Shown here piece after piece: positions 1 through 32,000 of a stretch of DNA of 32,000 bases (the first letter of the stretch is position 1; each line of letters begins with the position of its first letter). The position numbers and the translations under genes were made by a program. The notes under the pieces are model-generated. The model worked only from the letters and a program-made list of their open reading frames with translations. It was not told the DNA's origin and ran no database searches. Origin of the DNA: Halomicrobium mukohataei DSM 12286 (GTDB lineage: Archaea > Halobacteriota > Halobacteria > Halobacteriales > Haloarculaceae); assembly GCF_000023965.1 (NCBI RefSeq), contig NC_013202.1, forward strand, positions 450,001 through 482,000. Direction: 5' to 3'.

Positions 1-434
1 CCAGGTCCGTCGCAGATCGTGTACATCGAGATACGACCAACCCCTATCGTCGGTCTCGTCTTCGAGGCGCTCGGCAGCTCGGCGCACCCAGCGGTAAACA
101 GTCGATCCAGCAACGCCTATCAGAGGCTCGTCGTCGTCCTGCTGGTACGCGAGTGTCTCCGCGATGGTGACGACTTCGGACGGGACTGGCGGCTCTCTGT
201 ACTTGTCACGCTTCGCGTAGTCCTCCCAGATTCGGATGTGATCTCCTGTCGGTCCCTCCACGAGGTCCTCGGGACACACTCCGGTGATCTCCGACCGTCG
301 GAGACCAACCCGACCAGCGAGCAAGAAGGCGAGCCGCTGGTGAGGTGTCTCAGCTTCGTCGATCAACCGAGCCAATTCGTCGTCCGATAGCCACACTCGC
401 TTTCCGTCGTCGTCGTCGTAGTCCTTGAGTCTCA
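1..434 (-). CDS. Tyrosine recombinase / phage-type integrase. The N-terminal ~144 aa are visible and the C-terminus runs off the window.
   Basis: Absent from the ORF track because it is open at the window edge. Reverse translation from the ATG at 434..432 gives MRLKDYDDDDGKRVWLSDDELARLIDEAETPHQRLAFLLAGRVGLRRSEITGV...TVYRWVRRAAERL...SYLDVHDLRRTW. The box I Arg context (GLRRSE) and box II H-x-x-R (HDLRRT) are present. The catalytic Tyr would lie beyond position 1. Confidence 0.85.
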
Positions 435-791
435 TGCACTCGTTTCGCACTTCTATTGCAAAACATCTAGTTTTTTCGGTCGTCCAGGTCGTCTGAAGCT
501 CCGATGAGCGGTGAAAATGCACCAGAATGGGGGATTCTCGGGCGTTCCGAAGACAGTATTTTGAAGCGGGTAGCCGCTGGAACGACGACCAAATGATACC
601 GCAGGCTCTCATCGGTACGTCGCTGGGTCTGGTTGGAGTCGCGTCGCTGGCGTTCCTCTACCTCTGGTTCGAAGCAAAAACGATCTGACGAAGGTCCTGA
701 ACGGCTCTATGTGCCGAGAGGCGGACACGCTATCGCGCCGGTTCGGTGACCAGCGATGGGTCGCACCGCACCAGGATCTCGTTGTCGACGC

Positions 792-1025
792 TCACGACTC
801 ACCACCGCCATCGTCGACGGCGTCGGCCATCGCCTCCTGCTCGTCGGTCCCCGGCGGCGGTCGGTAGGGCAGCTTCGAGGCGACCGCTCGCCCGAAGCCC
901 TCGACGCGCTCCATCCCGTAGCGAGTCGGGACCGCCATGCCGGCCACCAGCATCAGGACCGCCAGCGCCACCGTCTGCGCGTCGGGCATCGGGAGCGCGG
1001 GCAGTGTCGACTGCAACGGGATCAC
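792..1025 (-). CDS. Hypothetical small membrane protein (provirus)
   Basis: 77-aa ORF with a hydrophobic segment (TVALAVLMLVAGMAV) and an acidic C-terminus. It has an ATGA overlap with the upstream ORF at 1022-1025. Confidence 0.5.
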   Translation of the reverse strand: MIPLQSTLPALPMPDAQTVALAVLMLVAGMAVPTRYGMERVEGFGRAVASKLPYRPPPGTDEQEAMADAVDDGGGES

Positions 1026-1234
1026 GACCCTTCACCCCCGATCGCGTCGGCGTCCACGTCGTAGGTCGGCCCCTCGTCGTGAACGCCGAAGGCCCGCAGG
1101 AGCGCCCTGAGCCGCTTGCGGTTCGACCGCGACCGCTGGGCCGTCCGACGCAGTACCTCCAACTGTGCGAGCTCGATAGCGACCAGCACGGACAGCAGTG
1201 CCGCGACCGCCCCGAGACCGATCTGGACACCCAT
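1022..1234 (-). CDS. Hypothetical small membrane protein (provirus)
   Basis: 70-aa ORF with an N-terminal TM segment (GLGAVAALLSVLVAIELA) followed by a basic stretch. It is coupled to its neighbours on both sides. Confidence 0.5.
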   Translation of the reverse strand: MGVQIGLGAVAALLSVLVAIELAQLEVLRRTAQRSRSNRKRLRALLRAFGVHDEGPTYDVDADAIGGEGS

Positions 1235-1686
1235 TAGAGCAACCCTCCGATGGCGTCCCCGGCGTCCTCGACCGTGTCGGCCGCGCCGCCGGTCGCCCAG
1301 CTAAAGCCGTTACCGGCCGCGTCACCAGCACCCTCGACCGTGTCGGCAGCGCCGCCAAGCCACCAGTCCATCCCGTCGCTGACAACGTCGCCGGTGCCGT
1401 CGGCCACGTCCGTCGCACCGTCCCAGCTATCGCCAGCAGCGCCGCCCACGTCATCCGCGGCATCCTGTGCGCCGTCAGCCACGTCGCTGCCGACGGTGAC
1501 GGCAGTGTACACGTAGTACAGTAGCCCGAGACCGATAACCACCATGAGGATCTGCCCGCCGCGAGACTCCGCGACCTGACGGGCATCGGCGCTGCCCTGC
1601 TTGGCAACATCGGCCACCTCGTCGGCGTTATCGGCGAGCGCGCCGCCGGCCGCTGCTGCCGCTGGAGCCGGACTCACCGCGACCAC
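1234..1686 (-). CDS. Hypothetical membrane protein with a Gly/Ala/Asp-rich repeat tail (provirus)
   Basis: 150-aa ORF with a GTG start and a TM segment (ILMVVIGLGLLYYVY). The motif GGAADTVE(G/D)AGDA occurs twice. At the DNA level an imperfect 24-bp repeat lies at about 1267-1290 and 1332-1355. Confidence 0.55.
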   Translation of the reverse strand: MVAVSPAPAAAAAGGALADNADEVADVAKQGSADARQVAESRGGQILMVVIGLGLLYYVYTAVTVGSDVADGAQDAADDVGGAAGDSWDGATDVADGTGDVVSDGMDWWLGGAADTVEGAGDAAGNGFSWATGGAADTVEDAGDAIGGLL

Positions 1687-2246
1687 CCCCAGATCGCGAC
1701 CAGCAGCGCGATCGCCCCAACTGTACCGACTGCCTCGATCGGCACGCCGGCCGGACCGGTCGGTGATCTGTCGTCCGATCCTGGGGAATCCGACGTGTCG
1801 GTACCGGGCGTCCCGTCGCCAGGCCAGTCGGTCGAGCCGTCCGGAGCGGTGGTCCCTCGATCCGCCTGACTGGAGTTCGGAGTGCCGTCGGTCCTGCTAT
1901 CCGGTGTGGTCACCACCGCGTCAGCAGATCCGTCGCCGTCGGTGTCCTCGACGCCCTCAGACGGGCCAACAGTCGTGTCGCTGCTGCCCTCGTTGCGGCC
2001 GGAGATGATCGTGTGATCCGAGCCGTTCGTTCCTGAGCCCGCATCTGGGTCCGGGGGCGAATAACCGTCGTCGCGCGAGTCGTCAGTCTGCCGGTCGATG
2101 AGGTCCTGTGTCTGCTCCGATCCGCGACTCGACGACGAACTGCTGTCGTCGTCGTTGTCGCCAGCCGTGTAGCTGCCGTCTCCCGCCGAGTCGATCGTAT
2201 CGTGACGATCGAGATACCGCGTCATCGCGGTGTCGTGGTCGCTCAT
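1674..2246 (-). CDS. Acidic Ser/Thr/Asp/Gly-rich protein with a C-terminal membrane anchor (provirus)
   Basis: 190-aa ORF. It is low-complexity and acidic throughout, ending in the hydrophobic tail VGTVGAIALLVAIWGWSR. Confidence 0.6.
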   Translation of the reverse strand: MSDHDTAMTRYLDRHDTIDSAGDGSYTAGDNDDDSSSSSSRGSEQTQDLIDRQTDDSRDDGYSPPDPDAGSGTNGSDHTIISGRNEGSSDTTVGPSEGVEDTDGDGSADAVVTTPDSRTDGTPNSSQADRGTTAPDGSTDWPGDGTPGTDTSDSPGSDDRSPTGPAGVPIEAVGTVGAIALLVAIWGWSR

Positions 2247-2336
2247 CGCTCGATACCTCTGGTCTGAGTGTTGTTGCTGTCGATCATGATTGTGTCATAG
2301 ATGCGCTGCCGGTAGTCGACCGGACCAGGAAGTCGG

Positions 2337-2876
2337 TCACGCGAGTGGCCCTCCGAGGTTCCCGCCACGGCCGACGCTGAGCCCTTTGAGCTTCACCGGA
2401 TCGAAATACAGTGTCGCCTCTCGATCCTGTGTCCCGATGGTCTGAGTCCCGTCCACGTCGTCGTCGTCCGCGAGCTGATACCAGACGTAGTCAACCCCAG
2501 ACCGGTCGCTGGACGCGATCACCACGAACGTCTCGTAGAGTACGTTTAGCAGCCACAGATCCGCTTCTCCGTTGTCGTCGACCCGCGCCGCCGTCGGGAA
2601 CACTCCTGCAGACTGCACCCAGACGGCGTCGCTGAGGGGCTGTCCGTCCGTATCTTTGAGCGTCACGTGTACCCGTCGGAAGTTACCCGTCGGGATCACG
2701 ATACCACGACCGGACCCGACTCTGTGAGCCGAAGCTCCGAGCCCGAACAGTCGGCGGTCGTGCCCGCCGTCCGTATCCTCGATACCGTTAGCGGTCCCCG
2801 AGAGGGCGAGCGCTCGGCGGTCGTGCCCGCCGTCCGTGAGCGTTGCCGACTGAGCCGCTCGTGTGTAGCTCGCCAT
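2337..2876 (-). CDS. Hypothetical protein with a beta-sandwich-like pattern (carboxypeptidase-regulatory-like); possible vertex or host-recognition component
   Basis: 179-aa ORF. The N-terminus has a duplicated TDGGHDRR motif, encoded by a perfect 24-bp direct repeat at 2751-2774 and 2814-2837. The segment VHVTLKDTDGQPLSDAVWVQ...DDNGEADLWLL...FVVIASS resembles CarboxypepD_reg-type sandwiches. This rests on pattern recognition only. Confidence 0.6.
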   Translation of the reverse strand: MASYTRAAQSATLTDGGHDRRALALSGTANGIEDTDGGHDRRLFGLGASAHRVGSGRGIVIPTGNFRRVHVTLKDTDGQPLSDAVWVQSAGVFPTAARVDDNGEADLWLLNVLYETFVVIASSDRSGVDYVWYQLADDDDVDGTQTIGTQDREATLYFDPVKLKGLSVGRGGNLGGPLA

Positions 2877-2882
2877 GATCGG

Positions 2883-3767
2883 TCAGTCCATGCGGAGCGC
2901 CACGCTCGCGGCGTCCCTGTTCAGGATTGTGTACAGGTCGTTCCCGTCGGCGTCTTGGATCGTGTCCCGGTGAGCGGCGTCTCCGCCGCTCCGCTCTTGG
3001 AGGACCATCTCATACCGCCCGATCACGGCGTCCGCGCCAGAGGCGTTGCGGTAGGAGCTCGATCGAGCCACGCCGTCCGTGTACGGGTAGTTGTTGTAGT
3101 TCGCGTCTGGGTTCGCGACTCCCTGTGCGTAGTGGTGCGGGCTGGATCCCGACTGTGCCATGCGGCAATCGAGAGCCACCTGTTTGATGGGGTTGTAGTC
3201 TATGGAGTCCGCCACGTGCCCGGCGACTCCGAAGATCATGTTCGCCTCGTGAGTGGCGGCGTCGTCGTAGTCCCACAGTTGCGTCACCTCCTCGAAGAAG
3301 ATCATGCCGTCGCCGTCGTTGCCGTCCGCCTCCTCTCTCTGGAAGTAGAGAGCGAACCCGGAGTCTACGTATTCCAACCAGTACGTCACGGCGTCTCCCT
3401 CTTGGATCCCGCCGCCGTCCGACTGGTGAGCCGTGATCTTACCCGTGGTCCCGTCGTTCCGGCCGATCTCCTTCAAACGATTGCCGGGATCGTTCGGGTA
3501 GCGATCGTTCCACGAGCTCGAACCGGTGTCCCAGTCCACGCCGTACTCGGGCGTGAGCCCGCGGTTATCTTGGTCCGTGTTCGGTCTGAACCGGATGTAC
3601 TCGTTGAACGGAGTGGCGATCACGAACCAGTCGTTCGTGGGAACTGAGGCGTCTCCGCCGCCGCTCGAAGTGTCCACCACGCTGTATCCGGTCATGCTCG
3701 TGACCTTATCTCTGAGTGCCGCCAGTGCTTTGCCCCACGTCGTCGCGATTGGTCCATCGAAAGTCAT
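2883..3767 (-). CDS. Hypothetical structural-type protein (provirus)
   Basis: 294-aa acidic ORF rich in Asp/Asn/Gly/Tyr/Trp. It is tightly packed, 2 nt after the upstream stop and 6 nt before the downstream start. I recognise no motif. Confidence 0.65.
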   Translation of the reverse strand: MTFDGPIATTWGKALAALRDKVTSMTGYSVVDTSSGGGDASVPTNDWFVIATPFNEYIRFRPNTDQDNRGLTPEYGVDWDTGSSSWNDRYPNDPGNRLKEIGRNDGTTGKITAHQSDGGGIQEGDAVTYWLEYVDSGFALYFQREEADGNDGDGMIFFEEVTQLWDYDDAATHEANMIFGVAGHVADSIDYNPIKQVALDCRMAQSGSSPHHYAQGVANPDANYNNYPYTDGVARSSSYRNASGADAVIGRYEMVLQERSGGDAAHRDTIQDADGNDLYTILNRDAASVALRMD

Positions 3768-3769
3768 TG

Positions 3770-4225
3770 TTACTTCAGTGCCAACACTTTCAGAGTGGTG
3801 TCGGCGTCACTCTCGGTCATCTTTCGGTACCACAGCTTTGAGGCGTTGAGTCCACCGGGTGGGCTGAGCGAAAACGGCGCTTCCGAGGCCGTCAGCGGGA
3901 TCTCGCGGTTGGTCCCGGTCTGCTGGAACGAGACCAGCACCGGCCCATCGAAGCCCCACACGGTGACCGTATCGGCGGGGAACCCCCAGTCGAGACTCTG
4001 CTGGCCGACGCCGTCGACGGCGACCGGCACCTCAGTCACGAAATACGTCGGCTCGTCGCTGGTGCTGGTCTCGCCGAGATACTGGTCGCCACGCTGGTCG
4101 AGCAACAGCGCGAGCAGGAGCCGGTCCGTGTCGCTCTCCAGCAGATCCTCGTGCCAGGAGTCGGCACCGAGACTGTATTCGGACAGCACCCGCTCGATGA
4201 CGCTGTCAGGGCCGACAGTGCTCAT
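3770..4225 (-). CDS. Hypothetical protein (provirus)
   Basis: This is the acidic C-terminal 151 aa of track ORF 3770..4531, starting at the internal ATG at 4225 (MSTVGPDSVIERVL...). The upstream 102 aa of that ORF are Arg/Cys/Thr-rich and overlap ORF 4284..4547 in another frame. Confidence 0.65.
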   Translation of the reverse strand: MSTVGPDSVIERVLSEYSLGADSWHEDLLESDTDRLLLALLLDQRGDQYLGETSTSDEPTYFVTEVPVAVDGVGQQSLDWGFPADTVTVWGFDGPVLVSFQQTGTNREIPLTASEAPFSLSPPGGLNASKLWYRKMTESDADTTLKVLALK

Positions 4226-4283
4226 TGGCTCATCACCACGTCGTTGCTGTTGTGCCGCCGTTCTGTGGCGGGTTCGTCGTGAA

Positions 4284-4547
4284 TCATATCGTACCGTCCT
4301 CCATCGCCGTGTACAGCAGCAGTACGAGCATGCACAGGGTGCTGGCCAGCAGCAGGTCGTCTCGGTTGATCGGACGCCCCCGGAGGATCTCGTCCAGCGC
4401 CGAGTCGTCCGGTCCGTACTGTTGGCCGTTTCCCTGACCAGTGCTCGTCGTCGCTGCTGCGGTGCGTGGCTCTCCGGGTTGATTGCGACCGGTGCCAGAT
4501 GCCTCTCGTCCGGTTGCATCTCGTGTAACAAGTCCGCCGGACGGCAC
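4284..4547 (-). CDS. Hypothetical small protein with a C-terminal TM segment (provirus)
   Basis: 87-aa ORF with a GTG start 4 nt after the upstream stop. It has a hydrophobic C-terminus (LLLASTLCMLVLLLY). Confidence 0.45.
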   Translation of the reverse strand: MPSGGLVTRDATGREASGTGRNQPGEPRTAAATTSTGQGNGQQYGPDDSALDEILRGRPINRDDLLLASTLCMLVLLLYTAMEDGTI

Positions 4548-4551
4548 GGCT

Positions 4552-5277
4552 CTACCTCCGTGCCGCGTCAGTCGCCACTGCCTGCTTCAGCCCGTCGATA
4601 GGACCTTCGGCTCCGCGGACGGGCAGGTCAGTGAGCGCGTTCGTTGCGACCACCTCAGTCCCCGATCCGGTCTCCGTAGCGAACGCGACCGTGTACGGGG
4701 CCGTGATGGTGAGTGCGAGCGTGAAGTCCGCCGGAACGAACGGATGGAGCGGGGACTGATCGGCGTCGACGGTGATGGGCTCTTTGCCCTGGTCCCGCCG
4801 GTGGATCATGCCCATATCCGCCGAAAAGAGAACGTCCGGCGTCCCGTTGGGTGCGACCTTTTGCAACTCCACGAGCGCCTGCGCTCCGCTCGTGTAGTAG
4901 GCCGTGAGCGTGTTGTCCGTCCCGTCGTCCGTGTAGTTGAACGAGTCTCCGGCGTAGTCGATCGAGTCGGGCTGAACCCGCTTGTCGCCCTCGTACAGGA
5001 CGAGCGAGTTGGTGACTACGCTCGAATCGATCAGTTCGTGAGACACGGAGAACGTCTCGCCGTCTCCGGCGTTTCCATCGGTCGTGAACGTCTCGCGAGC
5101 CACCAGCGACAGGTCGAACGGACGGGTTGCGTCGACGGACAGCGCCCGCTTGGGCTGGTACTCCGCGACGGTCGTGGGCTGTCCGGGCGATCCCGTCGAG
5201 AAGCTGAAGTCACCGTTCGTGATGTTGTCGCGGCTGGTGTTGGCCTCCCGAAGACGCTGCATGATCTGCTCGTTCAT
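4552..5277 (-). CDS. Putative large major capsid protein (assigned by size and position)
   Basis: 241-aa ORF lying directly after the 160-aa ORF and downstream of the ATPase. It has a beta-rich, Thr/Asp/Val-rich composition. The function is inferred only from gene order and size relative to sphaerolipoviruses. Confidence 0.45.
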   Translation of the reverse strand: MNEQIMQRLREANTSRDNITNGDFSFSTGSPGQPTTVAEYQPKRALSVDATRPFDLSLVARETFTTDGNAGDGETFSVSHELIDSSVVTNSLVLYEGDKRVQPDSIDYAGDSFNYTDDGTDNTLTAYYTSGAQALVELQKVAPNGTPDVLFSADMGMIHRRDQGKEPITVDADQSPLHPFVPADFTLALTITAPYTVAFATETGSGTEVVATNALTDLPVRGAEGPIDGLKQAVATDAARR

Positions 5278-5281
5278 GCTG

Positions 5282-5764
5282 TCAGTCCTCCGCTCGGACG
5301 GTCACGGCCTTGCGGTCGATCTCCAGACGCGAGTTGTCCCAGTCGATCTGGGTTGAAGAGTTGATAGCAACCTGCACCTCCTCGAAGTCGAGCACGATCA
5401 GGCCGTCACTCTTCAGTTCGGTCCGGGTCTGTTCTCGGTACTCCTCGTTCTGCTGTTCCTTGAGCGAGAGCGTCCGGTACTGTCGGATGTTGCTCAGTCG
5501 TTCGCTCACGATCATCGGCTGATCCCGGCTCGGGGTGTCCCACCGCAGGATCACCTCGGTGTCGCGGGGAAGGTCGTTCCCGTCGGCGTCCTTCAGCTCG
5601 GCGTAGATCGGGACGCCAGAACCGCCGTACACGTGATTGTCGATCTCGATGACGAGCCCGTCGACGGGCGACCACGTGAGGATCGTGCTGTCGGTGTCTG
5701 GGATGTTCGTCTCTTCCGTCGCGTCGACCTTCGCGCTGCCGAGATTGGTCAGGCTCTCCGACAT
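5282..5764 (-). CDS. Putative small major capsid protein (assigned by size and position)
   Basis: 160-aa ORF (MSESLTNLGSAKVDATEE...) with a 1-nt TGATG overlap with the upstream ORF. It lies 4 nt before the 241-aa ORF. The function is inferred from gene order and size only. Confidence 0.45.
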   Translation of the reverse strand: MSESLTNLGSAKVDATEETNIPDTDSTILTWSPVDGLVIEIDNHVYGGSGVPIYAELKDADGNDLPRDTEVILRWDTPSRDQPMIVSERLSNIRQYRTLSLKEQQNEEYREQTRTELKSDGLIVLDFEEVQVAINSSTQIDWDNSRLEIDRKAVTVRAED

Positions 5765-6027
5765 CAGTTACCCTCCGAGACCCGAGCGCGGAGTTCCTCC
5801 AGAACGTTGATGCCGCCGCCGATGGCGACCTTCCGGCCAGCGCCGCCGTAGAGCGCGCCGCCAGCGGCGACTGTCGCCCCGTAGGCTTCGTTCGGGAGGT
5901 CCCGTCCCATCTTGTCCTCGACTGCGTACTGCACGAGTTCCGGTGCCATGTACCCGCCGCCGATGAGGGCCACGTCCATCACGTAGTCCTCCGAGGCGAG
6001 CGTGTCGATTGCATTACTAAATTCCAT
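5764..6027 (-). CDS. Hypothetical Gly/Ala-rich small protein (provirus)
   Basis: I prefer the ATG at 6027 (MEFSNAIDTLASEDY...). The track uses a TTG at 6060. The sequence contains Gly-rich stretches (IGGGYMAP, AAGGALYGGAG, AIGGGIN). Confidence 0.55.
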   Translation of the reverse strand: MEFSNAIDTLASEDYVMDVALIGGGYMAPELVQYAVEDKMGRDLPNEAYGATVAAGGALYGGAGRKVAIGGGINVLEELRARVSEGN

Positions 6028-6110
6028 GCAATCGACCAGTACAGGCCCCAGGAGTATCAAGAACCGACGAATTGAGAACGTCCGAGAAAGCCTGAAACAG
6101 CCTCAGACAG

Positions 6111-6254
6111 TCAGAAACTGGCCATGTCCATGAGCCGGCGCACCGCCTCCGCGTTGCCCGGCTTGCTGCCCGGCTGGTTCTCCGCCATTGCCTCCTGCAT
6201 CGCATCGAATCGGTCGCTGTCGTCGCCGTACAGGGTGATTTGGGTCCGTGTCAT
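6111..6254 (-). CDS. Small ribbon-helix-helix (CopG-like) protein, 47 aa
   Basis: Below the track size cutoff. Translation is MTRTQITLYGDDSDRFDAMQEAMAENQPGSKPGNAEAVRRLMDMASF. It has a strand-helix-helix pattern and an ATGA overlap with the ATPase stop at 6251-6254. Confidence 0.5.
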   Translation of the reverse strand: MTRTQITLYGDDSDRFDAMQEAMAENQPGSKPGNAEAVRRLMDMASF

Positions 6255-7051
6255 GAGTAGCTGGGCGGGTTCAGGTCGTTGCCTTCGCTACCGTGGTGCG
6301 TTGATGCCATCGTGACGTTCTGAGTGTTGACGCGCTTCTTCTCGCCGTCGTCGTCGCTATAGATCCACTCACTACCGATCGTGTTGCCCTCGTCGTCCTC
6401 GTGCTTGCGGACCGACGTGGGCCGCTCTCGATCCGGCGGCAGTAACTCGTCTGGGACCGTGCTGGCCGGCGGACTGGTGCCCTTGTTGTGCAGGTTCTCG
6501 GGATACTCGATATAGGGCTTGACAGCGTCGAGGTCGCTGCCATCGAGCGCCCCGACCATCCACGCCTGGCACTGGGTCAGGATCGTTTTGTCGATCTCTG
6601 CGGGCCGCTGTGTGATCCAGATAGTCGACGTGCCAGCACCGCGTCCGGTGGTCGCCAGTTCCTTGATGGCCTGGGGGAGCTTCTGCTTCTGCGGCGCGAT
6701 GAAGTGCGCCTCGTCGGCCGCGATGAGCTGGTCCCGATCGAGGCGACGGAGTGCCTTCGAGATGGTCGTACACACGTCCCGCCAGCGGTCGGTGCCGAGG
6801 TGCTGTTTGTGCCGTTCCAGCACGATATAGGGGTTCTGACGGAGGAACGTCTGCCACTGCTGGACGCCCCACTGCTCCTCGACCCGCCCGACGATCAGGT
6901 GCCGGGCCAGCCCCTCCTTGACGAGTCCCCGGTACTCGGCGCAGTAGTCCAGCACGACCACCGCCTCGTACGCCATCGCGTTGCTCTCCATCCACGCCTG
7001 AGCGTGGTAGCTCTTGCCCCAGCCGCTCTGGGCGATGAACGCCAGATTCAC
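6251..7051 (-). CDS. FtsK/HerA-superfamily P-loop ATPase, putative genome-packaging ATPase
   Basis: Walker A is AQSGWGKS and Walker B is LIAADEAH. A downstream motif RGAGTSTIWITQRP is typical of this superfamily. The start is ambiguous: the track uses TTG at 7162, whereas I prefer GTG at 7051 (VNLAFIAQSGWGKS), which overlaps the stop of the zinc-ribbon ORF as GTGA. Confidence 0.8.
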   Translation of the reverse strand: MNLAFIAQSGWGKSYHAQAWMESNAMAYEAVVVLDYCAEYRGLVKEGLARHLIVGRVEEQWGVQQWQTFLRQNPYIVLERHKQHLGTDRWRDVCTTISKALRRLDRDQLIAADEAHFIAPQKQKLPQAIKELATTGRGAGTSTIWITQRPAEIDKTILTQCQAWMVGALDGSDLDAVKPYIEYPENLHNKGTSPPASTVPDELLPPDRERPTSVRKHEDDEGNTIGSEWIYSDDDGEKKRVNTQNVTMASTHHGSEGNDLNPPSYS

Positions 7052-7173
7052 CGCCGAGTCCTCCCGAGGTTCGTGAAGTCGTCGTGTCCACAGTTCGGGC
7101 AACTGCTGGGTGATAGACAGTCGGGCGGAGCCACCACCACATGACAGTTCTGGCAGGACCAAGCTTGTGTCAC
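7048..7173 (-). CDS. Small zinc-ribbon protein, 41 aa (CxxC ... CPxCG)
   Basis: Below the track cutoff as a stand-alone ORF. The GTG start at 7173 overlaps the upstream stop (GTGA). Translation is (M)TQAWSCQNCHVVVAPPDCLSPSSCPNCGHDDFTNLGRTRR. Its stop overlaps the GTG at 7051 of the ATPase. Confidence 0.5.
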   Translation of the reverse strand: MTQAWSCQNCHVVVAPPDCLSPSSCPNCGHDDFTNLGRTRR

Positions 7174-7448
7174 TGCTCGCCCTCCTCGCCGTCGCCCTCC
7201 TCGACGGGTTCGCCTTCGAGCCGGAGTGTGTCGCCGCCGGTCGTCCTGATACGTCGCTGCTCGCCGTCCCCGATCGCGTCGAGGTCCAGGTCGGTCAGGT
7301 AGGCGGAGTCGGGACGGTCGACGTTCATCTCGGTCTGGCTCGATCGGTCGCGTAGCATCTCGGCAATGAGCCACGCGATCCACACCAGGGCCAGCAGCCA
7401 GAAGCCCGCTTCGGCCCACTTCTGCATGTCGTAGGCGGATACCGTCAT
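7170..7448 (-). CDS. Hypothetical membrane protein (provirus)
   Basis: 92-aa ORF with a TM segment (GFWLLALVWIAWLIAEML) and an acidic tail. It has an ATGA overlap with the upstream gene. Confidence 0.6.
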   Translation of the reverse strand: MTVSAYDMQKWAEAGFWLLALVWIAWLIAEMLRDRSSQTEMNVDRPDSAYLTDLDLDAIGDGEQRRIRTTGGDTLRLEGEPVEEGDGEEGEQ

Positions 7449-8020
7449 GCGACCACCTCGGTCAGCGACTCGATCGCGTCGACGGTCTCGTCGGTCGGCT
7501 CTCCGAGCAGGTCCTCCATCGCTCGCTGGTCGTCTAACTCAACGACGGCCTGCTCGAACCGAGCGAGCGAGACGCCCCAGTGTCCCTGGACGTGCTTGTC
7601 GGCCAGCAGCCGGTCGTCGTACCCGTCGAGTCCGTCCTGCTGGTGGCGCACTGTGTCGGCCCACCGAGCGACCTGCCCCTCCCACTCGCCCCGGTCCATC
7701 TCCGCGTAGGTGAGGAGAGTCTGCGGGTCGTCGGTCTCGATGTCGTCGGGCAGGCAGTTGGACAGCCACACTTCGATCATCGACGGGCCGCCGGGGACCT
7801 TCGCCGCGATCACGTCGCAGAGTTCATCGACGCGGCTCTCGATGTCGAGCGGGTCGGTCTCCGGTTCCATGCCGGCCGTCTCCATCACGTCGATGTACGA
7901 CTCTCTCGGCCGGTTCTCCATCTCTGCCAGTACCCGAGCGGCTGCCCGGATCTTCTCGGAGTCGTGAGGGTTGTCTAGCTGCTTCTTCATCTCGCGCATC
8001 TCGTTGAGCTTCTGCATCAT
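7445..8020 (-). CDS. Hypothetical acidic protein (provirus)
   Basis: 191-aa ORF (MMQKLNEMREMKKQLDNPHD...) with ATGA overlaps at both ends. I recognise no motif. Confidence 0.65.
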   Translation of the reverse strand: MMQKLNEMREMKKQLDNPHDSEKIRAAARVLAEMENRPRESYIDVMETAGMEPETDPLDIESRVDELCDVIAAKVPGGPSMIEVWLSNCLPDDIETDDPQTLLTYAEMDRGEWEGQVARWADTVRHQQDGLDGYDDRLLADKHVQGHWGVSLARFEQAVVELDDQRAMEDLLGEPTDETVDAIESLTEVVA

Positions 8021-8622
8021 AGGCTGAGGTCCATGTCTTCCGCGATGTCACTGATAGCGTCCTGTGCCATGTCGGTCTCCGTGAGGATCACGACGAGCGC
8101 CAGCCCGGCCGTTCCGACGGCCACCTTCGTGCCGGGCGAGGTGTCGGCCCCAATACCGGCATCTTGTAGCCACTCATCCACCGCGTCGTCCATCTCGACC
8201 GGCGGTGATCGGGCCAGATCCTCGATGGCCTCGGCGTCCTTGCCGGTCTCGCCGTCGCTCGCCTCGGCGATCTCCCCGAGGAGGAGCGCCAGCATGGTGA
8301 CGTACTGCTCGCCCCATGATTCGCCGTCTGGTAGCGCCGGCTGTGTGGCCGTCTCGTCGGTTTCTTCGCTGTCGGGGTCGTCGGTGCCTGTCGTCTCGTC
8401 GCCGCTGTCGTCGCCGCCCTCGTCGTCGGGAGCGGCCTGCTCCTCAATCGCCTCCGTGTCGAGTTCGAGACCGTCGAGGTCGGCCTGCTCGTCCGGCTCG
8501 ATGTCCGGCAGGTCCTCCTCGGTCTCCTCTCCCTGCTCGTCGGCCGGCTCCTCCTCGGTCTCCTCTCCCTGCTCGTCGGCCGGCTCCTCCTCGACCGGCT
8601 CCTCGGTCTCGCTCACAGTCAT
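8017..8622 (-). CDS. Highly acidic protein with a C-terminal-region TM segment (provirus)
   Basis: Internal ATG at 8622 of track ORF 8017..9225 (MTVSETEEPVEEEPADEQGEETEE...). The TM segment is VAVGTAGLALVVIL. It has an ATGA overlap with 8619..9200 and contains a 36-bp tandem duplication. Confidence 0.65.
   Translation of the reverse strand: MTVSETEEPVEEEPADEQGEETEEEPADEQGEETEEDLPDIEPDEQADLDGLELDTEAIEEQAAPDDEGGDDSGDETTGTDDPDSEETDETATQPALPDGESWGEQYVTMLALLLGEIAEASDGETGKDAEAIEDLARSPPVEMDDAVDEWLQDAGIGADTSPGTKVAVGTAGLALVVILTETDMAQDAISDIAEDMDLSL
8515..8586. repeat. Perfect 36-bp tandem duplication inside a CDS
   Basis: ctcctcggtctcctctccctgctcgtcggccggctc occurs at 8515-8550 and again at 8551-8586, with a 7-nt start of a third copy. 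It encodes a duplicated 12-aa acidic block (protein segment EEEPADEQGEETEEEPADEQGEETEE). Confidence 0.9.
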
Positions 8623-9200
8623 ACCCACCCCTCGCCCTCCTCGACCGGGTCGGCGTCCGATACCTCGCTCTCGACTTCCATCGGCTCCTGGTCGTCGTCG
8701 CTGTCGGTGCCGGTCGCCAGCAGGATAGCCAGCCCGAGGGCCAGCGTAGCACCGAGGATTACCAGCCCTGACGGGCCAGATTGGCCGGTATCTGGCTGGC
8801 CTCCCGATTGCTGATTCTGGCCGTCTGACTGGTTCTCCTCGGTGTTCTCGCTGCCCTCCTCGCTGGTCTGTTGCTCGATCTGTTGCTCGTACTCCTCGGT
8901 CTGGTCCATTTCTGGCTGGTCTTTCTCGCTGGTTTCCTCGGTCTCTGGTTGCTCTCTGGCCGGATCTTGCTGGCCTTCGTCCTCGTCTCCCTCGGTAGCA
9001 GCCGCTCCACCCGTTCCGGGCGGGTCGTCGTCGCTGCTGTCCTCGTTGGTCTCGTCGTCCTGCTGGCCCTCGACGGCGGCCCGGATCTTGGGCCAGTCGT
9101 GCTTTCCGTCGGACCCCATCGAGTTGCTGTGAGACCGGAGACCGGCCAGACTGTCGCCGCTGTAGTCGCACCCGTCGATCGGGCAAGTGTAGTTGCTCAT
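8619..9200 (-). CDS. Membrane protein with an N-terminal Cys/His zinc-finger-like motif and an acidic Gln/Glu-rich linker (provirus)
   Basis: 193-aa ORF. The motif YTCPIDGCDYSGDSLAGLRSH...H is C2H2-like with atypical His spacing. The TM segment is LVILGATLALGLAILLA. It has ATGA overlaps at both ends. Confidence 0.65.
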   Translation of the reverse strand: MSNYTCPIDGCDYSGDSLAGLRSHSNSMGSDGKHDWPKIRAAVEGQQDDETNEDSSDDDPPGTGGAAATEGDEDEGQQDPAREQPETEETSEKDQPEMDQTEEYEQQIEQQTSEEGSENTEENQSDGQNQQSGGQPDTGQSGPSGLVILGATLALGLAILLATGTDSDDDQEPMEVESEVSDADPVEEGEGWV

Positions 9201-10657
9201 GTGTAGTTGAGAATGCCGCCCTCATCGTCTAACGCGGCCTTCTTCGCCTCTGCGGCCGCTACCTGTACCGTCTCGTTTGTCGATTTGAAACCGATCTCGT
9301 CGGGGTCGATCAGGTCGACGTACTCCATCGCGACGGCCTCCGCTTCGGGAGCGTCGGGGAGTCCGCTCGCTACGTCGATCGTCCCCGGCGGGCCGTGGAG
9401 CCTCACCACCCAGTCGTTGCGGGCCGCTCGGTCGATAGCGACCTTGTACGGCCCCGCTGTCCACGTCGTCCCCTCCCGAGTCCAGGCCGACGGGAGTGGC
9501 CCGACCGCGTCGTCCTCGTTCTCCCCGGTGAGCGTCACCTGCCGATCCTCTCCGGGGGTCTCCTCGGGCGACACGCCTGCCGAGAGTTGGGCCTGGCCTT
9601 CGCTGGCGAACGTGTCGGCCGTCTCGATCACCTCGGCCGGCTCGTCGTCCCGATCGTCGCCGCGCAGGTCGTCGGGCCGCCGGTCAGCCGGATCGGGCCG
9701 GGTCGGCTCTCGCTCTGCGAGCTCGGAGTCGGCGAGTTCGTCCCGATCGCCGCCGGGTTCCTGGGCGAAGTGATCCAGCGTCTTGACGATCGGGACCGAG
9801 CCGGGCATCGAGTCGAGCGAGTCGAGCAGGGTATGGAGCCGGTTCGGGTGTAGCTCCGGCTGGCCGTTGGCCTCCCTGATCCGGTTGATGGCCCGCCACG
9901 ACTGCCGGGCGTCGATCACTGCCTGTCGGGCGTCCGCTATCGCCGTTTCGAGGTCGCCCACGGCGTTCTTGTAGCCGCCCCAGGAACGCCGGAGCGCACC
10001 GGCCACCTCGGGCCGTAGCTCCATCTCCGGGTACTCGTCGCCGCCGACCGTGACGAGTTCCGTCTGCTCGCCGTCGTCGGCGTGATCCTCGTCGAGGAAC
10101 TGCTGCACTTCCTCCTCGTCGTAGCCGCAGGTCTCGGTGAGGAACTCGCAGGCTTCGGGATCACCCGCCTCGCAGTGGCCCCGTGCGTGGTCGCATCGCT
10201 CGCCCTTTGCCGTCTGGGCAGCGTCAGCGGCCTTCTCGTCGGCACTCTCCTGCTCGTCGGTGCGCTTGCCGCTCTCGCGGCTGGCGTCGGCCATCACCTC
10301 GCGGTGTTCGTCGACAGTCAGAGTGCCGTCGTAGTAGCTCACCCAGTCCTCGACGCCCTCGGACCGAGCGATCCCCTTGACCGCCTTCGCGTGGGGTACC
10401 GAGGCGCGTGCCTTCCCGAAGTCGATCCGGTCGCGCTCGCCGTCACTGAGCGGCACCTGACCGGGACCGTCGCTCCCTTCGCCCCGACTGTCCTCGGCTT
10501 CGAGTCGTTCGGCGTCGAGCACATGGTCGGGCGTGTCGGCGTCGGAGTAGGCGACGGTCTTCAGCCGACGGTCGTCGTCGGTACACAGATACTCCTCGTG
10601 TCGGTCTCTCGCGGCGTCTGCCGCGTCTTTACTCCCGTACTCGATACGTGTCGTCAC
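9197..10657 (-). CDS. Large acidic hypothetical protein, first gene of the long operon (provirus)
   Basis: 486-aa ORF with a GTG start. It has a Cys/His cluster (CDHARGHCEAGDPEACEFLTETC) and long acidic, apparently disordered stretches. I recognise no catalytic motif. Confidence 0.65.
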   Translation of the reverse strand: MTTRIEYGSKDAADAARDRHEEYLCTDDDRRLKTVAYSDADTPDHVLDAERLEAEDSRGEGSDGPGQVPLSDGERDRIDFGKARASVPHAKAVKGIARSEGVEDWVSYYDGTLTVDEHREVMADASRESGKRTDEQESADEKAADAAQTAKGERCDHARGHCEAGDPEACEFLTETCGYDEEEVQQFLDEDHADDGEQTELVTVGGDEYPEMELRPEVAGALRRSWGGYKNAVGDLETAIADARQAVIDARQSWRAINRIREANGQPELHPNRLHTLLDSLDSMPGSVPIVKTLDHFAQEPGGDRDELADSELAEREPTRPDPADRRPDDLRGDDRDDEPAEVIETADTFASEGQAQLSAGVSPEETPGEDRQVTLTGENEDDAVGPLPSAWTREGTTWTAGPYKVAIDRAARNDWVVRLHGPPGTIDVASGLPDAPEAEAVAMEYVDLIDPDEIGFKSTNETVQVAAAEAKKAALDDEGGILNYT

Positions 10658-10700
10658 GGGGGAGATGTCACCACCATACCCAACACTACCGACCTGTCTA

Positions 10701-10708
10701 GTATAAAA
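10701..10708 (-). promoter_or_regulatory. Candidate TATA box for the 9197..10657 operon
   Basis: The minus strand reads TTTTATAC in the A/T-richer gap at 10658-10758, about 45 nt upstream of the GTG start. Confidence 0.35.
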
Positions 10709-10758
10709 TCTGTCAACGAATGGATGAATGAGTGATTGACTGAGACGATGAGGGTCGT

Positions 10759-11385
10759 CTACCGGTCAGTAGCCGTGTCTACAGCACAGTCGTTTCCGCC
10801 GTCCGTAGCCGCAACTAAGGTCGTCTGTTCGGTCACATCGGGCACTTCCCCCGCTACTGGTGCTCCGCCACCTTTTCGATCGACGGAGAGCGCGATATCG
10901 TACCCGGACCAGTTCGGGGTGCGGAAGTAGTAGGTAGCGACCCGTTCCCAGCCGTCCCAGCCGTCGAGTCCGTCGGAGTTGTAGCCGAACGTCAGGACGT
11001 GGCCGCCGGGCGCGGTAACGTTCGCAATCGCACCTCTGGCCTCCCACTTCCGGCCGACGTGGTTCCCGTCGTAGTGTCGTTCAGCCATCTCAGCGGTGTA
11101 CGGCGGGTCGTAGACGACGGTGTCGAAGTGGTCGCGATCGAAGTGGTCGTCAATCTCACGAACGTCGAAGTGGGTGTCAACATCCCGATCCTCGTCGATG
11201 TCGTTCCGGGTGATCGGGCCGTCGTGGTCGAGGCTCGTCTTTCCGGCGCAGGCGTTCAAAACCTCCCCAGCGAGCCACTTTTCGACGATCGCCCGAATCT
11301 GTGGAACCTCGAATGTCCACGGCGAGAGGTGGACCGGCTCGCCGTCCTCGGTCTTCCCGCCGATCTTGATTCGCTCGACCGTCAC
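10759..11385 (-). CDS. SAM-dependent methyltransferase with a DPPY motif (DNA N6A/N4C-type or RsmD-like)
   Basis: Motif I-like VLNACAGKTS is followed about 50 aa later by TVVYDPPYT (motif IV). I prefer the GTG at 11385 (VTVERIKIGG) as the start because it overlaps the upstream small ORF stop as GTGA. The track uses TTG at 11436. Confidence 0.75.
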   Translation of the reverse strand: MTVERIKIGGKTEDGEPVHLSPWTFEVPQIRAIVEKWLAGEVLNACAGKTSLDHDGPITRNDIDEDRDVDTHFDVREIDDHFDRDHFDTVVYDPPYTAEMAERHYDGNHVGRKWEARGAIANVTAPGGHVLTFGYNSDGLDGWDGWERVATYYFRTPNWSGYDIALSVDRKGGGAPVAGEVPDVTEQTTLVAATDGGNDCAVDTATDR

Positions 11386-11537
11386 GCGGACCACCTCCGA
11401 CCGCAGGTTTCGCAGACCCAGCAATCGCCATCCCAACCGTGGAGAGTGTCACTGACGCAACGGTGGCAGTAGCGGAGCTGCGGCGACTCATCGGACGGGT
11501 GTTGTGGCGCTTGCCCGATCCGGTCAGTACTGCTCAT
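11382..11537 (-). CDS. Small zinc-ribbon protein, 51 aa
   Basis: Below the track cutoff. Translation is MSSTDRIGQAPQHPSDESPQLRYCHRCVSDTLHGWDGDCWVCETCGRRWSA. It has an ATGA overlap with the ASCH gene stop and a GTGA overlap with the methyltransferase start. Confidence 0.5.
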   Translation of the reverse strand: MSSTDRIGQAPQHPSDESPQLRYCHRCVSDTLHGWDGDCWVCETCGRRWSA

Positions 11538-11884
11538 GTACTGACCACCTCGAAAACGATGACTTCGACGTTTGTCGCGGGGAGAATCGTTTTTTGATAG
11601 TGGCTGTTGACACCATCGACCACCTCGTGGACAGTACTTGAACCGTAGTTTGCACCGAACAGGTCGAGTAGATCAGGGACTTCGACTGCCAGCACACTCG
11701 CTGTTCGCTTGATTTTGAGGATGGCGAACTCTAACCCGTCCTGTGTCGTCGCAGGCACATAGCTTCCAACAGCAGGTAACTCCATGTCGTATCGAACGGT
11801 CGCTGTCTTCTCCCCACCCAATATCTCACCGGCGTACGCCTCATCGAACTCCAGTTGTTCGGTACTCTCACTCACGGGAACCAC
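11534..11884 (-). CDS. ASCH (PUA-like) domain protein
   Basis: 116-aa ORF. The N-terminal signature FDEAYAGEILGGEKTATVRYD resembles the ASCH G-x-K-x-x-E/T-x-R pattern. It is visibly more A/T-rich than its surroundings, with many A/T-ending codons. Confidence 0.55.
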   Translation of the reverse strand: MVPVSESTEQLEFDEAYAGEILGGEKTATVRYDMELPAVGSYVPATTQDGLEFAILKIKRTASVLAVEVPDLLDLFGANYGSSTVHEVVDGVNSHYQKTILPATNVEVIVFEVVST

Positions 11885-11999
11885 CCCAGTCGCGGGCGTC
11901 TCGTCGGGTGAGGTGCGTCTGGCAGAGGTCAGTGATCGCGCCGACCCGGCGGCGAGTGTCGTCGTCCTCGATCTCGTCGAGCAGGTCGTCGCGGTTCAT
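11868..11999 (-). CDS. Small acidic hypothetical protein, 43 aa
   Basis: Below the track cutoff. Translation is MNRDDLLDEIEDDDTRRRVGAITDLCQTHLTRRDARDWGGSRE. It has an ATGA overlap with the stop of 11996..12397, and nearly all codons end in G or C. Confidence 0.4.
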   Translation of the reverse strand: MNRDDLLDEIEDDDTRRRVGAITDLCQTHLTRRDARDWGGSRE

Positions 12000-12397
12000 G
12001 ACTCCCACCCCATGAGTTGGTACGACGTGTCTCCGTAGACGTTGTTCTGGCGTCGGAGGTACCCGCGCTTGTGGAGCTTCCGGAGCACCTGCGTCCGGAT
12101 TTCGCTCTTTGGGATGTTCAGGACCGACGCCAGCAGCGTCAGAGCGACACTGCCCCGGACGTAGCCCTCGGGACTGGCGTGCTCACACAGCCGCTTGTAG
12201 GCGGTGCCCAGTCGGTCGTCCTGCGGTGGGGCGAGCGGCGTAGTGTTGTCGTGCTCGGTGTCGCAGGTCTGGGCCATGAGGGTCCGAAGTGCCTCGCTCC
12301 GGCTGCCATACTGGGACTCCTCAACCCAGCTATCGAAGGCGTCCACGAGATCGTCGTCGGCGCTGAAGCTGACTGACGCCCCGCCAGCCGTCTGCAT
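11996..12397 (-). CDS. Transcriptional regulator with an N-terminal ribbon-helix-helix and a C-terminal winged-helix-like domain
   Basis: I prefer the ATG at 12397 (MQTAGGASVSFSADDDLVDAFDSWVEESQYGSRSEALRTLMAQ = RHH pattern). The C-terminal segment ALTLLASVLNIPKSEIRTQVLRKLHKRGYLRRQ is wHTH-like. Confidence 0.65.
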   Translation of the reverse strand: MQTAGGASVSFSADDDLVDAFDSWVEESQYGSRSEALRTLMAQTCDTEHDNTTPLAPPQDDRLGTAYKRLCEHASPEGYVRGSVALTLLASVLNIPKSEIRTQVLRKLHKRGYLRRQNNVYGDTSYQLMGWES

Positions 12398-12412
12398 CAC
12401 CACGACCGACCA

Positions 12413-12444
12413 CCTCGATTAATAGATATCGAGGGGTGATTAAT
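12413..12444 (-). promoter_or_regulatory. Candidate promoter/operator: an inverted repeat flanking a TATA-like box, plus a GATTAAT direct repeat
   Basis: CCTCGAT (12413-12419) and ATCGAGG (12428-12434) form a 7-bp inverted repeat. On the minus strand, TATTAAT (12418-12424) lies about 24 nt upstream of the ATG at 12397. GATTAAT occurs at 12417-12423 and 12438-12444, 21 bp apart. Confidence 0.45.
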
Positions 12445-12536
12445 CGCAACACGGCGGAGTGGTGAGCAATGCTTAATGATCCCCCATGTAGGGGTCGCTG
12501 GGAGAGTCGCGCCGGTGTGCGTGCCCGTGCGCCGCG

Positions 12537-12680
12537 TCATCGGCGGACCTCCCAGAAGCAGTCCGTACACGTTTCCTCGCCGTCGACGTAGGTACACTCG
12601 CCGACGTTGCCGCAGGTACAGCGTCCCTCGAACCAGATTCGGCGGTCAGAGGGTGCTGGTGTCTGCTCGTGGGTCGACAT
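12537..12680 (-). CDS. Small zinc-ribbon protein, 47 aa
   Basis: Below the track cutoff. Translation is MSTHEQTPAPSDRRIWFEGRCTCGNVGECTYVDGEETCTDCFWEVRR. The ATG at 12680 directly follows the TAG stop (12683..12681) of the SWIM/HTH gene. Confidence 0.5.
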   Translation of the reverse strand: MSTHEQTPAPSDRRIWFEGRCTCGNVGECTYVDGEETCTDCFWEVRR

Positions 12681-13235
12681 CTACAGGTCACCCCCGAGTT
12701 TTTCGCGGGCAGAAGCCAGCAGGTTCCCGATCGTGCCGGGCGATCGGTCGGTTCGGCGGGCGAAGGGGCGAACGCCCGCGTCGGCTACGTCACAGTGCAG
12801 GAACGCGTCAAGTTCGGCAGGAGAAAGGTCGTCAAGTGGTCGTGATGGTGGGTCGAAGCGGAGCCATGCTGGTGGCTCTGGGTAGTCTCTCCCGGTGTGA
12901 AGGTGCGAGACGACGATCCGACCGCGTACCCACTGCCACCAGAGAGAGGCGACGTGAGCGCACCAGCCGTCGTTGAAGCGGTGTCCTCGACAGTCGCAGT
13001 CGGCCAGTAGCGTCTGGCCTTGGAGTGCCCACGTCACTCTGTGAGAGCCTTCACCGCCGCTGAGACGAACCATGCGCTCGGCGTCGTTGATGGGGCCGCC
13101 CTGGTCCACCTCGGTCTGTGCGCGTTCCCACGGCGTCGAGCTGGTCAGTTGCTCCGGCATGGAGAAGCTCGACGGCCCGCCGATCTCGTCGGGCAGGTCG
13201 TCGCTGGGTTGCCAGCCGGGGCTGGCACGACTCAC
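12681..13235 (-). CDS. SWIM zinc-finger protein with a C-terminal HTH (sigma-70 region 4 / LuxR-like)
   Basis: CDCRGHRFNDGWCAHV matches the SWIM pattern CxCx(n)CxH. The C-terminal segment LSPAELDAFLHCDVADAGVRPFARRTDRSPGTIGNLLASAREKL is HTH-like. The start is GTG at 13235, with an alternative ATG at 13160. Confidence 0.65.
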   Translation of the reverse strand: MSRASPGWQPSDDLPDEIGGPSSFSMPEQLTSSTPWERAQTEVDQGGPINDAERMVRLSGGEGSHRVTWALQGQTLLADCDCRGHRFNDGWCAHVASLWWQWVRGRIVVSHLHTGRDYPEPPAWLRFDPPSRPLDDLSPAELDAFLHCDVADAGVRPFARRTDRSPGTIGNLLASAREKLGGDL

Positions 13236-13411
13236 GCCAGACCACCCCCGTTTTCCTTCGCGAGAGTGCCGGACAGCGGCGGGGTGAATCCCGCGGTGTA
13301 AGTAATTCGCTCAGAGAGGGCTGTTCTTTCCGAACAGTCGAGAGCGAAAAGGCTGTTTGAGGTGTGTGAATCCGGCGAAAAACGGACCTTCGAGATGATC
13401 CGATATAGCGA

Positions 13412-13483
13412 TGGACTCGCCGGGATTTGAACCCGGGGCCTCTTCCTTGCGAAGGAAGCGATCTGCCACTGATCTACGAGCCC
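13412..13483 (-). tRNA. tRNA-Ala (anticodon CGC)
   Basis: The reverse complement is GGGCTCGTAGATCAGTGGCAGATCGCTTCCTTCGCAAGGAAGAGGCCCCGGGTTCAAATCCCGGCGAGTCCA. A 7-bp acceptor stem carries the G3:U70 alanine identity pair. The anticodon loop is TTCGCAA, the T-arm is CCGGG/TTCAAAT/CCCGG, the discriminator is A, and CCA is not encoded. Confidence 0.93.
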
Positions 13484-13508
13484 GCGTTGGCCACTCGCGC
13501 GCGGAACG

Positions 13509-13516
13509 GTTTAAAC
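13509..13516 (-). promoter_or_regulatory. Candidate TATA box for tRNA-Ala
   Basis: GTTTAAAC is centred about 30 nt upstream of the tRNA 5' end at 13483. Confidence 0.45.
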
Positions 13517-13620
13517 CCTGCGCGTGAGAGTGGCGTTCGGGAAGCCGTCACACAGTGGGTCACTGTCGGACGCCGAACGCTGGTTCGAAGCGGACGCGGT
13601 GTCGTAGCCGCGTTCAGTCC

Positions 13621-13723
13621 CGAAAGACGACGATGCCGTCTTTCGATCCTCGCAAACCGTCGGTTTGCTCAGTTCCGGAGGACGCGTAGCGCCCTCCGAC
13701 CTTCGGACTCGCTGAGCGAGTCC
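13621..13723. repeat. Cluster of four short hairpins between rps10 and tRNA-Ala
   Basis: The hairpins are CGAAAGACG/CGTCTTTCG (13621-13645), GCAAACC/GGTTTGC (13652-13668), CGGAGG...CCTCCG with an inner GCG/CGC (13676-13698), and GGACTCGC-TGA-GCGAGTCC (13705-13723). The last one directly abuts the rps10 stop. Confidence 0.7.
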
Positions 13724-14035
13724 TCAGTCCTCGAGGACGATCTCGATGGAGACGTCGTTCGGGACCTGGATCCGCATGAGCTGGCGCAGTGCTCGCTCGT
13801 CGGCGTCGATGTCGATGAGCCGCTTGTGGACGCGCATCTCCCAGTGTTCCCACGTCGCGGTCCCTTCGCCGTCGGGGGACTTGCGGGTGGGGACTTCCAG
13901 CGTCTTGGTCGGTAGCGGGACGGGGCCCGAGAGCTCGACGCCGGTCTTGTTCGCGATCTCGCGAACGTCACCGCAGATGTCGTCGAGGTCCTCGGGACTG
14001 GTCCCTGCCAGCCGGACGCGTGCCTGTTGGGACAT
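13724..14035 (-). CDS. rps10: 30S ribosomal protein S10 (uS10)
   Basis: 103-aa ORF: [44 protein letters not shown]...[30 protein letters not shown]. This is the classic uS10 sequence and it lies 3 nt after tuf. Confidence 0.95.
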
Positions 14036-14038
14036 GCG

Positions 14039-15301
14039 TTATCGCTCGTTGACGTCGAGGACTTTGCCGGCTGCGATGGTCTGACCCATGTCGCGGATGG
14101 CGAAGCTCCCGAGCTCCGGAATCTCGCCCGACGGCTCGATGCTGAGGGGCTTCTGGGGTCGGATGGTGACGACCGCGGCGTCGCCGTTCTGGATGAAGTC
14201 CGGGTTCTCCTCGGCGACCTCGCCGGAGGACGGGTCGATCTTCTGGTCGATGGACTCGATCGTACAGGCGACCTGTGCGGTGTGTGCGTGGAAGACCGGG
14301 GTGTAACCGGCCGTGATCACGGACGGGTGCTGCATGACGACGATCTGGGCCTGGAAGGTCTCGGCGACCGTCGGCGGGTCGTCGGCCGGGCCACAGACGT
14401 CACCGCGGCGGATGTCGTCCTTGCCGATGCCACGGACGTTGAACCCGACGTTGTCGCCGGGCTCTGCCTTGGGCACCTCTTCGTGGTGCATCTCGACGGT
14501 CTTGACCTCGCCGCCCACGTCGCTGGGCTGGAAGGAGACGTTGTCGCCGACGTTCAGGATACCGGTCTCGACACGGCCGACCGGCACCGTGCCGATGCCG
14601 TCGATCGTGTAGACGTCCTGGATCGGGAGGCGCAGCGGTGCGTCCGTCGGCGGCTCCGGCTCGGGCAGGTCGTTGAGTGCTTCGAGCAGGATGTCGCCGT
14701 CGTACCAGTCGGTGTTGTCCGAGCGCTCGGCGATGTTGTCGCCTTCGAACGCGGAGATCGGGATGAAGCTGGCGTCCTCGGTGCCGAAGCGGACCTGCTT
14801 GAGCAGGTCCTCGACCTCGGAGACGACCTGTTCGTAGTCGGACTCGTTGTAGTCGACGAGGTCCATCTTGTTGACGCCGACGATGAGCTCGCCGATGCCC
14901 AGCGTGCGTGCCAGGAAGACGTGCTCGCGAGTCTGGGGCGCGACACCGTCGTCAGCGGCGACGACGAGGACTGCGTTGTCGGCCTGGCTCGCGCCGGTGA
15001 TCATGTTCTTGACGAAGTCGCGGTGACCAGGACAGTCGACGATGGTGAAGTCGTAGGCGTCGGTGCTGAACTCCTGGTGAGCGATGTCGATGGTGACACC
15101 GCGTTCGCGCTCTTCGGCGAGGTTGTCCATGACGTAGGCGAACTCGAAGCCGCCCTTGCCCTTCTCCTCGGCTTCTTCCTTGTGCTGTTCGATGACGTGC
15201 TCGGGGACGGATCCTGTCTCGTAGAGGAGTCGTCCGACGAGCGTACTCTTTCCGTGGTCGACGTGGCCGATGATGGCCAGGTTCTGGTGTCGGTCGCTCA
15301 T
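14039..15301 (-). CDS. tuf: Translation elongation factor aEF-1 alpha
   Basis: 420-aa ORF with GHVDHGKST (G1), DCPGH (G3) and NKMD (G4). It has the full-length EF-1alpha/EF-Tu architecture. Confidence 0.97.
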
Positions 15302-15325
15302 TGTTGTATCTCACGCGCAGAGGCG

Positions 15326-15332
15326 CTATATC
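15326..15332 (-). promoter_or_regulatory. Candidate TATA box for tuf-rps10
   Basis: The minus strand reads GATATAG about 28 nt upstream of the tuf ATG (15301). This implies a leaderless or very short-leader mRNA. Confidence 0.35.
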
Positions 15333-15549
15333 GGAGTCTTTACGCGGTAGTTCATAAAACGATTTCGAAAGCGTCCGTAGGGCGTCCCGACGCCGTCCTG
15401 CGATTTGGCACGCGGTGACACGGGCCGAACCGCGTTCGCGGCCCGCTCACACCACCAGAATCGGTGCCGATCGGGGGACAGAGGGGTCCCTGAGGTGCCC
15501 AGAGAGCGCGCGCGACACGACCAGCCGGGCCGCGAGAACGGGAGATCGG

Positions 15550-16503
15550 CTACGCCTCGGGGAGTCGACCGACGTCGGCCAGGACCGCACTCGCCGTCTC
15601 GGGGCCGCCGGCACCGCGGCCCGAGATGTTGAGTCGCCCGGCGTGTTCCGTTTCGAGCTGGACGATGTTGCGCGTCCCCGAGACGGAGAGCGCGGCGTTT
15701 TCCGGAACCAGCCGCGGGCCGACGCGAACGTCGCCGTCGGCGACCTCGCCGATGAGACGGATCGTGCGGCCGTCTTCCTGTGCGAGTTCGAGGGCGCTGC
15801 CGGGGATCGAACTGATCCCCTCGACCGTGGCGTCGTCGAGCGTGTACTCGCGTCGCTCGCCCGCGAGGACGTTCGCGACGATGACACACTTCAGGGCGGC
15901 GTCGGTGCCCTCGACGTCGAACGTGGGATCGGCCTCGGCGACGCCGAGATCCTGGGCCTCGGCGAGGACGTGTTCGTAGCCCAGCCCCTCGGCGGCCATC
16001 CGCGAGAGGATGAAGTTCGCCGTCCCGTTGAGGACGCCCCGCGCCGCGGTGATGTGTTCGGGGTCGAAGTCGTCGATCGTCGACAGCACCGGCATCGCAC
16101 CGCCGACGGTCGCCTCGAAGAGCACCTCGCCCGCGCTCTCGCGTTCGAGCGCGCGCACGTCGGCGTAGCGTTCTGCGACGGGACCCTTGTTCGCGAGGAC
16201 GACGTGACGGTCCCGCTCCAGTGCGGCCTCGACGTGGCCGAAGCCGGGCTCGGCGTCGCCGAGCGTCGTCGGCGTCGCCTCGATGAGGGCGTCGTACTCC
16301 GCTTCGAGGGCGGTCTCGGGCCGGGCCGATCCGACCGTCCCGTCGGCCTCTTTGGCAGCGAGGACCGCGTCGACGTCGATCCCGTCGGCGTCGACGACCG
16401 CCCCACTGGAGTCGGCCAGCGCGGTCACGGTGTGACCGTAATCGCCCGCCAGTTCCGCGACCGATCGCCCCACTGCACCGGCACCCAGGACTGCGAGTTT
16501 CAC
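15550..16503 (-). CDS. hom: Homoserine dehydrogenase
   Basis: 317-aa ORF with a GTG start. It has an N-terminal Rossmann motif (KLAVLGAGAVGRSV) and central EATVGGAMP and LNGTANFIL motifs typical of homoserine dehydrogenase. A GTGA overlap links it to the upstream ACT gene. Confidence 0.9.
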   Translation of the reverse strand: MKLAVLGAGAVGRSVAELAGDYGHTVTALADSSGAVVDADGIDVDAVLAAKEADGTVGSARPETALEAEYDALIEATPTTLGDAEPGFGHVEAALERDRHVVLANKGPVAERYADVRALERESAGEVLFEATVGGAMPVLSTIDDFDPEHITAARGVLNGTANFILSRMAAEGLGYEHVLAEAQDLGVAEADPTFDVEGTDAALKCVIVANVLAGERREYTLDDATVEGISSIPGSALELAQEDGRTIRLIGEVADGDVRVGPRLVPENAALSVSGTRNIVQLETEHAGRLNISGRGAGGPETASAVLADVGRLPEA

Positions 16504-17033
16504 GCGTCACCACCCGCCGTCAGCGGCTCGACGACAGTCAACTCCTTCTCGGCGGCGATCTCACGGACCGCCGCCAGGGCGTTGTCGGCGTTGCCCGCCT
16601 CGGTGGCGAGACGGAGACGTGCGCTCGATACGTCCTCGGTGCCTTCCGGGGCCGACAGCGACAGGTCGGTGACCGTCGCCTCGGTGGCTTCCTGGATGTG
16701 CGAGAGCGTGTGAGAGAGGTCCGTGTTCACCAGGTGGCCCGAGAGGACGATCGTCAGCGCCTCGCTGTAGCGCTCTGCGCCGGCCTGGATGATGTTGAAG
16801 TTCTCCGCCTGGAGGGCCTCGACGATGTCCTCGAACCGCTCGGGCGTGGCCTCCAGGTCGACCTCCACGGGGATGTGACCCCGTGGCGTCATGTTCCCAC
16901 GCTCGTGGAAGATAGAGAGGAGGTTGCCGCCGTTGTCGGCGATCGGGTGGAGCGCCCGGAGCAGTTCGCCGGGTTCGTCGACCAGTTCGAGCCGGACTGT
17001 GTAGGCTCGAACCTCGTCCTGCGAGTCGCTCAT
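16500..17033 (-). CDS. ACT-domain (amino-acid-binding) protein coupled to hom
   Basis: 177-aa ORF with two ACT-like beta-alpha-beta-beta-alpha-beta units (YTVRLELVDEPGELLRALHPIADNGGNLLSIFH ...). It is translationally coupled to hom. Confidence 0.75.
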   Translation of the reverse strand: MSDSQDEVRAYTVRLELVDEPGELLRALHPIADNGGNLLSIFHERGNMTPRGHIPVEVDLEATPERFEDIVEALQAENFNIIQAGAERYSEALTIVLSGHLVNTDLSHTLSHIQEATEATVTDLSLSAPEGTEDVSSARLRLATEAGNADNALAAVREIAAEKELTVVEPLTAGGDA

Positions 17034-17386
17034 CGACCGCTCACCTCCTTCTGGATGCTACCGCTCATTGTGCAAGCACACGAACTGCGTGCTATAAGAA
17101 ACCGTCCGTTCGCCGTCGACAGCCAGCGTCCCACCCGGCCAGGGAGAGTCGTGCCGACGGTGAGACAGACGACCGCGATATCGATCTGACGGACAGTGCT
17201 GCCAGAATCCGCCGATTCCGGACCGAACACTTGAGGCTTTTGGCAGAACATTCATCATGCTTCTTGGAAACCCTTCACAGGGATGGCGCGAACGACGACC
17301 ACGGAGAGACGGATCCGAAGTCACGGGCGGGGAGGGAACGGAGACGAATCGACACCACGCGGCCGGCGGCTACGGGAGACAGTGCG

Positions 17387-19246
17387 ATGACGACGGACGA
17401 CCTCCGGCGGCGGGTCGAGCGACTGGAGGCGATGGTCGCGGCGGCGGACGACGGGCCGGAGGGTGAGGACGGACTGACGCGCCGGACGGTACTGAAGGGG
17501 CTGGGACTGGCCGGCGTCGGCAGCTACGCCGTGGGGAAGGCACGAGCAGATCCACAGGGACAGCTCGGGACCGACACGGATCCGGTCGCGACCGTCTACG
17601 CCCAGCAGCTCCACGGCGGTCTGACGGGCAACACGGCGGTGAGTTCGCTGCTGGGGCCGGGACTGGGGATCGACAGCGGCTCGCTGTCGGCCGACGTGAG
17701 CGGCGCGACGAGTACGGGTTCCGGCACCGACATCTACACCGGGACGACCGACGGCGACCTGCAGTTCCGATCGCTCGTCGGAGGCACGAACGTCTCGCTG
17801 TCGAGTGCCAGCGGAGCGGTCACGATCGACGCGACGGCCGGCTCGTCGGTGTGGAGCGATCCGGACGCGGACGACCTCCTCGAACCGACCAGCTCGTACA
17901 GAGGGATCGATCTGAGTGGCGTCAGCAATCCGCGGGTCGTGACGCCCTGGATCGGCACCACGACGGCGACGGCCTTCGAGGCCTTCGTCGGCACCACCCG
18001 CGTCGCCCGGTTCACACCGACCGGAACCGACGGAAACGCCGAGACGGCCGCGGGAAACGTCCTGCTGGGCCAGTACGCACAGATCGGTGACGGGGCGACC
18101 GGCGTCGCGGTCGGCGGCGGCGGTAGTCCGACCAACAGTCACGAGAACGTCGCCTACGACAACTACGGGACGATCAGCGGCGGCCAGAACAACACGGTCG
18201 GGAGCGACGACGGCGATCCGGTGACGGCGGCCCACGCGACGATCGGCGGGGGCTACAGCAACACCGCTTCGAGCGTGTACGCGACGATCGCCGGAGGAAC
18301 GGCAAACACCGCGTCTGCCAAATCCGTGGCCGTCGGTGGCGGTAACGGCAACACCAGTTCGGGCAACTACGCGGCCGTCGCGGGTGGCTACTCCAACAGT
18401 GCGCGCAGCCGGTACGGGACGATCGGTGGCGGGTCGACGAACACCGCGTCGGGCCAGCACGCGACGGTCGGCGGCGGGAACAGCAACACGGCCGGCGGCG
18501 ACCAGTCGACCGTCGGCGGCGGGCAGAACAACAGCGCCACGGGACCGGACGCGGCGGTTCCCGGCGGCCAGAGCAACACGGCCGCTGGGAGCCACTCGCT
18601 GGCGGCCGGCCGTCGCGCGGCGGCCAACGACGCCGGGGCGTTCGTCTGGGCGGACAGTCAGGACGCCGACTTCGCGTCCGACGCCGACTACAACGGCTCC
18701 GGCGTGACCGGTAACGACACGTTCCACGTCAGGGCGCAAAACGGTGCTCGCATCGTCAACGGGGCCGGAACGACCTACATTCCGAGCGGGTCGACCGGGT
18801 GGACGGCGACGTCGACCAGAGCGGCGAAGACGAACTTCCAGCCGATCGATCCCGACAGCGTCCTCGACGGCGTCCGCTCGCTGGACGTGGCTACCTGGGA
18901 GTACAAGACCAGAGACGGCGAGGCCGCTGGAGTCGAGCACATGGGTCCGACGGCCGAAGCGTTCGACGACGCCTTCGGTCTCGGAGAGAGCCAACGCCAC
19001 ATCAACTCCATCAACGCCGACGGCGTCGCCCTGGCGGCGATCCAGGGACTCGCGGACCGGGCCGACGAGCTGGCGGCCGAACTCGAACGGAAAGACGAAC
19101 GCGTCGGCGAGCTCGAAGACCGGCTCGCGGAACGAGACGAGCGAGTCGACGAGCTGGCGGCCGAACTCGAACGGAAAGACGAACGCATCGACGAACTGGA
19201 GTCGCGACTGGACGACCTCGAAACGCTCGTACAACAGGGTGAGTGA
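17387..19246 (+). CDS. Secreted (Tat-signal) repeat protein with YadA/Hep_Hag-like Gly-rich repeats and a C-terminal tail-fibre intramolecular-chaperone (peptidase S74-like) domain plus a coiled coil
   Basis: I prefer the ATG at 17387 (MTTDDLRRR...). The twin-arginine motif is LTRRTVLKGLGLAGVGS. About 8 repeats of roughly 14 aa have the form GG-x-(S/N)NTA-x-G-x-x-(A/S)-(T/A)-(I/V). The segment STRAAKTNFQPID...VATWEYK...HMGPTAEAF...INADGVALAAIQGL matches the S74 pattern, and the C-terminal coiled coil is ELAAELERKDER... Confidence 0.75.
   Translation: MTTDDLRRRVERLEAMVAAADDGPEGEDGLTRRTVLKGLGLAGVGSYAVGKARADPQGQLGTDTDPVATVYAQQLHGGLTGNTAVSSLLGPGLGIDSGSLSADVSGATSTGSGTDIYTGTTDGDLQFRSLVGGTNVSLSSASGAVTIDATAGSSVWSDPDADDLLEPTSSYRGIDLSGVSNPRVVTPWIGTTTATAFEAFVGTTRVARFTPTGTDGNAETAAGNVLLGQYAQIGDGATGVAVGGGGSPTNSHENVAYDNYGTISGGQNNTVGSDDGDPVTAAHATIGGGYSNTASSVYATIAGGTANTASAKSVAVGGGNGNTSSGNYAAVAGGYSNSARSRYGTIGGGSTNTASGQHATVGGGNSNTAGGDQSTVGGGQNNSATGPDAAVPGGQSNTAAGSHSLAAGRRAAANDAGAFVWADSQDADFASDADYNGSGVTGNDTFHVRAQNGARIVNGAGTTYIPSGSTGWTATSTRAAKTNFQPIDPDSVLDGVRSLDVATWEYKTRDGEAAGVEHMGPTAEAFDDAFGLGESQRHINSINADGVALAAIQGLADRADELAAELERKDERVGELEDRLAERDERVDELAAELERKDERIDELESRLDDLETLVQQGE
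19063..19186. repeat. 40-bp perfect direct repeat, two copies 84 bp apart, inside the coiled-coil coding region
   Basis: cgacgagctggcggccgaactcgaacggaaagacgaacgc occurs at 19063-19102 and 19147-19186. It encodes DELAAELERKDER twice. Confidence 0.9.
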
Positions 19247-19493
19247 GACTGCCCGACAGCTGTCCGATCGTTGCAGGGCGGTTGCAGAGTGGTATCTCGA
19301 TTGATAACAGCAGCCAATGCTTATAACTCCGAACGGACTGGTAGCGACTGAGAGAGCTATCGACGCCGTTGCGGCGTGGTCTCGGGGTGCTGGCCGAGAA
19401 AGCCGGCAGGGCCGTCACGGCCGACCAAAGAAAACGCGGGACCGCGGCGGCGAACCACGCCGACCGCAGCGACAGTCGAGATGACCGAACTTC

Positions 19494-22331
19494 ATGAAAC
19501 CATTCACTCGTCGGGCAGTCGTCGCCGGAACGGTCGTCGCGGTGGTCCTCGTCTGGAGCGGACTCGTCCCGCTATCGGCCGGTGCAGCCGGCGTCTCAGG
19601 CCTCGACTGTCAGCCGGGGAGCGAGGGAGCCGTCTTCGCGGCCGACAGCGGCCTCGAAGCGGTGTACGACGGCGAGACGCTGGACGGCAATCCGTTCGTC
19701 GACGACACCACGCTCGCGTTCCCGAACGTCACGGTCAGTGCGACCGACACCGCGTCGCTTCGCATCGTCGCGGCGACCGACGACGGCGTCTGCCTGCGCT
19801 CTATCGAACCCACCAGTGCACCGGTCCGGGTGACGCCGGACGCCGGTGAGACCGTCGTCGTTCGCGATTCGCTGGTGAACCTGAGCTACGGCTCGTTTCG
19901 GTACGCACGCTCGGCCGGCGGCGTCGATCTGGCCTACAACGCCAGCGCGCCCGCCGCGATCACGGTCGAGGACGGCGATCTCTCGGCCGGACGCACCGTC
20001 GAGGCCGTCGACGCCGACAGCGGGACGCAACTGACGACCGGAACCGTCAGTGCCGACGACACGGTCGACCTCCAGTTGCCGGCGGGACACCGGAACGTGG
20101 ATCTGCGGTACGCGTCGACACAGACGGCGACGGCCACGTCGACCGTCCAGCCGGCCGCGGCGACAGCGACGGACACCGCGACACCGACCGCGACGGACAC
20201 TGCGACACAGACCGCGACGAACGCCACGACACGGACACAGACAGCGACGGAGACCGCGACACCGACCGCGCGGGAGACGCCACCGGACAGCGACTCGGCC
20301 ACGGGCGGTTCGTCGGCTGGCGACGACACTGCGACGCCGACTCCGACGCCGGACAGAACCCAGACTGCGACTCCGACCGCGACGCCCGCGAACGCCACGG
20401 AGTTCACCGTCCCGGAGTGGACCGGCGAGCTGGTGGCCTACGAGCCGACGCCACAGACCCAGCACGTCGGCGGCCTGCTCCCGTTGACGGTGTCGCTGTG
20501 GGGACTCGCCCTGTGGCTCGTGGTCGCCCGTCGGGGCCCCGAGACGCGCTTGCTCGCGCTCGTCCTCGTCGTCGCCTCCGTGCGAGCGACGAGCGATCTG
20601 ACACAGATCGTGCTCGACGGCTTCGTGGGCGTCGAAGCCCCGCTAGCGACGCTCAACCTCCTGCTGGAGTTCGCGACGGCGGTGCTGTTTGCCGGCTTCG
20701 CCGTCCAGTACGCCGACATCGGCGAGCGCAGGACCCGACACGCGAAACGGGCCCTCGGTGTGCTCGGGGCAGTCGGAGCCACCGCCGTCCTGACGAACCC
20801 CATCCACGGACAGGTCTTTACCGACGCGGCCGTCGCGGCCGGCCCCTTCACCTACGTGACGGCCAGCGTCGGTCCGGTCGGCTGGCTCCTGTTCGCGCTC
20901 GCGACCGGGCTGGTCGCTGCCGGGGGCGTGCTCGTCGCTCGAACCTTCGTCGTCGGCTCGCCGCGGGGAGCCTGGCGACCGGTTGCCGTCATCGGGACCG
21001 GACTCGCCGTCGCGATCGGCATCGCGGCTCTCGACGTGCTGGAGCTGGGGCCGGTGACCGGCTACGACTACAGCGCGACCGGCGTCAACTACTTCCTCCT
21101 CGCGACGACCGTCTCGCTGCTCGGCTACGGCTTCCAGCGGCTCAAGCCCAGCGGGCAGCGCTCGATCGTCGCCGACCTCGACGACGCGATCGTCATCCTC
21201 GACGACGCCTGGCGAGTCGTCGAGTGGAACGGGGCCGCCGAAGAGATCGTCCCGGAGCTGTCGACCGGCCGCTCGTTCGACGCCGTCTTCTCCGAGCCGC
21301 TGGCACGCCCGACCGTCGACCAGACGGTCACCCGCGAGATGAGCCTGGAGGTCGATCGATGGGTGACCGACAGCGGAACCGACGCCGAGCCGCCGACCGA
21401 CAGTGACGACCGGACGGACGGAGACTCGAACGGGACGGACGGTCAGGCGGCGGGATCGAGTGAACGCAGCGAGACGACAGAACCCGGAACGAACGGGACA
21501 GAGCTGGACGGGGCCGCCGAAGGCCACGGCGAGCCCCTCGACACCGAGCGACGCCACTTCATCGTCAACGCGCGGGCAGTGACCACCGAGACCAGCGACG
21601 TGATCGGCTACACGGTCCGGTTCGCCGACGTGACGGCACTGAAGCGCCACATGTCCCAGCTCGAGCGTCGCAACGAGCAGCTCGATCAGTTCGCGGGCGC
21701 TGTCACGCAGGACCTCCGCGGCCCGCTGGGCGAGGCACGCGAGGAGACGGAGCGCGTGCGAGCAGTGCTGGAGGACGCCGACGAGCCGGAGGCGGTCGAC
21801 CGGCGGGCGCTCACGACCGCGCTCGGTTCGATCGACGCCGCGCTGAACCGGATGGCCCGGCTCGTCGAAGACATCCTCGGACTGGCTCGCGACCGAGACT
21901 TACAGACCGATCCGGAACCGATCCCGTTCGACGCGATCGTCGAGTCGGTCTGGGACCGCTTCGATCCGAAGGAAGCCACCCTCTCGGTCGAGGCGACCGG
22001 CGAGATCAGCGCCGACCGCGAGCACCTCGATCGGCTCCTCGCCGTGCTGGTCCGGAACGCGATCCAGCACGGCGGGGAGGGAGTCACCGTCCGCGTCGGC
22101 CTCGACGACGACGGGTTCTACGTGGCCGACGACGGCCCGGGCATCGATCCGTCGGTCCGAGACCGCGCGTTCGAAGCGGGCGTGACGACCCGCGACGCTG
22201 CGGCCGGTCTCGGGCTCACGATGGCGCGACAGCGGGCCGCCGCCCACGGGTGGGAGATCGCACTCGACGACGGCGCGACCGGAACGCGTGTCGTCGTCAG
22301 CGGTTGTGAAACGGAGGGACCCGACGAATGA
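19494..22331 (+). CDS. Membrane sensor histidine-kinase homologue: extracellular domain, Thr-rich linker, 7TM, PAS, degenerate HisKA and HATPase_c
   Basis: 945-aa ORF. It has an N-terminal signal/TM segment, then a Thr/Ala/Pro-rich linker at about aa 205-303, then multiple TM helices. A PAS-like segment (IVILDDAWRVVEWNGAAEEI) follows. The H-box reads QLDQFAGAVTQDLRGPL, with Gln at the His position. The N box (RNAIQHG), G1 (DDGPGI) and G2 (GLGL) are present. Confidence 0.85.
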   Translation: MKPFTRRAVVAGTVVAVVLVWSGLVPLSAGAAGVSGLDCQPGSEGAVFAADSGLEAVYDGETLDGNPFVDDTTLAFPNVTVSATDTASLRIVAATDDGVCLRSIEPTSAPVRVTPDAGETVVVRDSLVNLSYGSFRYARSAGGVDLAYNASAPAAITVEDGDLSAGRTVEAVDADSGTQLTTGTVSADDTVDLQLPAGHRNVDLRYASTQTATATSTVQPAAATATDTATPTATDTATQTATNATTRTQTATETATPTARETPPDSDSATGGSSAGDDTATPTPTPDRTQTATPTATPANATEFTVPEWTGELVAYEPTPQTQHVGGLLPLTVSLWGLALWLVVARRGPETRLLALVLVVASVRATSDLTQIVLDGFVGVEAPLATLNLLLEFATAVLFAGFAVQYADIGERRTRHAKRALGVLGAVGATAVLTNPIHGQVFTDAAVAAGPFTYVTASVGPVGWLLFALATGLVAAGGVLVARTFVVGSPRGAWRPVAVIGTGLAVAIGIAALDVLELGPVTGYDYSATGVNYFLLATTVSLLGYGFQRLKPSGQRSIVADLDDAIVILDDAWRVVEWNGAAEEIVPELSTGRSFDAVFSEPLARPTVDQTVTREMSLEVDRWVTDSGTDAEPPTDSDDRTDGDSNGTDGQAAGSSERSETTEPGTNGTELDGAAEGHGEPLDTERRHFIVNARAVTTETSDVIGYTVRFADVTALKRHMSQLERRNEQLDQFAGAVTQDLRGPLGEAREETERVRAVLEDADEPEAVDRRALTTALGSIDAALNRMARLVEDILGLARDRDLQTDPEPIPFDAIVESVWDRFDPKEATLSVEATGEISADREHLDRLLAVLVRNAIQHGGEGVTVRVGLDDDGFYVADDGPGIDPSVRDRAFEAGVTTRDAAAGLGLTMARQRAAAHGWEIALDDGATGTRVVVSGCETEGPDE
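20106..20400 (+). repeat. Low-complexity Thr/Ala/Pro-coding tract (ACG/GCG/ACC-rich) within the kinase gene
   Basis: It encodes TQTATATSTVQPAAATATDTATPTATDTATQTATNATTRTQTATETATPTARE...TATPTPTPDRTQTATPTATPANATE. Confidence 0.85.
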
Positions 22332-24187
22332 CCGACGGCGGGCTGTCCAGAGCGGTCGCGACGGCGCTGTCGGAGCTGCGGTTCGACTACGCCCCGTCGC
22401 TGCAGACCCAGCACCTCCTGCTGTTTGCCACGATGGCCCTCGTCACCGTCGGTCTGGCCTACTGGATCACGCGAACCCGACAGACGAGGGGGGCCAAGCT
22501 ATTCGGGCTCACCCTCGTCGTGCTCGGGGCCCGGCTGGCCTCGGACGTCGTCCACGGGCTCGTCGGCGAGCTCTGGCCGCTCCTGGAGGTGCTGGTCGCG
22601 CTGAACCCGCTCCTCGAACTGGGGGTGCTGGTGCTGTTCGTGCGCTTTGCCGGCCGCTACGCCGGTGTCGAGCGAGTGGGGTCCGACCGGGCGCGTCGTG
22701 CGATGGGCGGCCTCGTCGTCGTGGCGGCGATCGCGATCGCGACCAACCCGGTCCACGGACTGGTGTTCGACGCCGTCCGGCGGGTGTCGATCCCGTTCAC
22801 CCACGTCGTCGTCGAGCGCGGCGTCCTCGGATTCGGCCTGCTGGGGGTGAACGTCGTCCTGTTGCTCGCCGCCGCCGGCCTGCTCGCGCACGCGGTGACG
22901 ACGGGGTTCCGGCCGGCGTGGTGGCCGGCGATCGTCCTCTCGATCGCGGTCTCGGTCGCGCTCGTGGTGATCGCCCTCCAGCTTCGCGTCGGCGGAGTGG
23001 TCCCCCAGTACGACTACACGGCGATCGGGTACGCCGGGTTCTTCTTCCTGACGACGCTGGCGCTGGTCGAGCACGGCCTGCGCCGCATCGAGGTCGTCGC
23101 ACGCGAGGAGATCCTCGACGACATCGACGACGCCGTCGTCCTGCTGGACACCGACGGCACCGTCGTCACGACGAACGCCGCCGCCGAGGGACTGTTCGGG
23201 ACGCTCGACGGAGCGGAGGGGTTCCTGGATCGGTTCGACGAACTCGGGAGCGAACAGCTGGACGGCGACCGAGAACGGACCGCGATCACGATCGATCCCC
23301 AGACGACCGAGTGGGACACGCTCCGGAACACGACCGAGACCGCACAGCGGGGACCACGGCACTTCCTCGTCTACACCGAGTACGTCACCACGCGGACGAC
23401 GCGGGTCATCGGCCACGTCGTCCGGTTCGTCGAGACGACGGAACTCGAACGCCGCTCGCGGGAGCTCGAACGCAAGAACGACCAGCTCGACCAGTTCGCC
23501 AGCACCGTCTCTCACGACCTTCGGAACCCACTGAACGTCGCGACGGGGTACCTCCAGATGGCGACCGAGGGCGTCGATCCCGACGACGACGCGGCCTTCG
23601 ACGTCGCGGCGGCGCTGACCTACCTCGACAAGGTCGAGGTGTCTCTCGACCGGATGGCGACGATCATCGACGACATTCTGGCGCTGATCGACAACACCGA
23701 CCCGGTGACCGACACCGAGGCCGTCGACTTCGAGTCGGTCGTCTCGGCCGCCTGGTCGACCGTCGACACCCGGTCGGCGACGCTCGAACTGACCGGCGAG
23801 GGCACTGTCGATGCCGACGAGACGCGACTCCAGCGCCTGCTGGAGAACCTGTTTCGCAACGCCATCGACCACGTCGGCGACAACGTGACCATCGAGGTGG
23901 GGCTGACCGGCGAGGGGTTCTACGTGGCCGACGACGGCCCCGGCATCCCCGAGGACGAACGCGAGCGGATCTTCGAACACGGCTACACGACCGGCGACGG
24001 GGGGACCGGGCTGGGCCTGTCGATCGTCCAGCAACTCGCCGAGGCCCACGGCTGGACGGTCTCGCTCGATCCCGACGCCGACGGCGCGGCGTTCGTCGTC
24101 GAGGGCTGTGCGACGACACGCCGTCCGGCACAGACGACGGAGTCGACCGAGCCCGAGCGGCGACACCGTTCCCGACGAGAGCGGTGA
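22328..24187 (+). CDS. Membrane sensor histidine kinase (7TM, PAS, HisKA, HATPase_c)
   Basis: 619-aa ORF with an ATGA overlap with the upstream kinase gene. It has a multi-TM N-terminus with the same QTQH motif as its neighbour. The canonical H-box is QLDQFASTVSHDLRNPL. The N box (RNAIDHV), G1 (DDGPGIP) and G2 (GTGLGLSIV) are present. Confidence 0.9.
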   Translation: MTDGGLSRAVATALSELRFDYAPSLQTQHLLLFATMALVTVGLAYWITRTRQTRGAKLFGLTLVVLGARLASDVVHGLVGELWPLLEVLVALNPLLELGVLVLFVRFAGRYAGVERVGSDRARRAMGGLVVVAAIAIATNPVHGLVFDAVRRVSIPFTHVVVERGVLGFGLLGVNVVLLLAAAGLLAHAVTTGFRPAWWPAIVLSIAVSVALVVIALQLRVGGVVPQYDYTAIGYAGFFFLTTLALVEHGLRRIEVVAREEILDDIDDAVVLLDTDGTVVTTNAAAEGLFGTLDGAEGFLDRFDELGSEQLDGDRERTAITIDPQTTEWDTLRNTTETAQRGPRHFLVYTEYVTTRTTRVIGHVVRFVETTELERRSRELERKNDQLDQFASTVSHDLRNPLNVATGYLQMATEGVDPDDDAAFDVAAALTYLDKVEVSLDRMATIIDDILALIDNTDPVTDTEAVDFESVVSAAWSTVDTRSATLELTGEGTVDADETRLQRLLENLFRNAIDHVGDNVTIEVGLTGEGFYVADDGPGIPEDERERIFEHGYTTGDGGTGLGLSIVQQLAEAHGWTVSLDPDADGAAFVVEGCATTRRPAQTTESTEPERRHRSRRER

Positions 24188-24237
24188 TCGATACCGGTGT
24201 CGACAGCCTTTTTTCCCCGGCGCAATGATTGCTGTGC

Positions 24238-24594
24238 ATGACAGAGCTGCAGTTTATTACCTTCGCTTGTGACGCGCCGGAGCGACTGGCGACGTTCTGG
24301 GAAGCCGCGCTCGACGGTGAACGCCGCGACACCGAGGTCCCCGAGACGGCACTCGTCGACCGCCCCGGCGACGGCCCGGATCTCCTCTTCAAGCGACTGC
24401 AGGCCGGCACGAAGTGGCGGATGGCGATCCACCTCGATCTGTCGGTCGAAGACAGAGCCCAGAGCGTCGAGCGACTCCGCGAACTCGGGGCGACCGTCCG
24501 CGAGACGAAGACGGAACACCACGACGGGACGACCGCCGAGTGGACGGTGCTGGAAGATCCCGAAGGCAACGCCTTCTGCGTGTCCGAGTACTGA
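24238..24594 (+). CDS. VOC / glyoxalase-bleomycin-resistance family protein
   Basis: 118 aa from the ATG at 24238 (MTELQFITFACDAPERLATFWEAAL...HLDLSVED...LEDPEGNAFCV). This is a typical VOC beta-alpha-beta-beta-beta pattern. The track uses a TTG at 24229. Confidence 0.7.
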   Translation: MTELQFITFACDAPERLATFWEAALDGERRDTEVPETALVDRPGDGPDLLFKRLQAGTKWRMAIHLDLSVEDRAQSVERLRELGATVRETKTEHHDGTTAEWTVLEDPEGNAFCVSEY

Positions 24595-24620
24595 TCAAAG
24601 AGTCAGCAAGCAGCAAGCAT

Positions 24621-24828
24621 ACCGCGGCCGAAGGCCGCGGTTTCACGCGAATCGCTGCGGCGATTCGCGCTTTTTTCGCCACCGGGAGAGCAAGCTCTCC
24701 CGAGCCTTGTCGCTCGAAAGTCTCCGATTTTCGTGATGACGAGAGACGCTACAGCGTCTCTCGAACCACCTCGCCACGCTCGGCAAGACCACGTTTTTGC
24801 CGCGAGCGGTTCGCGCAGAGCGCGAACC
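24621..24828. repeat. Array of five consecutive perfect hairpins in the convergent intergenic region
   Basis: The hairpins are ACCGCGGCC-GAA-GGCCGCGGT (24621-24641), CGCGAATCGC-TGCG-GCGATTCGCG (24646-24669), CGGGAGAGC-AA-GCTCTCCCG (24683-24702), CGAGAGACGC-TACA-GCGTCTCTCG (24740-24763) and GGTTCGCGC-AGA-GCGCGAACC (24808-24828). Confidence 0.85.
24646..24676 (+). terminator. Candidate terminator for the VOC gene (hairpin plus T6)
   Basis: A 10-bp stem at 24646-24669 is followed by TTTTTT at 24671-24676. Confidence 0.5.
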
Positions 24829-24841
24829 CGAGCGGGAAAAA
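24808..24841 (-). terminator. Candidate terminator for fusA (T5 tract, then hairpin)
   Basis: On the minus strand, TTTTT (24841..24837) lies 10 nt after the fusA stop. It is followed by the 9-bp hairpin at 24828..24808. Confidence 0.45.
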
Positions 24842-24850
24842 GGTGGTAGC

Positions 24851-27040
24851 TTAGAAGTAGTCGATCGTCTCGGGCAGTTCGAGCTTCATGCCCTTCCGCG
24901 TGCGGATCTCGTCGATCTTGTCCGGCTGGAGGTTGTCGGCCATGACCTGGAAGCCGGCGTTCTCGGTGTTCCAGGAGGCGCGGCCCTCGGTGGCCGAGCG
25001 GATGTCCGACGAGAAGCCGATCATCTCGTCGACTGGCGCGACGCCCTCGACGACCATCAGGTCGCCTTCCTGGTACATGTCGTCGACGCGGCCACGACGG
25101 CCCTGAATCTCGCCGGAGGCCGCGCCCATGTGCGCGTTGGGCACGTCGATGCGGACGTTCTGGATCGGCTCCAGCAGACGGATCTCGGCGTCGATCAGCG
25201 AGTTGTGGACGGCCTCGCGCATGGCCGGGATGACCTGTGCGGGACCGCGGTGGATGGCGTCCTCGTGGAGGCGAGCGTCGTGGAGGCGGATGAGCGACCC
25301 CTGGACCGGCTCGGCGGCCAGCGGCCCGTCGTTGAGCGCCTCTTCGAGGCCCTCGATCAGCAGCTCCATCGTCTCGTTGAGGTGCTGAATCCCCTTCGTG
25401 TCGTCGATGAAGACGTTCGTCCCGTGGATGTGCTCGACGTTCTGTGACGTCTCTTTCTCCATGCCGGCTTCCTGCAGCGCTTCACGGCGCTCCAGTTCGG
25501 GCATGTCCATGGAGGCGTCGCCGAGCTTGATGGCGTCGACGATGTCCTGTTCGAGGGGTTCGACGCTGATGTAGAAGCGGTTGTGGCGGTTCGGCGAGAT
25601 GCCCTCGACCTCGCGGGAGGGCTGCTGGGGTGCCTCGCGGTAGACGACGATCGGTTCGCCGGTGTTGACCGGGATGCCCTGGTTGCGCTCGATCCGCTGG
25701 GTCTGGACTTCGAGGTGGAGTTCGCCCTGTCCCGAGATGAGGTGCTCGCCGGTGTCCTCGTTGATCTCGATCTGGATCGTCGGGTCCTCCTTGGAGACCT
25801 GTCGGAGCGTCTCGATGAGCTTGGGCAGGTCGTCCATGTTCTTGGCCTCGATGGACTTCGTGATGACCGGCTCGGAGATGTGGTCGATGGACTCGAAGGG
25901 AGTCATCTCGACGCTGGAGACGGTCGAACCGGCGATGGCGTCCTTGAGGCCGGTGACGGCGGCGATGTTGCCCGCGGGGACTTCTTCGACTTCCTCGCGC
26001 TCGCCGCCCATGTAGATCCCGACGCTCTGGACGCGGTTCTTGCCCGCGGTCCCGGAGACGTACAGCTCCTGGCCCTTCTCCAGGGTGCCGGAGAAGACAC
26101 GACCGGCAGCGATCTCGCCCGCGTGGGGGTCGACGCCGATGTCGGTGACCATCAGGACGACCTCGCCGTCCTCGTCGACGAACTGCATGCTCTCTGCGAC
26201 CTCGCTTTCGTCGTCGCCACGCCAGATGCGCGGGATACGACGGGGCTGGGCGTCGATGGGGTTCGGGAAGTGCTCACAGACCATGTCCAGGACCACGTCG
26301 GCAAGCGGCGTCCGCTCGTGGAGTTCCTGGCGCTTGTCCGACCGCTCCAGGTCCATGATGTCCCCGAAGTCCATGCCGGTGCGCTGCATCGAGGGCATCG
26401 AGACGCCCCACTTGTACAGCGCCGAGCCGAACCCGACGGTCCCCTCCTCGACGGAGACCGTCCAGTCCTCGTCGATGTCGTCCATCTCCTCGGTCATGCC
26501 CCGGATGAGCTCGTTCACGTCGGCGATGACACTCATCAGGCGCTTTTGCATCTCCTCGGGTCCCTCCTGCAGCTCGGAGATGAGTCGGTCGACCTTGTTG
26601 ATGAACAGCGTCGGCTTGACCCCCTCTCGGAGCGCCTGTCGGAGGACGGTCTCGGTCTGGGGCATCGCGCCCTCGACCGCGTCGACCACCACGAGCGCGC
26701 CGTCGACGGCGCGCATCGCTCGGGTCACGTCGCCACCGAAGTCGACGTGGCCCGGCGTGTCGATGAGGTTGATGAGGTGGTTGGTGTCCTCGTACTCGTG
26801 GGTCATCGAGACGTTCGCCGCGTCGATGGTGATCCCACGCTCTTGCTCGTCCTCTTCGGTGTCCATCGCGAGCTGCTCGCCCGCGGTGTCGTCCGAGATC
26901 ATCCCGGCACCGGCCAGCAGATTGTCCGTCAACGTCGTCTTCCCGTGGTCGACGTGTGCCGCGATAGCGATGTTCCGGATCTGCTCCGGCGTGTTCATCA
27001 GTGTCTCGCACTCCTGTACAATTTTCTTACGTCGGCCCAT
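24851..27040 (-). CDS. fusA: Translation elongation factor aEF-2
   Basis: 729 aa from the ATG at 27040 ([42 protein letters not shown]...). Motifs DTPGHVDF and NKVDR are present, with the full EF-2 domain layout. The track ORF starts 20 codons further upstream. Confidence 0.96.
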
Positions 27041-27285
27041 TATACGGCATAGTATCAACAGCACCGTCAAAAGAGTGCTGTTTCGGTCTGAGTGCGTCAA
27101 TTCGGAGCACGAAGATCGAAGCCCACCAGCGAGACTGCGACGACGAGACCGAGACGGTGTGTTCCGCCGTCGAAGAGCTGCGGTCGAGAACCGACATGCG
27201 CCGGGCGTCGACCCGCGCTGGCGGCGATCGACGAGTTCGGACGGCCGACAGCCTCATACGCCGAGAGTCCGTGTTAGGAGTACAC

Positions 27286-28038
27286 ATGGACGTGCACGTT
27301 CGGGGTGGTCCAGCCGCGCCGTTTCTCAGTGCCGCCGACCTGTTCGCCACCGAGTACGAGATCGACGGCGACGTGACGGTCCGCGTCTGCGAGGATCCGG
27401 ACGAACGGACCCGCGTGAGCCACGACGAGGAGAGCCACTGTCTGACGATCTCACGGCAGGCGGCGACGAGCGCGATGGCACGCGAGCTGGCGCTGCACGA
27501 ATTCGCGCACATGCACCGCTACGAAGAAGCCCACCCCTCACACACCCAATCGACGCGAGAGGCGATTTACCTGGCACTGGCGGGCCAGAGCGTCGAGCGA
27601 CGCACACTCTCGCACTGCTACCAGATCGCCAACCACATGAAAGACATCTACGCCGACGACGTGTGGCTCGACGTGGTGCCGGCGGACAAGCTCGTCGCCT
27701 TCCTCGAATCGAGTCTCGCGGCCGCCGTCGCGGACACCCCGCGAGATCGGGGAGCCTGGGACCGACTGACCCCCGCGACCGACCCCGACATCAACGCCGT
27801 CAACGCCGCCTTCGCGCTGGCGCTGGTCGAGCGCCACGACCTCGTCGGCCCGGACCATCCGATCTACGATCTCGCTCACGCCGCCGCCGAGGACGCCCCA
27901 CACGTCAGTTTCGAGGGGTTCAAACGGCGGTTCCGCACGCTGGCTCGCGACACCGACGAGAGCGAGTACCGCAAGGCGCTGGTCGACGTGACCCGAGCCT
28001 ACGCGGTCGCGAGCAACGGCGACAGCGCCGCCGACTGA
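27286..28038 (+). CDS. Hypothetical protein with an HExxH motif (possible zinc metallopeptidase-like)
   Basis: 250 aa from the ATG at 27286, preceded by GGAG (MDVHVRGGPAAPF...). It contains ELALHEFAHMH. The Arg-rich N-terminal extension in the track overlaps the fusA start region. The 3' end overlaps the convergent ecfT gene by 40 nt. Confidence 0.6.
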   Translation: MDVHVRGGPAAPFLSAADLFATEYEIDGDVTVRVCEDPDERTRVSHDEESHCLTISRQAATSAMARELALHEFAHMHRYEEAHPSHTQSTREAIYLALAGQSVERRTLSHCYQIANHMKDIYADDVWLDVVPADKLVAFLESSLAAAVADTPRDRGAWDRLTPATDPDINAVNAAFALALVERHDLVGPDHPIYDLAHAAAEDAPHVSFEGFKRRFRTLARDTDESEYRKALVDVTRAYAVASNGDSAAD

Positions 28039-28739
28039 GCGAGCGGCGACAGCGCCAACACGACACCGATCCCGGCGACCGGATAGTCCATCCGACCGAA
28101 CGTCAGCGCCGGTAGCGTCGGGTTCCAGGCGAAACAGCGGGCCCGCAACGCGACTGCCAGCCGGTCGGAGCGAGCCATCGCCCGATCGATCCCCTGGACC
28201 GCGAGTCGTCGTGCCCGGTCCGTCACCGGCCGGTTTGCCCCGCCGCGGGCCACCATCGCCGTCCGGATCCGCCGGAGATCGGACACGACGAGCGGGAAGA
28301 ACCTGACGACCAGCCCCGTGCCGACGCCGAGCAACTGGCCCGCTCGTCCCGGGACGAGACGCTCGATCGCCGCCCGCGTTCCGCGCACGGGCGTCGTGTG
28401 AACGTAGACGGCACTGACGGCCAGCACTGGCGGGACTCTGGCGACGGCCCGAAGCGAGGTCAGGGCCGGTTCGACCCGAAACCACGGCGGTCCGACCGCG
28501 ATGCCGGCGATCACCGGCCCCAGCGCGAGCACGAGGAAGACGACCCAGTAGGCCCGGACGACCCGCCGGGGATCGAGTCGACCGGCGAGCAGTGCGAGCG
28601 CGGCCAGCGCGTAGACGCCAGCCAGCCAGGAGAGAGCCGTGTCCGCGAAGGCGGCGATGGCGAACCCGGCCTGAAAACACAGCTTCGACCGCGGATCGAG
28701 CCGGTGGGCGAACGTCTCGCCGGGTCGGTAGCTCAGCAT
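27999..28739 (-). CDS. ecfT: ECF transporter transmembrane (T) component, CbiQ/EcfT family
   Basis: 246-aa polytopic membrane ORF (RLDPRSKL... and ARG...R motifs) immediately downstream of the ECF ATPase gene. Confidence 0.8.
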   Translation of the reverse strand: MLSYRPGETFAHRLDPRSKLCFQAGFAIAAFADTALSWLAGVYALAALALLAGRLDPRRVVRAYWVVFLVLALGPVIAGIAVGPPWFRVEPALTSLRAVARVPPVLAVSAVYVHTTPVRGTRAAIERLVPGRAGQLLGVGTGLVVRFFPLVVSDLRRIRTAMVARGGANRPVTDRARRLAVQGIDRAMARSDRLAVALRARCFAWNPTLPALTFGRMDYPVAGIGVVLALSPLAQSAALSPLLATA

Positions 28740-29437
28740 CGCGGATCACGGACGCCGAGTCCATCCAGTTCGTCGAGCACCGCCGAGGGCGGCCCGTCGA
28801 GTGCGATCTCGCCGTCGACCAGGGCCACGATGCGGTCCGCTATGTCGGTCAGGTCCCGCAGATCGTGCGTGACGACGACGACGCTGGTCCCGCTGTCGGA
28901 AAGCGTTTCGAGATGTTCGAGGACCGAGCGACGCGCCGCCAGATCGAGGCCCGTCAGCGGCTCGTCGAGCACGAGGTGAGCGGGTTCCATCGCGAGCGCC
29001 CCGGCGATGGCCACTCGGGCCTGCTGCCCGCCGGAGAGGTCGGCGATCCGCCGCTGGCGCTCGCCGGTGAGTCCCACCGCGGCGAGCGCGCGATCGACGC
29101 GGTCGTCGATCTCCGACCGTTCGAGGCCGAGGTTCTCCGGTCCGAAGGCCACGTCCGCGCCGACGGTGGCGGCGACGAACTGGTCGCGGGGGTGCTGGAA
29201 CACCATGCCGACGCTCGTCCGGGCTGTGACTGGATCGTCGTGTGCGTCGCGGCCGTCGACCTCGACGGTCCCCTCGTCGGGCGTTAACAGGGCGTTGAAC
29301 TGCCGGACGAGCGTCGTCTTGCCGGAGCCGTTGGGACCCACGAGCAAGACGCTCTCGCCGTCGGCGATCGTCAGGTCGACGCCGTCGAGGACGACCACGT
29401 CACCCCGACGAGCGGTCAGGCCCCTGACGGCGATCAT
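28733..29437 (-). CDS. ecfA: ECF/ABC transporter ATP-binding protein (CbiO/EcfA family)
   Basis: 234 aa. Walker A is GPNGSGKTT, the ABC signature is LSGGQQ and Walker B is LVLDEP. It has an ATGA overlap with bioY. Confidence 0.92.
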   Translation of the reverse strand: MIAVRGLTARRGDVVVLDGVDLTIADGESVLLVGPNGSGKTTLVRQFNALLTPDEGTVEVDGRDAHDDPVTARTSVGMVFQHPRDQFVAATVGADVAFGPENLGLERSEIDDRVDRALAAVGLTGERQRRIADLSGGQQARVAIAGALAMEPAHLVLDEPLTGLDLAARRSVLEHLETLSDSGTSVVVVTHDLRDLTDIADRIVALVDGEIALDGPPSAVLDELDGLGVRDPRC

Positions 29438-30018
29438 TCACGGACGAGGTAGCCACCGCGCACGATCGCGATCGCGACGGCGACCTTCAGGAGGTCGAAG
29501 GGAGCGTACGGTGCCATGGTCGCGGCGGCTCGTTGCACCGACAGTCCGAGCGCCCAGGACATCCAGGGGACGCCGACGGCGTAGATGACGACGACCGCGG
29601 CCACCAACGCGAGGACCTGTGTCGCCACGCCGATCGTCTCCAGGGACCGGGGCGTGATCTGCCGGTGAGCGATCCCACCGGCGACGACGGCCCCGAGCAG
29701 GAACCCCACGAGGAAGCCACCGGTCCCCTGCCCGACGAGGACGTAGCCAAGTCCCGCGTTCGCGTTCGAGAAGACGGGAGCGCCCGCGATACCGACGAGG
29801 GTGTACAGCGCGAGTGCCAGCCCGCCCCACAGCGGTCCCAGCAAGAGCCCGGCGAAGAAGGCCCCGAAGGGCTGGAGCGAGAAGGGCGGCAACGATCCCG
29901 GCAGCGGGATCGACACCTGTGCTAACGCCGCCGTCAGTGCCGCCAACAGTACCGCCGTCGCGAAGTGCTCGACCGTCTCGTCGCCGACGAGGGCGACAGA
30001 ATCGTGTTGCTGTGCCAT
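29434..30018 (-). CDS. bioY: Biotin transporter substrate-binding (S) component BioY
   Basis: 194-aa membrane ORF with the BioY-like pattern (QVSIPLPGSLPPFSLQPFGAFFAGLLLGP...GAPVFS...GFLVGF). It is the first gene of the bioY-ecfA-ecfT operon. Confidence 0.8.
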   Translation of the reverse strand: MAQQHDSVALVGDETVEHFATAVLLAALTAALAQVSIPLPGSLPPFSLQPFGAFFAGLLLGPLWGGLALALYTLVGIAGAPVFSNANAGLGYVLVGQGTGGFLVGFLLGAVVAGGIAHRQITPRSLETIGVATQVLALVAAVVVIYAVGVPWMSWALGLSVQRAAATMAPYAPFDLLKVAVAIAIVRGGYLVRE

Positions 30019-30042
30019 ATCGTGCCCTGCTACGTCAACGGA

Positions 30043-30050
30043 GATATACT
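30043..30050 (-). promoter_or_regulatory. Candidate TATA box for the bioY operon
   Basis: The minus strand reads AGTATATC, centred about 28 nt upstream of the bioY ATG (30018). Confidence 0.35.
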
Positions 30051-30169
30051 CCGTGGTTTACGACGCCGTCGCGACGGTGATCGCCAGTGCTGGCAGCCGT
30101 CCGTGACGAGCGTCCCGGCCCCTGCAACGTACACAGCCACGGCTGGCAGTGTAACGGGGCGTGTCAGAG

Positions 30170-30183
30170 AAAACTGCGCGCAG
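30170..30183 (-). terminator. Candidate terminator after rps7
   Basis: The palindrome CTGCGCGCAG (30174-30183) is followed on the minus strand by TTTT (30173..30170). It lies just after the rps7 stop at 30190. Confidence 0.4.
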
Positions 30184-30189
30184 AGAGGA

Positions 30190-30804
30190 TTACCGGGCTG
30201 CGGCCGCGACGCGTTCCTTCTCTTCTTTCTGGTTGACCGCGTACGTCTGGACGTCGTTGTTGGCCGCGCCGATGAGCTGCTGGGCCAGCGCGTCCTCGGC
30301 GTCCGTCGTCGTCTTGAACGAGTCGCCGTAGACGCCTTCGGCGAGGAACTTCAGTGCCTGGTCGACGCGGCGCTGGGGCGCGACGTCGACGGCCTTCGGG
30401 ACGGAGATGCCACCGTACTTCAGGCGGACGGTCTCCTCGCGCGGAGCGCTGTTCTCGACGGCCTCGACGAGCACCTGCACCGGGTTCTCCTCGGTGCGCT
30501 CGTGGATCGTCTCGAAGGCGTCCTTGACGATGGTGGTCGCCAGCTGCTTTTTGCCCGTGTTCTCGTCGGTCTGCATCAGGCGGTTGATGAGCCGCTCGAC
30601 GATGCTGATCTCCGACTTCTTGAACTGCTTTTCGGAGTGGCGGCCCATCGTGTGGGCGATCGGCGTCACCGTCACGTAGCGCTCGGTCGAGGGGTCCGAG
30701 AACTCGATCTCGGTCACGTCCCACTCGCCGAACAGCTGTGCGGGGGCGGCCTCGTCGTCGGTGCCGGCAGGTGCGTCCGGCTCGGGAGCGTCGTCTGCCG
30801 ACAT
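30190..30804 (-). CDS. rps7: 30S ribosomal protein S7 (uS7)
   Basis: 204 aa from the ATG at 30804 (MSADDAPEPD...LFGEWDVTEIEFSDPSTERYV...RLINRLM...KKQLATTIVKDAFE...). It starts 2 nt after the rps12 stop. The track's N-terminal extension is off-target. Confidence 0.93.
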   Translation of the reverse strand: MSADDAPEPDAPAGTDDEAAPAQLFGEWDVTEIEFSDPSTERYVTVTPIAHTMGRHSEKQFKKSEISIVERLINRLMQTDENTGKKQLATTIVKDAFETIHERTEENPVQVLVEAVENSAPREETVRLKYGGISVPKAVDVAPQRRVDQALKFLAEGVYGDSFKTTTDAEDALAQQLIGAANNDVQTYAVNQKEEKERVAAAAR

Positions 30805-30805
30805 G

Positions 30806-31234
30806 TTATCGCACCGGCTTCTCCGCGTTACCGCGAACCAGTTCGATGAGCGAGACGCCGTTGACCTTCTCGACCTTGTAGTTGACTCCGGAGATGTCAC
30901 CCATGGCACGACCCTTCGCGCCACCGATGCCGGCGATCGTCACTTCGTCGTGTTCGTCGATGAAGGAGATCGCACCGTCGCCGGGACAGAACGCCGAGAC
31001 CTGCTTGCCGTTCTTGATCAGCTGGACCCGGACACACTTCCGGATCGCGGAGTTGGGCTGTTTCGCTTCGATACCGATCTTCTCGAGCACGATCCCTCGA
31101 CCCTGGGGCGCACCTTCGAGCGGGTCGGACTTCTGGCCCAGCCCGCGCTCGCGGCGCGCGTAGTCAGAGTCGGACCACCGGTGGTTCTGGCGGTCCTTCT
31201 TGAGTTTGCGTGCGGCGTATTTGCCGTTCGCCAT
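30806..31234 (-). CDS. rps12: 30S ribosomal protein S12 (uS12)
   Basis: 142-aa ORF: [32 protein letters not shown]...[31 protein letters not shown]... Confidence 0.96.
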
Positions 31235-31457
31235 ATAGGCTTGCGTATCCCTCGGAGCTACTTAAGACTCCTCTTTCGTCGGCGCGAAACGGACGGAGAA
31301 CGGGTGGTAGCGACTCGCACGCGGGCGGTGAAAGAGACGACGCGAGCGGTCGGCTGTCGCGGCTTCTCTAGGTGTCTGACGGTGCCAGCCGACAGCGTCG
31401 CCAGAAAACGTCCACGCCCGTGAGACGCGCGTCGTCACCGGCCGAGGCGGATTGGGT

Positions 31458-31883
31458 CTACGTCAGCTCGATACCGTCCACGTCGAAGTGGCGTTTCGCG
31501 AGCCGGCGGGCGGCATCGATGTTCTTCCCGTCGGCACCGATCGCGACGCCGCGGTCCTCCTGTGCGACCTCGACGTAGGCGATGGTGTCGTCGTTCTCCG
31601 AGATCGTCACGTTGTACACCGCGGCCGGTGCGAGCGTGTTCGCGACGAAGTTCGCAGCCGTGTCGGCGTCCTCGATCAGCTTGACCGCGCGGTCGAGTTT
31701 CGACTCGATGCGGTCGACGACGACGCCGCCGGGACCGATCGCGTCGGCCATCTCGCCGGCCTTGACGACGTAGATTACGCGGTCGTTGTCGTCGTCGATC
31801 AGGCAGTCCCGGACAGTCACGTCTGCCTCGGTCTCGAACAGCGCGATCAGCCGGCGCGCTTCGTCCGAGAGTTCGACGGGCAT
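31458..31883 (-). CDS. nusA: Archaeal NusA-like transcription termination/antitermination protein (two KH domains)
   Basis: 141-aa ORF with two KH GxxG motifs (IGPGGVVV and IGADGKNI). It sits in the conserved position between rpoA'' and rps12. Confidence 0.9.
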   Translation of the reverse strand: MPVELSDEARRLIALFETEADVTVRDCLIDDDNDRVIYVVKAGEMADAIGPGGVVVDRIESKLDRAVKLIEDADTAANFVANTLAPAAVYNVTISENDDTIAYVEVAQEDRGVAIGADGKNIDAARRLAKRHFDVDGIELT

Positions 31884-32000
31884 CAGTCCTGGCTCGCACC
31901 CATCCGGAGGTCCACGTCGCCGGTGCCGAGCTGGACCGGCTTCCCGACGATCACGTTCTCGATGACGCCTTCGAGCACGTCGACCTCGCCGTGGATCGCG
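31883..32000 (-). CDS. rpoA2: DNA-directed RNA polymerase subunit A'' (C-terminal end; 5' part outside the window)
   Basis: Reverse translation of 32000..31886 gives ...[38 protein letters not shown], then a stop. This is the typical RpoA'' C-terminus. The TGATG junction shares one nucleotide with the nusA start. Confidence 0.85.

Follow-up and report, generated by a model that had tools for sequence, protein, structure and literature searches.

Positions 1-13424 of the window (here, the whole 32,000-nucleotide stretch of the Halomicrobium mukohataei DSM 12286 chromosome that was analysed, NC_013202.1 450,001-482,000) very probably belong to an SNJ1-like provirus of 16,131 bp inserted into the 3' end of tRNA-Ala(CGC), of which they represent the 13.4 kb nearest the tRNA, a reading to which we assign a probability of roughly 0.88. 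SNJ1 is a tailless, membrane-containing haloarchaeal virus. The tRNA-Ala(CGC) gene (13412-13483, minus strand) is the only tRNA detected by ARAGORN in the window, and an unbroken series of approximately 25 ORFs with a GC3 of the coding type, backed by genes called independently on an NCBI contig of identical sequence, extends along the minus strand from 13235 to 1. To the right of the tRNA, Pfam searches matched Ribosomal_S10 (13724-14035), GTP_EFTU/aEF-1alpha (14039-15301) and, further on, homoserine dehydrogenase (15550-16503) and an ACT-domain protein, in agreement with the rps10, tuf and hom genes named in an earlier sequence-only reading of this DNA; the order rps10 to tRNA-Ala(CGC) is common to all Halomicrobium loci examined. 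The same reading had proposed a temperate haloarchaeal virus of at least 13.4 kb, integrated 3' of tRNA-Ala and bracketed by the tRNA and a tyrosine integrase at the left edge. The virus and its site are supported by the results below, the homologues of the block being viral proteins (SNJ1, NVIV1 and HJIV1) and not conserved chromosomal ones; the bracketing is not, as the element extends a further 2.7 kb to the left of window position 1.

A blastp comparison with all annotated SNJ1 and NVIV1 proteins identified 13 collinear homologues, and the structural homologues are full-length ORFs in 13 of 13 cases. The gene order of both viruses (VP2, VP3, VP4, VP5, ATPase, VP6, both major capsid proteins, PB1 and VP1) is retained (Table 1). 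The packaging ATPase and the two capsid proteins account for the P-loop packaging-type ATPase and the capsid-size ORFs of the sequence-only reading; the ATPase shares 41-43% identity with the packaging ATPases of SNJ1, NVIV1 and HJIV1 (E=5e-56), the only viruses among its phage-database matches, and also matches HerA chains in PDB. The best PDB matches of the small major capsid protein, which are weak, are to the small capsid protein VP7 of the 6h82 and 6qt9 virions. The VP1 homologue is probably the Hmuk_0476 protein, which has been likened to the spike protein VP6 of SH1 and PH1 (PMC3622292). Among the four small proteins at 792-2246, which with the ORF10 homologue are counted in this collinear virion module, the 150-aa protein resembles NVIV1 ORF08 and SNJ1 gp29 (blastp E=2e-5) and the 77-aa protein is conserved in Haloarcula relatives. 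That the block is an integrative plasmid or genomic island of non-viral origin, carrying an FtsK-like ATPase by chance, as the absence of a Pfam domain from most of the proteins might suggest, is scarcely credible, given that both major capsid proteins and nine more SNJ1/NVIV1 virion proteins occur in viral order and that no conjugation or plasmid-replication genes were found in the block; the homology of the capsid proteins contradicts such an origin.

Table 1. Features of the provirus within the window, in window coordinates.
Feature	Position	Strand	Basis
int1, N-terminal 145 of 219 aa of a tyrosine recombinase, catalytic domain only	1..435	-	PF00589, phrog_1
Four small acidic or hydrophobic proteins, 190, 150, 70 and 77 aa	792..2246	-	ORFs
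SNJ1 VP1 homologue, 179 aa	2337..2876	-	blastp E=2e-23; phrog_33192
SNJ1 structural protein PB1 homologue, 294 aa	2883..3767	-	tblastn 31% identity, E=6e-21; phrog_20439 E=3e-151
NVIV1 ORF10 homologue, 150 aa	3770..4222	-	54% identity, E=5.5e-51
87-aa protein, hydrophobic C-terminal stretch	4284..4547	-	ORF; at SNJ1 gp28 position
Large major capsid protein, 241 aa	4552..5277	-	38% identity, E=1e-45 to NVIV1 large major capsid protein; E=1e-43 to SNJ1 PB2
Small major capsid protein, 160 aa	5282..5764	-	38% identity, E=6e-27 to SNJ1 PB7
VP6 homologue, 87 aa	5764..6027	-	blastp E=9e-9 to NVIV1 ORF04, 4e-7 to SNJ1 VP6
Genome-packaging ATPase, FtsK/HerA type, 266 aa	6251..7051	-	viral homologues; phrog_2666 E=1e-55
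92-aa protein, hydrophobic N-terminal stretch	7170..7448	-	ORF and gene call; at SNJ1 gp22 position
VP5/NVIV1 ORF02 homologue, 191 aa	7445..8020	-	blastp E=2.6e-4 to NVIV1 ORF02; same gene-order position
VP4 homologue, 201 aa	8017..8622	-	blastp E=3e-11 to SNJ1 VP4
VP3 homologue, 193 aa	8619..9200	-	blastp E=1.6e-4 to SNJ1 VP3; same gene-order position
VP2 (SNJ1)/ORF26 (NVIV1) homologue, 486 aa	9197..10657	-	blastp 48% identity, E=2e-71 to SNJ1 VP2
DNA methyltransferase, 211 aa	10759..11394	-	phrog_11619 E=2.3e-75
Zinc-ribbon protein, 51 aa	11382..11537	-	two CxxC pairs; weak Zn_Ribbon match
ASCH-domain protein, 116 aa	11534..11884	-	PF04266 E=7.5e-07
RHH-type DNA-binding protein, 133-135 aa	11996..12403	-	PF01402 RHH_1 (weak); phrog_22505 E=1.5e-65
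184-aa protein, first gene after att; C-terminal HTH like SNJ1 gp7/gp9 and NVIV1 ORF16	12681..13235	-	blastp, phrog_6362
att core copy 1, CCCGGCGAGTCCAT	13411..13424	-	last 13 nt of the tRNA + 1 nt
tRNA-Ala(CGC), integration target, intact	13412..13483	-	ARAGORN

The genes that follow the tRNA and att core (the 184-aa HTH protein and the RHH, ASCH, zinc-ribbon and DNA methyltransferase genes) may constitute an early or regulatory module, and they include the methyltransferase and the RHH, HTH and zinc-finger regulators that had been anticipated. The 184-aa protein matches NVIV1 ORF16 (blastp E=4e-14) and SNJ1 gp7 (3e-12), and HTH regulators of this type are common to the element and both viruses. 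A CxC..CxH motif visible in this protein gave no domain match and is, in our reading, a putative SWIM zinc finger.

The left extension of the element was read from an NCBI contig (L013) that is identical to window 1356..1. On this contig the element continues for 2.7 kb past the window and ends at a second integrase, int2, which is of the SNJ2 type. The duplication of the tRNA 3' end that the sequence-only reading proposed to look for on the left was found here: a second, exact copy of CCCGGCGAGTCCAT is located at L013 4064-4077, equivalent to window -2707..-2720, 52 nt after the int2 stop codon. The core is short (14 nt). In Harhisp1, an active pleolipovirus, the annotated attP is 15 nt long (CCCGGCGAGTCCATG, 53 nt past the integrase gene), and the core is identical to its first 14 nt.

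An empty site in related genomes had also been proposed as a check, and the block is indeed missing at this locus in related Halomicrobium, one of which (CP045142.1) has flanks that are 100% identical. This chromosome aligns without a single mismatch to window 24035-13411 (10,625 nt) and to L013 4064-11581 (7,518 nt). The stretch shared by these two alignments is precisely the 14-nt core, the 16,131-bp unit between the cores is missing, and the chromosomes differ in length by 16,284 bp, compared with 16,131 bp for the element. Because CP045142.1 is identical across 18 kb of flank and lacks exactly this unit, we consider the element to be discrete and recently mobile; the difference in presence or absence could be read as either gain or loss.

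The ORF at the left edge, int1, is a tyrosine recombinase gene as had been claimed (phrog_1 E=4.5e-14). The last 74 codons fall outside the window, the complete protein being P0244 (ACV46605.1), and the motifs LRRSE, HDLRR and C-terminal W...HY are visible. Past int1 there are two RHH regulators in divergent orientation, a Cys-motif (CxxC) protein of 184 aa, an HTH protein that resembles SNJ1 gp7/NVIV1 ORF16, int2 and the second core. It is very improbable that int1 is the integrase and that the element ends just past it at a repeat of the 3' end of the tRNA, as its canonical motifs, its PF00589 match and its standing as the most conserved gene among relatives (83-88% identity in four Haloarcula proviruses) might lead one to expect, since no tRNA-derived repeat occurs within 350 nt past int1 or anywhere in the window, and the genes past int1, homologous to SNJ1 gp7/NVIV1 ORF16, are kept in the relatives. 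A boundary at the end of int1 is also contradicted by the CP045142.1 junction, in which the deletion end points lie 2.5 kb further out. The gene that adjoins the att core is instead int2 (336 aa, L013 3001-4011), whose full-length identity is 64.8% to the Harhisp1 integrase and 42% to IntSNJ2. In the alignment, int2 carries Ala in place of Glu/Asp-I and Val in place of His/Trp-III, the substitutions that define SNJ2-type integrases and that it shares with IntSNJ2, Harhisp1, HHPV4 and HRPV9. [quoted passage not shown] The int2 module differs from them in that it sits in a simulovirus-like and not a pleolipovirus genome, and no homologues of the SNJ2 accessory proteins Orf2 and Orf3, both of which IntSNJ2 requires for integration, were found in the element. 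We propose that int2 would integrate and excise the element by recombination of the core, carried on a circular genome of 16.1 kb, with the 3' end of the tRNA, which would be restored intact, that the RHH pair may act as a lysogeny switch, and that int1 may have an accessory role, e.g. in multimer resolution.

The locus has been published before, contrary to the earlier suggestion that much of the element may be undescribed. It was reported as HaloMukP1/HaloMukP2 by Jalasvuori et al. 2010; the literature cites the two as SNJ1-related proviruses and notes the SNJ1-related ATPase and capsid genes. The packaging ATPase is 100% identical to P0001 of H. mukohataei, and its 37.0% similarity to HCIV-1 ORF13 equals the value published for HaloMukP1. 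Porter et al. 2013 described the 39.4-kb ViPRE Hmuk1 (NC_013202 424105-463483) with tRNA-Ala at its right end, a 59-nt direct repeat of tRNA-Ala whose left copy lies approximately 26 kb further left, and an Orc1/Cdc6 gene (Hmuk_0446) in its distal part; its end at 463483 is exactly window position 13483. The element is therefore known as HaloMukP and as the SNJ1-like part of ViPRE Hmuk1, with a structural module that belongs to a recognised virus family. New with respect to Porter et al. 2013 are the internal 14-nt core, the discrete unit of 16,131 bp that has an SNJ2-type integrase of its own, the natural empty site and the Harhisp1-like provirus as tandem neighbour.

Past the second core lies a betapleolipovirus provirus of the Harhisp1 type, which is collinear with Harhisp1 and starts exactly at the Harhisp1 attP. 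ViPRE Hmuk1, published as one mosaic locus bounded by the 59-nt repeat, is therefore a tandem array in which the SNJ1-like element is the tRNA-proximal member and the pleolipoprovirus makes up the rest. It is unlikely that the whole 39.4 kb is instead the functional unit, a single mosaic with the SNJ1-like genes as an inner cassette. Besides the published description with its repeat and Orc1/Cdc6 gene, the SNJ1-like part does not itself carry a replication gene and could therefore depend on its neighbour; against this, CP045142.1 lacks the 16,131-bp unit only and has the pleolipovirus-like part immediately next to the tRNA, the neighbour is collinear with an autonomous virus from its attP on, and relatives in Haloarcula have the SNJ1-like unit with int1 and int2 in the absence of the pleolipovirus part.

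Judged from its sequence, the tRNA-proximal block is an SNJ1-like (Simuloviridae-like) provirus. SNJ1, NVIV1 and HJIV1 (Simuloviridae, Yingchengvirus) have the two capsid proteins, packaging ATPase, VP1-VP6 and PB1 in the same order, and the 16.1 kb of the element is within the 16-19 kb of Simuloviridae genomes. In contrast, identity to SNJ1 proteins is only 28-48% (up to 54% for NVIV1 ORF10), the element is chromosomally integrated where the three viruses are episomal, it has two tyrosine recombinases where they have none, it lacks the RepA and MazE-type ORF4/ORF5 of SNJ1, and its host is Halomicrobium, whereas the ICTV profile gives only Natrinema and Haloterrigena (order Natrialbales) as hosts of the family. 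The alphasphaerolipoviruses SH1, PH1, HHIV-2 and HCIV-1 and the Thermus phage P23-77 belong to the same architectural class, with two vertical single-jelly-roll capsid proteins and an ATPase, but sequence similarity to them is marginal (23% identity to the HCIV-1 ATPase), and their genomes are linear, bear terminal proteins and do not integrate.

It is possible, although the less likely reading, that the provirus is decaying or domesticated, either still excisable or simply deleted on one occasion, but no longer capable of autonomous replication or virion formation. Searches of the element found no replication initiator (neither SNJ1 RepA nor NVIV1 ORF19 has a homologue in it, and domain and profile searches gave no Orc1, MCM or primase domain) and no homologue of the SNJ1 ORF4/ORF5 lysis-lysogeny switch. 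Among the assembled contigs no circular junction was present, 6 of the 6 that carry the first gene having the integrated configuration, and the literature leaves the activity of such proviruses undecided. On the other hand, the structural genes are full-length and in conserved order, the att cores are intact and bound exactly the unit missing from CP045142.1, NVIV1, an accepted family member, is likewise without RepA, and the occurrence of near relatives in several genera speaks for continuing spread. The reading preferred here is that of an SNJ1-like provirus that may be able to form virions.

SNJ1-like proviruses of Haloarcula (salina, amylolytica, rubra and pellucida) share the ATPase/capsid module, int1, the 69-aa and 184-aa genes and an int2 homologue, in the order ATPase/MCP/int1/69-aa/184-aa/int2 in all four genomes. 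Their int2 proteins are only 35-47% identical and therefore represent other subgroups, probably with other targets; in Haloarcula salina the element ends at CCCGGCGAGTCCATC. IHP of Haloarcula marismortui is probably a further SNJ1-like provirus of this set. A Natrinema locus (L032) combines a structural module of NVIV1 size with int1-like and int2-like genes, and the closest metagenomic relative is located at tRNA-Pro(TGG).

The left part of the window is occupied by an unbroken run of about 25 ORFs on the minus strand (13235 to 1) with a GC3 of coding type, for which matching gene calls are present on the identical NCBI contig. The last of these ORFs is open at the left edge and encodes the first 145 amino acids of a tyrosine recombinase (PF00589; phrog_1, E=4.5e-14), here named int1, which corresponds to ACV46605.1 of strain DSM 12286; the ATPase of the block has a counterpart of 100% identity in Halomicrobium mukohataei. 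Directly to the right of the only tRNA gene of the window, Pfam identified ribosomal protein S10, aEF-1alpha, homoserine dehydrogenase and an ACT-domain protein. A sequence-only reading had described the tRNA-Ala, the minus-strand block, the edge integrase and the housekeeping genes to the right, and had taken the whole for an integrated temperate haloarchaeal virus. The tRNA, ORF and Pfam/PHROG evidence bears out this arrangement, and homologues of SNJ1 and NVIV1 virion proteins, found in viral order, bear out the interpretation.

With up to 3 mismatches allowed, the tRNA 3' end was found to have no second copy inside the window, and the generic direct repeats in the window were rejected as att candidates as they represent GC-rich acidic-codon noise. 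The sequence was extended leftwards by searching with full-length int1, which yielded RZNE01000011.1 (L013), a contig identical to window 1356..1 that continues for a further 10.2 kb to the left. The leftward repeat of the tRNA 3' segment that the earlier reading had proposed to look for is present on this contig as an exact 14-nt copy, CCCGGCGAGTCCAT, located 52 nt past the stop codon of a second integrase, int2, and comprising the 13 nt at the tRNA end and the following base. The distance from core to core is 16,131 bp, which places the unit at about NC_013202 447,294-463,424. The features general to proviruses at tRNA genes, namely a distal repeat of the tRNA 3' end, an intact proximal tRNA and an empty site in a relative, are all found at this locus. 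The 184-aa protein beyond int1 was considered as a tandem paralogue of the 184-aa protein adjacent to the tRNA and was rejected, the two not being paralogous on comparison. The draft assembly GCA_003992375.1 is identical in the overlap and has three breaks inside the provirus, with contig ends at window 5391, 3903/1577 and 1356, none of them at the att sites.

The rps10/tRNA-Ala locus was then compared in other assemblies that carry an identical S10 protein, nine Halomicrobium-type genomes and metagenome contigs in all. The sister chromosome CP045142.1 matches window 24035-13411 with 0 mismatches in 10,625 nt and L013 4064-11581 with 0 mismatches in 7,518 nt, and the overlap of these two alignments is exactly the 14-nt core. 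Since the two matches meet at the core, CP045142.1 is an otherwise identical chromosome without precisely the 16,131-bp unit, and with its identical flanks it supplies the empty site that had been suggested as a check on the viral interpretation. The difference in chromosome length (3,110,487 versus 3,094,203, i.e. 16,284 bp) is nearly equal to the length of the unit. By this comparison, the element is a discrete unit that moved in the recent past. Of the other genomes, two have no element there, one has kept about 120 nt of the element's first bases, and in three the position is taken by elements that are unrelated or at most distantly related. Across loci L018-L027 this hot spot of integration occurs in at least six states.

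Features of the SNJ1-like element, the neighbouring provirus and the compared tRNA-Ala loci (window positions unless a contig is named; negative positions lie to the left of the window)
Feature	Position	Description
tRNA-Ala(CGC)	13412-13483(-)	single tRNA of the window
Core, copy 1	13411-13424(-)	14 nt
VP2 homologue		E=2e-71; first of the ordered virion homologues
VP3, VP4, VP5/ORF02 homologues		follow VP2 in this order
Packaging ATPase	6251-7051	P-loop protein; next after VP5/ORF02
VP6 homologue		follows the ATPase
Small capsid protein	5282-5764	SNJ1 PB7, E=6e-27; after VP6
Large capsid protein	4552-5277	NVIV1 large MCP, E=1e-45
ORF10 homologue		E=5e-51
PB1 homologue	2883-3767	294 aa
VP1, gp29/ORF08 homologues		last of the named virion set
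Non-coding gap	436-791	356 bp, upstream of int1
int1	435..1; in full L013 922-1581	219 aa, catalytic domain only
RHH pair		80 aa (-) and 69 aa (+), divergent, after int1; both phrog_4738 'transcriptional repressor'
184-aa protein		Cys-motif (CxxC); after the RHH pair, beyond the window
72-aa HTH protein		beyond the window; homologue of NVIV1 ORF16 and SNJ1 gp7 (E=2e-19)
int2		336 aa, SAM-like and catalytic domains; after the 72-aa HTH gene
Core, copy 2	L013 4064-4077	14 nt
Second provirus	L013 4064-11581 + L019 10612-20312; about -2707 to -12400	DUF7563 CxxC protein, then the NTPase and spike region; also a D12 methyltransferase, DUF7845 and a 618-aa protein
L021, L022		empty site
L020		remnant of SNJ1-like arm, about 120 nt
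L019		pleolipovirus-like element only
L018		different sphaerolipovirus-like provirus with VP16-like capsid protein; first gene 91% identical to that of the window
L024		two small tandem elements, three core copies
L027		three core copies likewise

All ORFs of the element were compared by blastp with all annotated proteins of SNJ1 and NVIV1. Pfam recognised almost no domain in these ORFs, and PHROGs together with the direct SNJ1/NVIV1 comparison were informative where Pfam was nearly blank, giving 13 structural homologues whose order is that of the two viruses, and 2 HTH homologues. The P-loop protein shares 41-43% identity with the packaging ATPases annotated in SNJ1, NVIV1 and HJIV1, its only matches among 50,697 phage and archaeal-virus records; its PDB matches are HerA chains, and an FtsK/HerA-type packaging ATPase is thus present upstream of the capsid genes. 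[quoted passage not shown] A further structural protein of SNJ1, PB1, is matched by the 294-aa protein. On the basis of the collinear homologues, the ATPase and the capsid matches, the block is the virion module and early module of an SNJ1-like virus, and by its gene content the element is Simuloviridae-like (formerly Betasphaerolipovirus).

Members of the Simuloviridae share 17-21 ORFs, have circular dsDNA genomes of 16-19 kb and are all episomal proviruses (ICTV profile). Viruses of this family form tailless particles of 70 nm that enclose a membrane, and they turn lytic once induced. The element is collinear with SNJ1 and its core-to-core length falls within this range, whereas its 13 + 2 homologues are slightly fewer than the ORFs common to accepted members, and no circular form is among the assembled contigs. 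Unlike the extrachromosomal episomes of the family, it is chromosomal at tRNA-Ala and encodes two recombinases, and it has no counterpart of the SNJ1 RepA (rolling-circle, HUH) or of the MazE-type ORF4; NVIV1, an accepted member, is also without RepA (ICTV profile). Because of these differences the element departs from some of the features that describe the family, while the virion module is clearly common to it.

The integrase int2 is 64.8% identical, end to end, to that of Harhisp1, a pleolipovirus recovered as an induced circular genome that integrates at the tRNA-Ala of Haloarcula hispanica, and 42% identical to IntSNJ2 over 99% of its length (E=3e-72). SNJ2-type integrases are defined by R..K..HxxR..Y, with Glu/Asp-I replaced by Gly/Ala and His/Trp-III by Ala/Val (PMC5861418). 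The catalytic residues of int2 were assigned by manual reading of the alignment, in which R153 is followed by Ala at +3 (MRRGA), K185, H283-x-x-R286 and Y318 are conserved and Val309 occupies Y-9. The 14-nt core at 52 nt past int2 compares with the annotated attP of Harhisp1, CCCGGCGAGTCCATG, a 15-nt core at 53 nt past its integrase gene, and with the 14-bp core at 48 bp downstream in SNJ2-type subgroup I (PMC5861418). In its full-length homology, its Ala and Val substitutions and its core spacing, int2 conforms to the SNJ2 type. As the core and its spacing are the same as those of Harhisp1, recombination at the tRNA is argued to be driven by int2, which would recombine the core carried on the circle with the 3' end of the tRNA, thereby restoring the latter. 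The predicted attP junction of the circle is ...GCACCGCGGAAAACCTG[CCCGGCGAGTCCAT]CGCTATATCGGATCATCTCG... and the predicted attB-like junction left by excision is ...GGTTCAAAT[CCCGGCGAGTCCAT]ACCGGTTCTTCGTCCTGGCG... Both accessory proteins Orf2 (coiled coil) and Orf3 (DNA-binding) are needed for SNJ2 integration, and 14/38 elements in the source paper have no candidates for them (PMC5861418); likewise, neither showed BLASTP similarity to the two genes upstream of int2.

The DNA past the second core is collinear with Harhisp1, beginning exactly at the Harhisp1 attP, with 74% identity in the first 471 nt and 79% nucleotide identity over 2.9 kb in the region from the NTPase to the spike. By this comparison a simulovirus-like provirus adjoins the tRNA and is followed by a betapleolipovirus-like provirus, both bounded by the same core. 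The arrangement bears on ViPRE Hmuk1, which was described as NC_013202 nt 424105-463483 (39,379 nt) with tRNA-Ala at its right end, a 59-nt partial tRNA copy beside an integrase at its left end, and SNJ1-like ORFs beside pleolipovirus-like ORFs in a 'remarkable mosaic' (Porter et al. 2013). Its right end, 463483, is window 13483, the 5' end of the tRNA, and on this count the window very probably spans NC_013202 450001-482000. Since the neighbour is collinear with Harhisp1 from its attP, ViPRE Hmuk1 is a tandem array, and the mosaic is made up of two ordinary proviruses, each integrated at the shared 14-nt core.

Integrated elements related to SNJ1 were described from H. mukohataei in 2010, and the borders of the larger locus at tRNA-Ala in 2013; contrary to the suggestion of the earlier reading that much of the element may be undescribed, the finding is a rediscovery of a locus already published as HaloMukP1/P2 and ViPRE Hmuk1. 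HaloMukP1 and HaloMukP2 appear, in statements of papers that cite Jalasvuori et al. 2010, as H. mukohataei proviruses sharing genes with SNJ1. The published similarity to ORF13 of HCIV-1 is 37% for HaloMukP1 and 29% for HaloMukP2, and the global similarity of the element's ATPase to this protein is 37.0%; the element may be HaloMukP1 rather than HaloMukP2, the single basis being this matching figure.

Related loci were found when the int1 fragment was searched against genome contigs, with matches in four Haloarcula relatives and one Halomarina relative. The four Haloarcula genomes have the same order of ATPase, VP6, capsid proteins, int1, 69-aa protein, 184-aa protein and int2 homologue; int2 is their most variable gene (35-47% identical), the Haloarcula salina element ends at CCCGGCGAGTCCATC, and an int1 protein of Haloarcula marismortui falls in the same 90% cluster as int1. 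The closest environmental relative is an 18-kb contig of JGI metagenome 3300026966 (L028), with an ATPase 85% identical and 80% nucleotide identity in the ATPase-VP6 region; it adjoins a tRNA-Pro(TGG) at 464-536, and no integrase was called within the retrieved part. When IMG/VR was scanned with the ATPase, both as a single sequence and as a profile, only one 16.3-kb viral contig, at 41% ATPase identity, was returned. In Natrinema (L032, GCA_053786285.1) a chromosomal structural set of NVIV1 size (245, 163, 91, 262, 194, 175, 215 and 364 aa) adjoins an int1-like gene and a 335-aa int2-like integrase with a SAM-like domain, so that the genus hosting the episomal type members also has integrated simulovirus-like proviruses. 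Given the Haloarcula, metagenome and Natrinema relatives, integrated SNJ1-like elements are common. The integration module is, judging from these comparisons, exchangeable, as already proposed for SNJ2-type modules.

Within this provirus group conservation is highest for int1 (83-88% identical), yet it is int2 that the core and the ends of the deletion adjoin. No convincing inverted repeats were found around int1 as recombination sites. The Haloferax virus LSV-48N encodes both an int1-like (34% identical) and an int2-like (40% identical) protein, and Haladaptatus loci carry an int1 homologue without an obvious virion module.

Searches of the element by blastp, Pfam and PHROGs for a replication initiator gave no homologue of RepA or NVIV1 ORF19 and no Orc1, MCM or primase domain; RepA, gp4 and gp5 of SNJ1 gave no blastp match in the element, nor did the ORF4/ORF5 lysis-lysogeny switch of SNJ1 have a homologue. 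The divergent RHH pair sits where this switch would be, but the sequences are unrelated. The gap upstream of int1 is the longest intergenic gap of the element and contains AT-rich runs, e.g. TTGCAAAACATCTAGTTTTTT; given the lack of hits to replication genes, it may serve as a promoter or origin, and the early module at 10.7-13.4 kb is a further candidate for the replicon.

What is added here is a modest refinement: the exact borders, the tandem reading of ViPRE Hmuk1 and a sister chromosome that naturally lacks the element. The simulovirus-like member becomes a separate unit of 16,131 bp that has its SNJ2-type integrase and is absent from a matching chromosome, which bears on the picture of simuloviruses as purely episomal (ICTV) and introduces no new class of biology. 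A broader reading, to which we give a probability of roughly 0.4, is that of a live integrative simulovirus-like lineage that would have acquired or shared the SNJ2-type module of pleolipoviruses, would keep a highly conserved second recombinase consisting of the catalytic domain only and would replicate without RepA. The element has its 14-nt tRNA-Ala core in common with a tandem Harhisp1-like pleolipovirus. As the core is common to two unrelated tandem viruses, either integrase could excise one element or both. If so, joint excision would be a concrete mechanism for the shuffling of capsid modules proposed for ViPREs, and the strain of CP045142.1 would serve directly as a cured indicator host.

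Contigs of the circular form were sought via the first gene of the element, and all contigs with that gene have the integrated configuration. When the circle is built by joining L013 ~3910-4077 to window 13410-13311, a new ORF of 80-88 aa is predicted, which would start inside the 3' end of int2, run across the att core and stop some 75 nt short of the 184-aa gene. As long as the element is integrated, the distal half of this ORF forms a 52-aa ORF (13311-13469) that overlaps the tRNA. The predicted junction ORF resembles the attP-spanning CDS of integrative pleolipoviruses (PMC7911831).

Follow-up and report, generated by a model that had tools for sequence, protein, structure and literature searches.

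SNJ1, NVIV1 and HJIV1 belong to the family Simuloviridae, genus Yingchengvirus, formerly Betasphaerolipovirus. [quoted passage not shown] The fold of the two major capsid proteins (MCPs) of this virus lineage is known from crystal and cryo-EM structures, and the MCP pair together with the packaging ATPase is usually treated as its co-inherited 'self'. Earlier work on two proviruses named HaloMukP1 and HaloMukP2, cited by papers of 2013-2016, is reportedly that of Jalasvuori 2009 and Jalasvuori et al. 2010. In the ICTV profile of the simuloviruses, the virion is tailless and icosahedral, about 70 nm across with an internal lipid membrane, and the provirus is kept outside the chromosome as a circular episome of 16-19 kb (PMC12642351). 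According to the same profile, RepA rolling-circle replication is found in SNJ1 and HJIV1 but not in NVIV1, all three viruses possess ORF4, a MazE-superfamily regulator of the lysis-lysogeny switch, and 17-21 homologous ORFs are shared among them (PMC12642351).

SNJ1-related proviruses of Halomicrobium mukohataei are already known, from publications that go back to at least 2013. SNJ1 homologues adjoin a tRNA-Ala gene in the chromosome of this species, in an element designated ViPREHmuk1 whose VP6-like gene is Hmuk_0476 (PMC3622292; Porter et al. 2013). ViPREHmuk1 was described as a composite element of 39,379 nt with tRNA-Ala repeats at its borders, in which SNJ1-like genes stand together with pleolipovirus-like and plasmid-like ones (PMC3622292), and HaloMukP1 and HaloMukP2 as two SNJ1-related proviruses in one genome (PMC4284463; PMC4958249).

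The window analysed here is a stretch of 32,000 nucleotides from H. mukohataei DSM 12286 (NC_013202.1:450001-482000), and coordinates are counted from its first letter. Positions 4552..7162 of the minus strand, on which all provirus genes described below lie, almost certainly constitute the morphogenetic core of a chromosomally integrated, SNJ1-like provirus, a member of the Halopanivirales next to the Simuloviridae ('betasphaerolipovirus' in the older naming). At least 13.4 kb of this provirus is within the window, from a tRNA-Ala(CGC) gene to a tyrosine integrase gene cut by the window's left end. The tRNA gene (13412..13483, minus strand), identified with ARAGORN, forms the right border and integration target, in agreement with the published description of tRNA-Ala (PMC3622292). 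The visible N-terminal 145 aa of the integrase (1..435), which carry the motifs LRRSE and HDLRRTW, are 31-41% identical to integrases at related proviruses, and the reading frame is open up to the window edge. The element lies within the chromosome, with the host genes for S10 and EF-1alpha at the tRNA-Ala side and the integrase at the other. A repeat search and blastn-short with the tRNA-Ala region detected no second att copy inside the window; the left att, if any, is beyond the window's left end, and the window shows neither the left border nor whether the integrase is intact. Cluster mates of the window's proteins were the H. mukohataei entries C7P412_HALMD and ACV47834.1, the latter a 96%-identical paralogue of a window protein. 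The published SNJ1-related provirus (HaloMukP1/HaloMukP2) within ViPREHmuk1 is most likely the same element; its correspondence to HaloMukP1 or HaloMukP2, and to Hmuk locus tags, we infer.

A first-pass annotation had read the order ATPase - small ORFs - 160-aa ORF - 241-aa ORF as a sphaerolipovirus-type core. The order and coordinates of these genes were confirmed, and the motifs AQSGWGKS (Walker A) and LIAADEAH (Walker B) on which that reading drew are both present in the translation of the ATPase gene. Its product is a genome-packaging ATPase of the FtsK/HerA superfamily, 41-43% identical to those of SNJ1, NVIV1 and HJIV1 (tblastn, E about 1e-52 to 1e-56). The best family match was phrog_2666, which comprises sphaerolipovirus-type packaging ATPases (PHROG, E 1e-55), followed by a second tier of packaging ATPases from other tailless membrane viruses, PM2 (P9), NO16 and Thermus phiKo. 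PDB matches were to HerA, and Pfam gave only AAA_22, below threshold.

Judged by conservation, translation of the ATPase would most likely begin at GTG 7051 (6251..7051, 266 aa), because 13/13 relatives examined start at this position, the exact 266-aa product is already on record, and the 37-aa N-terminal extension that the maximal ORF offers, up to TTG 7162, is unconserved and has a GC3 of 0.59, as expected of non-coding DNA. The extension was rejected. Position 7173, where the first-pass annotation had ended the core, is not the ATPase start but the GTG of a 41-aa CxxC ORF in another frame (7048..7173). This small ORF is absent from the relatives and its GC3 is weak.

Two ORFs separate the ATPase gene from the capsid genes. 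The first, of 47 aa (6111..6254), is the positional equivalent of SNJ1 gp24 and has homologues at the same position in five related loci (35-68% identity). The second encodes a protein homologous to VP6, a minor structural protein of SNJ1 (29% identity, E 7e-9); its maximal ORF spans 98 aa (5764..6060), and the protein is probably 87 aa long, starting at ATG 6027. It is called as 87 aa in sister proviruses and is conserved in most relatives.

The 160-aa and 241-aa ORFs, noted earlier as beta-rich, are indeed so in AF2 models, and the genes are separated by 4 nt (5278..5281). The former (5282..5764) encodes the small MCP, a single jelly-roll that is 38% identical to SNJ1 PB7 (BLASTP, E 9e-29) and 34% identical to the NVIV1 small MCP (E 2e-27). 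The only Foldseek matches of its model above threshold were VP7 of SH1, HCIV-1 and HHIV-2 and VP16 of P23-77; model confidence was moderate (pLDDT 69, with residues 93-123 below 50). The latter (4552..5277) encodes the large MCP, with a jelly-roll base and a tower, 33% identical to SNJ1 PB2 (BLASTP, E 2e-45) and 38% identical to its NVIV1 counterpart (E 3e-47). Its model (pLDDT 92) matched above threshold only P23-77 VP17 and the VP4 proteins of SH1, HCIV-1 and HHIV-2, with E 1e-9 to 1e-11 and TM 0.62-0.72. Sequence profiles pointed weakly to the same PDB chains, the small MCP profile to VP16 and VP7, and a Pfam scan of both proteins returned nothing, these families not being in Pfam. The comparison proposed in the first-pass annotation thus placed the pair with SNJ1 PB7/PB2 in sequence and with the VP7/VP16 and VP4/VP17 folds in structure, and the sphaerolipovirus-type reading is supported by the MCP and ATPase sequence matches to SNJ1 and NVIV1 and by the MCP folds. 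Architecture alone had been enough for a reader of the sequence to detect the signature of single-jelly-roll membrane viruses, ATPase - small MCP - large MCP.

The core is part of a structural module collinear with that of SNJ1, running from the VP2 homologue through the PB1 and VP1 homologues and including single-TM proteins. The half of the module upstream of the core (7170..10657) encodes a homologue of SNJ1 VP2 (9197..10657, 486 aa) and an acidic homologue of SNJ1 VP4 (8017..8622), both found by tblastn in both directions, together with a 193-aa TM protein (8619..9200), a 191-aa ORF (7445..8020) and a 92-aa TM ORF (7170..7448). In total, the hydropathy scan found seven single-TM small ORFs in the structural module. 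The run of TM proteins that had been described after the capsid genes was borne out in part. Directly after the large MCP comes a single small ORF with one TM segment (4284..4547), which occupies the position of gp28 in SNJ1 and encodes a putative internal-membrane protein; four other single-TM ORFs come later, after three soluble proteins. These three are a 151-aa homologue of SNJ1 gp32 (3770..4225; 43-44% identity, and 54% to NVIV1 ORF10), a 294-aa homologue of SNJ1 PB1 and putative vertex/spike component (2883..3767; 31% identity across 98% of the protein, phrog_20439 E 3e-151) and a 179-aa homologue of SNJ1 VP1 (2337..2876; 30-32% identity, phrog_33192), the C-terminal part of which resembles the HCIV-1 spike protein VP6 (30% identity, E 4e-17). 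The four ORFs beyond them (792..2246), putative virion membrane proteins of 190 aa (1674..2246), 150 aa (1234..1686), 70 aa (1022..1234) and 77 aa (792..1025), are 80-99% identical in a sister provirus, L017, and the last is conserved in six related loci. On the tRNA side of the structural genes, Pfam and PHROG scans delineated an early/regulatory module (10759..13235) with a DNA methyltransferase (10759..11436), an ASCH protein (11534..11884), an RHH + winged-helix protein (11996..12403) and, at 12681..13235, a SWIM/HTH protein in which homologues of SNJ1 gp9 and gp7 are joined.

Two readings that would place these genes outside the SNJ1 group were considered. Since the published island holds pleolipovirus-like and plasmid-like genes elsewhere, the ATPase could belong to a conjugative system, a plasmid or a pleolipovirus, with the two beta-rich ORFs as unrelated cargo. 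We regard this as having practically no likelihood: neither VirB4/TraG nor pleolipovirus NTPases were among the matches of the ATPase in PDB, PHROG or tblastn, even at E up to 10, its best family is viral, and the flanking ORFs are demonstrably MCPs whose models match only single-jelly-roll capsid proteins. A provirus of the alphasphaerolipovirus type (SH1, HHIV-2, PH1, HCIV-1) would account for the match of the MCP folds to VP4 and VP7 of SH1, HCIV-1 and HHIV-2 and for the resemblance of the 179-aa ORF to the HCIV-1 spike, but it is very improbable. The ATPase is far closer to the SNJ1 group than to HCIV-1 (24% identity, BLASTP E 3e-11; published values for HaloMukP1 and HaloMukP2 are about 37% and 29%), and gene order, size and ATPase orientation are as in SNJ1 and unlike HCIV-1. 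As judged from sequence comparison, the relationship of the provirus is specifically to the SNJ1 group and not to SH1/HHIV-2; in BLASTP, neither MCP had a significant match to its HCIV-1 counterpart, VP4 or VP7.

Loci related to this SNJ1-like provirus (labelled L003-L018) were recovered by a search with a trimmed alignment (A3); a single-protein query of viral contigs had detected none. Nine haloarchaeal genomes from other genera contained the same module, and a tRNA-Ala or tRNA-Pro gene flanks it on the corresponding side in 8/9 loci. Among the relatives, a 20-nt tRNA-end repeat was clear only in L005, about 18.4 kb away, and L017 contained none. L017 shares with the window a cassette at 3690..6033, comprising the VP6-like protein, small MCP, large MCP, TM ORF (94% identical in L017) and gp32-like protein, with 94.7% DNA identity. 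Outside this cassette, protein identity to L017 falls to 47% for the ATPase, 40-52% for the vertex proteins and 37% for the integrases. We lean, by a modest margin of belief, towards the view that the capsid cassette was recently exchanged between two SNJ1-like proviruses of the same Halomicrobium lineage, one at tRNA-Ala (in the window) and one at tRNA-Pro. If this exchange is true and general, the lineage does not inherit its MCP pair and packaging ATPase as a single unit, and co-resident proviruses would act as reservoirs for capsid swapping; tRNA-integrating relatives such as these, from at least 10 genera, would in addition make up a taxon separate from the episomal Simuloviridae.

The genes could also be of SNJ1 type and yet belong to a defective remnant, or to a fixed part of the larger composite island (the 39-kb ViPREHmuk1), that neither makes virions nor replicates autonomously. 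This is possible, though on balance we find it unlikely. It is favoured by the published composite with its pleolipovirus-like and plasmid-like genes (PMC3622292), by the failure to find a replication protein or an ORF4-type regulator in the visible element or an att repeat inside the window, and by the sister provirus L017, in which a short 195-aa integrase is followed by an IS1595 transposase. However, in comparison with SNJ1 and NVIV1 none of the conserved structural ORFs is truncated or disrupted, codon GC3 is normal (0.82-0.88), the N-terminus of the integrase is open to the window edge, and RepA is also missing from NVIV1, which is a recognised virus.

By analogy with the solved relatives, the SNJ1-like provirus may work as follows. 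The small and large MCPs would form pseudo-hexameric capsomers of upright beta-barrels, as in P23-77, SH1, HHIV-2 and HCIV-1, and these capsomers would overlie an internal lipid membrane carrying the small TM proteins, with vertex spikes formed by the PB1/VP1-like proteins. Double-stranded DNA would be pumped into a preformed procapsid by the ATPase, and the integrase would insert and excise the genome at the tRNA gene.

To what was in print, this analysis adds a corrected ATPase start, fold-level confirmation of the MCPs of this provirus, the occurrence of integrated SNJ1-like elements by tRNA-Ala or tRNA-Pro across many haloarchaeal genera, although ICTV has simuloviruses as episomal, and the mosaic of sister proviruses (capsid cassette 95%, ATPase 47%); otherwise it brings little new biology.

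Compared with the wider lineage, the window has the same two-MCP architecture and folds as P23-77, SH1, HHIV-2 and HCIV-1 (Foldseek TM 0.5-0.72), and its adjacent small and large single-jelly-roll MCP genes together with an FtsK/HerA packaging ATPase are those of the Halopanivirales. With HCIV-1 it has in common this type of ATPase and a VP6-like spike domain, but the MCPs of the two are without BLAST-detectable sequence similarity. The HCIV-1 genome is 31 kb with a divergently oriented ATPase gene, whereas about 14 kb of the element is in view and its ATPase is co-directional with the MCPs, as in SNJ1; neither the MCP sequences nor the module layout place it in the Sphaerolipoviridae sensu stricto.

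The provirus is chromosomal, beside tRNA-Ala with a tyrosine integrase, in contrast to episomal simuloviruses, and its host is Halomicrobium, outside the Natrialbales, rather than Natrinema or Haloterrigena. No match to SNJ1 RepA was found in the window (tblastn, E <= 0.01), nor a replication initiator of any kind in the visible element. Likewise, SNJ1 gp4 and gp5 had no tblastn match in the window, which instead of the ORF4/MazE regulator has an RHH/wHTH protein of another kind and a SWIM-HTH protein. Unlike simuloviruses, it has no VapC toxin module, and the DNA methyltransferase, the ASCH protein and the gp9+gp7 fusion set it apart. By tblastn, 11 SNJ1 ORFs have homologues in the window, as against the 17-21 ORFs shared among simuloviruses.

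The window has the structural module in common with SNJ1, NVIV1 and HJIV1. The MCP pair matches SNJ1 and NVIV1 by BLASTP and, in fold, resembles no proteins other than the small and large MCPs of the lineage, and the packaging ATPase is homologous to that of SNJ1 and lies within a collinear module. The ATPase (41-43%), small MCP (34-38%), large MCP (33-39%), VP6, VP2, VP4, gp32, PB1 and VP1 are all shared, and in the same gene order: VP2...ATPase - small ORF - VP6 - small MCP - large MCP - TM ORF...gp32 - PB1 - VP1.

The plausible genes from ~13235 down to 1 of the window (G+C ~62-72%) lie on the minus strand. The first-pass annotation had taken an ATPase, small ORFs, a 160-aa ORF and a 241-aa ORF for the morphogenetic core of a sphaerolipovirus, and we found all of these ORFs on that strand. 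The maximal ATPase ORF (6251..7162, -) contains AQSGWGKS and LIAADEAH in its translation, confirming the proposed Walker A and B motifs. Downstream are a 47-aa ORF (6111..6254, -), which by ORF reading and gene order occupies the position of SNJ1 gp24, and a 98-aa ORF (5764..6060, -), recognized by ORF reading and BLASTP as a VP6 homologue. The 160-aa (5282..5764, -) and 241-aa (4552..5277, -) ORFs, separated by 4 nt as claimed, were assigned to the small and large major capsid proteins (MCPs), respectively, by ORF reading, homology and fold.

A Pfam scan gave no family for the 160-aa or 241-aa ORF. Two strong protein matches were obtained in PHROGs, for the ATPase (phrog_2666, E 1e-55) and for a 294-aa ORF at 2883..3767 (phrog_20439, E 3e-151). 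Among GenBank phage records, the ATPase had no matches other than three proteins annotated as packaging ATPases, from NVIV1, HJIV1 and SNJ1 (identity 41-43%; E 5e-56 to 8e-52), and the 294-aa ORF matched the SNJ1 structural protein PB1. The SNJ1 and NVIV1 annotations show the same gene order as the window with nearly equal sizes (SNJ1 versus window: packaging ATPase, 275 and 266 aa; small ORF gp24, 55 and 47 aa; VP6, 97 and 98 aa; small MCP PB7, 158 and 160 aa; large MCP PB2, 239 and 241 aa). BLASTP aligned the 160-aa ORF with SNJ1 PB7 (38% identity, E 9e-29) and the NVIV1 small MCP (34%, E 2e-27), the 241-aa ORF with SNJ1 PB2 (33%, E 2e-45) and the NVIV1 large MCP (38%, E 3e-47), and the 98-aa ORF with SNJ1 VP6 (29%, E 7e-9). 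In the reciprocal test, tblastn of all SNJ1 proteins against the window, 11 had homologues (PB1, VP1, gp7, gp9, VP2, VP4, ATPase, VP6, PB7, PB2 and gp32); none was detected for RepA, the ORF4/ORF5 MazE-type regulators or VapC. Neither MCP gave a significant BLASTP match to HCIV-1 VP4 or VP7, and the ATPase is 24% identical to that of HCIV-1 (E 3e-11). The kinship is specifically with the SNJ1 group.

The database search returned 27 homologues of the large MCP, none with a name or Pfam domain, the nearest being from Halomicrobium sp. IBSBa (91% identical). An AlphaFold2 model built on the homologue alignment (mean pLDDT 92.1, pTM 0.86) gave exactly seven Foldseek matches in the PDB at E <= 0.001. 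Every one was a large MCP, from P23-77 (VP17), SH1, HCIV-1 or HHIV-2, matched over the full length (E 8.5e-12 to 4e-9, TM 0.62-0.72); the next best had E 0.04 and TM 0.16. The small-MCP alignment comprised only 8 sequences and the resulting model was weaker (pLDDT 68.6, residues 93-123 of low confidence). All 19 of its matches at E <= 0.001 were small MCPs (VP7 of SH1, HCIV-1 and HHIV-2; VP16 of P23-77). Sequence profiles alone led weakly to SH1 ORF 25 for the large MCP (E 0.035), and for the small MCP to P23-77 VP16 (E 0.026), then to the small-MCP chains of HHIV-2, SH1 and HCIV-1. Folds other than single jelly-rolls, an alternative raised by the first-pass annotation itself, found no support: at this threshold the models match only the corresponding MCPs and, since models and profiles point to the cognate proteins, the MCP folds are as predicted.

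The other alternative was an ATPase of conjugative (VirB4/TraG) or pleolipovirus type. Its alignments in the PDB are to ATPases of the HerA family and lie around the Walker-B and sensor region. At an E limit of 10, the SNJ1 group came first, followed by PM2 P9, ATPases of NO16-like Vibrio phages and the packaging ATPase of Thermus phage phiKo, all from tailless membrane-containing viruses. No VirB4/TraG or pleolipovirus NTPase was among these matches, which argues against both affiliations. Taken together, SNJ1-group homology, gene order and MCP folds support the reading as a sphaerolipovirus-type morphogenetic core, and the feature is real.

The observation is thus confirmed, with corrections to the ATPase start and to the placement of the TM proteins. 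The ATPases of SNJ1, NVIV1, HJIV1 and ten related proviruses have their starts 2-4 residues ahead of the Walker-A strand, (M/V)NLAF..GWGK. The corresponding start in the window is GTG 7051, giving 266 aa, and an identical 266-aa product is recorded in a public protein collection (P0045). The 37 residues from TTG 7162 to 7051 are not conserved among relatives and have a GC3 of 0.59, versus 0.82-0.88 in neighbouring genes. With the start in relatives corresponding to GTG 7051 and the 266-aa product on record, this N-terminal extension (7051..7162, -) is probably untranslated. A candidate 41-aa ORF (VTQAWSCQNCHVVVAPPDCLSPSSCPNCGHDDFTNLGRTRR; 7048..7173, -) with a CxxC-x15-CxxC zinc-ribbon pattern occupies, in another frame, the 119-nt gap that separates a 92-aa TM ORF from the corrected ATPase start. 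It shares GTGA overlaps with both neighbours, has a GC3 of only 0.68 and lacks a counterpart in all 13 relatives compared; it is possibly a small gene.

The run of TM proteins expected after the MCPs was borne out in part. TM scans placed one single-TM ORF (4284..4547, -) directly after the large MCP gene and four others last in the series (792..2246, -), but three soluble proteins are encoded in between. After the core, the gene order is gp32-, PB1- and VP1-like proteins, then the four single-TM ORFs. The VP1-like protein, a 179-aa ORF, resembles HCIV-1 spike protein VP6 in its C-terminal domain (30% identity); its N-terminus contains a 63-nt-spaced in-frame repeat encoding DGGHDRR (2739..2837, -).

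The right border of the provirus is tRNA-Ala(CGC) (13412..13483). Beyond it, the host side (13724..32000) is ordinary, encoding ribosomal protein S10 (identified by reading its translation), EF-1alpha, two 7TM histidine kinases, EF-2, and BioY with an ABC ATPase; these proteins cluster with those of H. mukohataei and H. katesii. At the opposite end, the window edge cuts a tyrosine recombinase/integrase (1..435, -; motifs LRRSE and HDLRRTW), of which the first 145 aa are in view. The window contains no second att copy or repeat of the tRNA-Ala 3' end, so the left border of the provirus is out of view. From the tRNA, the order is a SWIM-HTH protein; RHH/winged-helix, ASCH (11534..11884, -) and DNA methyltransferase (10759..11436, -; phrog_11619, E 2e-75) genes; homologues of VP2 and of VP4 (the latter acidic) and TM proteins; and the ATPase-MCP core. 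Neither the methyltransferase nor the ASCH protein has an SNJ1 homologue. The acidic VP4-like ORF contains a 36-nt tandem in-frame repeat encoding EEPADEQGEETE (8503..8574, -).

Scanning genomes with the alignment of the large MCP as query identified nine related loci (L003-L011) in Halosimplex, Halobaculum, Halolamina, Halobellus, Haloarchaeobius (two), Halapricum and Natronomonas (two), and IMG/VR added three relatives, among them the genomes of HJIV1 and SNJ1. In 9/9 loci the genes follow the order VP2-like ... ATPase - small MCP - large MCP, and a homologous integrase was found in five. In 8/9, a tRNA-Pro (GGG or CGG) or tRNA-Ala (CGC or GGC) adjoins on the SWIM-gene side. As a rule, the SNJ1-like provirus clade appears to integrate at these tRNAs. 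The SWIM-HTH protein (184 aa; 12681..13235, -), a fusion of SNJ1 gp9 and gp7 homologues with a SWIM zinc finger, is encoded closest to the tRNA in most related loci. It is 65-67% identical in L003, L006, L008 and the Halomicrobium provirus L017, and in the first three is better conserved than the capsid proteins. This makes it a candidate regulator or recombination-directionality factor.

The small MCP clusters with proteins named Halomicrobium mukohataei (ACV47834.1; UniProt C7P412_HALMD). A second small MCP, 96% identical, is recorded on a contig as long as the one holding the window's small MCP; its locus in Halomicrobium sp. ZPS1 (L017) represents a sister provirus inserted at tRNA-Pro(GGG). 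The two elements compare as a striking mosaic. DNA identity between the two proviruses is 94.7% over the capsid cassette (window 3690..6033, L017 9732..12050), 89% over the membrane-protein block (812..2404, 13448..14999) and 95.5% at the 5' end of the VP2-like gene, whereas protein identity is 47% for the packaging ATPase, 40% for the PB1-like protein, 52% for the VP1-like protein and 37% for the integrase. The L017 ATPase is no nearer to the window's than are those of other genera (37-48% identity). A near-identical cassette beside such divergent proteins points to a recent exchange of the capsid cassette between otherwise divergent proviruses. Of the findings here, this exchange alone is mildly new. 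A third variant (L018), in another H. mukohataei assembly, occupies yet another site.

This kind of element is already described, and this very element almost certainly so. Porter et al. (PMC3622292) reported SNJ1 homologues beside tRNA-Ala in H. mukohataei, in the element ViPREHmuk1, and the likeness of its gene Hmuk_0476 to spike protein VP6; their element agrees with the window in tRNA-Ala, SNJ1 homologues and the VP6-like 179-aa ORF. In two reviews (PMC4284463, PMC4958249), H. mukohataei is listed as carrying the SNJ1-related proviruses HaloMukP1 and HaloMukP2, with credit to previous studies from Jalasvuori, Pawlowski and co-workers. According to the ICTV profile (PMC12642351), simuloviruses are episomal, 16-19 kb in size and hosted by Natrialbales; SNJ1 and HJIV1 replicate by RepA, and all three members (with NVIV1) have the ORF4 switch regulator and 17-21 ORFs in common. 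The window element agrees with Simuloviridae in capsid, ATPase and synteny, and departs from the family in five respects: episomal state, RepA, ORF4, shared ORFs (11) and host order. Its relatives (L003-L011) likewise lie mostly beside tRNAs, unlike the episomal simuloviruses. SNJ1-type viruses have been assigned to the realm Singelaviria (2025 preprint). By analogy, morphogenesis of the window element is predicted to proceed as in SNJ1, and the element is most aptly placed in the order Halopanivirales, as an integrated provirus of SNJ1-like type that falls outside the present definition of the genus Yingchengvirus.

Follow-up and report, generated by a model that had tools for sequence, protein, structure and literature searches.

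The cassette of small genes that ends in a DPPY methyltransferase in Halomicrobium mukohataei DSM 12286 is best read as a mosaic of separately exchangeable accessory genes carried by an SNJ1-like provirus, and not as a conserved three-part modification machine; we put the probability of this reading at roughly 0.6. The methyltransferase (MTase) would be the lineage-conserved element of the cassette, with its neighbours exchanged around it. A narrower link is supported by genomic context, namely the position of the zinc-ribbon gene ahead of a DNA MTase. The window, meaning the whole 32,000-nucleotide stretch that was analysed, carries the following features.

9197 to 10657, minus strand: SNJ1 VP2-like structural protein (48% identity to SNJ1 VP2 over 267 aa).
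10759 to 11385, minus strand: minimal DPPY SAM-dependent MTase of 208 aa (phrog_11619, homologues, AF2 and Foldseek).
10795 to 10830, minus strand: MTase C-terminal tail motif EQTTLVAATDGG, common to several Dam proteins.
11098 to 11109, minus strand: MTase motif IV, DPPY (aa 93-96).
11233 to 11262, minus strand: MTase motif I, VLNACAGKTS (aa 42-51), a non-canonical SAM-binding loop.
11382 to 11537, minus strand: zinc ribbon of 51 aa, CxxC-x14-CxxC, a conserved "leader" gene.
11391 to 11398, minus strand: GGAGGTGG, the MTase ribosome-binding site, inside the zinc-ribbon C-terminus (codons R-R-W).
11534 to 11875, minus strand: YqfB-type ASCH protein of 113 aa (Pfam, profile, AF2 and Foldseek).
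11792 to 11815, minus strand: ASCH octapeptide G21-E-K23-T-A-T26-V-R28 (GxKxxTxR), read from the sequence.
11868 to 11999, minus strand: 43-aa ORF, found in the provirus element alone.
11996 to 12403, minus strand: RHH plus winged-helix (wHTH) regulator, first gene of the coupled chain.
12681 to 13235, minus strand: SWIM/HTH early protein, SNJ1 gp7- and gp9-like (tblastn to both).
13412 to 13483, minus strand: tRNA-Ala(cgc) (ARAGORN).

The original prediction placed the cassette in a virus, and this setting is borne out by a series of SNJ1 homologues in SNJ1 order: VP2, VP4, the packaging ATPase, VP6, both capsid proteins, PB1 and VP1. Identities to SNJ1 are 41% for the ATPase, 38% for PB7, 34% for PB2, 48% for VP2, 31% for PB1 and 30% for VP1. 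Judged by this gene content, the host element is an SNJ1-like (Simuloviridae) temperate provirus beside tRNA-Ala. The tRNA-Ala(cgc) is the likely integration target, with the provirus 3′ of the tRNA and the host S10 and EF-1alpha genes on its opposite side. Neither an integrase domain among the tested ORFs nor a tRNA-derived direct (att) repeat was found within the window, and the left end of the provirus probably lies beyond window position 1. No phage record matched the element as a whole by megablast. The cassette separates the early region from the structural module, lying just upstream of the latter. The VP2-like gene is the first of the structural module and marks the downstream boundary of the cassette; a TTTTATA box (10701-10707) lies within the 101-nt gap that follows the MTase gene. 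A candidate replication protein, orf486, was dropped from that role when it proved to be the SNJ1 VP2 homologue. On the early side, the SWIM/HTH protein is a conserved anchor, 53-63% identical to its homologues in proviruses L094 and L108.

All four minus-strand ORFs first described (43-aa ORF, ASCH, zinc ribbon and DPPY MTase) are present and overlap as claimed. The 43-aa ORF and the ASCH gene share the 8 nt GTGAGTGA (11875-11868), the ASCH and zinc-ribbon genes share ATGA (11537-11534), and the zinc-ribbon and MTase genes share GTGA (11385-11382), all on the minus strand. The coupled chain comprises five genes, with the RHH/wHTH gene (11996-12403) preceding the 43-aa ORF and its stop codon sharing ATGA with that ORF's start at 11999-11996. 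A GGAGGTGG-like Shine-Dalgarno motif is found 5-8 nt ahead of all starts in the chain, and this favours GTG 11875 over GTG 11884 as the ASCH start and GTG 11385 over TTG 11436 as the MTase start, while backing ATG 11999 for the 43-aa ORF; the true start of the RHH/wHTH gene may be ATG 12397. We consider it fairly probable that the cassette forms the tail of a translationally coupled early operon of five genes (RHH/wHTH, 43-aa ORF, ASCH, zinc ribbon and MTase). Overlaps of 4 nt are the commonest type in prokaryotic operons, and the coupling, real as it is, is therefore not unusual.

The RHH/wHTH protein gave sub-threshold matches to Pfam RHH_1 and HTH_27, together with NikR-type RHH matches and a strong match to phrog_22505 (E=1.5e-65); a search of phage records returned no match. 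The 43-aa ORF has an in-frame GC3 of 0.82 and an SD-like GGGGTGGGAG upstream, and it is listed in public collections as a called 43-aa protein; zero homologues were found across the fetched loci. Proteins of low pI are to be expected in haloarchaea, and the description of this ORF as acidic stands as far as its pI of 4.7 is concerned, but fails as a distinguishing mark, the neighbouring proteins all having pI values of 4.2-5.8. No nuclease domain was found among the operon genes with Pfam or PHROG, and they do not qualify as restriction-modification (R-M) or defence components by this test; PADLOC assigned no defence-system membership, its sole marginal match being mad2 (E=0.0098).

The earlier domain calls hold, i.e. 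an ASCH domain, a zinc ribbon and a DPPY SAM-dependent MTase with motif I before motif IV. The proposal that the three form a module does not, for no conserved co-occurrence was found. An HMM built from 152 ASCH sequences detected ASCH in none of 89 other MTase loci, an MTase HMM detected the MTase in none of six other ASCH loci, and neither was present in the four other loci of the zinc-ribbon family. Likewise, none of four tblastn queries (RHH protein, 43-aa ORF, ASCH and zinc ribbon) found a match in 86 MTase loci. Two syntenic sister proviruses retain the stretch from the SWIM protein to the MTase and lack both ASCH and the zinc ribbon. In L108, the gene order is SWIM protein, a 100-aa ORF, MTase (81% identity), a C5-MTase-like gene and a VP2-like gene; in L094, it is SWIM protein, a 96-aa ORF, MTase (89% identity) and an RHH/wHTH-like gene. 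The surroundings of the MTase differ again in L002, L091 and L092, and in Salinarchaeum laminariae the ASCH and MTase genes lie ~14 kb apart within a cluster of integrated elements.

The MTase has been assessed through its motifs, fold and family. Motif I, said to lie about 50 aa before DPPY, was measured at 51 residues from it. Among 39 family members, L43, N44, C46, A47 and G48 of motif I are invariant and at least 90% share A45, K49 and T50, while in motif IV residues D93, P94 and P95 are invariant and position 96 is Y or F; motifs II (RND) and III (DV) are likewise conserved. The loop at the place expected for motif I reads LNACAGKT, as against the canonical D/E-x-F-x-G-x-G. A SAM-binding fold, whose absence would have counted against the assignment, is present: the AF2 model (pLDDT 78.6, pTM 0.76) has alternating strand-helix topology and matches many class I MTases at a Foldseek probability of 1.0. 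Against the PDB, Foldseek gave 64 matches at E<=1e-3, and of the 50 listed, nearly every one is a SAM-dependent MTase. The core extends to about aa 175, residues 175-208 being disordered (pLDDT <50), and no target-recognition domain (TRD) or other extra domain was recognised in the AF2 model or with Pfam. Residues 2-175 align with profile positions 2-178 of 186 in phrog_11619 (E about 2e-75), for which "DNA methyltransferase" is the annotation name of the family, and the protein is 42% identical to HRPV-12 gp13. The window protein matched no Pfam family at E<=0.1, with PF01555, PF02086 and PF05869 all unmatched, and a Pfam domain was found in 0 of 88 homologues. Sub-threshold matches to N6-adenineMlase, MTS and Cons_hypoth95 occur among the 39 members, none of them DNA-specific. 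The homologues were found only in viruses, proviruses and plasmids.

The four ligands of the zinc ribbon (C24, C27, C42 and C45) are invariant in five sequences, its Pfam match is sub-threshold (Zn_Ribbon_YjdM, E=0.013), and it has four relatives in other contigs with 66-94% aa identity. At the nucleotide level, identity (82-90%) does not extend beyond 11529-11377, that is, the gene and the start codon that follows, and the junction CGGAGGTGGTCnGC(G/T)TGA is identical ahead of differing downstream genes in L104-L107. The gene that follows is a D12 Dam in L104 (PDB 2g1p, E=2e-9), in L106 a PF05869-like Dam that shares 42% identity with the Dam half of L013, and in L105 and L107 a non-MTase; L104 also has a C5 MTase directly upstream of the ribbon (M.HaeIII, E=6e-26). 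Thus, in the sample of five loci available for this ribbon family, a DNA MTase lies within two genes of the ribbon in four and immediately downstream in three, the three being of unrelated classes. In L105, a gene resembling the C5 MTase of L104 was seen one gene further upstream (motif I region matched by eye). The last codons of the zinc-ribbon gene carry the ribosome-binding site and start of the next gene, and in this way couple MTase translation to that of the ribbon. Because three DNA MTase classes follow the zinc-ribbon gene, its product probably regulates a methylation slot or serves it as a DNA-binding helper.

It is also possible, though somewhat unlikely, that the zinc ribbon is functionally unrelated to methylation and is encoded by a conserved backbone gene that borders a recombination hot spot, with accessory genes (in many cases MTases) replacing one another there. 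The two non-MTase successors would fit, as would the way in which homology ends exactly at gene borders, a pattern typical of cassette exchange, and the abundance of CxxC proteins in haloviruses; the Hardycor1 annotation, for example, has a dam gene flanked by CxxC proteins (PMC7911831). Small CxxC proteins, common in halovirus early regions, make up ~9-12% of crudely called genes and three of nine in the early region of this provirus. Unrelated zinc-ribbon ORFs overlap the starts of MTase homologues in L002, L004, L008, L024, L025 and L092, and these adjacencies may be due to chance, given how common CxxC proteins are in early regions; any enrichment is to be read against a 9-12% background that is higher in early regions and comes from a crude GC3 gene caller that misses small genes. 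What such a backbone gene explains less well is the proximity of DNA MTases in four of the five loci of the family itself, the 488-aa L014-L021 subfamily, whose MTase carries a C-terminally fused zinc ribbon, and the ribbon 3′ end that supplies the Shine-Dalgarno motif and start downstream, enforcing co-expression. We retain the methylation-slot regulator or helper as the preferred role for the ribbon.

A more elaborate arrangement would involve the tail of the MTase. The motif EQxxL(x0-3)TDGG, with nine matches against 0.07 expected in shuffles, is also carried by the D12-class Dam of L104, the PF05869-like Dam of L106 and the L013 protein; a literature search on TDGG returned nothing relevant. 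It is conceivable, but unlikely, that haloviruses use a "plug-and-play" system in which a TRD-less MTase core cannot find its DNA target alone and needs a trans-acting zinc ribbon, the gene of which bears the translation start of the MTase, and a C-terminal docking peptide (EQxxL-x0-3-TDGG). Catalytic domains from three or more DNA MTase classes that are unrelated (small DPPY, D12 Dam and PF05869 Dam) would then be interchangeable while the same partner is kept. That partner could be the zinc ribbon or, alternatively, part of the replisome, for example PCNA.

As to substrate, domain fusions and neighbourhoods make DNA the likely target, and the protein is likely an orphan DNA amino-MTase. The Halobaculum homologue L013 combines the MTase and a phage Dam domain (PF05869, E=1.5e-21) in one protein. 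A C5 DNA MTase lies two genes upstream of the homologue in L092 (PF00145, E=1.9e-36), and in L108 a C5-MTase-like gene overlaps the MTase on its downstream side (M.HhaI match, E=1e-4). Moreover, a 28%-identical domain is embedded in a 728-aa MTase on a Lactococcus plasmid, adjoining an MvaI/BcnI restriction enzyme and a C-protein. Apparent C5-MTase motifs (PCQ/ENV-like, by eye) in ORFs that precede the MTase in L003 and L028 were set aside, there being no Pfam or PDB support for them. The TRD-less core of ~175 aa would methylate DNA at N6-adenine or N4-cytosine, marking the viral genome and probably the host genome in a lysogen. Such a mark might serve escape from host restriction, or the discrimination of self from competing elements.

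We regard as improbable the alternative of an RNA MTase (RsmD/Trm11/METTL5-like, forming m2G or m6A) that remodels host tRNA or rRNA during infection together with an ASCH ac4C deacetylase, even though the closest folds and weak sequence matches (RlmL, aTrm11, METTL5, MnmM and the RsmD-like HI0767) are of this kind. The nearest solved structures are the RNA MTases MnmM, RsmD-like HI0767, TrmN and aTrm11 (TM 0.42-0.52), and a profile search of the PDB gave weak RNA-MTase matches around motif IV; a PDB search by sequence alone had returned only noise (an antibody chain). The sub-threshold Pfam MTS and Cons_hypoth95 matches, a structurally similar Haloferax tailed virus 1 protein annotated as "RNA MTase", and the deacetylation of tRNA ac4C by ASCH proteins point the same way. 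These matches are weak, however, with TM about 0.45-0.5, 12-18% identity and sequence E of 0.05-0.1, and they are centred on a generic DPPF motif, whereas the Dam fusion, the repeated C5 MTase adjacency and the R-M-embedded bacterial relative point to DNA, and the slot behind the same zinc-ribbon gene is also held by D12 and PF05869 Dam genes. The protein has no THUMP, PUA or other RNA-binding domain, and its profile falls short of an RsmD/Trm11-type RNA m2G MTase, with Cons_hypoth95 sub-threshold in 5 of 39 members and TM values of 0.42-0.51. Nor was a cellular core-genome location found for the family, all homologues being in mobile elements. The orphan DNA MTase remains the favoured assignment.

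The ASCH protein appears to act on its own account. It matches Pfam PF04266 (E=7.5e-7, 30.2 bits against a cut-off of 21.2) over model positions 1-102 of 103, and a profile of its subfamily matches YqfB in the PDB (9kyf, 1te7; E=1.4e-7). The AF2 model (pLDDT 87.7) has a PUA-like beta-barrel fold, its best Foldseek match is YqfB (TM 0.71/0.79, rmsd 2.8 Å), and the top 18 PDB matches are all of ASCH type. In an alignment of 16 members, every sequence has T26 and R28 and nearly every one has K23; these residues belong to the octapeptide GxKxx[T/S]xR, defined with a catalytic Lys and Thr in a study in which 19 of 19 ASCH proteins tested removed ac4C from tRNA (bioRxiv 10.64898/2026.02.27.708502). 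YqfB E72/E74 align near a "GA(E)Y" segment, where the window protein has N76 and most relatives have E, in a loop whose alignment is unreliable. The protein is most likely an independently acting, YqfB-type N4-acetylcytidine amidohydrolase/deacetylase, with nucleosides or host tRNA/RNA as predicted substrates. Its gene has a GC of 0.53 and a GC3 of 0.59, compared with 0.63-0.68 and 0.71-0.84 for its neighbours, and this anomalously low GC suggests recent acquisition. Related proteins are encoded by His1-like, integrative and unclassified virus-like contigs, all without any MTase; a phage-record search gave no match.

Given these observations, it is very improbable that the three proteins constitute a writer plus reader/eraser module, in which the MTase would mark DNA or RNA, ASCH would read or remove the mark and the zinc ribbon would bind nucleic acid, jointly serving anti-restriction or modification. 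Tight coupling of the three genes in one operon would fit a functional link, and there is archaeal precedent in standalone ASCH proteins with type I R-M systems and in an ASCH-HsdS fusion (PMC7641849), but the grouping is confined to the window among all loci compared, sister proviruses have the MTase without ASCH, and in S. laminariae the two genes are well separated. Similarly, the subfamily member P0129 is fused to a phage zinc-finger domain and two zinc-ribbon ORFs follow ASCH in L087, while the octapeptide of the window protein has the catalytic K/T of an amidohydrolase instead of a reader signature, and the deviant GC of its gene points to a possible recent insertion. Finally, a catalytically dead or non-methylating "MTase", as the aberrant NACAGKT in place of D/E-x-F-x-G-x-G, the lack of a Pfam match and the missing TRD might suggest, is scarcely credible, for the aberrant loop, RND, DV and DPP[YF] are invariant in 39 diverged members, implying purifying selection on the SAM-binding and catalytic site, and decay looks otherwise, as in the second copy in L014-type proteins, which has DLPS.

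The mosaic reading has several consequences. The three-protein modification module does not hold up, and effort on that idea is unneeded. The MTase family, in turn, is widespread, restricted to mobile elements and outside Pfam, and as such is a good candidate both for the source of 6mA/4mC motifs that lack an explanation in haloarchaeal methylomes and for a means by which viruses escape restriction. The zinc-ribbon leader marks a slot that exchanges DNA MTase classes among haloviruses, offering a handle on the evolution of viral methylation repertoires. Several types of haloarchaeal virus that are unrelated to one another have YqfB-type ASCH genes in their early regions, a recurrence that hints at viral tampering with host ac4C and provides a testable link to work on ASCH proteins as ac4C erasers.

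Among known systems, the element most resembles SNJ1 (Simuloviridae, Yingchengvirus), with which it shares the structural genes listed above and gp7/gp9 in the same order. SNJ1 itself is without the MTase, ASCH or the cassette's zinc ribbon; the window element has no detectable RepA and, within the window, neither an integrase nor an att repeat was identified. The nearest kin of the MTase are orphan DNA MTases of viruses, including HRPV-12 gp13, HHTV-1 gp73, PHROG 11619 and phage Dam proteins such as that of Hardycor1. Like them, it is a small DPP[YF] amino-MTase in a halovirus or provirus early region with no cognate nuclease nearby; it stands apart in matching none of the Pfam DNA-MTase families (PF01555, PF02086 and PF05869), in having NACAGKT as motif I and in lacking a TRD. 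In archaea, ASCH/EVE proteins are known to accompany type I R-M systems (Bell, Wolf & Koonin 2020, PMC7641849), and the cassette, likewise archaeal, resembles these in placing a PUA-like ASCH beside a methyltransferase. Those associations, however, are conserved across genomes and involve HsdRMS, whereas the present pairing is unique to one provirus, has no restriction subunit and includes a catalytic YqfB-type ASCH. E. coli YqfB (PDB 1TE7, 9KYF), an N4-acetylcytidine amidohydrolase, is similarly a single-domain ASCH protein of ~105-115 aa with GxKxxTxR and its Lys and Thr; the window protein differs in its low identity (about 20-23%), in an activity that is predicted, in an uncertain match to catalytic Glu74 (N76) and in being encoded by an archaeal virus or mobile element rather than as a cellular housekeeping gene. 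Finally, the zinc ribbon recalls controller (C) proteins and other small R-M leader genes, in that a small nucleic-acid-binding protein is encoded immediately upstream of a co-expressed DNA MTase. Unlike C proteins, it is a zinc ribbon and not an HTH protein, is a putative regulator, and has as its downstream neighbours orphan MTases from three classes and, in some loci, genes of other kinds.

The predicted cassette was found to be part of an uninterrupted chain of five ORFs on the minus strand (10759-12403), in the following order:

11996-12403, minus strand: RHH/winged-helix protein; junction with the 43-aa ORF, ATGA at 11999-11996
11868-11999, minus strand: 43-aa ORF; junction with the ASCH gene, GTGAGTGA at 11875-11868
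11534-11875, minus strand: ASCH protein; junction with the zinc-ribbon gene, ATGA at 11537-11534
11382-11537, minus strand: 51-aa zinc ribbon; junction with the methyltransferase (MTase) gene, GTGA at 11385-11382
10759-11385, minus strand: 208-aa MTase

The original prediction had described a four-gene cassette, and its coordinates and three overlaps match exactly the ORFs read from the sequence; only the beginning of the chain has to be moved, to include one more gene upstream, that of the RHH/winged-helix protein. A GGAGGTGG-like Shine-Dalgarno sequence is present 5-8 nt before every start codon in the chain (GAGGTGGTC, GGGGTGGGAG, GGGGTGGTT, GAGGTGGTC and GGAGGTGGTC in the series of five), which independently supports both the chosen starts and a real translational coupling. 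Since the most frequent overlap in prokaryotic operons is four bases, this coupling is real but not remarkable. Similarly, the 43-aa ORF is acidic, as had been claimed, but every protein in this region has a pI of 4.2-5.8, making acidity the haloarchaeal norm rather than a special feature. Upstream of the RHH/winged-helix gene, ATTAATC occurs twice, 20 nt apart (12417-12444); the first copy sits inside the palindrome GATTAATC, and the copies flank or overlap an A/T-rich, TATA-like TATCTATTAAT located ~25 nt before the ATG at 12397. These repeats and the TATA-like box may constitute a candidate operator/promoter of the cassette operon, whose transcript may be leaderless and begin at this ATG rather than at the GTG at 12403.

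The viral setting proposed for the cassette is borne out by its surroundings. From ~13235 down to at least ~2300, all genes lie on the minus strand and match, in the same order, those of Natrinema virus SNJ1 (Simuloviridae), with amino acid identities of 51% and 33% to gp7 and gp9 (the SWIM protein), 48% to VP2, 32% to VP4, 41% to the packaging ATPase, 28% to VP6, 38% and 34% to the capsid proteins PB7 and PB2, 31% to PB1, and 30% to VP1. The VP2 homologue (9197-10657) is the first gene of the structural module and lies directly downstream of the cassette; the 101 nt between it and the MTase gene include a TTTTATA box. The cassette thus closes the early/regulatory region of an SNJ1-like provirus. 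A tRNA-Ala(cgc) gene occupies 13412-13483, and the host genes beyond it include ribosomal protein S10 and EF-1alpha, as read from translated N-termini, as well as EF-2 and histidine kinases (Pfam). No integrase, SNJ1 RepA homologue, att repeat or tRNA-derived direct repeat was found within the window, the stretches concerned being 1-2300 and 13236-13411. The left end probably lies beyond position 1, and the left border and replication/integration genes appear to be outside the window, or else the element is defective.

Several other features of this stretch deserve mention. The first early gene (12681-13235) joins SNJ1 gp7-like and gp9-like segments with a weak SWIM zinc-finger match, and is followed by a 47-aa cysteine-rich ORF (12537-12680; CTCG...C...CTDC); three of the nine early-region proteins, counting the 51-aa ribbon, are cysteine-rich and putatively metal-binding. 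A 402-aa ORF (8017-9225) that matches SNJ1 VP4 in its C-terminal part holds two tandem 36-nt copies (89% identical; 8503-8574) and more degenerate ones, encoding an acidic repeat. Among the host genes, a 671-aa ORF (17231-19246) has a coiled coil and a Peptidase_S74 (endosialidase chaperone) domain (E=4e-8), typical of phage tail fibres; it could be left over from another virus or be a surface protein of the host.

The ASCH, zinc-ribbon and MTase genes had been proposed to form a modification module, and it is this interpretation that fails on co-occurrence. An ASCH HMM of 152 members, from a subfamily with 249 matches at E<=1e-3 among 1.84 billion representative proteins, was scanned in six frames over every fetched locus. 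ASCH was absent from all 89 other MTase-bearing loci (~35 of them haloarchaeal), an MTase HMM found no MTase in the six other ASCH loci, and tblastn of additional loci likewise gave no co-occurrence. Most telling are two syntenic, SNJ1-like sister proviruses that keep the anchor genes and lack ASCH, zinc ribbon and 43-aa ORF altogether. In one (L094), the order is SWIM protein (53% identity), 96-aa ORF, MTase (89%) and RHH/winged-helix-like gene; in the other (L108), it is SWIM protein (63%), 100-aa ORF, MTase (81%), C5-MTase-like gene and VP2-like gene, followed by ATPase and capsid genes. Around other close MTase homologues (L002, L091, L092), the neighbours differ again. Judged by these gene neighbourhoods, the trio is not a conserved module. 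Salinarchaeum laminariae does have both an ASCH and an MTase gene, but ~14 kb separates them within a group of integrated elements. Several such elements lie within ~30 kb there (CP096270.1, ~2.61-2.64 Mb; L003/L095): a pleolipovirus-like provirus (HRPV-type spike, VP3) with the small MTase, followed by integrase fragments and next by an ASCH element with its own integrase. This region is a tandem-integration hot spot.

The MTase itself has no significant match in Pfam or NCBIfam, and none of its 88 database homologues carries a precomputed Pfam domain; Halobellus rubicundus, a haloarchaeon, is the sole named source, and the others derive from metagenome assemblies. Its annotated relatives are PHROG 11619 ('DNA methyltransferase'; E=2e-75) and gp13 of the betapleolipovirus HRPV-12 (AdoMet-MTase/DNA methyltransferase; 42% identity). 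In an alignment of 39 members, W23-T-F, motif I (L43-N-A-C-A-G-K-T), motif II (R60-N-D, at the end of strand 2), motif III (D74-V), motif IV (D93-P-P-[YF]) and G127-G are invariant or nearly so. AlphaFold2 with this alignment gave a confident Rossmann-type MTase model (pLDDT 78.6, pTM 0.76) with a disordered tail (175-208), and Foldseek returned 64 PDB matches at E<=1e-3, nearly all of those listed being SAM-dependent MTases, so that any objection from the lack of a SAM-binding fold falls away. The best matches among solved structures are RNA enzymes (MnmM, RsmD-like HI0767, TrmN and aTrm11), though with a TM of only 0.42-0.52 and 12-18% identity. In a viral structure library, the close matches (TM 0.7-0.8) are unnamed viral proteins of ~190 aa, while remoter ones include a Haloferax tailed virus 1 'RNA MTase' and giant-virus N4-cytosine DNA MTases. 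With matches of both RNA and DNA type, fold alone does not settle the substrate.

Genomic context, by comparison, points to DNA. The Halobaculum gomorrense protein (L013) joins the MTase domain to a phage Dam domain (PF05869; E=1.5e-21). In L092, the second gene upstream of the homologue encodes a C5 cytosine DNA MTase (PF00145; E=1.9e-36), and in the L108 provirus the C5-MTase-like gene (M.HhaI; E=1e-4) shares an overlap with the stop of the MTase gene. On a Lactococcus plasmid, a 728-aa multi-domain MTase has as its N-terminal part a 28%-identical domain with DPPY intact (BLASTP E=4e-14); it adjoins an HTH controller and a restriction endonuclease of the MvaI/BcnI family (E=3e-48). In other viruses, a D12-class or PF05869-type Dam takes the MTase's position behind the same zinc-ribbon gene, and every family member that was found resides in a virus, provirus or plasmid. 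Together, these lines of evidence favor a DNA amino-MTase (N6A or N4C), with a probability of about 0.7; the DPPY motif does not discriminate between the two. Neither a neighboring nuclease nor a defence-system match was found, which makes it an orphan, virus-type MTase. Separately, very similar 488-aa proteins from several haloarchaeal genera and a Halorarius plasmid (L014-L021; e.g., L014 5959-7425), 38-41% identical to the window MTase over their N-terminal matched domain, combine an active small-MTase domain (DPPF), a degenerate second copy (DLPS) and a C-terminal CxxC-x14-CxxC ribbon.

The 51-aa zinc ribbon (C24xxC27...C42xxC45) has four relatives (66-94% amino acid identity) on viral or metagenomic contigs of 1-57 kb. 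Nucleotide identity of 82-90% is confined to 11529-11377, an interval corresponding to the ribbon gene and the start codon of its downstream neighbour; the flanks show no similarity. The conserved 3' end, CGG AGG TGG TCn GC(G/T) TGA, encodes R-R-W-S-A-stop and at the same time supplies the following gene with the GGAGGTGG ribosome-binding site and its GTG/TTG start codon. That gene is the small DPPY MTase in the window, a D12-class Dam in L104 (E. coli Dam 2g1p; E=2e-9), a PF05869-type Dam in L106 (matching the Dam half of L013 with 42% identity and E=4e-37) and small CxxC ORFs in L105 and L107. A C5 MTase (M.HaeIII; E=6e-26) lies directly upstream of the ribbon in L104, and one position further upstream in L105 is a gene whose motif I region, by eye, resembles it. 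Unrelated zinc-ribbon ORFs also overlap the MTase-homologue start in L002, L004, L008, L024, L025 and L092/93. CxxC proteins are frequent in halovirus early regions, as also annotated for Hardycor1 (PMC7911831), so such adjacencies could be due to chance; one conserved ribbon family preceding three DNA MTase classes is harder to dismiss in this way. The ribbon gene thus acts as a conserved leader with which an exchangeable gene behind it, in most cases one for a DNA MTase, is bound to be translated; we infer that the ribbon protein regulates or assists methylation. This arrangement is of modest novelty and lay outside the original prediction.

A further likeness concerns the C-terminus of the window MTase, where EQxxL(x0-3)[TS]DGG is encoded at 10795-10830. 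The same motif is found in the C-terminal tails of the D12-class Dam of L104 (4951-) and the PF05869-type Dam of L106 (4666-), and occurs twice in the L013 fusion (5920-, 6505-), at the N-terminus of the L008 zinc-ribbon ORF upstream of the MTase (5696-), in a 235-aa protein near the L087 ASCH gene (542-), and in L092 (5398-). Residue shuffling predicts 0.07 matches, and nine were observed; for TDGG alone, 28 occurrences compare with an expected 4.3. No DNA-level similarity in the tail was detected by blastn, placing the likeness at the protein level, and the motif may be a docking peptide. No literature on the motif was found, and the presence of the C-terminal EQxxL..TDGG tail on three unrelated MTase classes is likewise a modest novelty, absent from the earlier claim.

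The ASCH assignment is upheld by several means. The protein scores above the Pfam ASCH threshold, and a profile of 42 subfamily members matches YqfB (9KYF, 1TE7; E=1.4e-7), the N4-acetylcytidine amidohydrolase of E. coli. Its AlphaFold2 model (pLDDT 87.7) superimposes on YqfB with TM 0.71/0.79 and an rmsd of 2.8 Å, the next matches all being ASCH proteins, and its octapeptide is G21-E-K23-T-A-T26-V-R28. The 'GK[T/S]R' octapeptide type marks YqfB-type amidohydrolases, with Lys and Thr/Glu essential, and 19 of 19 ASCH proteins assayed removed ac4C from tRNA (bioRxiv 10.64898/2026.02.27.708502). By profile, model and octapeptide, the window protein is classed as YqfB-type, with an unreliable placement of the counterpart of YqfB Glu74. 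It most likely acts, independently of the MTase, as an amidohydrolase for ac4C (or another N4-acyl-cytosine) in nucleosides or host RNA; a role as a modified-DNA reader, for which archaeal type I R-M neighbourhoods offer a precedent (PMC7641849), is a minority possibility. The composition of the gene (11534-11875; GC 0.53, GC3 0.59; neighbours 0.62-0.68 and 0.71-0.84) suggests that it was acquired recently, by horizontal transfer, from a source of lower GC. Relatives occur in an integrative element (L095), in unclassified virus-like contigs (L087-L089, L096) and on a His1-like spindle-virus contig (L097), so the subfamily crosses virus families, from spindle-shaped to SNJ1-like to integrative elements. 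On the last contig, which also codes for a His1-type capsid protein, the third gene downstream of the ASCH gene (3368-3715) encodes a protein-primed family B DNA polymerase.

The observation behind the original prediction therefore stands, and its interpretation only in part. Three kinds of part can be recognized: an orphan MTase conserved in the lineage, which belongs to an uncharacterised family without Pfam coverage and whose substrate is probably DNA; a conserved zinc-ribbon leader gene; and element-specific add-ons, namely the YqfB-type ASCH gene and the 43-aa ORF. Viewed as a whole, this stretch of a temperate archaeal virus is a mosaic early operon of an ordinary kind.
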